From an uncultured Pseudomonadota bacterium (GTDB lineage: Bacteria; UBA10199; CAZHVX01), in assembly GCA_964536295.1 (NCBI GenBank), contig CAZHVX010000001.1:1-51869 (forward strand): a DNA stretch of 51,869 nt. The letters run 5' to 3'. This document shows, one piece after another, positions 1 to 51,869 of the stretch (positions within the stretch are counted from its first letter, which is position 1; each line of letters opens with the position of its first letter). Below the pieces are notes generated by a model. That model made no database searches, had not been told where the DNA came from, and worked only from the letters and a program-made list of their open reading frames with translations. A program made the translations under genes and the position numbers.

Positions 1-35
1 ATCCTAAAAGAAATATGATGGCGGGCAGGTGTTTC
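1..35. repeat. Partial copy of a GC-rich hairpin repeat (family D), cut by the window edge
   Basis: atcctaaaagaaatatgatggcgggcaggtgtttc is near-identical to 43334-43369, differing by one A in the loop. Confidence 0.7.
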
Positions 36-189
36 GTTTTTTCATGACAACTTTTAGCACTATCGATTTTTGTAAATATAGATCATATATCATACAAGCA
101 CAATAATTTTAAACGGTACATATAAGGGGACCCCTTACATGTAGTGTTTTGTATTTGACCGGGGCCCTGTATGATGTTATCCGGAGCCT

Positions 190-864
190 ATGAATAAAAG
201 ATTTGGAATCATATTCGATCTGGATGGAACTGTTATCGAACCTACCAAATCGATTACAAGATGCATTAATTATGCATTGTCCCAAAAAGGGTATAAAGAA
301 TACACCTCAGATGAGCTGCTAACCCACATTGGATATACATTATATGATGTCTTCCCAAAGCTAGTTGGTAACATATCCGATGAGGAAATGTGGGAGTTGG
401 TCGAACTTTATCGTAAACGATTTGATAACGAGGGAATCGCTGAAAATGAATTATATACTGGCTTCGGTAGACTATTCAAAGAAAACGCGCATAAAAATCT
501 CTTCATAGCCAGCTTAAAACCGTGGCCGGCGTGCAAAAAAATCCTTCAGCACATGAAACTTGACCATTACTTTAAGGGAATATACGGAAGCGAAAATGAC
601 GGAACCAGGTCAGACAAAACCGAGCTTGTTGCTTATCTTAAAAGCAAAGAGGGTATAAACGATGGCGTAATGGTGGGAGACCGGGAGTCCGATATTATAG
701 CTGGAAAAAAGAACGGACTTACAACGATAGGGGTCACCTACGGATATGGTAACGATACAGAACTTATGGCTGCCGGAGCCGACTTTGTGGTTTATTCCGT
801 TGAAGAGCTTAATGATCGACTAAAAACCCTAGGAGGTTGTTTTGGATCAAAAAAAACTACTTGA
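190..864 (+). CDS. HAD-superfamily hydrolase, phosphoglycolate-phosphatase-like
   Basis: N-terminal FDLDGTV (DxDGT) motif, internal S/T motif and a C-terminal VGDRESDI motif, typical of HAD-IA. Confidence 0.8.
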   Translation: MNKRFGIIFDLDGTVIEPTKSITRCINYALSQKGYKEYTSDELLTHIGYTLYDVFPKLVGNISDEEMWELVELYRKRFDNEGIAENELYTGFGRLFKENAHKNLFIASLKPWPACKKILQHMKLDHYFKGIYGSENDGTRSDKTELVAYLKSKEGINDGVMVGDRESDIIAGKKNGLTTIGVTYGYGNDTELMAAGADFVVYSVEELNDRLKTLGGCFGSKKTT

Positions 865-1591
865 ACTATTGAAACAGATTCAAAGTAATCAAAGATCACC
901 TGAGGATGTTTGCAGCGAATTGAAAAATTCTCTCATGATTGATCTTGATTTCGCAAAACTCGATCTCCACAGACCTTTACGTAACGATCTAAGTGAGGTA
1001 ATATATGGGGCAGGGAAGAGTAACGAACAAATAATTAAAATTGTAGAGGCGTTGAATTCAATAAATAAAAACATACTTGGAACACACATCAAACCCGAAA
1101 TAGGTGAGATTTTATCACAAAAATATTCTGCTTCGTCATATGATCTTGCATCCAAAACATTTTCTCTTGTCACAACCCCTTGCGAACCGATCAACAAGAA
1201 GCTGGCTATAATATGTGCCGGAACATCTGATATCCCAATTGCCGAAGAAGCCAGGTTAACCGCAAAGTTTTTCGGCATTGAGGCTAATACATTTTATGAT
1301 GTGGGGGTCGCGGGGATCCATAGGGTTTTTAATTGCATTGAAGATATCAAATCATGCGATGTGTCGATTATTGTTGCCGGAATGGAGGGGGCACTTCCAA
1401 GTGTTATGGGGGGGTTGACCCCCATGCCAATCATCGCGGTGCCGACAAGTATTGGTTACGGTACGAACCTTTCGGGGTTCACACCGCTGTTCGCAATGTT
1501 AAATAGTTGTTCGGAAGGAATCACTGTGGTGAATATCAACAACGGTTTTGGTGCAGCATGCGCTGCGTTGCGCATTTTGAAAAACAAATGA
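842..1591 (+). CDS. larB: LarB-like protein with a PurE/AIR-carboxylase fold (nickel-pincer cofactor biosynthesis family)
   Basis: About 250 aa. Has a PurE-like core (IICAGTSDIPIAEEA, VAGMEGALPSV, PIIAVPTS.GYG, VVNINNGFGAA). TTG start overlaps the HAD gene by 23 nt. Confidence 0.65.
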   Translation: MDQKKLLELLKQIQSNQRSPEDVCSELKNSLMIDLDFAKLDLHRPLRNDLSEVIYGAGKSNEQIIKIVEALNSINKNILGTHIKPEIGEILSQKYSASSYDLASKTFSLVTTPCEPINKKLAIICAGTSDIPIAEEARLTAKFFGIEANTFYDVGVAGIHRVFNCIEDIKSCDVSIIVAGMEGALPSVMGGLTPMPIIAVPTSIGYGTNLSGFTPLFAMLNSCSEGITVVNINNGFGAACAALRILKNK

Positions 1592-1601
1592 TATTTTTTT
1601 T

Positions 1602-1655
1602 GACAGGATTAACTGGATTAAATTTTCCTCTTAAAAAAATCCTGTTAATCATGTC
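1602..1655. repeat. Family C palindromic repeat (GACAGGATTAAC ... AATCCTGT), copy C1
   Basis: ACAGGAT/ATCCTGT and GATTAAC/GTTAATC inverted arms. The same motifs recur at 2844, 18844, 20409 and 43128. Confidence 0.75.
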
Positions 1656-1729
1656 AGAAAATTAAGTTTTATTTTGGAAAGCGTCGCAATAATGTTAATA
1701 TTAATTATATATAAATTATCAAAAAGTAT

Positions 1730-1759
1730 TTGACAATTCATCAATGATTCTCTTATAAT
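1730..1759 (+). promoter_or_regulatory. Consensus sigma70-type promoter for the lysine-rich protein gene
   Basis: TTGACA (1730-1735), 18-nt spacer, TATAAT (1754-1759). It lies about 55 nt upstream of the ATG at 1815. Confidence 0.6.
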
Positions 1760-1814
1760 TCGGATAACTTGGTTGGAAAAATTAATATTTAACCTTTTTA
1801 AAAAGGAGGGGAAG

Positions 1815-1976
1815 ATGGCAAAGAGAAAGAAAAAAGCCGCAACGAAGAAAGTTGTGAAGAAAAAAGTTGCGAAGAAAAAAACAGCAAAAAAAGTTGTGAA
1901 GAAAAAAGTTGCGAAGAAAAAAACAGCGAAGAAAAAAATTGTTAAGAAAACAGTGAAAAGAAAAAAGAAAAAATAA
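1815..1976 (+). CDS. Lysine-rich histone H1-like / nucleoid-associated basic protein (53 aa)
   Basis: Strong SD (AAAGGAGGGG) 5 nt before the ATG at 1815. The protein is almost entirely K/A/V/T, with KKVVKKKVAKKKTA repeated. A terminator follows. The TTG start at 1773 in the ORF track is less likely. Confidence 0.7.
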   Translation: MAKRKKKAATKKVVKKKVAKKKTAKKVVKKKVAKKKTAKKKIVKKTVKRKKKK

Positions 1977-2004
1977 GTAAGTACGCTTTGTAAAGCAGAC
2001 TTAG

Positions 2005-2039
2005 AAGCCCGAGAGCCCAACCCTCTCGGGCTTTTTTTG
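2005..2039 (+). terminator. Rho-independent terminator
   Basis: AAGCCCGAGAG (2005-2015) pairs with CTCTCGGGCTT (2023-2033) across a 7-nt loop, followed by a T7 tract. Confidence 0.85.
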
Positions 2040-2251
2040 TACACTGAAGGCACAGAGACATTGTGTACTACGCTGAGAACTCTGAGACATTACATTCTAA
2101 GCAGGCCCAAAGGGCGCGTCGAAGGGTGTATTTTACGATCAACTCCAATCCGCAAATAATGTGGCCTGGGGTATTTTTTTTCTTGTGACACTTTAATCTC
2201 TATGCTAAAAGCGTTTATCTCTTTTAACTCTTTAATTCATAGGAGGGGGAA

Positions 2252-2803
2252 ATGACAGCATATGTACCCACAAAATGTTTTCTTGTAAAAGGTGTCGGAA
2301 CACACAAAGAAAAATTACAAAGCTTTGAAGGAGCACTTCGTAACGCAGGGATCGCCCAATTTAATCTTGTTAGAGTATCAAGCATTTTTCCTCCTCATTG
2401 TAAAATCCTTACTCCGATAAAAGGCTTAGCGGAATTAGATCCGGGAATGATTATTCATTGTGTTCTTTCCGATGTTGCCACAAATGAACCACACAGGTTA
2501 ATATCTGCCTCCGTTGGAATAGCCATTCCAAAAAACAGGGATCAGCATGGGTATCTCTCCGAACATCATGGTTATGGCCAAACCGAAAAACACGCCGGAG
2601 ACTATGCAGAGGATCTGGCAGCAGAGATGCTGGCAACCATTGTCGGCGTTCCGTTTGACCCAGACAAATCATGGAACGAAAGAAAAGAGATCTGGAAAAT
2701 TAGTGATGATATCGTTTTAACAAGAAATACGTCAAAATCAGCGGTTGGAAACAAAAACGGCCTTTGGACTACAGTATTAGCGGGCGCCATATTTGTACCG
2801 TAA
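2252..2803 (+). CDS. pdaD: Pyruvoyl-dependent arginine decarboxylase
   Basis: Size and N-terminus fit the family (KGVGTHKEKLQSFEGALRNAGIAQFNLVRVSSIFPP). It contains the self-cleavage Ser-Ser site. SD is GGAGGGGGA. Confidence 0.8.
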   Translation: MTAYVPTKCFLVKGVGTHKEKLQSFEGALRNAGIAQFNLVRVSSIFPPHCKILTPIKGLAELDPGMIIHCVLSDVATNEPHRLISASVGIAIPKNRDQHGYLSEHHGYGQTEKHAGDYAEDLAAEMLATIVGVPFDPDKSWNERKEIWKISDDIVLTRNTSKSAVGNKNGLWTTVLAGAIFVP

Positions 2804-2843
2804 ACTTTATCGCGGCAGAATCACAGCGTTTTGTTCTTACTTT

Positions 2844-2915
2844 GACTGGATTAACAGGATTTTTAATAAGGCTTTGATAAAAACAGACCACTAAGTAATC
2901 TTGTAAATCCTGTCG
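2844..2915. repeat. Family C palindromic repeat, copy C2, between pdaD and speB
   Basis: CTGGATTAACAGGATT ... TAAATCCTGTC. Confidence 0.7.
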
Positions 2916-2953
2916 AAAAAAATTTTATTTTAATTGCAAAGCTGGGATAAAAA

Positions 2954-3829
2954 ATGAACACTATCCTCAATGATAATTTCTGTAATATCGAAGAAAAACA
3001 TTCCAGCTATAATGGTTCCAGCGCCGTAATCATCCCTGCTCCATACGAAAAGACCACCAGCTATGGTCAGGGCACAGGCAATGGCCCCAGAGCTATTATA
3101 CAAGCTTCACAAAATATGGAGTCCTACGACGAAGAGTTGGATATTGAATCCTACAAGATGGGGATCCACACACTAAAGCCGATAGATTTTGGAAAAACAG
3201 AGGGGGAGGATGCCCTCAATAAAATTCAAGAGGTTGTAGGGCGCGTAATAAATGATAATAAATTTCCTCTTATGCTTGGTGGAGAACATTCGATCTCTAC
3301 GGGTGCAATCAGGGCGTTGCTAAAAAAATATCCAAATCTAAATGTTGTCCAATTCGATGCACATTCAGATCTGCGTGATTCATATGAAGGAACCAAGTAC
3401 AGCCACGCATGTATAATGAGAAGAATCGTTGACGATTGCAACATCATACAGTTAGGCATCCGCGCCTCCGACATTGAAGAATCTAAACTGATAAAAGAAC
3501 GTAAACTTAATACTTTTTTTGCGTATCAAATGGCGGGGTGTGATAAGTGGATGGATGCTGCAATATCAAAGATAAATGGCCCCGTTTACATAACCTTTGA
3601 TCTGGATTTTTTGGATCCATCAATTATGCCTGCAACAGGCACACCTGAACCTGGTGGTTTTGATTGGTACACAACAATCCGTTTTTTGAAAAAATTAATT
3701 AATTCACAAAAGGTAGTGGGGGCAGATGTCGTAGAGCTGGCACCATTAAAAGACTTCCCAACATGCGACTTCACAGCAGCAAAATTGGTTTACAAAATTT
3801 TGGGCTATTGGCACACATCAAGAATTTAG
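2954..3829 (+). CDS. speB: Agmatinase (arginase/ureohydrolase family)
   Basis: Mn-binding motifs GGEHSIS, DAHSDL and FDLDFLDP, plus the GG...E C-terminal region. It sits next to pdaD. Confidence 0.85.
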   Translation: MNTILNDNFCNIEEKHSSYNGSSAVIIPAPYEKTTSYGQGTGNGPRAIIQASQNMESYDEELDIESYKMGIHTLKPIDFGKTEGEDALNKIQEVVGRVINDNKFPLMLGGEHSISTGAIRALLKKYPNLNVVQFDAHSDLRDSYEGTKYSHACIMRRIVDDCNIIQLGIRASDIEESKLIKERKLNTFFAYQMAGCDKWMDAAISKINGPVYITFDLDFLDPSIMPATGTPEPGGFDWYTTIRFLKKLINSQKVVGADVVELAPLKDFPTCDFTAAKLVYKILGYWHTSRI

Positions 3830-4017
3830 TGAACAGTATCTCGGTTTCTTCCAAGGGAAGACATCATCTCTTCTTCACGAATTTTGATGTGGTTTGCAAT
3901 ATCCCACTGCTCACCCTCTAGTGACACACCGGTTTCAATTAGCAACCGGTTAAAGTTTTCACTATCTACGTGGTCGTCGATGACTTCCATTACAAGGCTT
4001 CTAAAATATGGATCCAT
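3826..4017 (-). CDS. Small acidic hypothetical protein (63 aa)
   Basis: Very strong SD (GGAGGGGGAG) 5 nt upstream of the ATG. No recognisable domain. Its 3' end overlaps the speB stop by 4 nt (convergent). Confidence 0.45.
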   Translation of the reverse strand: MDPYFRSLVMEVIDDHVDSENFNRLLIETGVSLEGEQWDIANHIKIREEEMMSSLGRNRDTVH

Positions 4018-4114
4018 GTTAACTCCCCCTCCATGGATATTATATACAAAGAGGTTAAATTGTGATAAGTAACTTTAAACAATTTAATCTAACTTGCTTA
4101 AAACTAAGGATTCC

Positions 4115-4256
4115 CTTTAAAGGGAGTGGTGGAAAATGCCTTTCGATGTCATCCCTGCGAAGGCAGGGATCCAGAACTTATTGAAATTACTGGATCCCTG
4201 CCTTCGCAGGGATGACAATTTTTGAAAAAACAGTATTTTCCACCACTCCCTTAAAG
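4115..4256. repeat. Family A composite palindromic element, copy A1 (outer GGGAGTGGTGGAAAAT arms plus inner GTCATCC...GGATCC hairpin)
   Basis: Outer arm 4115-4137 is the reverse complement of 4235-4256. Inner arm TGTCATCCCTGCGAAGGCAGGGATCCAG (4148-4175) is the reverse complement of 4190-4217. Confidence 0.9.
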
Positions 4257-4403
4257 AACGTATTAAACTAGCTATGTATAAAAAATTATGGATAAACATA
4301 TTGATATTATTTAATAAAAATTACTGTTACTTAACTTTATATAATTTTAGTAAACTTAATAACATTTTAAAACATTCGTCAAGAAAAAATTGGGAAACCT
4401 TCA

Positions 4404-5906
4404 ATGTTTACAACTAGTTACATATTCACAAGGGCGCGCTTTCTATTGCCAATACTGGTTTTCCTCCTGACACTCATTGCAAAACCAGTGATTGCACAGG
4501 ATTTAGAAAATGATGTCGTAGAATACAGGCTCCCGAATGGTATGTTATGGCTATTGTTAGATCGACCAGGGATACCGTCATTAGCCGGAACCGTCTCAGT
4601 AAAGGTCGGTGCACTGGATGATCCGAAGGGCAAGAGCGGCTTATCTCACATGCTTGAGCATATGGCCTTCAAGGGCACAAACCAGATAGGCACACACGAT
4701 TTTGCAAAGGAAGAACCAATATTAAAGAAAATACGTGAAGTTGGTGGCAAGCTTACACTTGAAAACCAGAAGGCAACCCCAGACAAGGAACTAATGGCAA
4801 AGCTACAGCAGGAGCTAACTGAACTGCAAAAAAGGCATAAACCATTGGTGTTCTCCGAGCTTGATCTTATTATGGATCGAAATGGTGCCGTTGGTAGCAA
4901 TGCCGTAACGAGTTATGATTATACAAGGTACTTTATAGAGATGCCTGGCCACAAGCTGGAGCTTTGGGCATACATAATGTCCGAAATGCTTTTTAATTCC
5001 GTTACGAGGGAATTCTACGTGGAAAGGGATGTGGTCCTGGAAGAAAGACGCCTACGAATAGATACCAGTCCATGGGGTGTTACATTTGAAAAGTTTTATA
5101 ATTTAGCCTTTGAAAAAAGTCCATTTTCTCATCTCCCCGGGGGAACGAAAAAGTCTATCGGCACATATACGATGGAGGATGTAGAAAAACTTCATAATGA
5201 ATATTATGTCCCTAGCAATATGGTAGGTGCGATAGTAGGAAATATCGACATAGACAAAACGAAAAAAATTCTAAAAAAGCATTTCGGAAAATATACTGCC
5301 GCAGCTACTATCAAAGAAGATCTGCCAGTGGAACCTAAGCAAACAGCGGAAAGGCGCGCCACCATTAAGTATGATGCCGAACCGAGGCTTTTAATAGGTT
5401 ACCATAAACCAAATCTTCCGCACCCAGACGATTACGTTTTTGATATTATCTATTATATACTTTGTGATGGAAGATCTTCACGTCTACATAAACGTCTTGT
5501 AGAAGAAGAAAAAATCGCCAGTAATTTTTACTGCGATCCATCTCATCCTGGAAATCGAGCAGACAATTTGATGGTTTTAATGGTTATACCTTACGAATCA
5601 AAATCGCCTGAAAGAATTGAAAAAACTATTTATGACGAAATAGAAAAACTCGGCTCAAGCTTAGTAAGTAAAAATGAGCTTCAAAAGGCCCTAAATAACA
5701 TACTGGCAAACTTCTATTTTGCAATTGAATCTAATGAGGATCTTGCGGAAACACTTGTAACATATCATACTCTCGTTGGTGACTGGAAATACCTGATTAC
5801 AAAACAAAAGATTTATGAACAAATAACACCAGAGGATATAAAAAGAGTTGTAAATAAATATATGATTTCATCTAACAGGACAGTAGTATGGCAGTTAAAA
5901 AAATAA
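4404..5906 (+). CDS. Secreted M16 (pitrilysin-family) zinc peptidase, catalytic subunit
   Basis: Signal peptide ending VIAQD. HMLEHMAFKGT contains the HxxEH zinc motif. Confidence 0.85.
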   Translation: MFTTSYIFTRARFLLPILVFLLTLIAKPVIAQDLENDVVEYRLPNGMLWLLLDRPGIPSLAGTVSVKVGALDDPKGKSGLSHMLEHMAFKGTNQIGTHDFAKEEPILKKIREVGGKLTLENQKATPDKELMAKLQQELTELQKRHKPLVFSELDLIMDRNGAVGSNAVTSYDYTRYFIEMPGHKLELWAYIMSEMLFNSVTREFYVERDVVLEERRLRIDTSPWGVTFEKFYNLAFEKSPFSHLPGGTKKSIGTYTMEDVEKLHNEYYVPSNMVGAIVGNIDIDKTKKILKKHFGKYTAAATIKEDLPVEPKQTAERRATIKYDAEPRLLIGYHKPNLPHPDDYVFDIIYYILCDGRSSRLHKRLVEEEKIASNFYCDPSHPGNRADNLMVLMVIPYESKSPERIEKTIYDEIEKLGSSLVSKNELQKALNNILANFYFAIESNEDLAETLVTYHTLVGDWKYLITKQKIYEQITPEDIKRVVNKYMISSNRTVVWQLKK

Positions 5907-7306
5907 GTTACATAATAATTACATTGTTCTTATTTGTATTTATTCAGGGATGCAAATCTAAGGCATTTGAAAAATATGAAGATGTTTCTACACCATCCTT
6001 TACACTTCCAAAGGTAGAAAAAAGGATACTAGCTAATGGTCTGAAACTTTTTTTGTTGGAGGATAAAAGCCTTCCGATCATAAACATTGATGTAACCATA
6101 AGGACCGGTTCGATATACGACCCAAAGGATCAGCTTGGCACAGCTGCATTAGCCGGCAACCTGTTAAGAACCGGCGGAACAAAAAACTACACGGCCGAAG
6201 AACTTGACGAAAAACTGGATTTCTTGGCAATCAATATAGGAAGTGGCATTAGCCGTGATAAGGGAGATGTCTCGCTAAAAACGCTTACTAAACATCTTGA
6301 TGAGGCGCTAAAAATCTTAACAGAAATTCTATTTGAACCACGTTTCTCCCAGGACAAAATTGATATCTCAAAGGAGAAATATATTGATGAATTAAAGAGA
6401 GACAATGATAAGCCATCCAATATTGCCTCGTACAAATTTAGGGAAATGCTCTACGGCGCAGCCAGTCCATGGGGAAGAAGACCAAGCGCTAAATCAATAA
6501 TGTCCATCACTAGAAAAGAACTTGTTGAGTTTCATAAAAGGTTTTTTTACCCCAACAGGATGATTATTGCAATATCGGGGGATTTCGATGCGGAGCTTAT
6601 CGCAAATAAGATCGCAGTTCTAACGCAATCCTATAAAGAAACCAACGCGCCACTACCAGATCTTAAAACAGAAGAACCTCAAAGGAACCCAAATGTTTTC
6701 TTTGTTAACAAAAGAAAGATGAGCCAAACTACCGTTAACGTCGGCCACATTGGAATCAACCGACACAACCCCGACAAATTCACCCTAATGGTTTTTAATA
6801 ACATTTTGGGGGGTTCAGGTTTTTGGAGCCGTCTCATGACGAAGGTTAGAAGGGAGGCTGGTTTGGCTTATTCGGTTGGTAGCATAATAGATAGAAATGA
6901 GGAACTTGGGCTATTTAAAATTGTTTTCAATACAAATTCTGATCAGGTAATTGACGCTGCAACCCTTGTAAAAAAAGAGTTAGAAAAGATATTGACTGAG
7001 GGTATTACTAAGAAAGAGCTAAAAATTGTAAAAGAGTCTTTCATCAATAGCCTAGTAATGAACTATCGCGATAGCGAAAGCGTCGTCGATATGCGCGCGA
7101 CTATTGATTACCTTGGATATCCTGAAGACTATATTGATCAGATGCTTAAGGCCGTAATTGACCTGGATGTTAAAACTGTAAATGAAGTTGCGAAAAAGTA
7201 TATTCATCCGGATAATCTAGTCTATGTTTTTGTGGGAGATAGCGTAAAATTCAAAGACAGGTTAACAGAATTTGGCAAAGTAACCGAACTAAATCTGAAC
7301 AATTAA
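5888..7306 (+). CDS. M16-family peptidase paralog lacking HxxEH (non-catalytic partner), probable lipoprotein
   Basis: Lipobox-like FIQGC after an N-terminal hydrophobic stretch. The M16 fold is similar but no HxxEH is present. It overlaps the upstream M16 gene by 19 nt. Confidence 0.75.
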   Translation: MAVKKISYIIITLFLFVFIQGCKSKAFEKYEDVSTPSFTLPKVEKRILANGLKLFLLEDKSLPIINIDVTIRTGSIYDPKDQLGTAALAGNLLRTGGTKNYTAEELDEKLDFLAINIGSGISRDKGDVSLKTLTKHLDEALKILTEILFEPRFSQDKIDISKEKYIDELKRDNDKPSNIASYKFREMLYGAASPWGRRPSAKSIMSITRKELVEFHKRFFYPNRMIIAISGDFDAELIANKIAVLTQSYKETNAPLPDLKTEEPQRNPNVFFVNKRKMSQTTVNVGHIGINRHNPDKFTLMVFNNILGGSGFWSRLMTKVRREAGLAYSVGSIIDRNEELGLFKIVFNTNSDQVIDAATLVKKELEKILTEGITKKELKIVKESFINSLVMNYRDSESVVDMRATIDYLGYPEDYIDQMLKAVIDLDVKTVNEVAKKYIHPDNLVYVFVGDSVKFKDRLTEFGKVTELNLNN

Positions 7307-7341
7307 TCTACCTCACCCCCTTCATAATTAAGCATAATAGT

Positions 7342-7423
7342 TTTGTCATCCTCGCGAAAGCGGGGATCCAGAATATATAACTTATTGAAAAGACTGGATC
7401 CCCGCCTTCGCAGGGATGACAAA
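7342..7423. repeat. Family A palindromic element, copy A2 (inner hairpin only)
   Basis: TTTGTCATCCTCGCGAAAGCGGGGATCCAG ... CTGGATCCCCGCCTTCGCAGGGATGACAAA. The loop aacttattgaaaa resembles the A1 loop. Confidence 0.9.
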
Positions 7424-7442
7424 GAATAAAGAACCAGAATCT

Positions 7443-8204
7443 TTATTTCTTGATCTCACCAAATCCAGCCAACCTAAGTTCATGAAGTATTTCTTTTCCT
7501 TCCTTATCCTTCGACATTTTGATCAATACATCTCGCAATTCAGGTGGAACGGCGGAAAAGGTCCTAATCTTAGGGGCGGGTATTTCTTTCGAGGCCAATA
7601 CAATATCAATTTTCTTTGCCCAATCCATCTTTAGATTCTTTAATGCATACCGTTCAATGGGCGTCAAAATCGCAAAAGCCTTTTCCTTACCCTGGCCGAT
7701 GAACTTTAATTTTGTGAATAAATTTGGGGTAGTGATTATATTTACTGACTTGGGAAGATTCCAATCAAACTCTTTAACCAGATAGTCCCATGTCATCGGC
7801 TGGCTTGTATAAACAACGGAATTCGGCCCAATTTCCTTCTCTAGCGAGACAAGATAAAAAATCTCCACAGCTTTTCGTTTTGGATAGGGGAGTGTCGTTA
7901 GATAATTTTCCCCTCCATTGAAAACATGGTTACTTTGTATATAGGCAGCATGGCTTGCAAGAATGAGTGCGGGCTTTTGTGTTTGTACGTAACGCAAACC
8001 TCTCTCGCTGGAGTTTTCATAGATCCCAGTAATCTTTGAATCATTCAATTTTGTACTTAAATATTCGAAAAATGCATCCAAAACGGGCTGCGCATCTTCA
8101 GCCGACCCGGCCTCTCCCGGATACCAGAAGAGCATCCTCAAGTCTTGGGCCACGGCCGGCAACGTTATAAGCAACATCACCAATATCAAGAAAAACCTTT
8201 TCAT
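7443..8204 (-). CDS. Secreted periplasmic-binding-protein-like protein, function unknown
   Basis: Start moved to the ATG at 8204, giving the signal peptide MKRFFLILVMLLITLPAVAQD. Any PhnD/PBP2 resemblance is only a weak impression. Divergent from the MMPL gene. Confidence 0.55.
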   Translation of the reverse strand: MKRFFLILVMLLITLPAVAQDLRMLFWYPGEAGSAEDAQPVLDAFFEYLSTKLNDSKITGIYENSSERGLRYVQTQKPALILASHAAYIQSNHVFNGGENYLTTLPYPKRKAVEIFYLVSLEKEIGPNSVVYTSQPMTWDYLVKEFDWNLPKSVNIITTPNLFTKLKFIGQGKEKAFAILTPIERYALKNLKMDWAKKIDIVLASKEIPAPKIRTFSAVPPELRDVLIKMSKDKEGKEILHELRLAGFGEIKK

Positions 8205-8269
8205 ATCAAGGATGTATACTACAGAAAGCCATTGATAAAGCAAGTCAATTTTGTTACCCTGCACAAACT

Positions 8270-10681
8270 ATGTACCACAAAATCATCAAAAAGATAACTG
8301 CGATACTTATCAAATACTCTTGCGTAATACTTATTTTGGGCATTGCTTTAACTGCAGTTACCACAAAATACTCCATTGAATTATTTAAAAACATCGAAAC
8401 AGATTTTGCTTCACTTCTACCAAAGGGCTATCCAAGCGTTCAAAGGTATGAAGTCATCCGCGATAAATTCAAAAAAGTTAAGAATCTGATTCTGGTTGTC
8501 AAAACCGAGGATGCCAAAACCGTAAAAGAAATACTTCCGGATTTGGCCGCACATATAGAAAAACATCCGGATGTGAAGATGGTTCAGTTTAAAAAACCCG
8601 GATATGATTTTTTTAATAAGAATAAGTTGCTATATCTAAATTTTGATGATCTTAAAGACTTCAGAGACAGGATTGACCGTCGAATCCAAAGGGAAAAGCT
8701 AGGGGGGTTATACATAAGTTTCGATGATGAGGGTGATGACGAACCTCAAACATTTGAAGAATTAAAGAAGAAATACAGCGCTAAATATTCAGAGGGTATA
8801 ATAAGTGAGTATTTCACCAATGATGACGAAACTGTATTTCTAATGCATATCGATCCTAAAACGGCGACAACAACAAACTTGAATTTCTCGAAAACTTTCT
8901 TTAATAACATTAAAAACACCGTCGAAGAATGGAACATCAAGGATAAGGACCCAACAGTAGAAATTTTATGGACAGGTAGCATTAAAACGTACCTGGATGA
9001 GTATTATACAACGATCGATGATTTAACGCGAGCAGGTATTATTTCCGCAATAGCAATAGTGCTCCTAATATTGGTTTATTACAGGCACTGGTCAGCTCTC
9101 TTCTTTATCCTTATTCCACTTGCCATGGGCCTTTCATGGAACTTTGGTGCAATCTATCACATCATTGGTCAGTTAAATATGATAACGGCATTTCTATTTT
9201 CGATACTTTTTGGATTGGGAATCGATTTCGGAATCCACATGTTTTCAAGATACGTGGAGGAAAGAAAACGAAGCAGGGATCTATCCGAAGCAATATTCCA
9301 TATGTTGGCATATACCGGCAGGTCATCATTTACAGCCGGAATGACAACGTGCACTGTATTTTTTCTATTGATCGTTAATGATTTTAAAGGATTCTCTGAA
9401 TTTGGATTAATTGCAGGCCTGGGACTTATTACAACTCTTTTGGCTTTCTATATTATTCTTCCGGCCATGCTCGCAGTGGCTGATAAACTACACATTTATA
9501 AAATCAAAACGGAAATCTTTAAAGAAGTCGATTCAAAGTTGATGGGTAAAGCTTTTCCGAAACCCAAACTCATTGTTGCAGCGAGTGGCGTCTTTGTCAT
9601 CTTATCTTTAGTCGCTATGTACTTTATAAGTTTTAATTATGATTTTACCGAGCTAAGAATAAAGGTCCCAGCCACCCTGCAAGCAAAGGAAAAATCATAT
9701 GAGGTATCAAAGAGACGTTCGGTTCCATCCGTTGTACTCTTAAATGGCAAAGACCAGGCCGAAGCAGTTCGCAAGGCCGTAGAGGATCTCAAAAAACAGC
9801 CAGATAGCCTAATAGATTCCTTCAGATCGGTATATACTCTCGTTCCGAATAATCAGGATGAAAAAATGGCTGTAATGAAGGAAATCCGAACACTTCTTGA
9901 AGATGATGTCGTTGATAAATTGGTAAAGGGGGAAAAACGTGAGCATCTTGATGATTTAAAAGAATCAACATTTGCAGGTCCCGTCAAGTTTGAGGATCTT
10001 CCTAAAAATATAACAGAGCTCTTTTTTGGCGATGAATCCGATAGGTTTGAAGGGAATGAAGAACTGGTATATATCTTTCCGAAAGGGGAAATAGAACTGT
10101 CAGATGGTAGATATGCCCTTCACTTTGCCGATGAAGTGCGTGATATAGCAACGAATCAAGGTATATTCCATGCCGCATCTAGCTCTGTTATATTTGCGGA
10201 TGTTTTGGCCATGATGTTGCGCGATTCTAGACGAGCAGTTCTTTTTTCATTTTTATGCGTGGGATTCCTGCTTTTCCTTGATTTCAAAAAAACCAAAAAA
10301 GTCGTGATTGTCATGATCCCTCTACTATGTGGAACACTTTGGATGCTTGGAACAATGGTAGTCACAGGGGGACAGCTAAACTTTTTTAATATGATAGTAC
10401 TACCAACCATTTTGGGATTGGGAATAGATTACGGTGTGCATTTTTATCATCGCTTCGAGGAAGAGGGGTACAAGAATGTCATGAAGGTGTGGCGCTACAC
10501 CGGAAATGCAATCCTTATGACATCACTTACAACAATTGCGGGTTTTTCTGGGCTTATCTTTACAAATCACGGTGGGCTAAGAACAATCGGGACTCTGGCC
10601 GTTATAGGGATCACAACGTGCCTTATCGCCTCTGTGGTTTTCCTACCGGCTATACTGCAATTACAATCACAAAAAGGTTAG
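8270..10681 (+). CDS. MMPL/RND-superfamily membrane exporter (HpnN-like architecture)
   Basis: Two 5-6 TM bundles, each followed or preceded by a large soluble loop. The GLGIDFGIH and GLGIDYGVH motifs are duplicated. Confidence 0.8.
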   Translation: MYHKIIKKITAILIKYSCVILILGIALTAVTTKYSIELFKNIETDFASLLPKGYPSVQRYEVIRDKFKKVKNLILVVKTEDAKTVKEILPDLAAHIEKHPDVKMVQFKKPGYDFFNKNKLLYLNFDDLKDFRDRIDRRIQREKLGGLYISFDDEGDDEPQTFEELKKKYSAKYSEGIISEYFTNDDETVFLMHIDPKTATTTNLNFSKTFFNNIKNTVEEWNIKDKDPTVEILWTGSIKTYLDEYYTTIDDLTRAGIISAIAIVLLILVYYRHWSALFFILIPLAMGLSWNFGAIYHIIGQLNMITAFLFSILFGLGIDFGIHMFSRYVEERKRSRDLSEAIFHMLAYTGRSSFTAGMTTCTVFFLLIVNDFKGFSEFGLIAGLGLITTLLAFYIILPAMLAVADKLHIYKIKTEIFKEVDSKLMGKAFPKPKLIVAASGVFVILSLVAMYFISFNYDFTELRIKVPATLQAKEKSYEVSKRRSVPSVVLLNGKDQAEAVRKAVEDLKKQPDSLIDSFRSVYTLVPNNQDEKMAVMKEIRTLLEDDVVDKLVKGEKREHLDDLKESTFAGPVKFEDLPKNITELFFGDESDRFEGNEELVYIFPKGEIELSDGRYALHFADEVRDIATNQGIFHAASSSVIFADVLAMMLRDSRRAVLFSFLCVGFLLFLDFKKTKKVVIVMIPLLCGTLWMLGTMVVTGGQLNFFNMIVLPTILGLGIDYGVHFYHRFEEEGYKNVMKVWRYTGNAILMTSLTTIAGFSGLIFTNHGGLRTIGTLAVIGITTCLIASVVFLPAILQLQSQKG

Positions 10682-10693
10682 TGGATCTATTAT

Positions 10694-10732
10694 TAGTACC
10701 ATGTTGACATATGGTACTATTTATAGTACAAT
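10694..10732 (+). promoter_or_regulatory. Consensus promoter with an embedded operator palindrome; probably a leaderless transcript for the HTH-MNT gene
   Basis: TTGACA (10704-10709), 17 nt, TATAAT-like TACAAT (10727-10732). The ATG lies 7 nt after the -10 box. TAGTACCAT (10694-10702) and ATGGTACTA (10711-10719) form a perfect inverted repeat flanking the -35 box, and a third TAGTAC sits at 10724. Confidence 0.6.
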
Positions 10733-10738
10733 GCCCAC

Positions 10739-11251
10739 ATGAATATTAGAGATGAAATACGCGGTTCAATCGACCAAGTAGGGATATCCATACGTCAACT
10801 ATCAATACAAAGTGGTGTCAGGCGCCAAAGTATTATAAATTTTTTGAATGGGGGAAATATCCATTTAGATAATTTATCAAAGATACTAGAAGCACTTGAT
10901 TTGGATATTAAACTAATCAAAAAAACAAGGAATCAAAACCAATTAATTAAAGAACGTCTTTCAACCGACCCTACAAAAATATCAAAATTTTGCAAAAAAA
11001 ATAAAATAAATTTTCTTGCTGTTTTCGGATCCATACTGCGCAAGGATTTTACCAAAAAAAGTGATATCGATGTTTTGATCAAGCTAGACAAACCTATATC
11101 TTTTTTTGAACTATTCGAAATCGAAAAAGAACTTAAACAGCTATTCAAGACCGAGCACGAACTGGATGTGGTAACCGTTAATTCATTATCCCCGTTAATA
11201 AGGCAGGACGTACTGAATAATAACGAGGTTTTATATGAAAAAGCGTCCTGA
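10739..11251 (+). CDS. Fusion of an XRE-type HTH with a minimal nucleotidyltransferase (MNT antitoxin of the HEPN/MNT type VII TA family)
   Basis: N-terminal HTH (ISIRQLSIQSGVRRQSIINFLNG). C-terminal NTase motif (FGSILRKDFTKKSDIDVLIK ... LDVV). Confidence 0.75.
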   Translation: MNIRDEIRGSIDQVGISIRQLSIQSGVRRQSIINFLNGGNIHLDNLSKILEALDLDIKLIKKTRNQNQLIKERLSTDPTKISKFCKKNKINFLAVFGSILRKDFTKKSDIDVLIKLDKPISFFELFEIEKELKQLFKTEHELDVVTVNSLSPLIRQDVLNNNEVLYEKAS

Positions 11252-11573
11252 AATATTTTTCGATCATATGTTAATTGCTATTAACACCATAGAAAAATAT
11301 ATCCATGACTATAATTATAAAAAATTCATGGAAGATTCAAAAACAACAGACGCCGTTATTAGACAGCTGGAAATTCTGGGTGAAGCCGCTAGCAATATCC
11401 CGCTTAAAATTGTAATCGATTCACCGATTTCATGGCATTCTATAGTGGGAATGAGAAATCGATTGATTCATGATTATTTTGGGGTCGATTTGGAGATCGT
11501 GTGGAAAACAAGTAAGAAATCATTGGGTTCATTAAAAAAATACCTACAAACAAAACTAAGCACTAAGTTCTAA
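11235..11573 (+). CDS. HEPN-domain (DUF86) toxin
   Basis: RNRLIHDYF contains the Rx4H motif. About 110 aa. Overlaps the MNT stop by 17 nt. Confidence 0.8.
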   Translation: MKKRPEIFFDHMLIAINTIEKYIHDYNYKKFMEDSKTTDAVIRQLEILGEAASNIPLKIVIDSPISWHSIVGMRNRLIHDYFGVDLEIVWKTSKKSLGSLKKYLQTKLSTKF

Positions 11574-11576
11574 GTT

Positions 11577-13154
11577 CTATCTTCTCACATAAATATCCAT
11601 CCCATCCATATTGGCTTCGTATTCGTAATGCTGATCAACATATTCCTGAAGATAGGGAAATTTTTCGATCAAATAATTCTCATATCCATGTCGTTTGGCA
11701 ATTGCCGTATCCACAAAATAAACGGGTTTGTTTTTGTTGAAATCGTCAAACAACATCCTCCAGGCACCTTCGGTTGCCCAGTTTGAGGTTGTATACTTTG
11801 GATCCGATGAAAACTTAGAGCCGGCAATCCGCCCGGTTACCCAATCGCACCAGGTAAAACGGGATGCTGGTTTTCTGTCAGCGTAAAAGTAGATGGGTGT
11901 GGCAAATCCCCAGACAAAGATATGATCATCCACCGATGTTTTTTCCATAATATATCTGGCAACGGGGCGGTAATCATCGGGATTATCCTCACCGACCCAT
12001 GAATAAATTTGATTTTTTATCATTCGCGCACCAAAGAAGGCAACAGAGGGAAGCAGTATACCAAGCATAAACATGACGTACGCCCATTGCATGGCCTTTG
12101 GCTTCATTACGGGAAGCTTTATTAGAAATCTATCCACTTGATATGAAGCCAATATGCAAAGAGCTGGTAGCAGTTGAATAAAATAATGCCCGTAATATCT
12201 TCCGCCAATCGTTACAGGATAAATGCTGAACAAAAACCAGAAAAACAACACATATATGGCTGTTTGCTCTTTGGTTCTGTCGACTGAAATGAAAATATTC
12301 TTGAATAACCTTAGAATTTCACGCACACCAAAAAACCAAATTAAAAAAGTTGAGACAATAAAAGTGGAGGAGCGGACAAAGAATTTACGAAGGACATCAA
12401 TGACGGTTTTGCCGGCATCTATGTAGGCCATGCTCCCCTTGATGCTCCAAAAATAATAATCATCCAATACGCCCATCAGGTGCAAATGCAATAAATATAT
12501 AAGATACATGACGATAGCACCTGAGAAAAATATAGAGAATGCCCAAATCTTGGGTTTATTGAGTGTCTTTCGTAAGAACAGGGGACGAAAAATAAGCAGA
12601 TAGAATGCTATAACAAAAAGATTCATCCCTCCCTGATATTTAAAAAGAGCTCCAATCATCAGAAAAATACCACTCAAAAAAAGGAGCCATTTTTTACTAT
12701 GATCTTCCTCCCACTTTAGAAAATAAAAAATACTTACGGTAAGGGGCAACATCATCAATATTACAATGTTCGTTGAAATGAATTTAGGTATATAGGTGGT
12801 TGTAAAGATCACATAGAAAAGCGCCGCCAGCAATCCCGATCGCTCATTGTATAGATGCTTGCCGATTCTAAAGCAAAAGAGGGCGGTCACACCGACCCAA
12901 ATGGCTGTAAAGAAATGAATGGCGATCATGTTATTTTTGCCAAATATCCAAAAGATGACGGTGAAAAAGTAGTAAACGAAGAGGGGTTTCGTATCTACTG
13001 TGTCTATGTATGGTGATCCCCCATCAAGAAGCGTGTTGGCAAATACCGCAAATTGGGACTCATCAATATCCAGGATGGGATAAATGTAAGAAGGAATCCT
13101 TAAAATCACAGAAAGCAATAATATCCCTAAAAATATTTTTGTCGTTCTTTTCAT
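11577..13154 (-). CDS. GT-C fold glycosyltransferase (ArnT/PMT-like, polyprenyl-phosphate-sugar dependent)
   Basis: At least 10 TM helices. The first periplasmic loop carries DIDESQFA...DTKPL, the acidic DxD/E motif of ArnT/PMT_2 enzymes. Confidence 0.7.
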   Translation of the reverse strand: MKRTTKIFLGILLLSVILRIPSYIYPILDIDESQFAVFANTLLDGGSPYIDTVDTKPLFVYYFFTVIFWIFGKNNMIAIHFFTAIWVGVTALFCFRIGKHLYNERSGLLAALFYVIFTTTYIPKFISTNIVILMMLPLTVSIFYFLKWEEDHSKKWLLFLSGIFLMIGALFKYQGGMNLFVIAFYLLIFRPLFLRKTLNKPKIWAFSIFFSGAIVMYLIYLLHLHLMGVLDDYYFWSIKGSMAYIDAGKTVIDVLRKFFVRSSTFIVSTFLIWFFGVREILRLFKNIFISVDRTKEQTAIYVLFFWFLFSIYPVTIGGRYYGHYFIQLLPALCILASYQVDRFLIKLPVMKPKAMQWAYVMFMLGILLPSVAFFGARMIKNQIYSWVGEDNPDDYRPVARYIMEKTSVDDHIFVWGFATPIYFYADRKPASRFTWCDWVTGRIAGSKFSSDPKYTTSNWATEGAWRMLFDDFNKNKPVYFVDTAIAKRHGYENYLIEKFPYLQEYVDQHYEYEANMDGMDIYVRR

Positions 13155-13274
13155 ACGGGACGAGTTTGCTTATTTAACTCAATAATGTCAAGGTTTCCTT
13201 GATCATTGACACCTTGTTGGCCCTGTGCTAACTCTGCAATTTCTATAAGCAAATTAAACACTTTGGAGAAGCAT

Positions 13275-14249
13275 ATGGAACTTACGAAAACTAATAATCG
13301 CCCATTTGAGATCTCAATAATTGCGCCATTTTATAATGAAGAGGAAAATCTTCCGCAACTTTACGAAGAAGTTACAAGTGTTATGCATGAAATGGGGGTT
13401 AATTACGAGATTATCTTTGTGGATGATGGTAGTGTCGACAAGGGGCCGGACCTAATCAAAGAATGGGCAAAAAAGGATAATGCTGTAAAATTGGTACAGC
13501 TTTCAAGGAACTTTGGGCAAACCGCTGCAATGTCCGCCGGATTTGATTATGCCAATGGCAAAATCTATGTTGCAATCGATGCCGATAATCAAAATGACCC
13601 AACAGATATTCCGGACCTGGTTACAAAGTTGAAAGAGGGTTTCGATATCGTCAGTGGCTGGCGAAAAAAACGTAAAGATAAAATGTTTACGCGCAGGATT
13701 CCTTCCATGATCGCGAATAAATTAATTTCCAAATCAACCGGTGTAAATCTGCATGATTACGGATGCTCATTAAAGGCTTACAAGGCGGAATTTATTGACA
13801 GCATCTCTCTCTATGGTGAAATGCATCGATTCATCCCAATCTACTCGGCAATGGCAGGGGCAAAGGTAGGTGAATTGCCGGTTAATCACAGGGCAAGGAC
13901 ACGAGGCAAAACAAAATATGGCCTGAATAGAATATTCAAGGTCATCATGGACCTCATAACAATAAAATTTCTGAGTGCGTTTTCAACCAAACCCAGTTAT
14001 CTCTTTGGTGGTATAGGAATGACATTCTGCGCACTTGGAATTTTTTCTGGAATAGAAGTTCTATTGGAAAAATATATTGCGGGGACCTTCGCTCACAGAA
14101 ACCCATTTTTACTCTTAGCCGTTTTTCTCTTCATATTAGGCATTCTGTCGATCATGATGGGGTTAATAGCCGAACTCTTAATACGTATCTATCATGAGTC
14201 ACAGGGAAAACGAATCTATTTGGTAAAAGATAAAATAAACCTAGAATGA
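13275..14249 (+). CDS. GT2 polyprenyl-phosphate glycosyltransferase (ArnC/DPM1-like) with C-terminal TM helices
   Basis: IIAPFYNEEENL, VDDGS.D, DAD.Q motifs and two C-terminal TM helices. Start moved to the ATG at 13275, which has a GGAGAA SD. Confidence 0.8.
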   Translation: MELTKTNNRPFEISIIAPFYNEEENLPQLYEEVTSVMHEMGVNYEIIFVDDGSVDKGPDLIKEWAKKDNAVKLVQLSRNFGQTAAMSAGFDYANGKIYVAIDADNQNDPTDIPDLVTKLKEGFDIVSGWRKKRKDKMFTRRIPSMIANKLISKSTGVNLHDYGCSLKAYKAEFIDSISLYGEMHRFIPIYSAMAGAKVGELPVNHRARTRGKTKYGLNRIFKVIMDLITIKFLSAFSTKPSYLFGGIGMTFCALGIFSGIEVLLEKYIAGTFAHRNPFLLLAVFLFILGILSIMMGLIAELLIRIYHESQGKRIYLVKDKINLE

Positions 14250-14358
14250 CGTTGTTCGTTGACGCAGCCCGTATCGTTAGTCAGTTACGGTGACGTCTCA
14301 TCAACCGTAACCGAAAAACGTTACCGATACAGGTAGCGTTACCGTTAAACAAACAACG
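14250..14358. repeat. Nested imperfect palindrome between the GT2 gene and asnB
   Basis: CGTTGTTCGTT (14250-14260) pairs with AAACAAACAACG (14347-14358), and GTTACGGT (14284) pairs with ACCGTAAC (14305). CGTTACCG is directly repeated at 14319 and 14337. Confidence 0.6.
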
Positions 14359-14366
14359 AATTAATC

Positions 14367-16247
14367 ATGTGTGGAATTTGCGGCATAATTCACAAAGATT
14401 TATCAAAGCCTATTGATCAAAAAATCATTAGGGCCATGAGCGATTCGCTTCAACACCGCGGCCCAGATACCGAGGGTTTTCACATTGAAGAGGGCGTTGG
14501 CCTAGCAGTCAAGCGATTGGCTATCATCGATGTGCAAAATGGCAATCAGCCCGTATATAATAATGACAAATCAATTATAGCAATTGTTAACGGTGAAATT
14601 TATAATCACAAGGACTTAAGGAATAAACTTTCAGGAAAAGGAATTAGTTTTAGAAGTAACTCCGATGCCGAGGTTGTTCCGCACTTATACGAAAAGCATG
14701 GTATTGATTTTGCCTCCCATCTGAATGGAATGTTTGCAATTGCAATTTGGGATGCACGTGAAAGACAGCTAATCCTGGCTAGGGATAGAATGGGGCAGAA
14801 GCCATTATATTATACCACAATTAACAACTCACTTATCTTTGGATCAGAGCTGAAGGCCCTTATTGTTCATCCAGATTTCAAAAGAGATATTGATAGAGAG
14901 GCCTTGTCAAAATATCTGGCATATGAATATATCCCATCTCCAAAAACAATCTTTAAAAATACTTCAAAACTCGAAGCCGGCACATATCTCATATTTAAAA
15001 ATGGAACCATCACTATAAAAAAATATTGGGATATACCAATAAAAGATTTTAACTCCTACAAAGGTTCATTTAACGATGCAAAGGCAGAACTGTTAGAGTT
15101 GCTTGCCAATTCCGTTAAAAGGCGCTTGATGAGTGACGTTCCGCTGGGTATCTTTTTAAGTGGAGGTGTTGATTCGTCAAGCATAACCGCGTTAATGTCA
15201 AAATATACGGATCCTGAAAGGATCAACACATTCACAATTGGTTTTCATGAAAAATCATTTGACGAATCTTCTTATGCAAGGTTGGTGGCCTCAAAATACA
15301 AAACCAATCATAAAGAAAAATACTGCACACCTGGAACGATGCTTGATGTTGTTCCAAAAATTGTAGATTTCTTGGATGAACCACTTGGTGATGCATCCAT
15401 AATTCCAACGTATCTCCTTTCACAATTCACGAAAGAACACGTAACGGTTGCATTATCAGGGGATGGGGGGGATGAACTTTTCGCCGGCTATCCAACCTTT
15501 CAGGCAGCAAAATTAATAAAATATTATGAGCTGCTGCCAAAGAGTATGCGTAAAAATTTTCTTGAACCGCTGATAAATAAATTACCGGTTTCAACCGACA
15601 ACTTTAGTTTCGATTTCAAACTTAAACGCTTTATCAATAGTTCAAATATCATTATGCCTCATCGACACTTTGCGTGGATGGGTTCCTTCAACAAATTTGA
15701 TCAGGCCAGCTTATTGATCGACAACTCTTTTAATGATCACATATACGAGGATGTAGATAGATACATCACAGACTCACAAACGGATAACACCGATTTACAG
15801 GCCCTCTATCTTTACAAGAAACTCTATCTCCAGAACGATCTATTAACAAAGGTGGATAGAGCCTCCATGGCGTGCTCCCTTGAAGCCAGGGCCCCGTTTT
15901 TGGATCATGAACTTGTGGAGTTTGTCTCAAAACTTCCGTATGAATGGAAAATTAAGGGGTTAACGACCAAATATATCCTCAAAGAGGCTATGAGGCCCTA
16001 CCTGCCAAAAACTATTATTAAAAGAAGCAAAAAAGGCTTTGGTATCCCGGTAGCCAAATGGCTAAAAGGCCCATTAAAAGAATTGACCCTTGACCTATTA
16101 GCCCCAGATAAATTAAAAAGAGAGGGCCTTTTCAATGTCGATTATGTCCAAAAACTTATTGATGAACACTATCGGGGTAGTGTAGATAGGCGTAAAAAGC
16201 TTTGGACGTTATTGATCTTCGAAATGTGGCTTTCAAAATGGATGTAA
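14367..16247 (+). CDS. asnB: Asparagine synthase (glutamine-hydrolysing) family amidotransferase
   Basis: MCGI N-terminal Cys nucleophile (Ntn domain) and the SGGVDSS PP-loop motif. Confidence 0.85.
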   Translation: MCGICGIIHKDLSKPIDQKIIRAMSDSLQHRGPDTEGFHIEEGVGLAVKRLAIIDVQNGNQPVYNNDKSIIAIVNGEIYNHKDLRNKLSGKGISFRSNSDAEVVPHLYEKHGIDFASHLNGMFAIAIWDARERQLILARDRMGQKPLYYTTINNSLIFGSELKALIVHPDFKRDIDREALSKYLAYEYIPSPKTIFKNTSKLEAGTYLIFKNGTITIKKYWDIPIKDFNSYKGSFNDAKAELLELLANSVKRRLMSDVPLGIFLSGGVDSSSITALMSKYTDPERINTFTIGFHEKSFDESSYARLVASKYKTNHKEKYCTPGTMLDVVPKIVDFLDEPLGDASIIPTYLLSQFTKEHVTVALSGDGGDELFAGYPTFQAAKLIKYYELLPKSMRKNFLEPLINKLPVSTDNFSFDFKLKRFINSSNIIMPHRHFAWMGSFNKFDQASLLIDNSFNDHIYEDVDRYITDSQTDNTDLQALYLYKKLYLQNDLLTKVDRASMACSLEARAPFLDHELVEFVSKLPYEWKIKGLTTKYILKEAMRPYLPKTIIKRSKKGFGIPVAKWLKGPLKELTLDLLAPDKLKREGLFNVDYVQKLIDEHYRGSVDRRKKLWTLLIFEMWLSKWM

Positions 16248-16248
16248 T

Positions 16249-16318
16249 GGCTGAGAGATTTTAGAACTTAGCTGAGAGAATAAATAACTCTCAGCCCTCA
16301 GCTAAGCTCTCTCAGCTT
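16249..16318. repeat. Family B palindromic repeat (GCTGAGAG ... CTCTCAGC arms), copy B1
   Basis: GCTGAGAG aataaataa CTCTCAGC, with extra tandem CTCAGC arms. Ends 18 nt before the leuS ATG. Confidence 0.85.
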
Positions 16319-16334
16319 AAATAAAAGGGAAGTT

Positions 16335-18836
16335 ATGACAATACGGGCATATGATCCAAAAACGATAGAATTAAAGTGGCAGGATTTTTGGGAAAAGAAG
16401 AAAACCTTCAAAGTAAAACATCTCAAGGATAAGAAAAAGTATTACATCCTTGAAATGCTACCATATCCGTCAGGCGCACTGCATATGGGACACGTTCGCA
16501 ACTATTGTCTAGGGGACGTTCCTGCACGATATTACATGATGAAGGGTTACAACGTTCTTCATCCAATAGGGTGGGATGCGTTTGGAATGCCCGCGGAAAA
16601 TGCCGCTATCAAACATAAAGCACATCCGGCAGATTGGACAAAGCAGTGCATCGAGACAATGCGCGGTCAATTAAAGGCCCTTGGATATTCCTATGATTGG
16701 GATCGCGAAATCGCCACATGTGAGCCGGAGTATTATAAGTGGGAACAGTTGATCTTCACGAAACTCTTCGAAAAGGGTTTGGCATATAAAAAAGCCTCTT
16801 TGATCAATTGGTGCGATAAGTGCGCAACCGTTCTTGCAAATGAACAGGTTGAGGGGGGCTATTGCTGGAGATGTTCTTCTGTTGTTCAGCAAAGACCCAT
16901 GGAACAGTGGTATTTAAAGATCACCGATTATACCGAAGAACTGTTGTCGGATATTGATGATAAGCTTCAGGGGTGGCCGGATCGTGTAACGGTAATGCAA
17001 AAGGAGTGGATCGGAAAGAGCCACGGCACCTGGATCGAATTTCTGATCGAGGGCGAGGAAGAACCTTTAAAGATATTTACAACGCGCCCTGACACGCTCT
17101 TCGGCGTAACTTTTATGTCACTGGCTTGTGAACATCCACTGGTAATGAAACTGGCAAAAAAATATGGCAAAGAAAAGGAAATGTCTAATTTTATTCAAAA
17201 GGCTGCCAAAATCGATCGCATGAATCGCCTGGAGGAGAACTACGAAAAAGAGGGCGTCTTTACGGGTGCGTATTGCATCAATCCAGCCACCCATGACAAG
17301 GTCCCAATCTTTGCAGCCAACTTCGTTTTAATGGAATATGGAACAGGTGCAGTCATGGCCGTCCCGGGTCATGATCAGAGGGATTTTGAATTTGCCAAAA
17401 AGCATAAGCTTCCAATCAAAGTAGTTATTCAACCAACATGTCATCCTGAGCAAAGCGAAGCCCGCCTTGCCGCGAGACAGGGATCCAGTGGCAACACCCT
17501 GGATTCTTCACTAGATCCACTAACCATGATAGAAGCATATGAGGGCGAAGGCGTTATGGTAAATTCCGGCGAATTCAATAACCTTCAGAACGTTAAAGGA
17601 ATCGCTGAGATTACAAAATACCTTGAAATACACGGCGTTGGAGGCCCAACCGTAAACTATAAGTTGAAGGATTGGTGCGTGTCCAGACAGCGGTATTGGG
17701 GTGCACCGATTCCAATTATTTATTGCGACAAATGCGGAACGGTTCCCGTTCCTGAAAAAGATCTGCCGGTAGAATTGCCACGAGATGTCGAATTTACAGG
17801 AGAAGGGGGCTCTCCGCTAACCAAGGTTAAAGAATTCGTAAATTGTAGGTGCCCAAAGTGTAAGGGGAACGCAAGACGCGAAACGGACACAATGGACACC
17901 TTTGTGGAATCCAGTTGGTATTTCTTACGCTACGCATCCCCGCACTATAAAAAGGGCCCTGTTGACCCCAAAGAGATGAAATTTTGGCTACCCGTGGATC
18001 AATACATCGGAGGAATTGAACACGCCGTGGGTCACCTGATGTATTGCCGTTTTTGGACCAAAATTTTAAGGGATTTGGGGTATCTCGAATTTGCGGAACC
18101 CGTTAAAAATCTCATGACACTTGGAATGGTCATTAAAGACGGCGTCAAGATGAGCAAATCCAAGGACAATGTTGTTTCCCCTGATGAAATGATCGAAAAA
18201 TACGGCGCCGACACTACTCGTATTTTCAGTTTATTTGCAGCTCCTCCCACAAAGGATCTTGAATGGAACGAGCAGGGGGTCGAAGGATCGCATCGTTTCT
18301 TGGGACGCGTTTGGCGCATTGTGCAAGGGTATCTTGAAACGAAAAAACACGCAGATAAAAACTCCGAGGAACTTAACAAGTGGATGCACAAGACCATCAA
18401 GCGTGTGACAGATGATATCGAACGTTATCACTTCAACACAGGCATTTCGGCAATCATGGAGTATATTAACTTCCTCACACAGCAAGAGCCCAAGGATTTG
18501 ACAAAAGAAGCAATTGAGGCGCTGATACTTTTAATATCGCCATTTGCTCCGCATATAACTGAAGAGATGTGGAAATTGACGGGACACAAAAAATCAATAG
18601 TCACTGCAAGTTGGCCATCATATGACAAAAACGCCCTCGTTGAGGATTTGATGCTTATAGTTGTTCAGATAAATGGCAAGCTTCGCGACAAACTGGATGT
18701 GCCTGTTGATATGGATCAGAAAGAGATTAAGAAATTAGCTCAGGACTCGAATAAGGTAAGGTCCCATACCGACGGCAAAAATATTGTTAAAGTAATCTAC
18801 GTACCAAAGAAGTTGGTAAATATTGTTGTGAAATAA
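16335..18836 (+). CDS. leuS: Leucyl-tRNA synthetase
   Basis: HMGH (HIGH-type) and KMSKS motifs, a CP1 editing domain and zinc-finger cysteines. Carries an in-frame repeat insertion at 17438-17509. Confidence 0.95.
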   Translation: MTIRAYDPKTIELKWQDFWEKKKTFKVKHLKDKKKYYILEMLPYPSGALHMGHVRNYCLGDVPARYYMMKGYNVLHPIGWDAFGMPAENAAIKHKAHPADWTKQCIETMRGQLKALGYSYDWDREIATCEPEYYKWEQLIFTKLFEKGLAYKKASLINWCDKCATVLANEQVEGGYCWRCSSVVQQRPMEQWYLKITDYTEELLSDIDDKLQGWPDRVTVMQKEWIGKSHGTWIEFLIEGEEEPLKIFTTRPDTLFGVTFMSLACEHPLVMKLAKKYGKEKEMSNFIQKAAKIDRMNRLEENYEKEGVFTGAYCINPATHDKVPIFAANFVLMEYGTGAVMAVPGHDQRDFEFAKKHKLPIKVVIQPTCHPEQSEARLAARQGSSGNTLDSSLDPLTMIEAYEGEGVMVNSGEFNNLQNVKGIAEITKYLEIHGVGGPTVNYKLKDWCVSRQRYWGAPIPIIYCDKCGTVPVPEKDLPVELPRDVEFTGEGGSPLTKVKEFVNCRCPKCKGNARRETDTMDTFVESSWYFLRYASPHYKKGPVDPKEMKFWLPVDQYIGGIEHAVGHLMYCRFWTKILRDLGYLEFAEPVKNLMTLGMVIKDGVKMSKSKDNVVSPDEMIEKYGADTTRIFSLFAAPPTKDLEWNEQGVEGSHRFLGRVWRIVQGYLETKKHADKNSEELNKWMHKTIKRVTDDIERYHFNTGISAIMEYINFLTQQEPKDLTKEAIEALILLISPFAPHITEEMWKLTGHKKSIVTASWPSYDKNALVEDLMLIVVQINGKLRDKLDVPVDMDQKEIKKLAQDSNKVRSHTDGKNIVKVIYVPKKLVNIVVK
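17438..17509. repeat. Truncated family A element (copy A3) inserted in frame in leuS
   Basis: By eye, about 48 of the first 51 nt match the reverse complement of copy A5 (30037-30145). 72 nt equals 24 codons, translated as CHPEQSEARLAARQGSSGNTLDSS. Confidence 0.85.
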
Positions 18837-18843
18837 TTTTTTC

Positions 18844-19058
18844 GACAGGATTAACTAGATTATGAATCAAAATTCGAAATTAAAATATCGAAAAACGAAA
18901 TGGTTCGACAGGCTCACCACCCTGAGAGAGTGTAAGCGAGTCGAAGGACAACTACGAAATAAGAAATTCGAATTTCGTGCCTTAAATTTCTTATTTGTTT
19001 CGATATTCGGATTTCCAGTTTCGGATTTAGTTCAAAATAATCCTGTAAATCCTGTCAG
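18844..19058. repeat. Composite family C element, copy C3 (GACAGGATTAAC ... AATCCTGTAAATCCTGTC) with a TTCGAA-rich core and a family A-type sub-module
   Basis: Terminal motifs are shared with C1, C2 and C4. The core aattcgaaat/cgaatttcg strings resemble 43170-43290. Positions 18920-18948 share the CCTGAG..GAGTCGAAGG module. Confidence 0.8.
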
Positions 19059-19073
19059 ATAAAAAATTTATTT

Positions 19074-20078
19074 ATGAAATTGACCATTCAACAACTTGAC
19101 CAGGAACTCCGTTCAAAGAAATTAAGGCCGGTTTATTTTATCTATGGAACGGAACACCACCTCTTAAATACCGCAGTTGAAAAGATCAAGGAAGCCGTTT
19201 TGGGAAAGACACCCCAGGATATGAGCTTCGATAGGTTTTCCGGTAAGGAAACTTCATTTGACAGAATAGTTGATGCGGCCCGCACTTTATCTATGTTTGG
19301 AGGACAAAAGCTTATCCTGGTTAAGGATGCTTCAAATATCAAAAAGGGCAACATTGAAGCGCTTCTTAATTTCCTTAAAAAACCGGAACCAAACAGTGTT
19401 ATGGTTTTGGTTGCAGAAAAAATTGATGGTAGGACAAAATTCGGCCAGGTTGTAAATAAGAATGCGGCGGTCCTTGAATGCAAACCATTGTATGAAAATC
19501 AACTTCCATCGTGGATACATATGGAGGCCCAGACAAAACAAAAGCGCTTTTCCCAGCAGGCCGCAATTTACCTTGCAGACATAGTTGGAAACGATTTGGG
19601 ACAGTTATCACAGGCGATAGAAAAGATAATTTTGTATGTCGGAAAAAAGCCCATTATCGATGTTGAAGATGTTGAAAAGGTTATCTCTGACACATCACAC
19701 AAAAGCGTTTTTAATTTCACCAATTCGTTGGGCAAAAAAGACAGAAGGGGATCGTTGAAACTTTTAAACAACCTGATGCGAAATGGCGAGATCCCATTGA
19801 TGGTATTTTCAATGGTAACAAAACATTTCAGGTTGTTACTAAAAGCGAAGGGGCTACTACAAAGACGCTTAGGGGAACACGAACTGGCTCAAGGCCTAAA
19901 GGTTCACCCATTTTTCGTTAAGGATTATGTATTTCAAAGTAATTTATTTTCTTTGGATGAACTCAAAACAAAATTTCGTGATCTTTACGAAACAGATCGA
20001 GCGCTAAAATCAAGCAAACTCCCACGTCATTTAATCCTTGAAAAACTTATTCTGGAAACTTGTAGAAAACAGGGTTAG
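19074..20078 (+). CDS. holA: DNA polymerase III delta subunit
   Basis: About 334 aa with the typical N-terminus (L.PVYFIYG.E..L). It sits downstream of leuS, as in many Gram-negatives. Confidence 0.8.
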   Translation: MKLTIQQLDQELRSKKLRPVYFIYGTEHHLLNTAVEKIKEAVLGKTPQDMSFDRFSGKETSFDRIVDAARTLSMFGGQKLILVKDASNIKKGNIEALLNFLKKPEPNSVMVLVAEKIDGRTKFGQVVNKNAAVLECKPLYENQLPSWIHMEAQTKQKRFSQQAAIYLADIVGNDLGQLSQAIEKIILYVGKKPIIDVEDVEKVISDTSHKSVFNFTNSLGKKDRRGSLKLLNNLMRNGEIPLMVFSMVTKHFRLLLKAKGLLQRRLGEHELAQGLKVHPFFVKDYVFQSNLFSLDELKTKFRDLYETDRALKSSKLPRHLILEKLILETCRKQG

Positions 20079-20374
20079 GCCATTTTGTTGACTGATCTTG
20101 TCAAACGTGAATTGTAGCGTGAAGCTCTTTCCGCTGGGATAATGCCCTTGGTGGCTGTCTTATCAATAACCTTTATGGCCTCTACGAGGGTTTTCTTTGC
20201 AGCGGCCTTATCTTGGCTGGCAACCGCAATGCGGACCTTCTTAACCATAGTGCGCATAAAAGTCACATTTTGTTTATTTCTAGCGTTACGTTTTTCATTT
20301 TGACGATTACGCTTGATAGCTGACGAGTGACGTCCGATACCGATTTTCTTTTTTAATCTTGGATCTCCTGCCAT
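20075..20374 (-). CDS. rpsT: 30S ribosomal protein S20
   Basis: Basic protein with SAIKRNRQNEKRNARNK and a C-terminal KGIIPAERASRYNSRL. SD is AAGGAG. Confidence 0.9.
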   Translation of the reverse strand: MAGDPRLKKKIGIGRHSSAIKRNRQNEKRNARNKQNVTFMRTMVKKVRIAVASQDKAAAKKTLVEAIKVIDKTATKGIIPAERASRYNSRLTRSVNKMA

Positions 20375-20408
20375 TTTCCACTCCTTACGATTACATTTGA
20401 AACAGGAT

Positions 20409-20572
20409 AAACGCTGATAAACTCTGATGTTTTATTTAATCGGTATCTATCCTGCTATTTATAAAAGATTCACCTAAAACAACTCTTCAGGTATTATTTA
20501 ACCAATTTCCCTTCAAAACACAAACAAAAACCAAAATCAGCGTTCATCTGCGTTAATCCTGTTGCGTTTTTT
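20409..20572. repeat. Family C element, copy C5
   Basis: The right end aaaatcagcgttcatctgcgttaatcctgtt is the exact reverse complement of the left end of C4 (43131-43161). The left end shares gtttatcagcgtttatcc with the right end of C4. Confidence 0.85.
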
Positions 20573-20653
20573 CAATACATCTCCCTCAATTTGAGGTGCT
20601 TCTCTATAGGAAAACAATTGATATGTCAAGAATTTTACTGTATCCTGCCCGGG

Positions 20654-20728
20654 AGAACTTAGAACTTAGCTGAGAGTTATCTATAACAGACCTTTTCTCT
20701 CAGCTCTCAGCTAAGATCTCTCAGCTAG
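20654..20728. repeat. Family B palindromic repeat, copy B2
   Basis: agaacttagaacttaGCTGAGAG ... CTCTCAGCtCTCAGCtaagatCTCTCAGC. The last arm ends 9 nt before the murJ ATG. Confidence 0.85.
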
Positions 20729-20734
20729 CACAAT

Positions 20735-22306
20735 ATGACAGAACACAAAAACATCACAAAACGTACCGGAATTGTTAGCTTTTTTACGCTTATAAGCCGT
20801 ATTTTCGGCCTCATTCGCGATATCGTGGTGGCAAATTTCTTTGGTGCAACCTGGTTTGCCGATGCATTCTACATGGCATTCACCATCCCAAATATCCTAC
20901 GGCGCCTCTTTGCCGAAGGAAGCATGACCATAGCCTTTATTCCGATATTCTCTGAGTATTTGAAAAAATCCAAAGACGAAGCAAAGAGGGTGGTCAATAT
21001 CACCTTCACATATCTGCTTCTTTTCCTCGTAATTGTTACCATCATCGGAATTATCTTCGCACCTTACATAGTAAAATTAATGGCATGGGGTTTTTCAGCC
21101 AATCCGGCCAAGTTCAACCTGACGATATACCTCACCATGTTGATGTTTCCATACATCATCATGGTGAGCCTGGTTGCCTTGGCGATGGGCATTTTAAATA
21201 GCCTAAAACATTTTTCATCACCAGCAGCTTCGCCAATTGTACTGAATATCGGGATCATCGCGGTGGCGCTCTTTCTCAGAAACTATTTTGATCCCCCCGT
21301 TCTGGCGCTGGCAGCCGGTGTGCTAATCGGTGGCATGTTACAGATCGCACTACAAATTCCATTCCTGGTAAGGGAAGGATACTTGCCTCGCTTTAGCGAC
21401 GAGTTTAAGCATGAAGCCGCTAGAAAGATTGGTAAGTTATTCATACCTTCAATCTACGGCGCTGCGGTCTACCAACTTAATGTTGTAATCATAAGATTGC
21501 TTGCATCATTTTTACCACATGGATCCGTTTCATATCTTTGGTACTCAGATCGACTGATGGAATTTCCACTGGGAGTATTTGCGATTGCGGTTGCAACCGC
21601 AATCTTACCCACGCTCTCCGATCACGCTGCAGAACAGAATTGGACCGAGTTTAAGAAAGATATGAATTTCGGATTAAGACTCACCTGGTTCATTACCGTT
21701 CCAGCCGCAGTTGGACTAATTATGTTATCAACTCCAATAACCAAAGTTGTTTATGAGCGTGGCATGTTTGATGCGTTTTCTACGCAGGCCACGGCAAGCG
21801 CCCTGATGGCATTTGCAATCGGCTTACCATTTATCGGTGGAGTTAGAATAATCGTTCCTGCATTCTACGCACTAAAAGATGCGCTAACCCCCGTAATAAT
21901 TTCGACGATTGCGGTTGCATCAAACATAATACTTGGTTTGGTCCTGATGCACCCCATGAAACACAATGGTCTAGCGCTTGCTATAAGCGTCTCTGCGCTT
22001 ATCAACTTTGTTCTACTGTTATTCTTTTTACGAAAGAAAGTGGGGCTCTTGGGGATCCGTAAGTTGGCCTTATCAACTGCTAAGATAGCTCTGTGCGCAG
22101 GTTTGATGGGTGCAGTTTTATATGGAGCAACCCACCACGGCGACACTTTTTTTCATAGTGGACGTATTTACAGAAACGCTCTAGATCTTGTCACCGTTAT
22201 AACAATGGGAATGATGACCTTCTTCATCTCTGCATGGCTTGTTAAGTGTGAAGAACTAAAACCAATTACAGAAATCGTTTTAAGTAAAATAAAAAAGAAA
22301 CATTGA
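20735..22306 (+). CDS. murJ: Lipid II flippase MurJ (MviN)
   Basis: 14-TM MOP-family protein with the N-terminal signature RIFGLIRDIVVANFFGA..DAF..AF.IPN.LRRLFAEG. Confidence 0.9.
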   Translation: MTEHKNITKRTGIVSFFTLISRIFGLIRDIVVANFFGATWFADAFYMAFTIPNILRRLFAEGSMTIAFIPIFSEYLKKSKDEAKRVVNITFTYLLLFLVIVTIIGIIFAPYIVKLMAWGFSANPAKFNLTIYLTMLMFPYIIMVSLVALAMGILNSLKHFSSPAASPIVLNIGIIAVALFLRNYFDPPVLALAAGVLIGGMLQIALQIPFLVREGYLPRFSDEFKHEAARKIGKLFIPSIYGAAVYQLNVVIIRLLASFLPHGSVSYLWYSDRLMEFPLGVFAIAVATAILPTLSDHAAEQNWTEFKKDMNFGLRLTWFITVPAAVGLIMLSTPITKVVYERGMFDAFSTQATASALMAFAIGLPFIGGVRIIVPAFYALKDALTPVIISTIAVASNIILGLVLMHPMKHNGLALAISVSALINFVLLLFFLRKKVGLLGIRKLALSTAKIALCAGLMGAVLYGATHHGDTFFHSGRIYRNALDLVTVITMGMMTFFISAWLVKCEELKPITEIVLSKIKKKH

Positions 22307-22338
22307 AAATTATATTAACGTATATTATAATCCTACTT

Positions 22339-22536
22339 ATGAAAAAAATTTGGATCAACAAAGCCAAAACATTTAAAGAAGCTCAGGATTTTGACCGCAA
22401 TTACTATTATAAAATGTCCAGCTCTGAAAGACTGGAAATTATGCAATTTTTGAGGAATATTTACTCAAAATTTGAGGAGAATATAAACAATGAAAGTAGA
22501 AAAAGACTACGAAGGGTTGTTAAAATTATTCAATAA
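22339..22536 (+). CDS. Small hypothetical protein (65 aa), probable partner of the downstream nucleotidyltransferase
   Basis: The ATG at 22339 is preferred over the TTG at 22303. Its 3' end overlaps the next gene by 47 nt. No recognised domain. Confidence 0.5.
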   Translation: MKKIWINKAKTFKEAQDFDRNYYYKMSSSERLEIMQFLRNIYSKFEENINNESRKRLRRVVKIIQ

Positions 22537-22951
22537 ACATAATGTTAGATATTGTATCGTGGGTGCCTTTGCGGTAGCTTTTTACGCCATACCAAGGTAT
22601 ACAAAAGATATTGATATCCTGGTTGAGCCTAATATTGAAAATGCCCAAAAAATATTAGATGCTCTCAACGAATTTGGATTTAGGAGCCTGGATCTAAATC
22701 TCGACGATTTTAGCAAGGCGAATGGAATTATTCAGTTAGGCATCGAACCAATTAGGATAGACCTAATTACCTCCGTTGGTGATCTAAATTTCGAACGGAT
22801 ATGGAAAAATAGATCAAAGGGCAACTACGGAAGTGAAACTGTTAATTTTATTGGATTAGATGAATTAATCAAAAGCAAACAAATAGCCAACCGCAGTCAA
22901 GATCAGGCCGATTTAGAAATCCTTATTGTTTCAAAAAACAATAATAAATAA
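22490..22951 (+). CDS. Minimal nucleotidyltransferase-fold protein (TA-like / defence-associated NTase family)
   Basis: VGAFAVAFYAIPRYTKDIDILV matches the hG[GS]x9-13 D-h-D-h NTase signature. About 150 aa. Confidence 0.65.
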   Translation: MKVEKDYEGLLKLFNKHNVRYCIVGAFAVAFYAIPRYTKDIDILVEPNIENAQKILDALNEFGFRSLDLNLDDFSKANGIIQLGIEPIRIDLITSVGDLNFERIWKNRSKGNYGSETVNFIGLDELIKSKQIANRSQDQADLEILIVSKNNNK

Positions 22952-22955
22952 AAAA

Positions 22956-23168
22956 TCACCACCAGGCACCACGGTCCTTATAGGTTTTAATGAAATTCTT
23001 AATGGAGCGATCGTATCCGGCCTCTACATCATCTGGAAAATAACACGCAGGAAGCTCTCCCATCTTGCGATGATAATGCAAACAATCACAACAGACACCT
23101 GTCTTGTTGCATGATGAGTATGTACAGTTACATCTAGCCTTGTTTCTTTGGATGTTGCACTCTGTCAC
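22956..23168 (-). CDS. Small cysteine-rich protein (70 aa), function unknown
   Basis: GTG start with an AAGGAGAG SD. Nine Cys are arranged C..CNC...C....CC.C...........C, which suggests metal or Fe-S binding. Confidence 0.55.
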
Positions 23169-23183
23169 CTTGCTCTCCTTGAA

Positions 23184-23248
23184 AGAACTTTGAACTTAGC
23201 TGAGAGCTGAGCGTTTTTTCTCTCAGCTAAGATCTAAGCACTAAGTAC
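23184..23248. repeat. Family B palindromic repeat, copy B3
   Basis: agaactttgaacttaGCTGAGAGCTGAGCgttttttCTCTCAGCtaagatctaagcactaag. It overlaps the mazG stop codon and lies about 15 nt upstream of the Cys-rich gene start. Confidence 0.8.
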
Positions 23249-24014
23249 TAGTTTTAATAAACTGCCAAACCTCTTCCATCTCCTCAACTGTCATCTTCTT
23301 TAAGTCAAGCCCACGCTTTTTGATTTCATCTTCCATCTTGTGAAAACGTTCAACAAACCTATTGTTCGCCTTGCGCAGGGCCTCCTCGGGATTGATATCC
23401 AAAAAACGTCCCGCGTTTGCTAGACAAAATAGGATATCACCGAACTCGTGTTCGATCTCTTTTTTAGGCAAACCTTTTTGTTGCGCTTCATGAAGCTCGT
23501 GAACTTCTTCTTCAAGTTTTTCTAAAATACCTTCGGTATCGTCCCAGTCAAAACCAACTCGCGCTGATTTCTGACCCAGGCGATATGCCTTTAAAAGGGA
23601 TGGGAGAACCTTCGGCACTCCACCCAAAAGGGATTTTTTACCTTCCTTGATCTTGATATGCTCCCAGTTTTGCAAAACCTCTTTAGAACTTTTCACCTCT
23701 ACTTCACCGAAGACATGAGGATGCCTTCGAATCAATTTTTCACATATGGAGTCTATTGCATCATCAATCGTGAACTTTTTTTCTTCAGCCGCAAACTGCG
23801 CATAAAACACAATCTGCAAGAGCATATCCCCAAGTTCCTCTTTAGTATTATCCCAATCGCGATTGTCGATAGCATCAAAAAGCTCATGCACCTCCTCAAG
23901 GGTATAGGCCTTGATGTCATCTATGCTTTGTTCACGATCCCACGGGCAACCGCCGGGAGCCCTCAGTTTGGCCATTATATCGACCAGTTTTTGAAATTTT
24001 TCATTAGTTTTCAT
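23241..24014 (-). CDS. mazG: Nucleoside triphosphate pyrophosphohydrolase MazG
   Basis: Tandem MazG domains with CPWDREQ, EE..E...A and EE.GD motifs. Start moved to the ATG at 24014. Confidence 0.85.
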   Translation of the reverse strand: MKTNEKFQKLVDIMAKLRAPGGCPWDREQSIDDIKAYTLEEVHELFDAIDNRDWDNTKEELGDMLLQIVFYAQFAAEEKKFTIDDAIDSICEKLIRRHPHVFGEVEVKSSKEVLQNWEHIKIKEGKKSLLGGVPKVLPSLLKAYRLGQKSARVGFDWDDTEGILEKLEEEVHELHEAQQKGLPKKEIEHEFGDILFCLANAGRFLDINPEEALRKANNRFVERFHKMEDEIKKRGLDLKKMTVEEMEEVWQFIKTST

Positions 24015-24097
24015 GCGGGTAAATGTAATGTAATACGGGGCCTTGCGCAATCAAATAAGCCTTGCCAGTGACTGTCAAATAGTATAAACATAACTCC

Positions 24098-24562
24098 ATG
24101 ATATTTCAGACGAAAAAGTATATCGATACAAAAAAAGGGGTAGATTTTGTTAATATCCATCACGATGTTAAATTCACGATCCGTGATTCCAAAATCAAGG
24201 ATGGTCAGGCAAATATTTTTATAGTAAAGGGGAGCGCCGGCGTCATCGTAGTTGAGCCATTGGAAGAAGTTTTCACTGCATTGAAATCCACATTTGAAAG
24301 TTGGGGTGCTCAAAGCACAGGAACCGGCATGGACAAGTGGAAAAAAGAAACTTCAATTTCACCCAGGATCCAATCGGTTATAAATGGAAGAAGTTTGGCG
24401 GTTCCAATAATCGCATCCCAGTTAACAGTAGATGCGTATGACGAACTATTTATAGTCGATTTTGAAGAGGAAGCTCGACGTCTTGAATACATCATTCAGA
24501 TCGTCGGTGAGGGAGAGGCCAAGCAAGGGGGACAAGGTGGTGGACCGCAAAAGCGATACTAG
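24098..24562 (+). CDS. Divergent YjbQ/UPF0047-like protein
   Basis: Length and motif order resemble YjbQ (F.T.K.I.T..G.DFVNI ; SPRIQSVINGRSLAVPI ; LFIVDFE). The His residues conserved in YjbQ appear to be replaced. C-terminal Gly/Gln-rich tail. Confidence 0.4.
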   Translation: MIFQTKKYIDTKKGVDFVNIHHDVKFTIRDSKIKDGQANIFIVKGSAGVIVVEPLEEVFTALKSTFESWGAQSTGTGMDKWKKETSISPRIQSVINGRSLAVPIIASQLTVDAYDELFIVDFEEEARRLEYIIQIVGEGEAKQGGQGGGPQKRY

Positions 24563-24569
24563 CGTATCC

Positions 24570-25505
24570 ATGGAGCTTGCGAACAATGATTTGGCGCGTG
24601 ATCTCTGTGGCGCTCAAGACTCCAATATCAAGTTTATCGAAGAAAAACTAGGAATCCACATCCACGTCAGAGGCTTGAACTTAACGATATCCGGTCAACC
24701 CTCAAATGTACACGTTGGATACGAGGTTATTAAGCAACTTTGTGAACTTTTAAAACGCGGATATATTCTAACCCCGTCAGATATCGAACGATCCGTCATA
24801 ATGTTAAGCAAAGATAGTTCCACACGCATTGACGAGGTTTTCTCGGACAACATCTTGATGTCTACAACGGGCAAACCGATTGCACCAAGATCGCCTGCAC
24901 AAAAACACTACATCGATGCGATACGCCGTTTTCCACTGGTATTTGCAGTTGGACCGGCAGGAACCGGCAAGACATATCTTGCGGTGGCCATGGCTGTAGC
25001 CATGTTCATGAAAAAAAAATACAAACGAATTGTCTTGGCGCGTCCTGCTGTTGAAGCTGGAGAAAAACTAGGTTTTCTCCCCGGCGATATCCAAGCAAAG
25101 GTCAGCCCTTATCTAAGACCTCTTTACGATGCACTCTATGATATGATGGAAACGGAAAAGGTAAACGCGTTCAAAGAAAATGACATCATCGAAATTGCAC
25201 CCCTCGCATTTATGCGCGGCCGAACCTTAAACAATGCCTTTGTTATTTTAGATGAGGCACAAAACTGCACACAGGAACAAATGAAGATGTGCCTGACTCG
25301 TTTAGGTGTAGATTCACAGATGGTTGTAACTGGAGATGTTACACAAATAGACCTACCTTTCCAAAAGAACTCCGGACTAGTGCACGCAATAAGGATACTT
25401 AAAGGCATATCCGAAATCAACTTTACATACTTCACACAATCTGATGTAGTCCGCCATGAATTAGTCAAGAAAATCATTATGTTTTACGATAAAAAGAAAA
25501 AATAA
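24570..25505 (+). CDS. phoH: PhoH-family ATPase (YbeZ-like)
   Basis: Walker A motif GPAGTGKTYLAVA and Walker B motif ILDEAQN. Start moved to the ATG at 24570, just after the upstream stop codon. Confidence 0.9.
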   Translation: MELANNDLARDLCGAQDSNIKFIEEKLGIHIHVRGLNLTISGQPSNVHVGYEVIKQLCELLKRGYILTPSDIERSVIMLSKDSSTRIDEVFSDNILMSTTGKPIAPRSPAQKHYIDAIRRFPLVFAVGPAGTGKTYLAVAMAVAMFMKKKYKRIVLARPAVEAGEKLGFLPGDIQAKVSPYLRPLYDALYDMMETEKVNAFKENDIIEIAPLAFMRGRTLNNAFVILDEAQNCTQEQMKMCLTRLGVDSQMVVTGDVTQIDLPFQKNSGLVHAIRILKGISEINFTYFTQSDVVRHELVKKIIMFYDKKKK

Positions 25506-25532
25506 TTAACTGAAACAAACCCAAGTAAGATT

Positions 25533-27959
25533 ATGATCAAAAAAAGAATTAAAAATTTAAGAGATTTCATTGGATCAGTTGGAAAAAAAGATTTTCAAAG
25601 CTTCGAAGAATTCAAGGAGTCAGCCATCATCTGGTGGATGGGGCTACTGGCGTTGTGCCTAGTGATCACGGTTTTAGCTACCATCTCCCTAGGCAGAATC
25701 CCTGAAAGGATCAGGGTTGGCCAGGTTGCACATAAGGATATCAAGGGTGACAGAAATTATGAAATCGTTGATGAGGAAGCAACCGAAAAGTTCAGACAGG
25801 AAGCAATCAGCGGTGTCTTGGCCGTATACGACTATGATCGAAGAATTCTATCAGAGAAAAAACAAAAGATAGTTGACACTATAAAGCAGCTACACACAAA
25901 GGCCGCAGAGTTACTTAAGGACACGAAGTATAAAAACATACCAAGGCTTAGATATCTAACCGTTGAGCAATCAAAGGAAATCAAAACCATATTCGAGGAT
26001 GGCATCGGGGTCAAAATTGATGAAAAGAGCTGGGGAACCCTTATCAGAGAGGATTTAAGTAGTGAAGTCGAAGCTTCGCTGATACACGCACTAACCAGAT
26101 ATTCCAATTTCCCTATAATTGGTGACAATAAGGAGCTTCTCAAAGAGGAAAGAGGAATCACTGTAAGACAAATTTTTCCGGAAAGTGAAAAACCCAAGGA
26201 CGAACAAACTGAATATCAACTGAAGGATGTAAAGGGCATATTAACACTTGAAAATGTCAAGTCGCAGATTAAACCCGAGGATATTAAGGGCAAATTCCTA
26301 TACCTTTCGACACCAAAATCAATCACAACTATCCTCAAAGGCATAATTGTTCCAAACTTTACTTTCAATCGTGAAGAAATGGAAGCGCGACAAACTCAAT
26401 CGGCACGCAGTATTAAAAGCGTCTTGATTAAAATTCAAGCTGGTGAATCAATTATAAGAAGCGGTGCGCGATATGAGCCATGGCATATCAAGGTTTTGGA
26501 TGGTATCAGAAAAGAGAAGGAATCAAGTTCCGTTTCCATGAAGTTCCTTGGGACATTCATGCTTGTCTTTCTCATTATTTTGACGGTTTTCTACTTTGCC
26601 GAAAAATTTCTAAGCAATTTTGATCCATCAAGGAAAGACATGCTTTTCATGTGCATTCTACTGCTTGTCGAATTATTACTATTAAGGATCGCTCTTTCTA
26701 TAACATCCGCTATACATGATTCAATTTTGTATGATGTCCCACTTTCGGCATTTTTCTACATCATACCAGTTGCAGCAGGTACTATGCTTACCAGGATGGT
26801 TCTGAATTCGGAAACATCCATAATCTTTGCCCTTGTATCCAGCTTGATTATAGGCATATTTGCAGAATCGAACTTTAGCTATGGAGCCTTCACCCTTATC
26901 AGCAGCATAGTTGCCATTACAACAATTGCAAATGCAGATAAGAGGGCAAATATAATCAAGGCCGGAGCCTTGTTAGGTATTTTAAACATATTTCTCGTTT
27001 TGGCCTTCAGGCTTCTGAATACCGCATCAATTGTAGATACTTTTTCATTCACAAATATTATTTGGTACATAGTTTTTGCATTCATTAGCGGTATTGGTTC
27101 TGCATTCTTTGTATTGATTGCAACCCCGATTGCTGAATCACTATTTGATTATACAACTGACATTAAACTTCTTGAACTTGCAAACTTAAACCATCCGTTG
27201 CTACGTGAATTAATTATTCGCGCTCCAGGGACATATCATCATTCACATCTGGTTGGAATATTATCAGAGGCGGCCGCAGAATCAATGGGCGCAAATTCAT
27301 TGTTGTCAAGGGTTGCAGCATATTACCATGACATTGGTAAAATAAAGAAGCCTTTTTATTTCACAGAAAATCAAAAGGTAAAAGACGACAGATATGACAA
27401 GTTGTCTCCACATATGTCCGCATTGATCATCCAGTCACACGTTAAAGACGGGCTTGAAATGGCCAAGCAATACAAGTTACCACGCGTGATAATGGACATG
27501 ATTCCGCAGCACCATGGAACAAAGATGGTAAGCTTTTTCTATAACAAAGCAAAAGAACAGGAAGATCCGAAACATCAGGTTCAGGAAAAGGATTTCAGAT
27601 ATCCAGGACCAAAACCACAAACAAGGGAAGCCGGAATTCTTTTATTGGCGGATGCTACAGAGGCGGCTGTTCGGTCGTTGAAGGAAAAATCAACAACCAG
27701 AATCCAGGAAACAGTGCAAAACATAATTGATAAAAGCTTCTCTGAAGGACAATTGGATGAATGCGATTTAACACTTCGTGATCTCAATCTAATCGCCCAG
27801 GCCTTTGCGAGAATTGCAATGGGCATTTATCATCAGCGAATTGAATATCCAACTGAAGAAGCTAAACCAGATAACCCTAAACAGGTAAAGGTAATAAATG
27901 AAGAAACGATCGGCCAAGATTTGGATCCAGAATCTGCACCCAAGCAAGCGGATAAATAA
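25533..27959 (+). CDS. pgpH: 7TM-receptor HD-domain phosphohydrolase (PgpH/YqfF family)
   Basis: N-terminal extracytoplasmic domain, 7 TM helices and a C-terminal HD domain (HHSHLVG, YYHDIGK, HHG). Confidence 0.8.
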   Translation: MIKKRIKNLRDFIGSVGKKDFQSFEEFKESAIIWWMGLLALCLVITVLATISLGRIPERIRVGQVAHKDIKGDRNYEIVDEEATEKFRQEAISGVLAVYDYDRRILSEKKQKIVDTIKQLHTKAAELLKDTKYKNIPRLRYLTVEQSKEIKTIFEDGIGVKIDEKSWGTLIREDLSSEVEASLIHALTRYSNFPIIGDNKELLKEERGITVRQIFPESEKPKDEQTEYQLKDVKGILTLENVKSQIKPEDIKGKFLYLSTPKSITTILKGIIVPNFTFNREEMEARQTQSARSIKSVLIKIQAGESIIRSGARYEPWHIKVLDGIRKEKESSSVSMKFLGTFMLVFLIILTVFYFAEKFLSNFDPSRKDMLFMCILLLVELLLLRIALSITSAIHDSILYDVPLSAFFYIIPVAAGTMLTRMVLNSETSIIFALVSSLIIGIFAESNFSYGAFTLISSIVAITTIANADKRANIIKAGALLGILNIFLVLAFRLLNTASIVDTFSFTNIIWYIVFAFISGIGSAFFVLIATPIAESLFDYTTDIKLLELANLNHPLLRELIIRAPGTYHHSHLVGILSEAAAESMGANSLLSRVAAYYHDIGKIKKPFYFTENQKVKDDRYDKLSPHMSALIIQSHVKDGLEMAKQYKLPRVIMDMIPQHHGTKMVSFFYNKAKEQEDPKHQVQEKDFRYPGPKPQTREAGILLLADATEAAVRSLKEKSTTRIQETVQNIIDKSFSEGQLDECDLTLRDLNLIAQAFARIAMGIYHQRIEYPTEEAKPDNPKQVKVINEETIGQDLDPESAPKQADK

Positions 27960-28323
27960 GAAAAGACTACATAGTTCTGTTAAAAAATTATTGAAGATAG
28001 CCAAACGTGCGACCAGTGAAATTTCAATCACTTTTACAACGAATTTCCATATGAAGAAATTAAACAGGGAATTCCGAAGTGTAAACAAAGCTACAGATGT
28101 TCTATCTTTCCCACAGGGAGATAAAATAATTCTGGGCGACGTGGTGATTTCACTTGATATGGTTTCAAAGCAGGCAAAGAGTAGGGGTGTTAAAAGAGAT
28201 GAAGAAATCAAAATGCTCCTAGTTCACGGCTTATTGCATTTAATGGGGCATGAGCATTCATCTATGAAAAACTTCGAAAAGATGAAGAAAAAACAAGACA
28301 AGTTACTGAAAGAAATTTTATAG
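27898..28323 (+). CDS. ybeY: Endoribonuclease YbeY (rRNA maturation factor)
   Basis: HGLLHLMGHEH zinc motif and DVLSFP. The annotated start overlaps pgpH by 62 nt, so the true start may lie downstream. Confidence 0.85.
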   Translation: MKKRSAKIWIQNLHPSKRINKKRLHSSVKKLLKIAKRATSEISITFTTNFHMKKLNREFRSVNKATDVLSFPQGDKIILGDVVISLDMVSKQAKSRGVKRDEEIKMLLVHGLLHLMGHEHSSMKNFEKMKKKQDKLLKEIL

Positions 28324-28352
28324 AACTAAACTGTGAAAACACAAAAGAACCT

Positions 28353-30020
28353 ATGAAAAAATATTTATTAGCAATAATTTCCGGCATCATCACGATGTTC
28401 TCGTTTCCAACCGTATTATTTGGCTGGCATGCGCCAGAATTGGGTTTCCTGGCGTTTATTTCGCTGGTCCCATTGTTTGTAGCAATAAATAATGTGCGGC
28501 CACGAAAGGCCTTTTGCCTAGCCTTTGTTACAGCCGCAATATGTTATTCTGGTTCGCTTTATTGGATCTATCGTGCGATGAACACCTATGGGAACCTTCC
28601 ATCGGTGGCAAGCGTTGCCGTTTTGGTTATCTTAATAATAATTATTTCGGCCTATATTGCCATTGCTCCAATGTTATCCAGATGGGTAAGCGAACGATCC
28701 AACATCCCTATGCTCATCTCACTCCCTATATTCTGGGTAATCTGTGAACTCTCCAGAAACTACATACCCTGCAACGGTTTCCCCTGGGCCAACCTTGCAA
28801 TGTCCCAGTATAGTCATACAACTATAATTCAAATCGTGGATCTCATTGGAATCTATGGCCTGATGTTTATCCTGGTGTGGGTTAACCAATTTATTGCTGA
28901 ACTGACCATTTTTTGCAAAGGAAATCAAGGGTGTGTCATTCTGAGCAAAGCGAAGAATCTCATGAAATCAATTGTAGGCAGGGGATCCTTCGTCCGCTCA
29001 TCGCGAACTCAGGATGACAATCCAATCTGTACCAATTTGTTATCCAAGAGTGTCGTTACACTTTTAATATTAACCACAGTTGTCGTCTATGGTATCTGGA
29101 GAAGCAACGACATTCAAAAACAGCTATCAAAGTTAACCCCTGTAAAAATCGCTATTTTGCAGGGAAACATCCCACAAGAAGAAAAACAAGATCCCTCAAT
29201 GAAAATTGAAGTTTTTAATAAGTATAGAAGGATGTTAAAACAAGCCACAAATGCAGATATCGAACTTGCTATATGGCCGGAAACCGCCTATCCATGGATC
29301 GTTAGAAGGGATCTGCAATTTCTCCCCGAAAAGCATCTTGGCCTATCGGACATCGGTTCACCATTTCCATTTAATTTAATTGGCGTTGTCGCATATGATG
29401 ACAATGGTGGTGATGATAGAACAATTTACAATAGCGTAATGCTGACCGACAGAAATGGAATGATATTGGATTTTTACGATAAGACACACCTGGTACCATA
29501 CGGAGAGTACGTTCCATATAAAAAGGTTTTGTTTTTTCTTAAAAAACTTGTATCTGCAATAGGTACATTTGAAACTGGCAAAACGCTGGAGCCACTGAAT
29601 TATGGCTTTCACAGATTTGGCAATCTTATCTGTTACGAGGATATCTTTCCCGAAATATCGCGCAAGACAACATTACTTGGCGCCGAATTTCTAGTAAACA
29701 CCACAAATGACGCATGGTATGGTGTTTCATCCGCTCCCTATCAACATTTGGCACTATCCGTATTTCGGGCGGTTGAAAATAGAAGGTATCTTGTAAGATC
29801 GACAAATACTGGGATATCAGCAGTGATCGATCCAATCGGACAAATAAACATGCAATCCGACATCTTCACCGACGCCCTAATTGTCAGCTACGTTGGTGCC
29901 GGCAACATCGATAGCGTTTACACGCGCCTTGGAGATTGGTTTGCATATGGATGTGTGCTGTATGGATTGTTCTTAATTGTAATAACAATAAGAAAAAGAA
30001 TGCGCGATACTAGATGTTAG
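28353..30020 (+). CDS. lnt: Apolipoprotein N-acyltransferase
   Basis: N-terminal multi-TM domain plus a CN-hydrolase domain (WPE, NLICYE). Carries an in-frame repeat insertion at 28933-29019. Confidence 0.9.
   Translation: MKKYLLAIISGIITMFSFPTVLFGWHAPELGFLAFISLVPLFVAINNVRPRKAFCLAFVTAAICYSGSLYWIYRAMNTYGNLPSVASVAVLVILIIIISAYIAIAPMLSRWVSERSNIPMLISLPIFWVICELSRNYIPCNGFPWANLAMSQYSHTTIIQIVDLIGIYGLMFILVWVNQFIAELTIFCKGNQGCVILSKAKNLMKSIVGRGSFVRSSRTQDDNPICTNLLSKSVVTLLILTTVVVYGIWRSNDIQKQLSKLTPVKIAILQGNIPQEEKQDPSMKIEVFNKYRRMLKQATNADIELAIWPETAYPWIVRRDLQFLPEKHLGLSDIGSPFPFNLIGVVAYDDNGGDDRTIYNSVMLTDRNGMILDFYDKTHLVPYGEYVPYKKVLFFLKKLVSAIGTFETGKTLEPLNYGFHRFGNLICYEDIFPEISRKTTLLGAEFLVNTTNDAWYGVSSAPYQHLALSVFRAVENRRYLVRSTNTGISAVIDPIGQINMQSDIFTDALIVSYVGAGNIDSVYTRLGDWFAYGCVLYGLFLIVITIRKRMRDTRC
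28933..29019. repeat. Family A element (copy A4) inserted in frame in lnt
   Basis: GTGTCATTCTGAGCAAAGCGAAGAATC ... CTCAGGATGACA terminal inverted repeats. 87 nt equals 29 codons, translated as CVILSKAKNLMKSIVGRGSFVRSSRTQDD. Confidence 0.85.
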
Positions 30021-30036
30021 ATACTGGATGTTGGGG

Positions 30037-30145
30037 TGTCATTCTGATCCTGAGCGAGTGAAACGAGTCGAAGGAGAAGAATCCAGCGTATAACCTGGAT
30101 CCCTGCCTCGCGGCAAGGCGGGCTTCGCTATACTCAGGATGACAT
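30037..30145. repeat. Family A palindromic element, copy A5 (full length, intergenic between lnt and prfB)
   Basis: GTGTCATTCTGA ... CTGGATCCCTGCCTCGCGGCAAGGCGGGCTTCGCTATACTCAGGATGACAT. Confidence 0.9.
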
Positions 30146-30177
30146 ACTCTGTTATCCAAAAATTAGGGAGAAATTAA

Positions 30178-31261
30178 GTGAGCAAAGAATTACAAGAAAA
30201 ACTGAAGACCTTAAAAAAACAGCTCGATGAACTTCGGGGGTCTCTTTGACATCGATCAAAAAAAGTCCCGCATTAATGAATTAGAAAAAAAGTCCCAAAG
30301 TCCCGATTTTTGGAACGACCAACGCGCCGCACAAAAGATAATCAATGAAGCAAATTCATTAAAACTCATTGTGAATTTATGGCAAGAGCAGAGTTGTAAC
30401 CTTGAGGATGTCAGCGCAATACTTGAGCTTGGTGATGATCCTGATCTTACCAAAGAAGCGGAAGAAAAAATAAATATCGTCGAAAAAAATATTGGTGAGC
30501 TGGAATTTCGCAAAATGCTTTCAGGTGAACATGACAAAGCAAGCGCAATTTTGTCAATAAACGCCGGGGCAGGGGGTACCGAATCCTGCGATTGGGCTGG
30601 GATGCTTTTAAGAATGTACCGCCGTTGGGCCGATATTCACAAATATAAAAATGAATTCGTCGAATTTACCCCTGGTGATGAAGCTGGCTTTAGATCAGTC
30701 ACACTCACAATTGAGGGAGAATATGCGTACGGATATCTAAAGGCGGAGATAGGTGTCCATCGTCTGGTGAGGATATCTCCATTTGATTCAAATAAGCGCC
30801 GGCACACATCCTTTGCATCGGTCTTTGTTATCCCCGATATCGAGGATGATATTGAGATCGAGATAATTGAAACGGACCTAAGGATTGATACCTTTCGATC
30901 GGGTGGCGCCGGAGGGCAACACGTAAACACAACGGATTCTGCAGTAAGATTAACTCACCTCCCAACTGGAATTGTTGTTGCATGCCAGGCGGAGAGATCA
31001 CAACATCAAAACAAAGAACGCGCAATGAAGGTTTTGAAGGCCAAACTTTATGACCACGAATTGCAAAAGAAATTGGCAGAAAAGGAAGTCTTGGAAAAAA
31101 CCAAAAAGAAAAATGAATGGGGTTCACAGATACGTTCTTATGTTATGCATCCATATCGGATGATCAAGGATCACAGAACCGATATGGAAACGGGGAACGT
31201 AGACGCCGTAATGGACGGCAACCTTGATGATTTTATTAAAAAGTTCTTACTTGAGTTTTAG
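30178..31261 (+). CDS. prfB: Peptide chain release factor 2, expressed through a programmed +1 ribosomal frameshift
   Basis: The GTG at 30178 opens a 23-codon frame-0 leader ending CTT TGA (30244-30249). The main body runs in the +1 frame from 30248. It contains SPF-type and GGQ (GGAGGQHVN) motifs. Confidence 0.9.
30235..30250 (+). promoter_or_regulatory. RF2 autoregulatory +1 frameshift site
   Basis: CGG GGG TCT CTT TGA C, compared with E. coli AGG GGG TAT CTT TGA C. It has the internal SD-like GGGGG, the slippery CTT and the weak UGA-C stop. Confidence 0.9.
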
Positions 31262-31283
31262 CCTCTTGTTAATTAAATATGGG

Positions 31284-31778
31284 CTATTCAACTTTGGGGA
31301 TGATCCAGCTAATAACTTCGTTGTTGCTCTTATCATACGCTGCCTTCACCAACATAAATTCTGTAAATTCATCCGTTACGCCGTAAAAGTTGGCGAAAAA
31401 TTCCTCTGCATAAAATTCCGCTTCATTTTGTAAATTATACTCATCAGAATTAAAGCAAACGTCGATTCCCAAATCTTCAAACGGATTAATATCCTGTTCA
31501 CAATCCACGACCGGAAGCGTTATTTTTAGGGCTGTATACGAAATATTATCTTCTCCAGCGTTGGTAATGACTGAATCAATGCGTGCAGTGTACAGTGCAT
31601 TTTTGAAGAACCTCAACATATTCGTCGCCAGCACTGGACTTTTGTGCGAAAACACGTTCCAATCATCGGCAATCTTCTTGAGCCTTGCTTGCATTTGGGA
31701 AGAACGGCTGTCATCTTCCTTTGCTAGGGCCAAATCATTTCTGTTTGGAATTGCTGAAGTGGTAACTGATAACGTCAT
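31284..31778 (-). CDS. Acidic hypothetical protein (164 aa)
   Basis: The ATG at 31778 has a GGAGGAA SD 5 nt upstream. The longer ORF reaching 31991 has an implausible N-terminus. No recognisable domain. Confidence 0.55.
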   Translation of the reverse strand: MTLSVTTSAIPNRNDLALAKEDDSRSSQMQARLKKIADDWNVFSHKSPVLATNMLRFFKNALYTARIDSVITNAGEDNISYTALKITLPVVDCEQDINPFEDLGIDVCFNSDEYNLQNEAEFYAEEFFANFYGVTDEFTEFMLVKAAYDKSNNEVISWIIPKVE

Positions 31779-32027
31779 AAGTTCCTCCGATATTTTAATT
31801 TGGGGTTCTGATGGGTAAGTAACAAAATGCGACGTTCTTGGCAAGAAGAAAAGGGCACAATATACGATAGTGAATGGTAATTTCTTAAAATGATTAGGAA
31901 TTTCATACAACCAGGATATATCAAAAATTTGGGGGTAGACTTTGATTCCTACGATTCCACTACGGGGCTGGCCGGTTCCTTTGATCTGCATACATCCAAT
32001 GAAAATGACATCCGCATCTTCACCGAA

Positions 32028-33890
32028 TTAACTTCTTTTTCTTTCGCCTAACAAAATCAAATCTTTCAGATCTTCTACTTTTTTAGCCCGCAGCCATTTC
32101 TTTAAGAAATCCTTTTGTTGCGTTATTTGGGCAATGGCCATCAGGGCCGTCAGATGAAAATTGCGTTCGTCGCGCGATCCAAATAAGGCAAAAATCGCAT
32201 GAACCGGCTGAACCGTGTCTGGAAAAACAATTCCCTCACCACTCCGGACTAACAGTAATTCAAAAATTTCGCTGCCCTCTACCACTATGTGAGGTATCGC
32301 CAAGCCGGGACTTAATGCCGTGGATGATTCCTTTTCGCGTGCAAGCAGCATATCTTCCACAACCTTGGCATCCGTATTCAACTTGTGGGCTAAGGTATTT
32401 GATATCTTACCGAAACATTCCTTCATGGAAATACGCTCCGAAATATCTAGTATTATACATTTTTTAACCAATTGATCAAACCTGTCTTCAGTTATTTCAT
32501 CTCTCTCCCTTATTATCTCCTTTAATTCACTACCTAAATCCCCGCAAGGCAGCGCCCTGTTTGCAACTCTTTGAATGAGACATATCAAAGCGGATTCCCT
32601 CTCTACCCTGACTCTTGCGTAAAGCCAGTACCATACGAAGCTGCCGGTTAAAAATAGTGTTACTATGAATAGCGGAACTATCCCCATCTCCACTATCAAG
32701 AAAAAACAGCTAGCTGTTCCTGCAATCTGAATCCATGGATAAAATGGGGTTTTAAATTTGGGTTGATAGTTTGGAACCTTTGATTCCCTCATGATTATAA
32801 CGGAGAGATTAACGAACATAAATAGCAATATCATTAGTGTTGATGCTAATTTTACCAGGTTTTCAAGGTTTAAAAGCAGGATGGACACTATCATGAATGC
32901 ACATGTGAATAATATGGATACATACGGTGTTTTAAAACGGGAGCCAACCTTCCCAAAACTTTTTGGTAGCAGGCCATCCCGGCTCATGGCCAATGGGATG
33001 CGTGATGTAGACATAATGCCTGCATTTGCGGTGGTGATAAAGGCCAGCATTGCCGCAATGGATAGAATAATTACACCTGGCATTCCTAAAATAACCCTCG
33101 CCCCTTCAGATAGCGGTGTAAGTGTATTTGATAAAGCATTGCCGTCTAAAATTCCTATGGTCACAAAAATAACCAAAGCATAGAGCGCACTCACAACAAT
33201 CAACGAAAGCAACATACCCAATGGAATATTTCGACCGGGATTTCTAACCTCCTCTGCAACCGAGGCTGTTTTGGTAAGCCCTCCATATGAAATAAAAACA
33301 AAACCTGCAGTGCCGATGATAGATACCATACCGTGCGGAACCAACGGCGTAAAATTGGACATTTCTATATGAGGCAGCCCCACTATTATATAAAAAATGA
33401 GCACACCTATAAGGCCCAAAACCATTGCAACCTGTGCCTTACCTGCATGCCCTACGCCCCTTATATTTATCAAAACGAACAGGATACAACAGGCACAAGC
33501 AATCAGCTTAACATGAAAAGCAGTTATATTTGGATTGAAGAGGATTGCAAATTCACCGATACCCATTAAGGCAAAGGCACTTTTTAGACCTATGGAAAAC
33601 CAATTGGAAATTCCGCCAAGCGTTCCAAATGCTGGACCGAAGGTTCTATCGATAAAAAAATACGTTCCACCGGCCTTTGGCATGGCAGTGGCCAGCTCGG
33701 CCTTACTAAGCACAGCGGGTACAACCAAAATGCTAGCCAGCAAGTACGAAAATAACATTCCTGGGCCCGCTTTCATGAATGCAAGCCCAGGCAGAATAAA
33801 AAGGCCTGAACTAATCATTGCACCAGAAGAGATACAAAATACACCCAATAACCCTAGATCCTTTTTAAGATTTGTCGACATTTCGATCAT
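32028..33890 (-). CDS. APC-family amino-acid/polyamine permease fused to a C-terminal PTS EIIA(Ntr/Fru)-like domain
   Basis: About 12 TM helices with APC-type motifs (GAMISSGLF, AELATAMPKAGG). The C-terminal ~150 aa contain GLAIPH, the EIIA-2 phospho-His context. Confidence 0.75.
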   Translation of the reverse strand: MIEMSTNLKKDLGLLGVFCISSGAMISSGLFILPGLAFMKAGPGMLFSYLLASILVVPAVLSKAELATAMPKAGGTYFFIDRTFGPAFGTLGGISNWFSIGLKSAFALMGIGEFAILFNPNITAFHVKLIACACCILFVLINIRGVGHAGKAQVAMVLGLIGVLIFYIIVGLPHIEMSNFTPLVPHGMVSIIGTAGFVFISYGGLTKTASVAEEVRNPGRNIPLGMLLSLIVVSALYALVIFVTIGILDGNALSNTLTPLSEGARVILGMPGVIILSIAAMLAFITTANAGIMSTSRIPLAMSRDGLLPKSFGKVGSRFKTPYVSILFTCAFMIVSILLLNLENLVKLASTLMILLFMFVNLSVIIMRESKVPNYQPKFKTPFYPWIQIAGTASCFFLIVEMGIVPLFIVTLFLTGSFVWYWLYARVRVERESALICLIQRVANRALPCGDLGSELKEIIRERDEITEDRFDQLVKKCIILDISERISMKECFGKISNTLAHKLNTDAKVVEDMLLAREKESSTALSPGLAIPHIVVEGSEIFELLLVRSGEGIVFPDTVQPVHAIFALFGSRDERNFHLTALMAIAQITQQKDFLKKWLRAKKVEDLKDLILLGERKRS

Positions 33891-34013
33891 GACTATACAA
33901 GAAAAGCAAAATTATGGAAATATAATTTAATCCAGAGGTTTCTACAGGGTTTTCATTCGCATCGACAATCTTTACGTCATATAATTTTTATTATAGGACT
34001 CTAAAAGGGCAGT

Positions 34014-34059
34014 TTGACATTTTGATGAAAACGTATTACAATATGAACAAATGTAATAC
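34014..34059 (+). promoter_or_regulatory. Consensus promoter plus candidate operator palindrome for vapBC
   Basis: TTGACA (34014-34019), 17 nt, TACAAT (34037-34042). The inverted repeat GTATTACA (34033-34040) / TGTAATAC (34052-34059) overlaps the -10 box. Confidence 0.6.
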
Positions 34060-34071
34060 AAGGAGGACAAA

Positions 34072-34281
34072 ATGACATACGGCACGATTTCACCAAAATA
34101 TCAGGTTGTTATTCCCAAAGAGATCCGTGAACAGATCAGTGTAAAACCCGGCCAGCGCCTTATGATTATCGCAAAGGATAATGTGATTTACATGGTCCCC
34201 GAGGCATCTCTTAAGGATTTAAAGGGGCGCTTTAAGGGGATGTCCATTGATAACCTAAGGGATGAGGATGATCGCATATGA
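34072..34281 (+). CDS. vapB: AbrB/SpoVT-family antitoxin (VapB/MazE-like)
   Basis: The PKYQVVIPKEIRE swapped-hairpin motif. 69 aa. Overlaps the PIN gene by 4 nt (ATGA). Confidence 0.8.
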   Translation: MTYGTISPKYQVVIPKEIREQISVKPGQRLMIIAKDNVIYMVPEASLKDLKGRFKGMSIDNLRDEDDRI

Positions 34282-34652
34282 TTATTATAGATTCATCCGC
34301 CTGGATTGAATTTTTGTCGGGTGGCAAAAAAGCTGGGGTGCTTGAAAAATATTTCAAGCCCTCGAATAAAATAATTATCCCTTCAATTGTTATCTACGAG
34401 GTTTACAAAAAAATCAAATCAGAAAAGGGCGAATCGGAGGCCGTGTTTATAATTGCACAGATGGAAAGGCTTGCGAGTGATGTTGTTGAGATAGATCATC
34501 CATTGGCAGTCCTTGCTGCAGATCTAAGCATACAAAAGAAACTCCCAATGGCAGATGCAATGATATACGCCGTTGCAATCCATTTTGGCGCCACTATAAT
34601 CACATTGGATAAGCACTTCAAAGATTTGGAGTTTGCGAAGTGCTTTGGATAA
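34278..34652 (+). CDS. vapC: PIN-domain ribonuclease toxin VapC
   Basis: Acidic quartet in PIN positions: IIDSS (D6), YEV, MADAMI and TLDKHF. Confidence 0.85.
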   Translation: MIIIDSSAWIEFLSGGKKAGVLEKYFKPSNKIIIPSIVIYEVYKKIKSEKGESEAVFIIAQMERLASDVVEIDHPLAVLAADLSIQKKLPMADAMIYAVAIHFGATIITLDKHFKDLEFAKCFG

Positions 34653-34730
34653 ACACATCTACCAAACCCTTGACTACTTCGCGGAATTACTATAGTTTCT
34701 CGTAAATTATTAGACAAATTTCATTTATTA

Positions 34731-34783
34731 ACCACCAAGACACAAAGACACTAAGCATATTCATTTCTTAGTGACTTAGTGGT
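34731..34783. repeat. Imperfect palindrome (family E: ACCACCAAGACACAAAGACACTAAG ... CTTAGTGACTTAGTGGT) upstream of lysS
   Basis: The inverted arms are visible by eye. Related cacagag/gcacagaac strings occur at 2045-2090 and at the 3' window edge (51826-51869). Confidence 0.5.
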
Positions 34784-34798
34784 GAAAAAGAGGACGGC

Positions 34799-36286
34799 AT
34801 GACACAAGAAGACCAATACATGGTGCAACGTCAGGAAAAGGTAGATGAATTAAGACAAAACGGTATTAATCCATTTCCAAACGACATTAGGCCAGCCAAC
34901 ACAGCTAGCGAAATCCACGCCAATTTCCAGGATACCTCCAAAGAAGATCTTGAAAAGAAGCAGGGGGACAAATTTTCTGTAGCCGGTCGTATAATGGCTA
35001 TTAGGGCCTTCGGAAAAGCGGCCTTCATACAGATACGTGATAATTCAGGTGAGATGCAAATCTTCGTTCAAAAACAACTGCTTGGTGATGAACAGTTCAA
35101 CCTTTACAAGAAGTTTGATATCGGTGATTTTGCCTATTTTAACGGATATCTATTCCTTACTAAAACGAACGAACTTACACTCTGCGCTGAATCCTTAAGG
35201 ATTGTAAATAAAACACTTCGCCAGCTCCCCGAAAAATGGCATGGACTCACAGATATTGAAGCAAGATATCGTCATCGATATGTGGACATGATTGCAAATC
35301 CTACCGTTAAGGAAACATTCATCAAAAGGTCAAAAATCATAAAAGAAATACGCCAGTTTTTCGAGGACAGAGGCTTTTTAGAGGTTGAAACACCTATGAT
35401 GCACCCGATCCCCGGTGGCGCGGCAGCGAAGCCATTCATCACACATCACAATAAATTGCATCGTGATTTATATCTTCGGATAGCACCTGAATTATATCTC
35501 AAGCGTTTATTGGTTGGTGGAATTGAAAAGGTTTTCGAGATCAACAGAAATTTCCGAAATGAAGGAATCTCTATTCAACACAATCCAGAGTTCACGATGT
35601 GTGAATTCTATCAAAGTTACGCAACATTTGAGGACCTCATCAAGATAACAGAGGAACTGCTCTCTACGGTTGCACAAAAGGTTTCAGGGACAACGAAGAT
35701 CACATATCAAGGCCAGGAGATTGACCTGACGCCACCATTTAAGCGTTATAAACTTACCGATTCCTTGATTGAGATTGGTGGCCTGCCAGAGGAGATCCTT
35801 AAATCCAAGGATGCCGCCTTAAGGCACGCCGAAAAGGTTGGAATAAAACTTAAAAGAAAAGATGAAGGTCACGGAGCGATCCTGACAGAGATCTTCGAAT
35901 GTGAGGTTGAATCAAAACTTGTTCAACCAACTTTCATTACGCATTATCCAACAGAGGTATCACCTCTGTCGCGCTTGAATGAAGAAGATCCCTTCTTTGT
36001 TGATCGCTTTGAGTTCTTCATCTACGGACGTGAAATTGCTAACGCTTTTTCTGAGTTAAACGATCCCGTAGATCAGGCGGAGCGTTTTAAAAAACAAGTT
36101 GAGGCCTTGGGACGCGGAGATGATGAGGCCATGCACTATGACGAAGACTTCATTGAGGCACTGGAGTACGGCATGCCACCCGCGGCCGGCGAAGGAATTG
36201 GAATCGACAGAATAGTTATGTTGTTAACTGATTCTGCTTCTATACGTGACATAATTCTTTTTCCACAACTGAAATCAAAGGAATAA
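34799..36286 (+). CDS. lysS: Lysyl-tRNA synthetase, class II
   Basis: N-terminal OB anticodon-binding domain plus class II motifs (FRNEG, GGIGIDR-type GEGIGIDRIVMLL). Confidence 0.95.
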   Translation: MTQEDQYMVQRQEKVDELRQNGINPFPNDIRPANTASEIHANFQDTSKEDLEKKQGDKFSVAGRIMAIRAFGKAAFIQIRDNSGEMQIFVQKQLLGDEQFNLYKKFDIGDFAYFNGYLFLTKTNELTLCAESLRIVNKTLRQLPEKWHGLTDIEARYRHRYVDMIANPTVKETFIKRSKIIKEIRQFFEDRGFLEVETPMMHPIPGGAAAKPFITHHNKLHRDLYLRIAPELYLKRLLVGGIEKVFEINRNFRNEGISIQHNPEFTMCEFYQSYATFEDLIKITEELLSTVAQKVSGTTKITYQGQEIDLTPPFKRYKLTDSLIEIGGLPEEILKSKDAALRHAEKVGIKLKRKDEGHGAILTEIFECEVESKLVQPTFITHYPTEVSPLSRLNEEDPFFVDRFEFFIYGREIANAFSELNDPVDQAERFKKQVEALGRGDDEAMHYDEDFIEALEYGMPPAAGEGIGIDRIVMLLTDSASIRDIILFPQLKSKE

Positions 36287-36318
36287 TGTGGAGTTACCAT
36301 CGTACGAGCGTACAGACT

Positions 36319-37548
36319 ATGAATCCATCATCATTTATTGCCAAAAGATATTTTAAGACACAGGGAAACCAACCCTTTAGCAGGTTTTTAACCTTTGTTG
36401 CCTGCACGGGTGTTGGCCTTGGCGTTGCGGCACTTATTATAGTTCTGTCTGTAATGAACGGTTTCACACTCGATCTCGAAAATAAACTACTGGGTTTTAA
36501 TTCCCATATCACGATCCACACAAACACAGCAGATCAGAAAGAAATTAATTCATTCATAAATGAAATAGACAACCTTGATGGTATAAGAACTGTTACCAAG
36601 ACAATGGAGGGGGAGGCCATCGCCCAATCTGCATTCTGGGGAGACACCTCCGCTATTGGTATCAAGGTGCGAGGGATAGAACCAAGTTTCTTTGGTACAA
36701 TGAAGGCACAATTCTTCATTGGTGAATCTTACGATCAAGGAATGCTACACAGTAAAAAGAACAAGGTCATCCTCGGTCATGAACTTGCCGGAGAATTAGG
36801 CGTTCACCCCGACCTAATGGAAAACGTAAAACTAAGTTATCCATTTGGAGAAATAACTCCTACCGGTGATTTCATCCCTTCATCCAAAGAAGTGGGGCTA
36901 ATTGGAGTATTCAAAAGCGGATTTTTTGAATATGACAGCAAATATGCCTTAATCAATTTACCGGAGGCCAAATCACTATTTGGGCCAATGGCTGAATTCA
37001 CGATACACATCTGGACAAAGAATCAGAACAACTTGTTAAACGTTAAAGAAGCAATACAATACGTTATGAATCCTACATGGAAAATTCATACGTGGGATGA
37101 AACAAATAAAAAACTTTTTTCAGCACTTCGTCTGGAAAGAATTGGAATGTTTGTCGTTCTATCTCTCATCATAATCATTGCCGCATTTAGTATCGTTGGA
37201 ATCATTCTAATGCGAGTTTTTCGTAAACGTAAAGATATCGCAATCCTGCAAACGGTTGGTTTTAATCCAAGAATGATAAGAACGATTTTTTTAACTGAAG
37301 GTGCCTTCATAGGATTAACGGGATCCATAGCCGGGTTAATGGTTGGTTTAATAATAATATTGGCCCTAAAACGATGGCCGATTACATTGCCAGATTCATA
37401 TTATTTAAGTTATTTGCCGGTTAACATTAATCCGGTTTTTATTGGAATCATCGTTTTAATTGGAATTGCTGCAGCGATAATTGCTACCTTGTATCCTGCA
37501 TCGCGAGCAGCAAAAATAAATTTGGTTAGGTTGTTGAGATATGAATGA
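36319..37548 (+). CDS. lolC: Lipoprotein-releasing system permease, LolC/LolE family (first paralog)
   Basis: MacB/FtsX topology: one TM helix, a periplasmic domain, then three TM helices. The N-terminus FIAKRYF...VMNGF is typical. Start moved to the ATG at 36319. Confidence 0.8.
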   Translation: MNPSSFIAKRYFKTQGNQPFSRFLTFVACTGVGLGVAALIIVLSVMNGFTLDLENKLLGFNSHITIHTNTADQKEINSFINEIDNLDGIRTVTKTMEGEAIAQSAFWGDTSAIGIKVRGIEPSFFGTMKAQFFIGESYDQGMLHSKKNKVILGHELAGELGVHPDLMENVKLSYPFGEITPTGDFIPSSKEVGLIGVFKSGFFEYDSKYALINLPEAKSLFGPMAEFTIHIWTKNQNNLLNVKEAIQYVMNPTWKIHTWDETNKKLFSALRLERIGMFVVLSLIIIIAAFSIVGIILMRVFRKRKDIAILQTVGFNPRMIRTIFLTEGAFIGLTGSIAGLMVGLIIILALKRWPITLPDSYYLSYLPVNINPVFIGIIVLIGIAAAIIATLYPASRAAKINLVRLLRYE

Positions 37549-37550
37549 AA

Positions 37551-37630
37551 CTAGAGCTTAGTGCTTAGAATTTAGCTGAGAGGTCTACTATATAGCAAAA
37601 CTCTCAGCTCTCAGCTCTCAGCCAAGCTCT
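37551..37630. repeat. Family B palindromic repeat, copy B4
   Basis: tttaGCTGAGAGgtctactatatagcaaaaCTCTCAGCtCTCAGCtCTCAGC. Ends 15 nt before the GTG of the next gene. Confidence 0.85.
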
Positions 37631-37637
37631 GATTATA

Positions 37638-38867
37638 GTGAATCTTATTTTTACAAAATTCATTAAACCTCGCAAACACAGCACCGTCAGGACTATGTCG
37701 TTTATTTCAATTGTCGGCATTGCCCTTGGGGTTGCTACACTCATCACAAGTTACTCAATTGGAAGGGGATTCGAAAAAGAGTATCACAGGACAATTTTGG
37801 ATTTTAATGCACACATCGTTGTATTAAAACAAAGTGAAATCTCTGATTACAATCAACTCTTCAACGAACTCAAATCAGAAAAATGGCAAGAAAAAGGACT
37901 TGTAGGTGCAACACCTTTTATTTACAGAGAAGGACTAATTGTCCACAATAAAAAAGTTAAAGGCGTTGTCATCAAGGGAATCGATCCTGAAAATCTACCA
38001 TCAGTAAGTAATATCAAGATGGAATTTTTTGATGCCAACAACTCCCTCACAGGTAATTTTGCTAATTCAGATACAGTGCTTGTTGGAAGCGCATTGGCCG
38101 ACTTCATCGGTATAGATGAAGAGAGTTCTTCAATTAATTTACTCACCCCAGGTGGAAGCATCGAAAATGTGTCCGATGCCGACAAATACTTAAAGTTAAA
38201 TGTTGTAGGAACATTTGAAAGCGGACTATACGATTACGATTCTCAATTCATTTTGATGACAAACAAGAGTCTGCAATCTATTTTCAATATGGGTGACAAG
38301 GTTACAGGATTTGAGATCAAACTAGATGACCCAGACAAGGCATTTCTTTTTGGAAGAGAGTTGGCCCATGAGCTTCAGGATTCGACGTACAAGATAACCG
38401 ATTGGTCGGAGCTAAACCGCAATCTCTTTCAGGCGGTCAAATTGGAGAAGCTGGTTTTCACACTCATCATGGGGATAATGGTAATCGTTGCCTCATTCAA
38501 CATTATAGGAACAATCATAATCAGTATAATCGACAAAAGGCGCCAAATTTCGGTACTAAAGGCCCTTGGCACCCCCGTATCCAAACTCATTGTAATATTC
38601 TTGACACAGGGGCTTCTTTTAGGCCTTATAGGGGCTATTTTGGGCCTGATATTGGGCCTTTTTACGATCTGGGGGGTAGGAGCATATCAAATAATTCCTA
38701 TTGATCCTGAGATCTACTTTTTGAATCGTTTACCCGTGGCATTTTCGCCCATAGCATATGCAATGTTATTCATTGCTGCATTTGGTTTGTGCGGAGTGAC
38801 ATCCTACGTTGCCGCCAAAAAAGTAACTGACATGAACATTGTTAACGGACTTGGAAATAATTATTAA
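37638..38867 (+). CDS. lolE: Lipoprotein-releasing system permease, LolC/LolE family (second paralog)
   Basis: Same FtsX-type architecture. GTG start. Confidence 0.75.
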   Translation: MNLIFTKFIKPRKHSTVRTMSFISIVGIALGVATLITSYSIGRGFEKEYHRTILDFNAHIVVLKQSEISDYNQLFNELKSEKWQEKGLVGATPFIYREGLIVHNKKVKGVVIKGIDPENLPSVSNIKMEFFDANNSLTGNFANSDTVLVGSALADFIGIDEESSSINLLTPGGSIENVSDADKYLKLNVVGTFESGLYDYDSQFILMTNKSLQSIFNMGDKVTGFEIKLDDPDKAFLFGRELAHELQDSTYKITDWSELNRNLFQAVKLEKLVFTLIMGIMVIVASFNIIGTIIISIIDKRRQISVLKALGTPVSKLIVIFLTQGLLLGLIGAILGLILGLFTIWGVGAYQIIPIDPEIYFLNRLPVAFSPIAYAMLFIAAFGLCGVTSYVAAKKVTDMNIVNGLGNNY

Positions 38868-38871
38868 CAAA

Positions 38872-39546
38872 ATGATCATCAAAGCCCATAACATAAGCAA
38901 ATCGTATACAACTGACTCACAAAAACTCAACGTTTTAAATGAATTAAGTTTACAGATGGAAAAGGGTGAGTTTTTGGGAATATTTGGCGCATCGGGAACT
39001 GGGAAGTCCACCTTACTTCACATTTTGGGCGGATTAGACGCACCCGACAAAGGACAAGTATTTGTGGATGAGCACAACATCTACTCATTCTCCGATAAAA
39101 AGCTTGCAAAGTTTAGAAATATGGATGTTGGTTTCGTGTTTCAATTTTATCATCTGCTCCCCGAATTTACTGCCCTTGAAAATGTTATGCTGCCTCTTTT
39201 GGTCGCAAATAAATCGAAAAAAGAGGCAAAAGCAATAGCCCAGGAAACGCTGGCCCAGGTGGGCCTTGATGACCGCATGAGTCACTACCCACACGAGCTA
39301 TCTGGTGGAGAACAACAGAGAGTAGCTCTTGCCAGGGCGATTGTTATGAAACCTTCAATCATACTGGCTGATGAACCGACTGGCAATTTAGATCAGGAAA
39401 ATGGAAAAAAAATAATCAACCTACTGCACGATATTAATAAAAAGCATAACATGACTGTAGTCATGGTTACTCACAACCCTGAATTAACAAAAAACATGAC
39501 AAGAATATTGAGACTGAAAGATGGCAAATTACAGCAAATGGTTTAA
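38872..39546 (+). CDS. lolD: Lipoprotein-releasing system ATP-binding protein LolD
   Basis: Walker A GASGTGKST, signature LSGGEQQR and Walker B ILADEPT. Start moved to the ATG at 38872, just after the lolE stop codon. Confidence 0.9.
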   Translation: MIIKAHNISKSYTTDSQKLNVLNELSLQMEKGEFLGIFGASGTGKSTLLHILGGLDAPDKGQVFVDEHNIYSFSDKKLAKFRNMDVGFVFQFYHLLPEFTALENVMLPLLVANKSKKEAKAIAQETLAQVGLDDRMSHYPHELSGGEQQRVALARAIVMKPSIILADEPTGNLDQENGKKIINLLHDINKKHNMTVVMVTHNPELTKNMTRILRLKDGKLQQMV

Positions 39547-41812
39547 ATATATAATTTTGACAATTGTGGTTTTCGCAGGCACATTATCCTTTGCAGGGCC
39601 ATTAAATAAAAATGTCAAAGAGGTCTTAGTTAAGGGAAACCTCGGCACACCCCTTGAGGTTATTGAAGCTAAGATCCACAGTAGGGCTGGCATGCCCTAT
39701 GACAGAGAGACCGTTCATGAGGACATTAAGCGACTCTATAAGCTTGGACACTTTTTGGATATAAAAGTTGATTCGCAGGACGTAGCCGGCGGAGTTACTT
39801 TACTATACATCTTTCTGGAAAAACCAACTATCGCTAAAATATCTTTCAAAAACAATAAGGCAATTAAGAGTGATAAGCTTCGTGAAGAAATCACAGTTCC
39901 ACTTTATTCCCCATTGGATGAGAGAAAACTTAGCGAAACAATCAAGAAAATAAAAGATAAGTACGCAGAAGAGGGCCACTACTTAGCAGAGTTAGACTAC
40001 GAGCTGCATACAGATGAGCAGGGTGATGTTGAACTTATTTTTGATATCAACGAAAATAAAAAAGTTGTCATTAACAAAATTCGTTTTGTTGGAAATAAGA
40101 TTTTTAGTGATAAGGATCTTCGCAATGTAATGAAAACCAAGCAAAAGGATTGGCTCTCTTTTATAACAAGTTCGGGTAAATACAAAACCGAAATACTGGA
40201 CCAAGACATAATGATGCTAACCTTTCACTATTTAACAGAAGGTTATCTAAAGGCCAAGGTTAAGCAACCGATCGTTTCGCTATCGAAGGACAAAAGATAT
40301 CTTTACGTTACCATCTACGTAGAAGAGGGTAAACGCTACAGGTTCGGTGATATAAGCGTTGCAGGAGACATCCTTACAACTGAAGAAGAAATCCAATCAA
40401 TGTTAAACATCAAATCCGATGAATGGTATAATCGTAAAAAGCTAGAAGAAGATATCTACAAGCTAACAAACTTTTACGGCAACATGGGTTATGCCTTCGC
40501 CGACATAAGACCAATAACCAGAAGCAACGATGAAAAATTATTGGCCAATATTTTTATTTACGTAGATAAGGGTCCAAAAATAACAATCGAGAAAATTAAT
40601 ATCAGTGGAAACACCATAACAAGGGATAAAATAATTCGTCGTGAGTTAAAAATTAAGGAGGGGGATCTCTATAGCGCAAGCGCAATGGAGGAAAGCCGGC
40701 GAAAGTTAATGCAACTTGGATATTTCAAGGAAGTAAACTTTTCAACTCCAAGGGGTTCCAGAAATGACACTCTAAATTTAAATATCAATGTTGAAGAACA
40801 ACCCACTGGAAGCTTTAACGTGGGTATAGGCTTCAGTTCCGTTGAAAACTTCATCTTCAATGGCTCCATATCCAAACAAAATTTCTTTGGTTATGGTATT
40901 TCAGGTCAATTTTCAGCAGCATTGTCCTCAAGAAGACAACAATTTATGGTTCAGGCCTATGACCCATACTTTTTGGATAGCAGATGGACGCTGGGTTTAA
41001 TGGCACATAAAACATTGTGGCGATATGAGGATTTCGATCGTGAATCTTACGGTGGAAGCGTAAACGTAGGGCACCATCTATTCGATAACTGTATATTCAA
41101 TGTTGGCTTTGAGGTTGAAGATGTAAAGGTCGAAGACTTCAGCTACTCTGTACCTGATGTTTTCAAGGATAATGCCAGTGGTTTGACAACGGCTTTCAAT
41201 ACAATGTACGCGCGCGATACCAGAAACAACCGCATCTCTCCAACAAAGGGCCTATACAACATGGCCAAGACGGAAGTCGCGCGCGAGGAACTTGGTGGAA
41301 CAAATAACTTCTTCAGGTTCACATTTAAAAACCAGTATTTCCAGCCACTCTTTTGGAAGATTAATCTGAAAACATACAACACAATTGGATACATCAAATC
41401 CCTTGACGATTCTCCAGTTCCCTTGTTCGAAAGATATTTTATGGGTGGTCCAAACAACTTAAGGGGCTTTACACCGCGCTCGGTTGGACCGGCGCTTCGT
41501 ATAGCGGGTTCACCAACCGGAGCCGACTCAAGATTTGTCTATGGTGGAAATAAATATCTACTTTTTGTAGGAGAGTTGGAATTTCCAATTTACGATCCTG
41601 CAGGATTTAAGTTTGTGTATTTTATGGATGCTGGAAATGTATTCGGAGAAGAGGATGGTTTTTCGGTCTCTAACCTAAGATCCGATTACGGTTTTGGATT
41701 GCGTTGGATATCGCCATTTGGCGCATTGCGCTTTGAGTTCGGCTTCCCGTTCTCACCCGCTGAGGGGGAAGATTCGATGGTCTTCAACTTCACAATTGGC
41801 GAGTTCTTTTAA
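39521..41812 (+). CDS. bamA: Outer membrane protein assembly factor BamA
   Basis: Signal peptide, five POTRA-like repeats and an Omp85 barrel ending in the aromatic motif ...FNFTIGEFF. Confidence 0.9.
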   Translation: MANYSKWFKYIILTIVVFAGTLSFAGPLNKNVKEVLVKGNLGTPLEVIEAKIHSRAGMPYDRETVHEDIKRLYKLGHFLDIKVDSQDVAGGVTLLYIFLEKPTIAKISFKNNKAIKSDKLREEITVPLYSPLDERKLSETIKKIKDKYAEEGHYLAELDYELHTDEQGDVELIFDINENKKVVINKIRFVGNKIFSDKDLRNVMKTKQKDWLSFITSSGKYKTEILDQDIMMLTFHYLTEGYLKAKVKQPIVSLSKDKRYLYVTIYVEEGKRYRFGDISVAGDILTTEEEIQSMLNIKSDEWYNRKKLEEDIYKLTNFYGNMGYAFADIRPITRSNDEKLLANIFIYVDKGPKITIEKINISGNTITRDKIIRRELKIKEGDLYSASAMEESRRKLMQLGYFKEVNFSTPRGSRNDTLNLNINVEEQPTGSFNVGIGFSSVENFIFNGSISKQNFFGYGISGQFSAALSSRRQQFMVQAYDPYFLDSRWTLGLMAHKTLWRYEDFDRESYGGSVNVGHHLFDNCIFNVGFEVEDVKVEDFSYSVPDVFKDNASGLTTAFNTMYARDTRNNRISPTKGLYNMAKTEVAREELGGTNNFFRFTFKNQYFQPLFWKINLKTYNTIGYIKSLDDSPVPLFERYFMGGPNNLRGFTPRSVGPALRIAGSPTGADSRFVYGGNKYLLFVGELEFPIYDPAGFKFVYFMDAGNVFGEEDGFSVSNLRSDYGFGLRWISPFGALRFEFGFPFSPAEGEDSMVFNFTIGEFF

Positions 41813-41895
41813 ATAAAATTGGCTTGCAAATAGGCAAATAGCCTATTATAGATGGAAATCATTAAACTTTTCAATTAACCAAAAGGGGTAAAGTT

Positions 41896-42450
41896 ATGAA
41901 AAAACTCACAACACTACTAGTTGCCACTCTGATATTCCTCCTCCCGCTGACTGCTTTGTCGGCAAAGGCAAAGGGCGATGCAGGTAGTGAAATCAAAATC
42001 GGCTATGTAGATATTCAAAAAGCTTTAGACACCGTTGAAGATGGTAAAAAAGCTAAGGATCAGCTTAAAAAGGAATTCGAAACCAAAAAGAAAAAAATCG
42101 ATAAAATGAAAACCGAGGCTGAAAAGCTTCAGGGCGAACTTGAAAAACAAAAACTCATTTTAAGCAATGAGGCATTGCAAACCAAACAGCAGGAACTTCA
42201 AAGGATGGTCGGTGAGCTAAGACAAAACGCAATGCAGTATCAACAGGAGCTTAGTCAAAAAGAAAACGAGGCTGTAAGTTCTATTTTGAAGGAATTTGAG
42301 GCCATCATAACTGAAATTGGAAAGGAAAAGGGCTATTCCTTGATCCTTGAAAAATCCAGAGATCGTCTACTCTATGCTCCGGAAAATTATGACCTAACTG
42401 ATGAACTAATAACCGCCTACAACAAACGCGGAAAGAAAGGTAAAAAATAG
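41896..42450 (+). CDS. skp: Periplasmic chaperone Skp (OmpH family)
   Basis: Signal peptide, the IGYVDIQKAL motif and a long coiled-coil. Lies immediately downstream of bamA. Confidence 0.85.
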   Translation: MKKLTTLLVATLIFLLPLTALSAKAKGDAGSEIKIGYVDIQKALDTVEDGKKAKDQLKKEFETKKKKIDKMKTEAEKLQGELEKQKLILSNEALQTKQQELQRMVGELRQNAMQYQQELSQKENEAVSSILKEFEAIITEIGKEKGYSLILEKSRDRLLYAPENYDLTDELITAYNKRGKKGKK

Positions 42451-42451
42451 C

Positions 42452-43111
42452 ATGATAGACGAACACATCCTTAACATTTTGGTATGCCCAAGGTGTAAGG
42501 GCGAGTTGATGCTCGTCGAGGGTGCAAAGGGCCTTTTGTGTGAAAAATGCCAGTTGAAATATCCCATTAAGGGGGATATTCCGATAATGCTCACAGAAGA
42601 GGCAATTAATATTCAACAAACATCAATTCCGCCAATAATTGAACCTTCTTTATCCACCCAAAAGCCTCATGTTAGGTTTTCCGTTATCTCTGGTCCCGAT
42701 AAAGATCGGACCATGAAACTTGAAATAGGTACATGCACGGCAATAGGAAGAGCGGAGGATGCTATCGAAAAAACGGCCATGTTTAATGTCGATGTGGGCC
42801 TTGCGTTGGATGAGAGCACAAAGGGCCTGATCCAACAATACATTTCAAAACAATTCAGAAAATCCTCCGAAAAAGGAGATTCGGGGCTAGGTGGTTTTAA
42901 AAGAACCAACGATTTCCTATTAAAAGACGACGGGGTGTCTAAACTTCATTCGATGGCCTTTTACGATGAAGCGGGCGTGGGGATTCTGGATCTTGTAAGT
43001 AAGAATGGTACATTCATTAATGGTAAAGAAATCGAATCACATCTCTTACAGAAAAACGATGTGATTGAATTAGGCGAAACTAAAATAGTTTTTGAGTCAT
43101 CTGAAGTATGA
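42452..43111 (+). CDS. Fusion of a Trm112/YcaR-like zinc-ribbon domain with an FHA domain
   Basis: The N-terminus ILVCPRCKGEL...LCEKC...YPIKGDIPIML is the Trm112p/DUF343 signature. The C-terminus has GRAEDA ... VSKLHSMAF ... LDLVSKNGTFINGK ... ELGETKIVFE (FHA), with a ~50-aa insert. Confidence 0.7.
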   Translation: MIDEHILNILVCPRCKGELMLVEGAKGLLCEKCQLKYPIKGDIPIMLTEEAINIQQTSIPPIIEPSLSTQKPHVRFSVISGPDKDRTMKLEIGTCTAIGRAEDAIEKTAMFNVDVGLALDESTKGLIQQYISKQFRKSSEKGDSGLGGFKRTNDFLLKDDGVSKLHSMAFYDEAGVGILDLVSKNGTFINGKEIESHLLQKNDVIELGETKIVFESSEV

Positions 43112-43127
43112 AACTATTATGGTAAAA

Positions 43128-43369
43128 CGAAACAGGATTAACGCAGATGAACGCTGATTTTTGTAAATAACATTCGAAACACGAAACAAATTCGAATATC
43201 TAAATTCGAATGTTCAAAACTCGTGTTTCAGTTTTGGGTAATTCGAATTTCGAGCTTGTTTCGAGTTTCGGGATTCGGATTTTGGATTTAAAAAGAAGCA
43301 TCCGTGTTTATCAGCGTTTATCCCCCGCCTGCCATCCTAAAAAGAAATATGATGGCGGGCAGGTGTTTC
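43128..43369. repeat. Composite family C element (copy C4) joined to the family D hairpin
   Basis: The left end is the exact reverse complement of the right end of C5. The TTCGAA-rich core resembles that of C3. The hairpin CCGCCTGCCATC...GATGGCGGGCAGG (43324-43363) is repeated at the window start. Confidence 0.85.
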
Positions 43370-43397
43370 AAATTAAATTGTTTTGGAGGGAAACACA

Positions 43398-44267
43398 ATG
43401 AAATCAATGACCGGATTCGGCTCAGCTGAAGGAAATGTGGGCCAGGGCACGATCTACACAGAAATAAAATCAGTAAATCACAGATATTCTGATATAATGC
43501 TAAGGATTCCAAATAAAATGAATTCCTTGGATCCCAAAATCAAAGAAATCATTAAGTCAAAATTATTCAGAGGTAAAGTTGATCTATTCCTTAAAGATAA
43601 AATCGAAATTCAGGCTGACTACACAATAGTTACAAAAACAAAATTGGCACGTAAATATAAGCAGGCATTGAGTAATTTAAAAAAGGAGCTTGAAATAAAA
43701 TCCGATCTTACCGTTTTGGATGTGGTTGATTTTAATGAAATCGTTAAAATTATCCCTAATGAAATTAATTACGACAAACTTTGGCCACAGATAAAAAAAG
43801 TTGTTTTGAGTGCAGTAACAAAGTGTGATCAAATGAGGATTAAAGAAGGGGCCTATCTCAAAAACGAACAGATTAAACATATCAGGATAATTGAAGGAAT
43901 AATTTCCAAAGTTCGCAGGCAAACCAAATCCTACGTAAAACACTACAGATCAAATCTCCTAAAAAAAATAAAGCCCAGAAATAATGGTGTAGATATATCG
44001 AGACTTCAAACTGAGGTATCAATCCAGTCAGAGAAAATAGACATTACAGAAGAAATTGCAAGACTTGCCAGCCACTTAAAACAGTACAAAGAAGTATTGA
44101 ACAGAAAAGGGGTGATTGGTAAAGAATTGGATTTTCTGCTTCAAGAGATGAATCGCGAAATCAATACAATGGGCTCTAAGACAGCAGATATGGCGATCTC
44201 CAGACTGGTCATTGAGGCCAAGGCTGAGGTAGAAAAATTAAGGGAGCAGGTACAAAATATAGAATAA
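43398..44267 (+). CDS. yicC: YicC-family stress-induced protein
   Basis: MKSMTGFG N-terminus and a C-terminal DUF1732-type motif (LLQEMNREINTMGSK). GGAGGG SD before the ATG at 43398. Confidence 0.85.
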   Translation: MKSMTGFGSAEGNVGQGTIYTEIKSVNHRYSDIMLRIPNKMNSLDPKIKEIIKSKLFRGKVDLFLKDKIEIQADYTIVTKTKLARKYKQALSNLKKELEIKSDLTVLDVVDFNEIVKIIPNEINYDKLWPQIKKVVLSAVTKCDQMRIKEGAYLKNEQIKHIRIIEGIISKVRRQTKSYVKHYRSNLLKKIKPRNNGVDISRLQTEVSIQSEKIDITEEIARLASHLKQYKEVLNRKGVIGKELDFLLQEMNREINTMGSKTADMAISRLVIEAKAEVEKLREQVQNIE

Positions 44268-44284
44268 AACATGGAGAAAAACCT

Positions 44285-45721
44285 ATGCTTAAGTTTTTAA
44301 AGCTTGTTTTAACTCTAGTTGTCATTTCTTTAATTGTCCCGTTTTGTCTTCACGCAAAGACATGCAAAGTTTCAATATTACACTTCAACGATACACACGG
44401 ACACCTTGAACCAAACAACGACAACCTTGGTGGTGCGGCAAGAATTGCATCGCTAATAGAAAAAATAAAAAAAGAGAACACCAGAAATGGCAGGCATACT
44501 CTGGTTTTGCACGGTGGCGATGTTATCTCAGGCACAATGGTTTCTTTTAATTTTAAGGGCAAAGCTGAAATGGATTTTTTGAACCAAATTGGCGTCGAAG
44601 CAATGGCCGTAGGTAATCACGAATTTGATTTTGGTCAGGATAATTTAATTAACATGGATCAACAGTCAAATTTTCCCTTCTTAAGTGCCAATATTATTGA
44701 CAAAAGAAACGGAAAACCCTTCTTCCAGGCATACAAGATCGTAAAATACGATGATGGGTGTACGATTAGCGTTATTGGTGCGACAACCGAAGATACACCG
44801 ACAATGGCGTTTCCAAAGAATGTTTCAAACATGGAATTCATCGATTCCGCCGCTGCGATAAAGAGCAACATGAATGAGCTAAACAAACTGAGTGATCTTC
44901 AAATAGCACTTACGCACCTTGGTGTCAGGCGTGATATTAGATTGGCAAAGATGGTCCCAGACATCGATGCGGTGATAGGCGGCCATGATCACGTTCCAAT
45001 AAGTGATTACAGTAGAATTATTAATGAAACCCCTGTGTGCCAAACACCCGCTAATGGAACGTACCTTGGCAGAGTTGATTTAACATTCAATGATGGAGCT
45101 GTAACTACCGACAGGGTAGAAGCAATTGAAATAAACAAAAAGGCCGGAAATTCAAGAAAAACAAAACGCCTATTGTCCAAATATTTTAAGGAATTGAAGA
45201 CTTTCAAGAAGGAAAAGGTTGGTATATTAGCCCATGATTTACCTCATGGAAGAAATGGGCTACAAACTCCGATGGGCAAATATGTGACAAAAGTATTATG
45301 TGAAAAAACCGGTGCAGATGTTGGCTTTTTAAATTCAGGTGGCATACGATCTTATTTAAAGGCCGGAGTGGTTACCCAGAATGACATCTATCAGGTATTC
45401 CCATTTGGAAATCATGTAACCACTGTCGCTATCAAGGGGAATGAACTGATCGAACTTGTTGAAGCCGGGCTAGAACGCGTTAAACGCGGCCGCACAGTCT
45501 ACAACTGGTCCAATCTGGAATATAAAGAAAATGGAAAAACAATAGAAGTTTTTGTGGATAACAAACCAGTGAATCCACACTTAACATATGTTTTAGCCAC
45601 AACCGATTTTATGGCCTATGGTGGAGATGGTGCGACTGTTTTTAAAGGAAAGAAATTGAATGTCACCGAAACAACCTTACGTAGTGCAGTTGCTGAGGAC
45701 ATAAAAAGAAACTCCAAATGA
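44285..45721 (+). CDS. Secreted bifunctional metallophosphatase / 5'-nucleotidase (UshA-like)
   Basis: Signal peptide. Calcineurin-like motifs HFNDTHGH, GGD, GNHEFD and GGHDH, plus a C-terminal 5'-nucleotidase domain. Confidence 0.85.
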   Translation: MLKFLKLVLTLVVISLIVPFCLHAKTCKVSILHFNDTHGHLEPNNDNLGGAARIASLIEKIKKENTRNGRHTLVLHGGDVISGTMVSFNFKGKAEMDFLNQIGVEAMAVGNHEFDFGQDNLINMDQQSNFPFLSANIIDKRNGKPFFQAYKIVKYDDGCTISVIGATTEDTPTMAFPKNVSNMEFIDSAAAIKSNMNELNKLSDLQIALTHLGVRRDIRLAKMVPDIDAVIGGHDHVPISDYSRIINETPVCQTPANGTYLGRVDLTFNDGAVTTDRVEAIEINKKAGNSRKTKRLLSKYFKELKTFKKEKVGILAHDLPHGRNGLQTPMGKYVTKVLCEKTGADVGFLNSGGIRSYLKAGVVTQNDIYQVFPFGNHVTTVAIKGNELIELVEAGLERVKRGRTVYNWSNLEYKENGKTIEVFVDNKPVNPHLTYVLATTDFMAYGGDGATVFKGKKLNVTETTLRSAVAEDIKRNSK

Positions 45722-45744
45722 AATGTCATCGAGCCTTATGCCAC

Positions 45745-46638
45745 TTAAATCTCCAATCCCCTCGGTGCCGGCATAATTTTTCTCTTATTTGCAAAATATG
45801 ATATTGCCGTACCCGAGATAATAATAAGCGCGGCCCCAAGGAAGGCAAAAAGATCGGGTACCTCGTGAAAAAAGATAATGCCACCAATGTATGTTAACAC
45901 TACGAACAAATATCGAAGGGGAGCCAGGGTCGATGCCTCTCCATAACGGAATGCAAAGGTTTGAAGTATTTGTCCCAATGTAGTAGAGACGCCTGTGATA
46001 CCTAAAAGTAGCCATTGGAATGGAGTGGGCCACATAAAAACCCTAAAACCCAATATTAGCGCACCAAATAGACTTACCATTATAAAATAATACGCAATTA
46101 CGTATGGATGATCGGTACTGTGAAGCTTTCTAACACACATAGTTGTTATGCTAGTTAAAAAACCCGAAATCAACGCAAAGAATGACCACGAATTAATGAC
46201 ATTTTCATCCGGCTTTAAAATCATCAAAACGCCGACGAAGGCAATCAACACCCATGTCATTATACTTTTTTGAAATTTTTCCTTTAAAAATAACGGTGCA
46301 AACAAAATCACAAAGAGAATATTTGTATTGAGAAGGGCAGCCGCATTACCCATCTCTATTTTTGTTATTGAATAGAAAATGATACTTAAAGAAACAAAAC
46401 CAATTATACTTCTTAAGTACAAAAGTTTTCTATTATTACCCCTGATGGGGACACCCTGAAATTTCATCAACGAAAAGAGGATAATTGAACCAATTATTGC
46501 CCTGATGGTGATAATCTGGAAGGTATGAAGTTCTCCACTTAGGGCCTTTACAGTCAGCCAAGCCACAGCAAAGATTACATTGCTGACTATCATCAAGGTA
46601 ATCCCACAGAAAAGCTTGCTATTACGCCTTTTTACCAT
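45745..46638 (-). CDS. EamA/DMT-family transporter
   Basis: 10-TM protein with duplicated EamA-like halves. Confidence 0.75.
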   Translation of the reverse strand: MVKRRNSKLFCGITLMIVSNVIFAVAWLTVKALSGELHTFQIITIRAIIGSIILFSLMKFQGVPIRGNNRKLLYLRSIIGFVSLSIIFYSITKIEMGNAAALLNTNILFVILFAPLFLKEKFQKSIMTWVLIAFVGVLMILKPDENVINSWSFFALISGFLTSITTMCVRKLHSTDHPYVIAYYFIMVSLFGALILGFRVFMWPTPFQWLLLGITGVSTTLGQILQTFAFRYGEASTLAPLRYLFVVLTYIGGIIFFHEVPDLFAFLGAALIIISGTAISYFANKRKIMPAPRGLEI

Positions 46639-46750
46639 GTGATTAAGATAAATGAGTTACAAGGGAATAACAAACGAAAAATATGCAAATTTTCGAAACA
46701 AAACTAAAATCATTGATTTAATTAATATTTTTCGCTATTCTCACCATAAT

Positions 46751-46955
46751 GGGAGTGGTGGAAAATACGTTTTGTTGACTCTTGTGTCATTCTGAGTCCG
46801 CCAAACCTGCCTCGCGTTGTTCAGCAAGGCGGGGGCAGACGAAGAATCCAGTAAAATCAATTTGTTAACTCTGGATCCCTCATGGAGTTTATCCTGAGCG
46901 AACGTCAATGAGTCGAAGGGTTCAGGATGACAAAACGCATTTTCTACCACTCACC
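46751..46955. repeat. Family A composite element, copy A6 (outer GGGAGTGGTGGAAAAT arms plus a long inner element)
   Basis: Outer arm GGGAGTGGTGGAAAATACGTTTTG (46751-46774) pairs with CAAAACGCATTTTCTACCACTCACC (46931-46955). The inner element runs TGTGTCATTCTGAG ... TTCAGGATGACA. Confidence 0.9.
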
Positions 46956-46974
46956 ACAATAGCGAAAGAGCAAT

Positions 46975-49125
46975 ATGAATATCCGCCTCAATGAATTATT
47001 AGACATGATCTCGGCATATAACCCTGATGCCGACTTGGACATAGTTAAAAGGGCCTACGTATTTGCCGCAAAGGCGCACCAGGGTCAAATTCGTGCCTCA
47101 GGGGAACCTTTTTTCAGCCATCCAATGGAGGTTGCAAAGATCCTAGCGGATATGAAACTGGATATTCCATCTATCATCACCGCAATCCTTCACGACACAG
47201 TTGAAGATACGGAAATATCCTTAGAGGAAGTTGAAAGTAATTTTGGTGGTGAAATTCGAAAACTTGTTGATGGCGTTACCAAATTGGAAAGAATTAAATT
47301 CTCAACTTCAGAGGAAAGACAGGCAGAAAATTTTCGCAAAATGATCATGGCAATGGCACAGGACATCCGCGTAATTTTGATAAAACTTGCCGATCGTGTT
47401 CACAACATGAGAACCCTTGAACATATGCCCGAAGATAGACGCATTCCAAAAGCACGCGAAACACTTGATATCTACGCACCCATTGCAAATAGGCTTGGTA
47501 TCCAGGAAATCAAGGTAGAGCTTGAGGATCTTTCCTTTAAGTATTTAAGGCCAAGTATATTTAATTTCATTTCTAAACAATTGGAAAGCAGCCGAATTCA
47601 GCGAGATAAATACATCGCCAAAATAAAGGACCTGATTGTTCAAAAAATGAAGGAAAATAAAATTCCATGCGAAATCCAAGGGCGCATCAAACATATTTAC
47701 AGTATCTATCGCAAAATGGAAAATCAAAATATCCCATTTGAGGATGTGCACGATATCATAGCTTACCGTATCTTTGTTAACACTCTATCACAATGCTACG
47801 AAGTTCTTGGACTAATTCACTCGCTATGGAGACCGATCCCTGGGAGATTTAAGGATTATATATCAATGCCAAAGGCAAACAATTATCAATCCCTGCACAC
47901 CACCATAATCGGTCCAGAGGCTCAACGAATCGAATTTCAGATCAGAACACGCGCGATGGATGAAACAGCCGAGCATGGAATTGCTGCTCACTGGAAATAT
48001 AAGGAAGGCAGGGCCATTAATGTAGCAGATGAAATGAAATTTAAGTGGATAAGACAATTGCTCGAATGGCAAAGTGAACTTTCGGATCCAGCGGAGTTTC
48101 TTGATACGATGAAGTTAGACCTTTTTGCGGATGACGTATACATATTCACGCCACGCGGTGATTTGAGGGTTTTACCCACCGGTTCAACGCCGGTTGATTT
48201 TGCCTTCGCAATCCACAGTGATGTAGGTAACAACTGCGTTGGCGCCAAGGTCAATGGTAAAATAGTATCGCTCCGACACAAACTACATAGTGGTGATTCG
48301 GTTGAAATTATCACACAAAAAAATAAGCACCCCAATAAAGATTGGCTGCAATTTGTAAAAACCTCCAAGGCAAAGAACAAAATCAGACAGTTCGTCAGAA
48401 AAGAACAAAGGGATCGATCCCTTACTATAGGAACAGATCTTTTAGGAAAAATTTGTCATAAGTACAAAGTAAACATGCGTAAACTTTTGAAGGATGAACG
48501 TGTCGTTGAGTTTTACAAAAACGCCGGTTATCAAGACGAAGAAAATGTCATAATCGCTATCGGGTACGGCAAACTCTCGCCAAAACAGATAATAACGCTA
48601 ATCCTTTCCCCAGAGGAAATTGAAGAACCTGCTCAACAAAAAAGTTCGTTCCTTGAAAAGATTGCCAATAAAATCCGGCGAAAAAAGGGGGTCGTTAAAA
48701 TCGACGGGATCAGCGATATGCTTGTTTCCTTTGGTAAGTGCTGCAATCCTGTCCCGGGTGAATCAATCGTTGGATATGTCACTCGCGGAAAAGGCGTTTC
48801 AATACACGCTGTGGATTGTCCAAAACTTTTATCTACCGACCCGGACAGAAGAATCAAGGTTACATGGGATTTGGCAAGTGGCGAAGCCACTACCGCAAGA
48901 CTACGTGTTGTCTGCATCAACAGGCCAGGCCTTCTGCATGGAATGACAGAGGCAATCACCGCACAGGAGTGCAACATTGCACAGGCAAATATTAACACCA
49001 CCGAAGATTTTAAGGCTGTCAATACATTTCATGTAGAGGTGAAAGACACCGTTCATCTACAAAAAGTGATCAAAGCGCTTGAAAATGTAAAGGGTGTTAT
49101 ATCCGTAGAAAGAATTAGAAAGTAA
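46975..49125 (+). CDS. rel: Bifunctional (p)ppGpp synthetase/hydrolase (RelA/SpoT homolog)
   Basis: HD hydrolase motif (HDTVEDT), a synthetase domain (RIKHIYSIYRKM, DYI..PK.NGYQSLHT-like), and TGS and C-terminal ACT domains. Confidence 0.95.
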   Translation: MNIRLNELLDMISAYNPDADLDIVKRAYVFAAKAHQGQIRASGEPFFSHPMEVAKILADMKLDIPSIITAILHDTVEDTEISLEEVESNFGGEIRKLVDGVTKLERIKFSTSEERQAENFRKMIMAMAQDIRVILIKLADRVHNMRTLEHMPEDRRIPKARETLDIYAPIANRLGIQEIKVELEDLSFKYLRPSIFNFISKQLESSRIQRDKYIAKIKDLIVQKMKENKIPCEIQGRIKHIYSIYRKMENQNIPFEDVHDIIAYRIFVNTLSQCYEVLGLIHSLWRPIPGRFKDYISMPKANNYQSLHTTIIGPEAQRIEFQIRTRAMDETAEHGIAAHWKYKEGRAINVADEMKFKWIRQLLEWQSELSDPAEFLDTMKLDLFADDVYIFTPRGDLRVLPTGSTPVDFAFAIHSDVGNNCVGAKVNGKIVSLRHKLHSGDSVEIITQKNKHPNKDWLQFVKTSKAKNKIRQFVRKEQRDRSLTIGTDLLGKICHKYKVNMRKLLKDERVVEFYKNAGYQDEENVIIAIGYGKLSPKQIITLILSPEEIEEPAQQKSSFLEKIANKIRRKKGVVKIDGISDMLVSFGKCCNPVPGESIVGYVTRGKGVSIHAVDCPKLLSTDPDRRIKVTWDLASGEATTARLRVVCINRPGLLHGMTEAITAQECNIAQANINTTEDFKAVNTFHVEVKDTVHLQKVIKALENVKGVISVERIRK

Positions 49126-49129
49126 TTGC

Positions 49130-49321
49130 TTAGGCGGCCTTCACTACCTTGCCACTCCTTAAACAACGTGTGCAAACATTACGACGTGCGTTGGCGCCAT
49201 TGACCTTAACTTTAACTTTTTGAAGATTAGGTAACGAGCGTTTCTTTGATCTATTATTGGCGTGTGATACCTTGTTTCCAACGAGGGCGCCTTTGCCACA
49301 AATTTCACATCTTCTAGACAT
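49130..49321 (-). CDS. rpmB: 50S ribosomal protein L28
   Basis: [11 protein letters not shown]...[14 protein letters not shown]. Start moved to the ATG at 49321. Confidence 0.9.
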
Positions 49322-49422
49322 ATTTAATCTCCTGTAGTATGTGTTGGTGGGTGCTATTAGCACGTAGGTTAAAACATGGCAAGCATTTTTTTATCTAAAT
49401 GCCAAAAAAGCTTAGATTTCAT

Positions 49423-49776
49423 ATGGATAGACAAACTACCGGTAAAATAGGAGAGGACCTGGCGATGCAATACCTTGTGGATAAAGGTTTTTCCGTTATC
49501 CACAGAAATTATCGCCTCCCCATAGGTGAAATTGACCTTGTAGCCAAAAAAAAGGATACAATCTACTTTACCGAGGTAAAAACTCGTAAGGATGAAGAAA
49601 AAGGAACACCACTAGAGGCAATATCCGCATCCAAAATCTCCACGCTAAAGAAGCTTGCAGAGTGGTACCTTGCCAAGGAAAACCCCGATTATAAGGATGT
49701 ATCACTTGCTGCCATTGGAGTCTGCCTCAACGTCGAACCCCCGGAGATATTATTTATACCAGACATAACTTCGTAA
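49423..49776 (+). CDS. yraN: YraN-family (UPF0102) endonuclease-like protein
   Basis: GKIGEDLA..YL...G..I...NYR...GEIDLVA....TIYFTEVKTR, a PD-(D/E)xK-like motif. Confidence 0.8.
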   Translation: MDRQTTGKIGEDLAMQYLVDKGFSVIHRNYRLPIGEIDLVAKKKDTIYFTEVKTRKDEEKGTPLEAISASKISTLKKLAEWYLAKENPDYKDVSLAAIGVCLNVEPPEILFIPDITS

Positions 49777-49888
49777 CTATTTAGATTTAAACAAAATTCC
49801 TAGACATACGTGTATGGATATGTATATTTAGAATAGGGTGAATTTTTTACATAATTTTTTTACACACAATCCGTGCTGGTTTGTGTAT

Positions 49889-50030
49889 AAAGGGAGTGGT
49901 GGAAAATACGTTTTGTCATCCTGAATTCGCCAAGGCGAATGAAGCCTGCCTGCCGCAGGCAGGGATCCAGTGCTAACAAATTGGATCCGCTGGATTCTTC
50001 GCCCGCCTCGGGCGGACTCAGAATGACACA
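49889..50030. repeat. Family A composite element, copy A7 (left outer arm present, right outer arm missing)
   Basis: AAAGGGAGTGGTGGAAAATACGTTTTGTCATCCTGA ... GCAGGCAGGGATCCAG ... CTGGATTCTTCG ... CTCAGAATGACAC. Confidence 0.9.
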
Positions 50031-50061
50031 AAGGTCAACAATTGGTAGTTAACAACACACT

Positions 50062-51822
50062 ATGACAAATATACTTCAGCATTTTTACAATCAGGGAAAA
50101 AGACAGGCCAACAATCCATGCTGGACTTTGCACAGGAATGGGGCATGGCACACACTCTCATGGAGTGAGGTTCTGAAAACTGTTCAAAAACTTCACCATG
50201 CATTAAAGAAGATTGGTGTTCGTAACGGAACAAAAATAGGGATCCTTTCATCCACATGTTATCAGTGGTCAATAGCGGATCTTGCAATATTAGCACTTAA
50301 GGGGATTTCCGTACCCCTACACAGCACACTTGCCGGGAAGCAGGTAATCGAAATCATTAAAGATTCCAATTGCGAATATCTCTTTGTTGAAGATATGGAG
50401 CAGTGGCTCAAAATCAAATCATTACTTGATGAAACCAATATCAAAGAGGTCATAGCATTTCATAAATTCAAGGACCTCCACCTTGATATCGACACCCTCA
50501 TAGATGGAATCAATGAAATAGACGACACGGCCTATTTAAGTGAGATATCATCTATATCACTTGAGGATAACGCCAGTTATATTTACACATCTGGAACCAC
50601 CGGTGAACCAAAGGGCGTAGTCATCACCCACAAAAGTATAATGGCGGAGGTTGAAGGCTTGCAGGATATCTTTGATCTCAAAGAAAACGAACTGATCTTC
50701 CTATTTCTCCCGCTTTCACACGTAATCGGAAGATCCGTGCAATTCTACCATCTGGCACAGGGTTGCCAACTATCGTTTGTGCAGAGCATGCAAAGAATCC
50801 CGGAGAATATGCGTGAGGTAAGGCCACACTTTGTTTCCGCCGTTCCGCGTTTCTTTGAAAAGTTTTACGAAAATATCGTTTTGGAGGTCTGCAAAAGATC
50901 CTTCATCACAAAGAAGCTTTTTTATAAATGTGTATCTATCGGTGAAAAAATGAGTGATCATCTCAGATTAAGAAAAAAAATTCCGTTCAGATTAAGGATA
51001 GAATTTTTTATAGCAAAATCAATTTTACTAAGAAAACTTTACGACGCACTCGGGGGCAGAATCCAGTATTTCATCTGCGGCGGAGCCCCGTTATCCAAGG
51101 ACCTGGCCAGATTCTTTCATGCCTTGGGTATCCTTATCTGCGAAGGATGGGGGTTAACCGAAACATTTAGCGCGGCAACATTAAATCGCCCCGATGACTA
51201 CCACTTTGGTACCGTAGGAAAACCTTTAAAGGGAGTCCAGTTGAGGCTAGAGGCCGATAACGAAATCTTCGTAAGGGGAGACGTCCTTTTCAAAGAATAT
51301 TATAAAAAGCCCGAAGCAACACAAAACGTTCTCGATAAAGATGGATGGTTTGCAACGGGGGATATTGGCGAATTTTCAAAGGACGGCTTTTTAAGAATAA
51401 CCGGTCGTAAGAAAGATATTATCATAACAGCCGGAGGAAAAAACATCGCCCCCCAACAGGTTGAGGGGCTTATACAAAAAAGCAAATACATCGACCAAGT
51501 TGTGGTCCATGGAGACAGGAGAAAGTATTTATCCGCCCTGATTACTTTAAACTTTGCTGAAGTTGAAGAATATGCTAGAAATACAGGGATTAGTTGGCAG
51601 AATAGGGATGACCTTGCCAATCACAAGGATATTAACAACTTAATAAAGTCCGAGATCGATAGCGCAAACTCAAATCTTGCAGGCCATGAAACGGTTAAAA
51701 GATTTGCGATTTTGGAGAATCATCTCTCCATTGAAACAGGGGAAATGACCCCAACAATGAAAATTAAAAGACAGGTTGTTGAGAACAAGTATAAAGATAT
51801 TTTAGATGCTCTTTATAAATGA
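50062..51822 (+). CDS. Long-chain-fatty-acid--CoA ligase (AMP-forming adenylate-forming family)
   Basis: AMP-binding motif YTSGTTGEPKGV, plus the TGD and GRKKDII motifs. Confidence 0.85.
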   Translation: MTNILQHFYNQGKRQANNPCWTLHRNGAWHTLSWSEVLKTVQKLHHALKKIGVRNGTKIGILSSTCYQWSIADLAILALKGISVPLHSTLAGKQVIEIIKDSNCEYLFVEDMEQWLKIKSLLDETNIKEVIAFHKFKDLHLDIDTLIDGINEIDDTAYLSEISSISLEDNASYIYTSGTTGEPKGVVITHKSIMAEVEGLQDIFDLKENELIFLFLPLSHVIGRSVQFYHLAQGCQLSFVQSMQRIPENMREVRPHFVSAVPRFFEKFYENIVLEVCKRSFITKKLFYKCVSIGEKMSDHLRLRKKIPFRLRIEFFIAKSILLRKLYDALGGRIQYFICGGAPLSKDLARFFHALGILICEGWGLTETFSAATLNRPDDYHFGTVGKPLKGVQLRLEADNEIFVRGDVLFKEYYKKPEATQNVLDKDGWFATGDIGEFSKDGFLRITGRKKDIIITAGGKNIAPQQVEGLIQKSKYIDQVVVHGDRRKYLSALITLNFAEVEEYARNTGISWQNRDDLANHKDINNLIKSEIDSANSNLAGHETVKRFAILENHLSIETGEMTPTMKIKRQVVENKYKDILDALYK

Positions 51823-51869
51823 TTTTATCACCGCAGAAGCACAGAACGTATTGGAACACGCTGAAAATA

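Follow-up and report, generated by a model that had tools for sequence, protein, structure and literature searches.

What are the self-complementary repeats that fill the spacers of this stretch of DNA (hereafter the window, all 51.9 kb of the sequence analysed), and what could have put them there? The repeats are real and dense. Self-complementary repeat DNA sums to approximately 1.94 kb, or 3.7% of the window; the sequence between long ORFs totals 4.8 kb, of which the repeats take up about 40%. A preliminary description gave approximately 20 copies and 2 kb, and the repeats lie where it implied, far above chance. Twenty gaps of ≥60 nt were present. Three proved to be small genes, namely rpmB, a 77-aa ORF and one for an AbrB-type antitoxin, and a family member was found in 14–15 of the approximately 17 true spacers that remained; convergent, divergent and co-directional spacers were occupied alike. 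Intergenic placement holds for all but one family A copy, which is within the leuS ORF. DNA-fold z was ≤−2 in 16/18 elements (lowest −16), the two exceptions being A3 (−1.4) and C2 (−1.9), both listed below; the self-complementarity first described is thereby confirmed. A T-run was seen 3′ of the stem in few copies, and Rfam gave no family above its threshold for the window repeats. Pfam scans of all long ORFs of the window recovered only housekeeping and toxin–antitoxin genes, with no transposase, integrase, Cas or GIY-YIG gene, consistent with the reported lack of the first three.

The repeats form modular families with mosaic inner modules, as previously noted. For family A, the strict pattern GTCATYCTGA-N18-48-GRATCCAG gave seven matches, against 0.00 in 100 shuffles; seven copies had originally been counted, but a looser unit pattern gave 11 units at six loci. 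A unit has the form T-GTC-[ATYC...GRAT]-CCAG on one strand, comprising T-GTC, a stem start ATYC(T), a variable top, a closing (A)GRAT and CCAG. Ten of the 11 units are paired as inverted doublets (unit, 8–20 nt spacer, inverted unit) with mosaic inner modules, stem tops being enlarged by other small hairpin modules, and an outer inverted repeat, GGGAGTGGTGGAAAAT, is found at 3/6 loci (at A6 on the left side only). The loci are as follows, with strand given where one was assigned.

A1, 4117..4252: NTS-like units of 27 nt, identical to each other and inverted as a doublet, 4148-4174 (+) and 4190-4216 (-), both GTC-ATCCCTGC-GAAG-GCAGGGAT-CCAG; z = -16; outer repeat at 4122-4137 / 4235-4250, TTAAA flanks on both sides; sub-threshold Rfam matches to hairpin models only.
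A2, 7342..7426: doublet between convergent genes, with NTS-like units 7345-7371 (+), reading GTC-ATCCTCGC-GAAA-GCGGGGAT-CCAG, and 7394-7420 (-); A1 and A2 bracket two M16 peptidase genes.
A3, 17438..17510, + strand: in the leuS ORF; full unit 17440-17488, spacer, and first 12 nt of the right-hand unit.
A4, 30036..30147: doublet between lnt and prfB, 30038-30086 (+) and 30095-30143 (-); the inner modules differ, the left unit holding a nested CCTGAG...GAGTCGAAGG hairpin and the right a GCGAAGCCCGCCTTGCCGCGAG module.
A5, 46746..46952: doublet upstream of relA/spoT, 46786-46851 (+) and 46871-46931 (-), with long, mosaic inner modules; outer repeat 46751-46766, degenerate partner 46935-46950.
A6, 49887..50058: doublet, 49915-49970 (+) and 49990-50027 (-); outer repeat 49892-49907; A5 and A6 bracket relA-rpmB-yraN.

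The four family B and five family C copies of the preliminary description were all recovered, the latter in two subtypes (C-i, n=3; C-ii, n=2), as were the E-type palindromes. Family D does have the two copies reported, but both directly abut the right end of a C-ii element, and D is therefore an end module of C-ii rather than an independent family. Tandem 7–10-mers make up the hairpins of families B, C and E.

B1, 16248..16320: fills the asnB-leuS spacer; hairpin TTAGCTGAGAG-loop-CTCTCAGC, arms of tandem heptamers (CTNAGNN).
B2, 20646..20730: upstream of murJ.
B3, 23176..23254: between a DUF6485 gene and mazG.
B4, 37549..37630: (CTCTCAG)x3.1, between two FtsX/MacB-type permease genes that are co-directional and hence a likely operon.
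C1 (C-i), 1592..1648: between convergent genes; ends TTTTTTGACAGGATTAAC ... AATCCTGT.
C2 (C-i), 2833..2932: between arginine decarboxylase and agmatinase genes; its right end, AATCTTGTAAATCCTGTC, is common to a 61% GC contig (L249).
C3 (C-i), 18832..19073: 242-nt composite filling the leuS-holA spacer; GACAGGATTAAC ends, arms built from short NNTCGAA-type repeats, central CCTGAG...GAGTCGAAGG module; z = -5.3.
C4 (C-ii), 20399..20570: ends of tandem 10-mers GGATWAACGC / GATRAACKCT; period 10.
C5 (C-ii) with D, 43124..43369: C-ii element (43124-43323) fused to a D hairpin (43325-43369), CCTGCCATC...GATGGCGGGCAGG.
D, 1..35: right half and loop of a D hairpin, sharing 30 identical nt with 43340-43369 and closing a further C-ii/D composite that starts upstream of the window; in another assembly (L245) a C-ii arm and the junction ...ATCAGCGTTTATCCCCCGCCTGCCATCC... 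lie just upstream of the window start.
E-type, 14250..14366: palindrome whose arms contain short GTTACCG-type repeats; z = -2.4.
E-type, 34720..34790: hairpin CACTAAG...CTTAGTG, which carries the CTAAG/CTTAG word of family B.

Family A is like a hairpin motif already known from Neisseria. NTS/SRM hairpins, which include an oriented subset of dRS3, are bound as single-stranded DNA by SsnA, a small GIY-YIG nuclease whose action is strand-specific and which does not bind the RNA form of NTS; cleavage depends on three bases 5′ of the palindrome, binding most on the C directly 3′ of it, and SRMs lie near 71% of ssnA homologs (Chenal et al. 2025). The units at 4148-4174 and 7345-7371 share with the published NTS, CGTCATTCCCGCGMAVGCGGGAATCYRG (Chenal et al. 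2025), an 8-bp stem, a GMAV loop, and GTC and CYRG flanks, and GTC 5′ of the palindrome with C just 3′ was present in 11/11 family A units. The published SRM search string, a degenerate one, matched only one of the 11 (in A2), because family A differs from published SRMs in having longer stems or inserted modules. A further link is the sub-threshold Rfam match of 7329-7440, the A2 region, to WsnRNA46 of Wolbachia, a named SRM host (Chenal et al. 2025). Judged by sequence, family A is made up of NTS/SRM-type hairpins, the type tied to Ssn GIY-YIG single-strand nucleases. The density and modularity, initially taken to exceed ordinary REP/BIME content, do not lie outside known repeat systems, and the mosaic arrays of family A run parallel to Neisseria NIMEs.

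Nor is the architecture confined to this genome. When species-representative genomes were scanned with the extended pattern GTCATYCTGA-N18-48-GRATCCAG-N5-30-CTGGATYC, at least 113 stretches matched, compared with an estimated 2 or so expected by chance. Among the matches listed, about a dozen phyla carry the family A architecture, the taxa including Patescibacteria, Sphingomonas, Methylotenera, Fibrobacter, Chlorobi, Ignavibacteria, Bacteroidota, Babeliales, Acidobacteriota, Opitutaceae and Bdellovibrionales, and the closing GRATGAC, which was not part of the search pattern, was present in 108 distinct hits. In these, the Y of GTCATYC paired with the R of the same unit's GRATCCAG in 108/108 left and 103/108 right units, whereas cross-unit pairing held in only 64/108. 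Covariation was seen at stem positions 3, 5 and 8 across 248 distinct units. The G.A/A.G order at positions 6-7 held in 153 and 145 of them and the reverse order in 0 and 1, and T.G outnumbered C.A by 27 to 10. Same-unit pairing, covariation, the fixed G.A/A.G order and the T.G excess together indicate that one strand folds, in keeping with the strand specificity reported for SsnA; the covariation shows that each family A unit folds by itself, on the GTC strand. Single-domain GIY-YIG genes adjoin the repeats at 3 of the 113 loci listed: as ORFs of 96 and 97 aa in L213 and L149, and in L194 as the C-terminal domain of a longer open frame.

No observation ties families B–E to Ssn; they were absent from 834 kb of SRM-bearing loci of other genomes. 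Hairpins like those of family C also occur in Gemmata, with no GIY-YIG ORF near C-like hairpins. B, C (with D) and E probably represent separate hairpin families in the same niche as family A.

That the elements were inserted, as first proposed, is borne out by comparison with a relative (L244) having the same leuS-holA-rpsT-murJ order. Its leuS-holA spacer is 4 bp, against 237 bp in the window, and its rpsT-murJ spacer 75 bp, against 360 bp, so the repeats are insertions and not ancestral spacer; the DUF6485 gene and mazG, separated by B3 in the window, overlap in the relative. A3 is translated in frame as a 21-aa LeuRS insert, CHPEQSEARLAARQGSSGNTL, missing from 15 homologs compared. It is 94% identical to the intergenic copy at 30095-30145, 12.6 kb away, which argues for fairly recent copying, and its sequence recurs in a second assembly of the species. 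The description of the elements as actively spreading finds no support, there being no indel over 6.5 kb, including several repeats, relative to that second assembly (GCA_018894695.1).

Empty orthologous sites in a relative would equally be expected of classical MITEs, that is, of non-autonomous derivatives of DDE-transposase insertion sequences, moved by cut-and-paste or copy-out with target-site duplication; the candidates are chiefly the composites bounded by GGGAGTGGTGGAAAAT and the family C elements bounded by TTTTTTCGACAGGATTAAC. Terminal inverted repeats of 16–21 nt, an outer GGGAGTGGTGGAAAAT repeat that looks more like a classical MITE end, and the presence of the same composite in metagenome contigs of 36–47% GC fit this origin, as does the direct repetition of TTAAA (A1) or TTAAG (L238) either side of the GGGAGTGG-bounded composite. 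This putative TTAAR duplication is unproven, however, because it is nearly palindromic and is missing in other copies (L241, A5). Several copies have a single outer end (A6), the inner units bear the SRM signature whatever the outer repeat, and the window, plasmids and fetched loci yielded neither a full-length element nor a transposase with such ends. A MITE origin is thus unlikely.

The explanation we consider probable joins NTS/SRM hairpins and a putative Ssn partner with inserted mosaics, alongside the separate B, C/D and E families. When single-stranded, the GTC strand would fold into a hairpin, which in most copies carries the tandem G.A/A.G mismatch. By motif homology, a small single-domain GIY-YIG nuclease (Ssn, cd10448), putatively encoded elsewhere in the genome (none lies within the 51.9-kb window), would bind the hairpin and may nick the strand a few bases 5′ of GTC. 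Inverted doublets, module-expanded tops and the outer repeat would yield NIME/REPIN-like mosaics, which would have been inserted into spacers and, in one case, into a coding loop. By nicking exposed single strands, Ssn might copy the elements, and might also limit recombination of incoming single-stranded DNA at repeat sites. We infer the presence of an ssn gene in this genome, the cutting of the copies and their spread by Ssn; the last is a hypothesis only in the original report too (Chenal et al. 2025).

That report itself draws a parallel with REPINs (Chenal et al. 2025), and the doublets might be REPINs copied by a RAYT, an IS200-like Y1 HUH enzyme, encoded elsewhere. Inverted hairpin doublets with a short spacer share the REPIN layout, and the copies are numerous and intergenic with no enzyme nearby. 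REPs typically carry a GTAG head, whereas family A is flanked by 5′ (T)GTC and 3′ CCAG and equals NTS/SRM base for base. REP sequences are moreover species-specific, in contrast to a motif found in about a dozen phyla among the matches listed, and where a gene was found beside such repeats in other genomes it was GIY-YIG. A REPIN system is therefore very unlikely, and the partner suggested by the motif is a gene of approximately 95 aa encoding a GIY-YIG protein rather than the RAYT/IS200 transposase initially proposed for search.

One-strand covariation and G.U-type wobble suit RNA no less than single-stranded DNA. Once transcribed, the hairpins could terminate transcription, stabilise mRNA or serve as small RNAs, forming a cis- or trans-acting RNA regulon; a structured-RNA regulon was raised as an option at the outset. 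Predicted folding is strong, several copies lie in likely operons (B4, C2, C3), and WsnRNA46, the Wolbachia element with this build, is listed as an sRNA. Yet the units are inverted pairs, so that either transcript has one ‘sense’ and one ‘antisense’ unit, and they occupy spacers of every gene orientation; few T-runs follow the stems, no Rfam family exceeds its threshold, one copy is translated within leuS, and SsnA does not bind NTS as RNA (Chenal et al. 2025). A role in RNA is disfavoured and highly improbable. It is barely credible that the hairpins are chiefly target sites for an IS110/Piv-type recombinase, in the way that dRS3, which the family A stems resemble, is a documented integration site of filamentous Nf prophages in Neisseria: the window has neither an IS110/Piv gene nor a prophage nor an interrupted unit, and the idea would explain the use of the sites, not their multiplication.

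Read as Ssn-type hairpins, the main family, A, would be a new example of a kind already described, the Ssn targets reported in 2025, with one copy carried in frame within leuS.

Repeats account for approximately 1.94 kb, or about 40% of the DNA between long ORFs, in a window (51,869 bp, 40% GC) that is otherwise densely packed with genes. Pfam assignment of all long ORFs identified the housekeeping genes leuS, lysS, asnB, holA, rpsT, murJ, relA/spoT, bamA, lnt, prfB, ybeY and phoH, lolCDE-like genes and M16 peptidases, together with two toxin-antitoxin pairs. Across the 51.9-kb window these scans detected neither a transposase or integrase gene nor a Cas or GIY-YIG gene, in agreement with the preliminary description, in which no transposase, integrase or Cas gene had been visible. 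Four features of the gene complement are set out here.

Features of the gene complement of the window
1649-2053, minus strand: 134-aa lysine/alanine-rich ORF containing about 10 copies of a 15-nt tandem repeat, AAGAAAAAAGTTGCG; histone-H1-like and DNA-binding in appearance, with no match in Pfam or NCBIfam
10682-11573: toxin-antitoxin pair, HTH-nucleotidyltransferase and HepT RNase, preceded by an operator-like palindrome, GTACCATGTTGACATATGGTAC
30177-31261: prfB, in which GGGGG is followed at 30244 by CTT TGA C, the classic site of +1 frameshifting, and a short upstream frame starts from the GTG at 30177
34060-34652: toxin-antitoxin pair, AbrB-type antitoxin and PIN toxin

Repeat finding, self-BLAST and pattern scans of the window bore out the repeat families previously described, with a tally of six family A loci (11 units), four copies of family B, five of family C (in two subtypes), two D hairpins and two E-type palindromes. 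Folded as single-stranded DNA and compared with shuffles, 16/18 elements had z ≤ −2 (minimum −16), the exceptions being the family A locus A3 (z = −1.4) and the family C copy C2 (z = −1.9). The earlier placing of the repeats in intergenic spacers was correct for 10/11 family A units and wrong for one, which lies in leuS. The repeat finding is real and the population dense, yet it belongs to a known kind.

On the best-supported reading of their sequence features, family A units are hairpin sites that an Ssn-type nuclease, with its gene in another part of the genome, would recognise in single-stranded DNA. SsnA, a 94-aa GIY-YIG nuclease, binds the NTS, an oriented subset of the Neisseria dRS3 repeat, as single-stranded DNA and cuts the strand a few bases upstream (Chenal et al., Nat Commun 2025, PMC11893778). 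Three bases before the palindrome (GTC) are critical for cleavage and the C after it is most critical for binding, and Ssn-related motifs (SRM) and Ssn homologs are reported across many phyla, with Wolbachia, Rickettsia and sphingomonads among the carriers (PMC11893778). All 11 window units had GTC directly 5′ of the palindrome, each preceded by T, and CCAG directly 3′ of the stem, where NTS/SRM require C and CYRG; the pattern including the GTC flank matched seven times in the window, against 0.00 in shuffles. Between these flanks lies a hairpin-forming imperfect palindrome with an ATTCCC/GGGAAT-like stem (ATYC...GRAT) in the same orientation as in NTS/SRM, and all four simple units (4/4) consist of an 8-bp stem and a 4-nt loop of GNAN type (GAAG or GAAA), laid out like the NTS of Neisseria, CGTCATTCCCGCGMAVGCGGGAATCYRG. 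As with NTS/SRM, the units are multi-copy (11 in the 51.9 kb of the window, 10 of them intergenic), often bracket genes, occur in many phyla and fold on one strand. At the density of the window, the whole genome would be expected to carry several hundred family A units. The published search string, HGTCWYN(0-2)YYVSBRHN(0-5)WNVSBRGN(0-2)RNCYNB, matched only 1/11 units (7344-7371; shuffles 0.08), because the stems of the other ten are one base longer or carry inserted modules; the mismatch bears on a heuristic for searching and on no feature of the mechanism. Family A departs from NTS/SRM in that most stems have tandem G.A/A.G pairs and extra nested hairpin modules (units of up to 66 nt), that units stand in inverted doublets, some within an outer inverted repeat, and that one copy lies in frame within an essential gene, leuS.

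Independent support for the hairpin model, in which each unit folds alone and on the GTC strand, came from other phyla. A stricter three-block pattern scanned against one genome per bacterial species (596 Gb; chance expectation approximately 2, by our own estimate) recovered at least 113 stretches, from about a dozen phyla. Among the matches listed, the closing GRATGAC, which lay outside the query, was present in 108 distinct hits, and the Y of GTCATYC paired with the R of GRATCCAG in its own unit in 108/108 left and 103/108 right units; variable-position pairing between the two units of a doublet was seen in only 64/108, on which ground the model of the doublet as one long hairpin was rejected. 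Across 248 distinct units among the matches listed, stem positions 3, 5 and 8 covaried, two further positions formed tandem G.A/A.G in approximately 60% of units and the reverse almost never, and T.G wobbles numbered 27 versus 10 for C.A, as read on the GTC strand; the tandem G.A/A.G and T.G pairs sit on that strand and not on its complement. Own-unit pairing, covariation and the G.A/A.G and T.G bias therefore indicate that each unit is an independent hairpin and that the GTC strand folds, which would agree with the strand-specific, single-strand-only activity of SsnA (PMC11893778). The tandem G.A mismatch variant, not the Neisseria form, was the commonest among the copies sampled here. Small GIY-YIG genes adjoined such repeats in 3/113 loci among the matches listed, a further likeness to NTS/SRM; within the window, regex and phmmer searches in six frames found no cd10448-type single-domain GIY-YIG gene (ssn). 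One genome, at a locus from outside the window (L228, 1973-2616), held at least seven tandem SRM doublets that recur every 96 bp and have spacers alternating between two versions, a NIME-like array ending at an assembly gap. A viral scan with the two-block family A pattern was uninformative, giving single matches at about the estimated chance rate among the matches listed.

Family A is built as a mosaic. Inverted doublets with spacers of 8–20 nt accounted for 10/11 window units; both units are identical at A1, while at A4–A6 the units of a pair are wholly different in their inner parts, with nested hairpins such as CCTGAG...GAGTCGAAGG or CCTGCC...GGCAGG, and inner modules like these recur in other phyla. 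The loci A5 and A6 bracket relA-rpmB-yraN; yraN (49399-49776, plus strand), a YraN/UPF0102 nuclease-fold gene, lies just upstream of A6, and a link between it and the repeats is unlikely because YraN is a common housekeeping gene. Three family A loci are wrapped by an outer inverted repeat, GGGAGTGGTGGAAAAT, and in two cases composites bounded by it have TTAAA or TTAAG as direct flanks on both sides.

Composites bounded by GGGAGTGGTGGAAAAT with direct flanks
4117-4127 / 4250-4257: two sides of a composite in the window
L238 (contig from outside the window), 2660-2800: composite of the same kind

Other GGGAGTGGTGGAAAAT-bounded copies lack these flanks, which could represent target duplication or a preference for TTAA. 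The lineage-specific composite GGGAGTGGTGGAAAATRC...GTCATYC was recovered by metagenome scan from only eight contigs, all of other organisms (36–47% GC); none came from the window's own genome and none contained ssn.

In overall picture this mosaic build parallels both the NIMEs of Neisseria and REPIN doublets. In NIMEs, dRS3 repeats (ATTCCC-N8-GGGAAT) flank RS elements of 19–214 bp belonging to many RS families; in the window, similarly, 20-bp dRS3-like palindromes (ATCCCTGC-N4-GCAGGGAT) bound variable segments in mosaics between genes. However, the window has short doublets, not long arrays, its variable modules sit in hairpin tops and between units, its dRS3-like stems are not ATTCCC/GGGAAT, and the bacterium that carries them is uncultured, has 40% GC and is not a Neisseria, so that family A resembles NIMEs in architecture only and falls outside their definition. 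Gammaproteobacterial REP/BIME and REPIN-RAYT systems depend on one enzyme gene, sited at a distance, that acts on single-stranded hairpins; their units have a GTAG-type head and flank a RAYT gene. Family A shares with these its inverted pairs of hairpin units, intergenic position and mosaicism, but its head is TGTC, its motif is conserved across phyla rather than species-specific, and Pfam scans of the window found no Y1 transposase. A MITE-like layer is hinted at by the outer-repeat composites, which have inverted ends; direct TTAAA/TTAAG flanks occur in two copies and not in others, and no parent insertion sequence was found in the plasmids searched. Family C and the GGGAGTGG composites likewise share terminal inverted repeats with MITEs, and CTGGATTAAATTT, in C1, may resemble the end of Correia elements; no transposase matching them is known, and target duplication is putative. 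Rfam gave no match in the window at gathering thresholds and, at permissive E-values, only WsnRNA46 of Wolbachia, to which 7329-7440 aligns and whose consensus has the same build (GTCATCC...GGATCCAG / CTGGAT...GGATGAC), and models of long hairpins in general, namely miRNA precursors of plants and animals, rejected as hairpin look-alikes. A terminator scan flagged a few units, by their stems only, and a consistent T-tail was absent.

Comparison with a relative provides evidence that the window repeats are insertions. In GCA_041739675.1 (LeuRS 66% identical) the order leuS-holA-rpsT-murJ is kept with spacers of 4 and 75 bp, where the matching window spacers, filled by C3, C4 and B2, measure 237 and 360 bp, and the DUF6485 and mazG genes overlap at the site occupied in the window by B3; presence/absence differences between related genomes were thus found at these loci. 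The closest named LeuRS homologs (60–63% identity) come from groundwater MAGs labelled Deltaproteobacteria. Two further assemblies belong to the same species as the window: GCA_018894695.1 has an identical LeuRS, and GCA_022013305.1 has a second window protein in identical form. The window and the matching GCA_018894695.1 contig were 99.97% identical over 6.5 kb with no indel, so very recent movement is not shown, and the earlier suggestion of an actively spreading system went further than this comparison allows. Both assemblies cover the region in parts, only by contigs of 2.5–12 kb (L245, L246 and L001), and the window's edge genes are covered only by contigs of 2.5–3.1 kb. The repeat load may contribute to such short contigs, although the mapped contig ends did not fall on repeats. 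After the last gene of the window a palindrome, ATCACCGCAGAAGCACAGAAC ... GTGTCTCAGCGGTGAT, starts (51830-51869) and runs beyond the window end, as seen in L246 (2390-2484).

The single coding copy is the following.

Family A copy within leuS
17438-17510, plus strand: A3, a full unit, spacer and start of a second unit, within the leuS ORF (16335-18836)

A3 matches the intergenic unit at 30095-30145 with 94% identity. Its in-frame translation gives LeuRS an insert of 21 aa, CHPEQSEARLAARQGSSGNTL, where the CP1 editing domain ends, beside residue 365 of Thermus LeuRS. The insert is present in two assemblies and missing from 15/15 aligned LeuRS homologs, including one that is 74% identical. Rickettsia palindromic elements can also sit in frame within protein-coding genes, where they are tolerated as extra surface peptide. 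The leuS insert seems to mirror them as an in-frame palindromic repeat, a likeness by description, with only one coding insertion in the window. Rickettsia is among the SRM-rich genera, and only 2% of NTS lie inside genes (PMC11893778).

The arms of the other families are tandem short repeats: CTNAGNN heptamers in B, ACAGGATTA-type 9-mers and NNTCGAA in C-i (C1–C3), GATNAACGCT 10-mers in C-ii (C4 and C5), and GTTACCG in the E-type palindrome E1. The word of the B arms is found again at 11556-11589, where hepT and a glycosyltransferase gene converge and the stop codons of both fall within a run of CTAAGNN heptamers (CTAAGCA CTAAGTT CTAAGTT). Cyanobacterial STRRs are direct arrays of heptamer repeats; B, C and E resemble them in their tandem 7–10-mers but are hairpins with repeat-built arms. 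D had been listed as a separate family and proved to be fused to the right end of C-ii in both copies, with an identical junction upstream of the window start in the third assembly, GCA_022013305.1.

D hairpins joined to the C-ii right end
1-35: window
43300-43369: window
L245 (contig of GCA_022013305.1), 1-80: identical junction

The SRM-bearing loci from other genomes showed no enrichment for B, C or D and, like the plasmids searched, lacked families B, C and E. The family B pattern gave two chance-like matches in the viral scan; genuine C-like hairpins, composed of tandem ACAGGATNA 9-mers with the build and end sequence of family C, were found in viral or prophage contigs (59–68% GC), one from Gemmata obscuriglobus.

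C-like hairpins in viral or prophage contigs
L265, 5982-6034
L258, 6945-7016
L258, 8670-8726
L253, 3628-3755
L249, 11946-12000
L252, L256 and L260: further hairpins of this kind

Near these hairpins there was no GIY-YIG gene and no common candidate partner, only phage-type genes common to related contigs.

We infer that the window's genome has ssn and that Ssn copies the repeats. Family A units would owe their spread to insertion, as a rule into spacers and in one instance into a coding loop, and an Ssn-type nuclease would nick exposed single strands at family A sites. How the motifs multiply is a question that the Ssn study leaves open (PMC11893778), and the window offers material on it in its nested modules, its doublets, its outer inverted repeat and the copy in frame in leuS. 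According to that study, nicking by SsnA in Neisseria limits how far incoming DNA recombines; a search of the papers citing it found none on the mobility of SRM. A bolder proposal, which we consider improbable, is that Ssn/SRM is genuinely a mobile system, and one whose mechanism would define a new class. A GIY-YIG nickase of approximately 95 aa would copy hairpin units via single-stranded intermediates; new units would land preferentially beside or within the tops of existing hairpins, generating nested mosaics and doublets; and now and then an essential gene, as in the case of leuS, would receive a unit in frame. As part of the same proposal, the repeat-armed hairpins B and C (C being shared with Gemmata) would each have a partner protein of their own.

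The analysis of family A ties anonymous DNA of very high repeat density, from a groundwater bacterium not yet cultured, to a pairing of repeat and nuclease that was first characterised in 2025, and the gene to look for is a small GIY-YIG nuclease rather than a RAYT. Were the mobile-system proposal true, several systems of the ‘hairpin plus small nuclease’ kind would exist in parallel in the spacers of bacteria.

Follow-up and report, generated by a model that had tools for sequence, protein, structure and literature searches.

The DNA analysed here (the "window") is a 52-kb stretch of 51,869 nucleotides in which leuS lies at 16335-18836 on the forward strand. The 833-residue open reading frame aligns with T. 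thermophilus LeuRS at E = 8e-254, and its AF2 model has a mean pLDDT of 90.2 and a TM of 0.89 to E. coli LeuRS. HMGH, KMSKS, TTRPDT and GHDQRD of the window protein all fall on invariant columns of the homologue alignment; neither catalytic nor editing motifs are disrupted. The gene order asnB-leuS-holA-rpsT-murJ is common to the window and the orthologous loci. Both leuS and lnt, a second gene of concern below, are generally regarded as essential housekeeping genes.

Inside leuS is a repeat-derived insert of 72 nucleotides (17438-17509, forward strand), which an initial annotation of the window had described as nearly identical to the reverse complement of an intergenic copy at 30037-30145. 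Formal alignment agrees: positions 17438-17488 are complementary to 30095-30145 at 48 of 51 nucleotides (94%). A 49-mer allowed up to three mismatches has two sites only, the leuS and intergenic copies, and two matches were obtained in none of 100 shuffles. The same annotation called the segment 24 in-frame codons; its length and register stand, but not its codon start, as 17438 falls on the last position of a Thr codon and the in-frame codons run from 17439 to 17510, specifying the peptide CHPEQSEARLAARQGSSGNTLDSS (GRAVY = -1.0). Host sequence ends in ...CAACCAAC before the insert and resumes as ACTAGATCC... after it. The leuS frame is maintained across the segment, without stop codons, at a net gain of 21 residues. 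Tryptic peptides predicted across the insert junctions are ...VVIQPTCHPEQSEAR and QGSSGNTLDSSLDPLTMIEAYEGEGVMVNSGEFNNLQNVK.

The leuS and intergenic copies, aligned with MAFFT, share a common order: a TGTCATCCTGAG head, a GC-rich arm, GGGATCCAG, a spacer and CTGGATTCTTC. In leuS the first unit is complete (17439-17488), with a TGTC tag at 17439-17442, the GC-rich arm, and GGGAT followed by a CCAG tail at 17485-17488; it is 50 nucleotides long, with an interior enlarged by ~30 nt and with AT..AT retained at the stem ends. A 10-nucleotide spacer, TGGCAACACC (17489-17498), joins the two inverted units; that of the reference copy is 8 nucleotides, GTTATACG. The second unit is represented by its first 11 nucleotides, CTGGATTCTTC (17499-17509), identical to the reference at 11 of 11 positions, and there the alignment stops. 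The intergenic reference continues for 39 nucleotides past CTGGATTCTTC to ...TCAGAATGACA; in leuS these 39, including the TGTC tag, are absent, and no GRATGAC terminus was found 3' of the insert. The right terminal repeat is indeed missing, as first proposed, and the open 833-codon frame is preserved. When the insert is folded as RNA (-28.5 kcal/mol, z = -3.6), the spacer TGGCAACACC becomes the loop of a hairpin GGGAUCCAG...CUGGAUUCU. A search for a sense-strand intrinsic terminator in leuS gave no terminator-like site, and neither Rfam nor a tRNA scan gave a match in the window. An intein or intron was considered and rejected, the segment being only 72 nucleotides and having neither the motifs of such elements nor an Rfam family match. 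Truncation through microhomology, with CTGGATCC of the repeat pairing off against the host CTNGATCC (Leu-Asp-Pro) codons, was likewise rejected; it does not explain the deletion because CTGGATCC and CTNGATCC still adjoin each other.

The placement of the insert between PIKVVIQP and LDP..M..AYEG, where other LeuS proteins were said to have a short linker, proved correct. The spacing corresponding to V364-A401 is 15 residues in 86 of 120 LeuS and 36 in the window protein, and the insert site is a variable linker past the VVIQP strand in the CP1 editing domain. Whether the 24 residues might be ancestral had been left as a question by the initial annotation. They are absent from the other 119 listed homologues, including the nearest (P0002, 74% identity), and the insert is not ancestral for this reason; P0002 has QP-KNTA-LDP at the site, encoded by CAA CCC AAG AAC ACT GCA CTT GAT CCG. 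Comparison of these genes indicates that the leuS copy arrived after the split from the nearest sampled relative. In line with a predicted surface loop, residues 371-390 form a low-confidence stretch of an otherwise confident AF2 model, with pLDDT values of 51 and 47 against 88 and 89 for the flanks, and sit between confident strands at 365-367 and 406-408. Aligned with the window protein, T. thermophilus LeuRS is gapped where the insert lies. From the predicted model and the alignment gaps, the insert would be placed compatibly with the LeuRS fold, in a surface or loop position. A phmmer search with the 34-residue insert region, run on 1.84 billion representatives, returned a single match and no other "decorated" enzyme; the sole match is a spurious-looking ORF with five tandem RCHPERSEGSL repeats.

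At least three independent groundwater samples or assemblies yielded contigs that span the insert without gaps: X1 (sample S1), X3 (S3) and X4/X5 (S4/S5, identical to each other). There are no differences in X1 or X4/X5 and four substitutions, no gaps, in X3, a strain variant of ~1% divergence in which the insert is unchanged. In run X2, contigs end on either side of the insert. An insert-free allele was sought in Logan contigs, at the contig level, and no joint skips exactly 17438-17509; the joints listed are cross-matches from leuS of other organisms.

The repeat family has seven copies in the window, six of them with both termini, and all 13 termini are TGTC. Matches to the head motif number 23, where 11.5 +/- 3.5 are expected. 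Six of the seven are inverted dimers with tags at the outer ends, and the leuS copy is such a dimer without most of its second unit. The closest full-length copy (30037-30144, reverse strand) is a 108-nucleotide inverted dimer between lnt and prfB. Two short copies are also intergenic inverted dimers, one at 4147-4217 with units of the form TGTC-ATCCCTGC-GAAG-GCAGGGAT-CCAG, the other at 7344-7421 and flanked by convergent genes. The two long copies, again intergenic, are at 46785-46932 (148 nt, upstream of spoT/relA) and 49914-50028 (115 nt). Long copies, the leuS unit included, are mosaic, with an enlarged interior and arms of ~50 nucleotides. The CCAG tail recurs in the 4147, 7344, 30095-30145, 46785 and 49914 units. 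The seventh copy is a second intragenic one (28934-29019, forward strand), a full-length dimer that has TGTC at either terminus and keeps the reading frame of lnt (ORF 28353-30020), where it reads CVILSKAKNL...TQDDN; the Lnt orthologue of L004 has a 33-residue gap exactly at its position.

In four of the six complete copies the outer 12 nucleotides recur in inverted form at the two termini (TGTCATYCTGAG / CTCAGRATGACA); the short pair have just TGTCATCC in common. The flanks of the six complete copies were searched for a target-site duplication and have no shared direct repeat. A Pfam scan found no transposase or RAYT domain in the 31 window ORFs, none is listed in the gene tables of related loci, and no insertion sequence with the family's ends occurs in the window. 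Of the six reading frames of each complete copy just one or two are stop-free, which gives no indication of special adaptation to coding. Beyond the window, in collections that apparently lack its own genome, a genome scan with the arm pattern gave one unrelated Rhodothermaeota contig only, and a 22-nucleotide core scan of metagenomes gave four contigs where the resemblance is confined to the inner hairpin module, within ATTGCGAGC...GCAATC units.

These features invite comparison with the CGTC-tagged REPs, whose families CGTC-1 to -4 include R. conorii RPE-6 (CGTC-1) and RPE-4 (CGTC-4) and Neisseria dRS3 (Di Nocera, De Gregorio, Rocco 2013, BMC Genomics 14:522, PMC3733652). Their marks are a CGTC tag (TGTC or CCTC in many), a stem of 8-9 bp opening with A-T, T-A, a loop of 4-5 nucleotides and a CCA tail; they are mostly inverted dimers, are reported to have no dedicated transposase, and as in-frame intragenic copies encode 20-30 amino acids in genes that include those for tRNA synthetases and apolipoprotein N-acyltransferase (PMC3733652). 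The window family has the listed TGTC variant as its tag (the unit in one related LeuS, P0020, has CGTC itself), stems that open A-T, T-A, and a CCA tail. Its short copies (4147-4217, 7344-7421; TGTC ATCCCTGC GAAG GCAGGGAT CCAG) have an 8-bp stem and 4-nucleotide loop, and in the visible 52 kb the inverted dimers have no associated transposase gene. The in-frame peptides are also alike: CHP.../CYSRESRNP, VI.../VIPAKAGI and ...LDPRLRGDD/...LDSRFRGND. The differences are that the leuS and long copies have a mosaic interior and arms of ~50 rather than ~25 nucleotides, that the leuS unit lies outside the canonical 8-9 bp stem and 4-5 nucleotide loop, which only the short window copies fit, and that the leuS copy amounts to one unit plus a fraction of another, whose tag is deleted. 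The host, too, is an uncultured groundwater lineage outside the species surveyed, with LeuS relatives labelled "Deltaproteobacteria bacterium".

A likeness to Rickettsia palindromic elements, put forward at the outset, turns out to be closer than claimed, since the window family has the marks of CGTC/TGTC-tagged REPs, and RPE-4 and RPE-6 are assigned to that class (PMC3733652). RPE-1 (Ogata et al. 2000, Science 290:347, and 2002, Genome Res 12:808, as relayed by PMC10969869 and PMC3733652) is a Rickettsia-specific element of ~105-150 bp, both intergenic and in frame in conserved housekeeping genes. In Rickettsia, which live as obligate intracellular bacteria, RPE-bearing proteins have been shown to be expressed. 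In leuS and lnt, similarly, palindromic repeats that are otherwise intergenic lie in frame within conserved housekeeping genes and are absent from orthologues, and the added peptide, as proposed for RPE-1, would be accommodated by the protein fold. The window host is not Rickettsia, as it is a groundwater organism with LeuS relatives named "Deltaproteobacteria bacterium"; the likeness is one of class marks, and for the window copy a translated insert is predicted from the DNA.

GTAG REPs and REPINs, which are mobilised by RAYT (IS200/IS605-like Y1) transposases, resemble the window family in being short tagged hairpins, often inverted dimers, without target-site duplication, and they offer a plausible model of mobilisation in trans. 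They differ in their tag (GTAG, not TGTC), and the window and the related loci inspected hold no RAYT/Y1 gene. Bacterial MITEs such as ERIC, BOX, Correia and QMITE1 are also small non-autonomous repeats that are sometimes in frame with host ORFs (PMC10969869, PMC3184786, PMC5896051). They differ from the window family in possessing defined TIRs and, as a rule, target-site duplications, and their reported overlaps are mostly at gene ends rather than at internal enzyme loops.

Palindromes also occur in other LeuS proteins. The loop that holds the window insert is occupied in P0033 by an entire short dimer, with 92-96% identity to arms of the intergenic window copies; P0014 and P0020 have lone TGTC/CGTC-tagged units there; and P0009, P0036 and P0061 have other palindromes at the same loop or at a second CP1 loop. 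At least five independent palindrome insertions at the same LeuS loop are verified at the DNA level (P0001, P0009, P0014, P0020 and P0033), with more at the second CP1 loop. Of the 120 nearest LeuS orthologues, roughly one in four is longer at one or both CP1 loops (after residues aligned to 238 and 365). The lipA gene of L007 also holds a palindrome. It is conceivable, if unlikely, that throughout this uncultured groundwater clade the two CP1 loops serve as "landing pads" on which unrelated REP-like palindromes settle time and again, at a rate above that of loop tolerance. If they did, a preference of the mobilising machinery for these gene segments, or selection for altered editing-domain surfaces or intragenic mRNA hairpins, would be implied.

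Most probably the leuS segment is a truncated copy, tolerated in a loop, of a small palindromic repeat that is non-autonomous and has the form of an inverted dimer of TGTC-tagged REP-like hairpins. There is only a small chance that the family is instead a MITE of the classical kind, mobilised through its terminal inverted repeats by a DDE transposase rather than as hairpins of the REP type. The outer inverted 12 nucleotides of four of six complete copies and lengths of 71-148 nucleotides are MITE-like, but target-site duplications flank none of the six, each arm is a tagged stem-loop with a CCA tail like those of CGTC REPs, lone arms are found in P0014 and P0020 LeuS, and no insertion sequence with such ends is in the window. 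It is improbable, too, that the extra CP1 loop or its mRNA hairpin was co-opted for a selected function, such as editing, tRNA handling, partner contact or a translational pause. Co-option would account for repeated LeuS loop insertions in the clade (at least five at the one loop and more at the second), and would suit an insert that is identical in the ~1% divergent X3 variant and has a marked RNA fold (z = -3.6). Tolerance by the loop is favoured over a specific function because the inserts come from different families with unrelated peptides, each carrier's nearest relatives lack the insert, the window insert is predicted to be disordered or of low confidence, and the same families have also entered lnt and lipA; insertion points, moreover, vary by a few codons.

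Redundancy is a further alternative, in which the window leuS is a decaying copy and a second, insert-free leuS elsewhere does the work. The visible genome is 52 kb only, which leaves room for such a gene, but the full-length ORF with all motifs on invariant columns, the confident AF2 model and the conserved asnB to murJ context make it very unlikely. That a repeat-induced chimera placed the repeat in leuS is scarcely credible, short of one error common to all these public assemblies: the X2 contigs break on either side of the insert, as expected for a repeat, but the insert is not an assembly artefact because independent contigs from different groundwater samples (X1, X3, X4/X5) cross both junctions without gaps, and the leuS ORF is open and in register. 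Equally remote is an ancestral or convergent LeuS peptide from which the intergenic copies derive. The shared sequence alone would fit it, but 119 homologues lack the residues, the segment has the family's terminal tag and hairpin architecture, and six further copies with both termini lie at unrelated loci.

For the truncated REP-like repeat, mobilisation would most likely have been of the REP type, by a hairpin-recognising enzyme acting in trans and leaving no target-site duplication. Truncation, with the loss of ~9 nucleotides of host linker, was probably a later deletion or an imprecise insertion. Once transcribed and translated, the insert would form a hydrophilic excursion, probably flexible and exposed, with which the enzyme can still aminoacylate and edit. 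As a tolerated passenger it may be one of those insertions that survive in loops because selection purged those that were out of frame, contained stops or disrupted the core.

In-frame palindrome insertion is a kind of event already known from Rickettsia and other bacteria, and the leuS event leaves knowledge of how such elements work unchanged. It does provide a clean, independently assembled case of a selfish palindrome in frame within a core translation enzyme, in a lineage whose recovery from groundwater and ordinary set of housekeeping genes suggest a free-living host, and so shows "protein-coding palindromes" to be confined neither to Rickettsia nor to reduced genomes. With copies in both leuS and lnt, and clade palindromes in LeuS loops and lipA, such repeats may therefore steadily supply variation in loop length. 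Peptides like CHPEQSE..., VILSKAKNL... and ..LDPRLRGDD can mislead the annotation, alignment and phylogeny of MAG marker genes, and the repeats also break assemblies within genes, as in run X2.

The leuS gene of the window (16335-18836, + strand) encodes an 833-aa leucyl-tRNA synthetase that matches LeuRS of T. thermophilus (E = 8e-254) and of E. coli (E = 1e-245). Within it, nucleotides 17438-17488 are complementary at 94% (48/51) to 30095-30145, part of an intergenic copy of a dispersed repeat between lnt and prfB. A 49-mer query allowing up to 3 mismatches finds these two sites only, and none of 100 shuffles yielded two matches. When the leuS segment, the reverse-complemented intergenic element and three further copies are aligned with MAFFT, the first two share one layout: a TGTCATCCTGAG head, a GC-rich arm with a GGGATCCAG end, a spacer, which measures 10 nt in leuS and 8 nt in its intergenic counterpart, and CTGGATTCTTC, where 11/11 positions are the same and the leuS copy stops. 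The intergenic copy runs 39 nt further, to a second terminus ...CTCAGGATCAGAATGACA. Formal alignment thus bears out the initial annotation, in which the segment was near-identical to the reverse complement of the intergenic copy and lacked its right terminal repeat. The reading frame is also intact, as proposed, but the 24 codons assigned to 17438-17509 were out of phase by one base: a Thr codon ends at position 17438, and the codons for the peptide CHPEQSEARLAARQGSSGNTLDSS occupy 17439-17510. Folding of the segment as RNA gives two hairpins (-28.5 kcal/mol, z = -3.6), and its sense strand carries no terminator-like site.

A head-motif scan of the window gives 23 matches where 11.5 +/- 3.5 are expected; 13 are repeat termini, each bearing TGTC. 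These resolve into seven copies, six with both termini (4147-4217 and 7344-7421, which are short; 28934-29019, in lnt; 30037-30144; 46785-46932; 49914-50028) and the leuS copy (17439-17509) with one. Each short copy is an inverted dimer of TGTC-ATCCCTGC-GAAG-GCAGGGAT-CCAG, a unit comprising a four-base tag, an 8-bp stem starting A-T, T-A, a 4-nt loop and a CCA tail. In the longer copies, that of leuS included, tag, AT..AT stem ends and CCAG tail are all retained, but the interiors are enlarged and mosaic. The region is otherwise one of housekeeping genes (bamA, skp, lolCDE-like genes, lysS, prfB, lnt, spoT), and no transposase occurs among 31 window ORFs scanned against Pfam. Three intergenic dimers are nested in an outer inverted repeat, AAGGGAGTGGTGGAAAATAC ... 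GTATTTTCCACCACTCCCTT (4117-4137/4235-4255, 46753-46775/46930-46952 and 49887-49916, where the left arm alone is clear), an arrangement that would reflect a composite element or the use of one repeat as a target by another.

CGTC-tagged REPs, defined by Di Nocera et al. 2013, have stems of 8-9 bp that open with A-T, T-A, loops of 4-5 nt and tails fitting CCA; they are mostly inverted dimers, some units are intragenic, and transposase association is absent (PMC3733652). The short copies agree with this class in every structural mark, and the leuS unit does so in tag, stem end and tail but not in stem and loop lengths. Rickettsia conorii RPE-6 and RPE-4 were assigned to families CGTC-1 and CGTC-4, respectively (PMC3733652). 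These matches support the earlier analogy to Rickettsia palindromic elements and allow it to be sharpened: the leuS insert belongs to the CGTC/TGTC-tagged REP class, as an intragenic dimer whose second unit is truncated, and is likened to RPEs by its class marks. The kind of event is already known. Peptides encoded by intragenic CGTC REPs include VIPAKAGI, SFPRKRES, CYSRESRNP and ...LDSRFRGND, and the genes that carry them include tRNA synthetases and the apolipoprotein N-acyltransferase gene of Sphingopyxis alaskensis (PMC3733652).

That the 24 residues are instead an ancestral LeuS peptide is refuted by the homologues. Among 5.8 billion proteins searched, the homologues retrieved, apart from the window's own, had at most 74% identity, and when the best 120 were aligned the insert residues were missing from all others, including the nearest relative, P0002, which reads VVIQP-KNTA-LDP at the site (CAA CCC AAG AAC ACT GCA CTT GAT CCG). 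Between invariant columns V364 and A401, 86/120 LeuS have 15 residues; the window protein has 36 there, more than any other. The net gain is 21 residues (63 nt) against a repeat-matching stretch of 72 nt, which suggests that the host linker lost ~9 nt or had them overwritten. Orthology is sound, given the asnB-leuS-holA-rpsT-murJ order common to the loci of homologues P0033, P0014, P0009 and P0036. The insert was acquired once this lineage had diverged from the nearest sampled relative. An assembly artefact is rejected likewise, as the stretch recurs in several public groundwater metagenome runs and gap-free contigs cross both insert junctions in X1 (16900-17787, 0 differences), X4 and X5 (17399-17644, 0 differences) and X3 (17175-17572, 4 substitutions, hence a slightly diverged strain); X2 contigs end on either side of the insert, as assemblers do at repeats. 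The insert is present in independent samples. No contig from these runs joins the leuS flanks without it, although contigs are blind to rare alleles and such spanning does not prove fixation. None of the RNA runs contained the gene.

An AlphaFold2 model of the protein, built with 85 aligned sequences (mean pLDDT 90.2; TM 0.89 on superposition with E. coli LeuRS), places the insert between predicted strands 365-367 (VVI of VVIQP) and 406-408 of the CP1 editing domain, where T. thermophilus LeuRS has a gap. Average pLDDT is 51 for residues 371-380 and 47 for 381-390, with 88 and 89 in the adjoining blocks, and a GRAVY of -1.0 marks the added peptide as hydrophilic; the loop would be exposed, away from tRNA and the editing pocket. 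HMGH, KMSKS, the TTRPDT editing motif and GHDQRD lie in invariant alignment columns, and the insert-bearing enzyme is probably active. That this leuS is a redundant copy is unlikely. Repeat identity, kept frame, lost second terminus and the class marks of the family are established. Beyond these, the insert would be translated and neutral or near-neutral in effect, exaptation being the rival possibility, and the leuS copy may have been truncated by secondary deletion. Mobilisation would have been in trans, REP-like. A DDE-type MITE is the competing view of the element, yet no target-site duplication flanks any of the six complete copies; GTAG and RAYT tests likewise separate it from REPINs. 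Among 1.84 billion representative proteins, the peptide's sole match is P0121, a 268-aa predicted protein with five tandem copies of ...RCHPERSEGSLKMRARGNSLFCPTLVSMEA..., probably a spurious ORF that overlies clustered, related TGTCATCCTGAGCGAAGCGAAGGATC units of another organism. Rfam and tRNA scans of the window returned nothing, and genome and metagenome pattern scans gave no match for the rest of the organism's genome that the window comes from.

The most interesting additions are a second in-frame copy, in lnt, and the repeated occupation of two LeuRS CP1 loops within the groundwater clade. The lnt gene (28353-30020; LNT_N and CN_hydrolase domains) carries at 28934-29019, between the two domains, a full-length copy with both TGTC termini, in frame. 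It translates as CVILSKAKNL...TQDDN, in a different frame through the repeat from that of leuS, and lengthens the protein by about 30-33 basic residues (CVILSKAKNLMKSIVGRGSFVRSSRTQDDN) exactly where the Lnt orthologue of locus L004 has a 33-aa gap. In LeuS, the same loop of P0033 holds a complete short dimer, AGTCATCCCCGCGAAAGCGGGGAC...GATCCCCGCCTTCGCGGGGATGACA (translated SHPRESGDLVNSLDPRLRGDD), whose arms share 92-96% identity with the arms of intergenic copies in the window; in P0014 and P0020 the loop holds one TGTC- or CGTC-tagged unit each. The palindrome at this loop of P0009 (CCCCTCCTTTGTAAGGAGGGG...) belongs to another family and shares 89% identity with an insert in the second CP1 loop of P0036. 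In P0061, both loops contain perfect, GC-rich palindromes. Many LeuS orthologues of the clade carry unrelated palindromic inserts in these loops (window residues ~238 and ~365), at L002 6548-6613, L004 1170-1208, L005 2482-2520, L006 11093-11182, L007 10706-10784, and L013 about 2360-2420 and 2780-2847. Each carrier's closest relative is usually insert-free, insertion points lie a few codons apart, and the retained host linker varies in length, a pattern that points to independent events, sifted by what the two loops tolerate, rather than to inheritance of one ancestral insert or targeting of an exact site. Recurrence at the same site was likewise noted in Xanthomonas recB (PMC3733652). On the contig of P0036 LeuS, the lipoyl synthase gene lipA (L007, ORF 4755-5696) has an in-frame palindrome, LPFVRGGKGGVDHDLPPLTPPYKGGG (5356-5427), of the same family as the P0009 and P0036 inserts.

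Other features were noted in the window. Another dispersed intergenic family is built on CTCTCAGCTAAG / CTTAGCTGAGAG motifs (16243-16311, 20646-20732, 23176-23254, 37535-37582, 11556-11589), with one cluster directly between asnB and leuS. A short repeat, TTTTTGACAGGATTAACTGGATTA, and its complement lie beside several genes (1591-1620, 2833-2932, 18832-18862, 19035-19074), including the leuS 3' end and the holA start. Distant intergenic inverted matches of 33 nt (85%) and 41 nt (95%) pair 20405-20437 and 20530-20570 with 43291-43323 and 43124-43164, and a perfect 30-nt direct repeat links 6-35 to 43340-43369. Toxin-antitoxin-type genes occur amid the housekeeping genes at 10739-11573 and 34278-34652 (an MNT nucleotidyltransferase, with HTH, paired with a HepT-like HEPN protein; a PIN-domain protein). 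A small ORF (1815-1976, + strand), built of 15-nt tandem repeats, encodes an extremely Lys-rich 53-aa product (MAKRKKKAATKKVVKKKVAKKKTAKK...) that resembles histone-H1-like or nucleoid-associated basic proteins.
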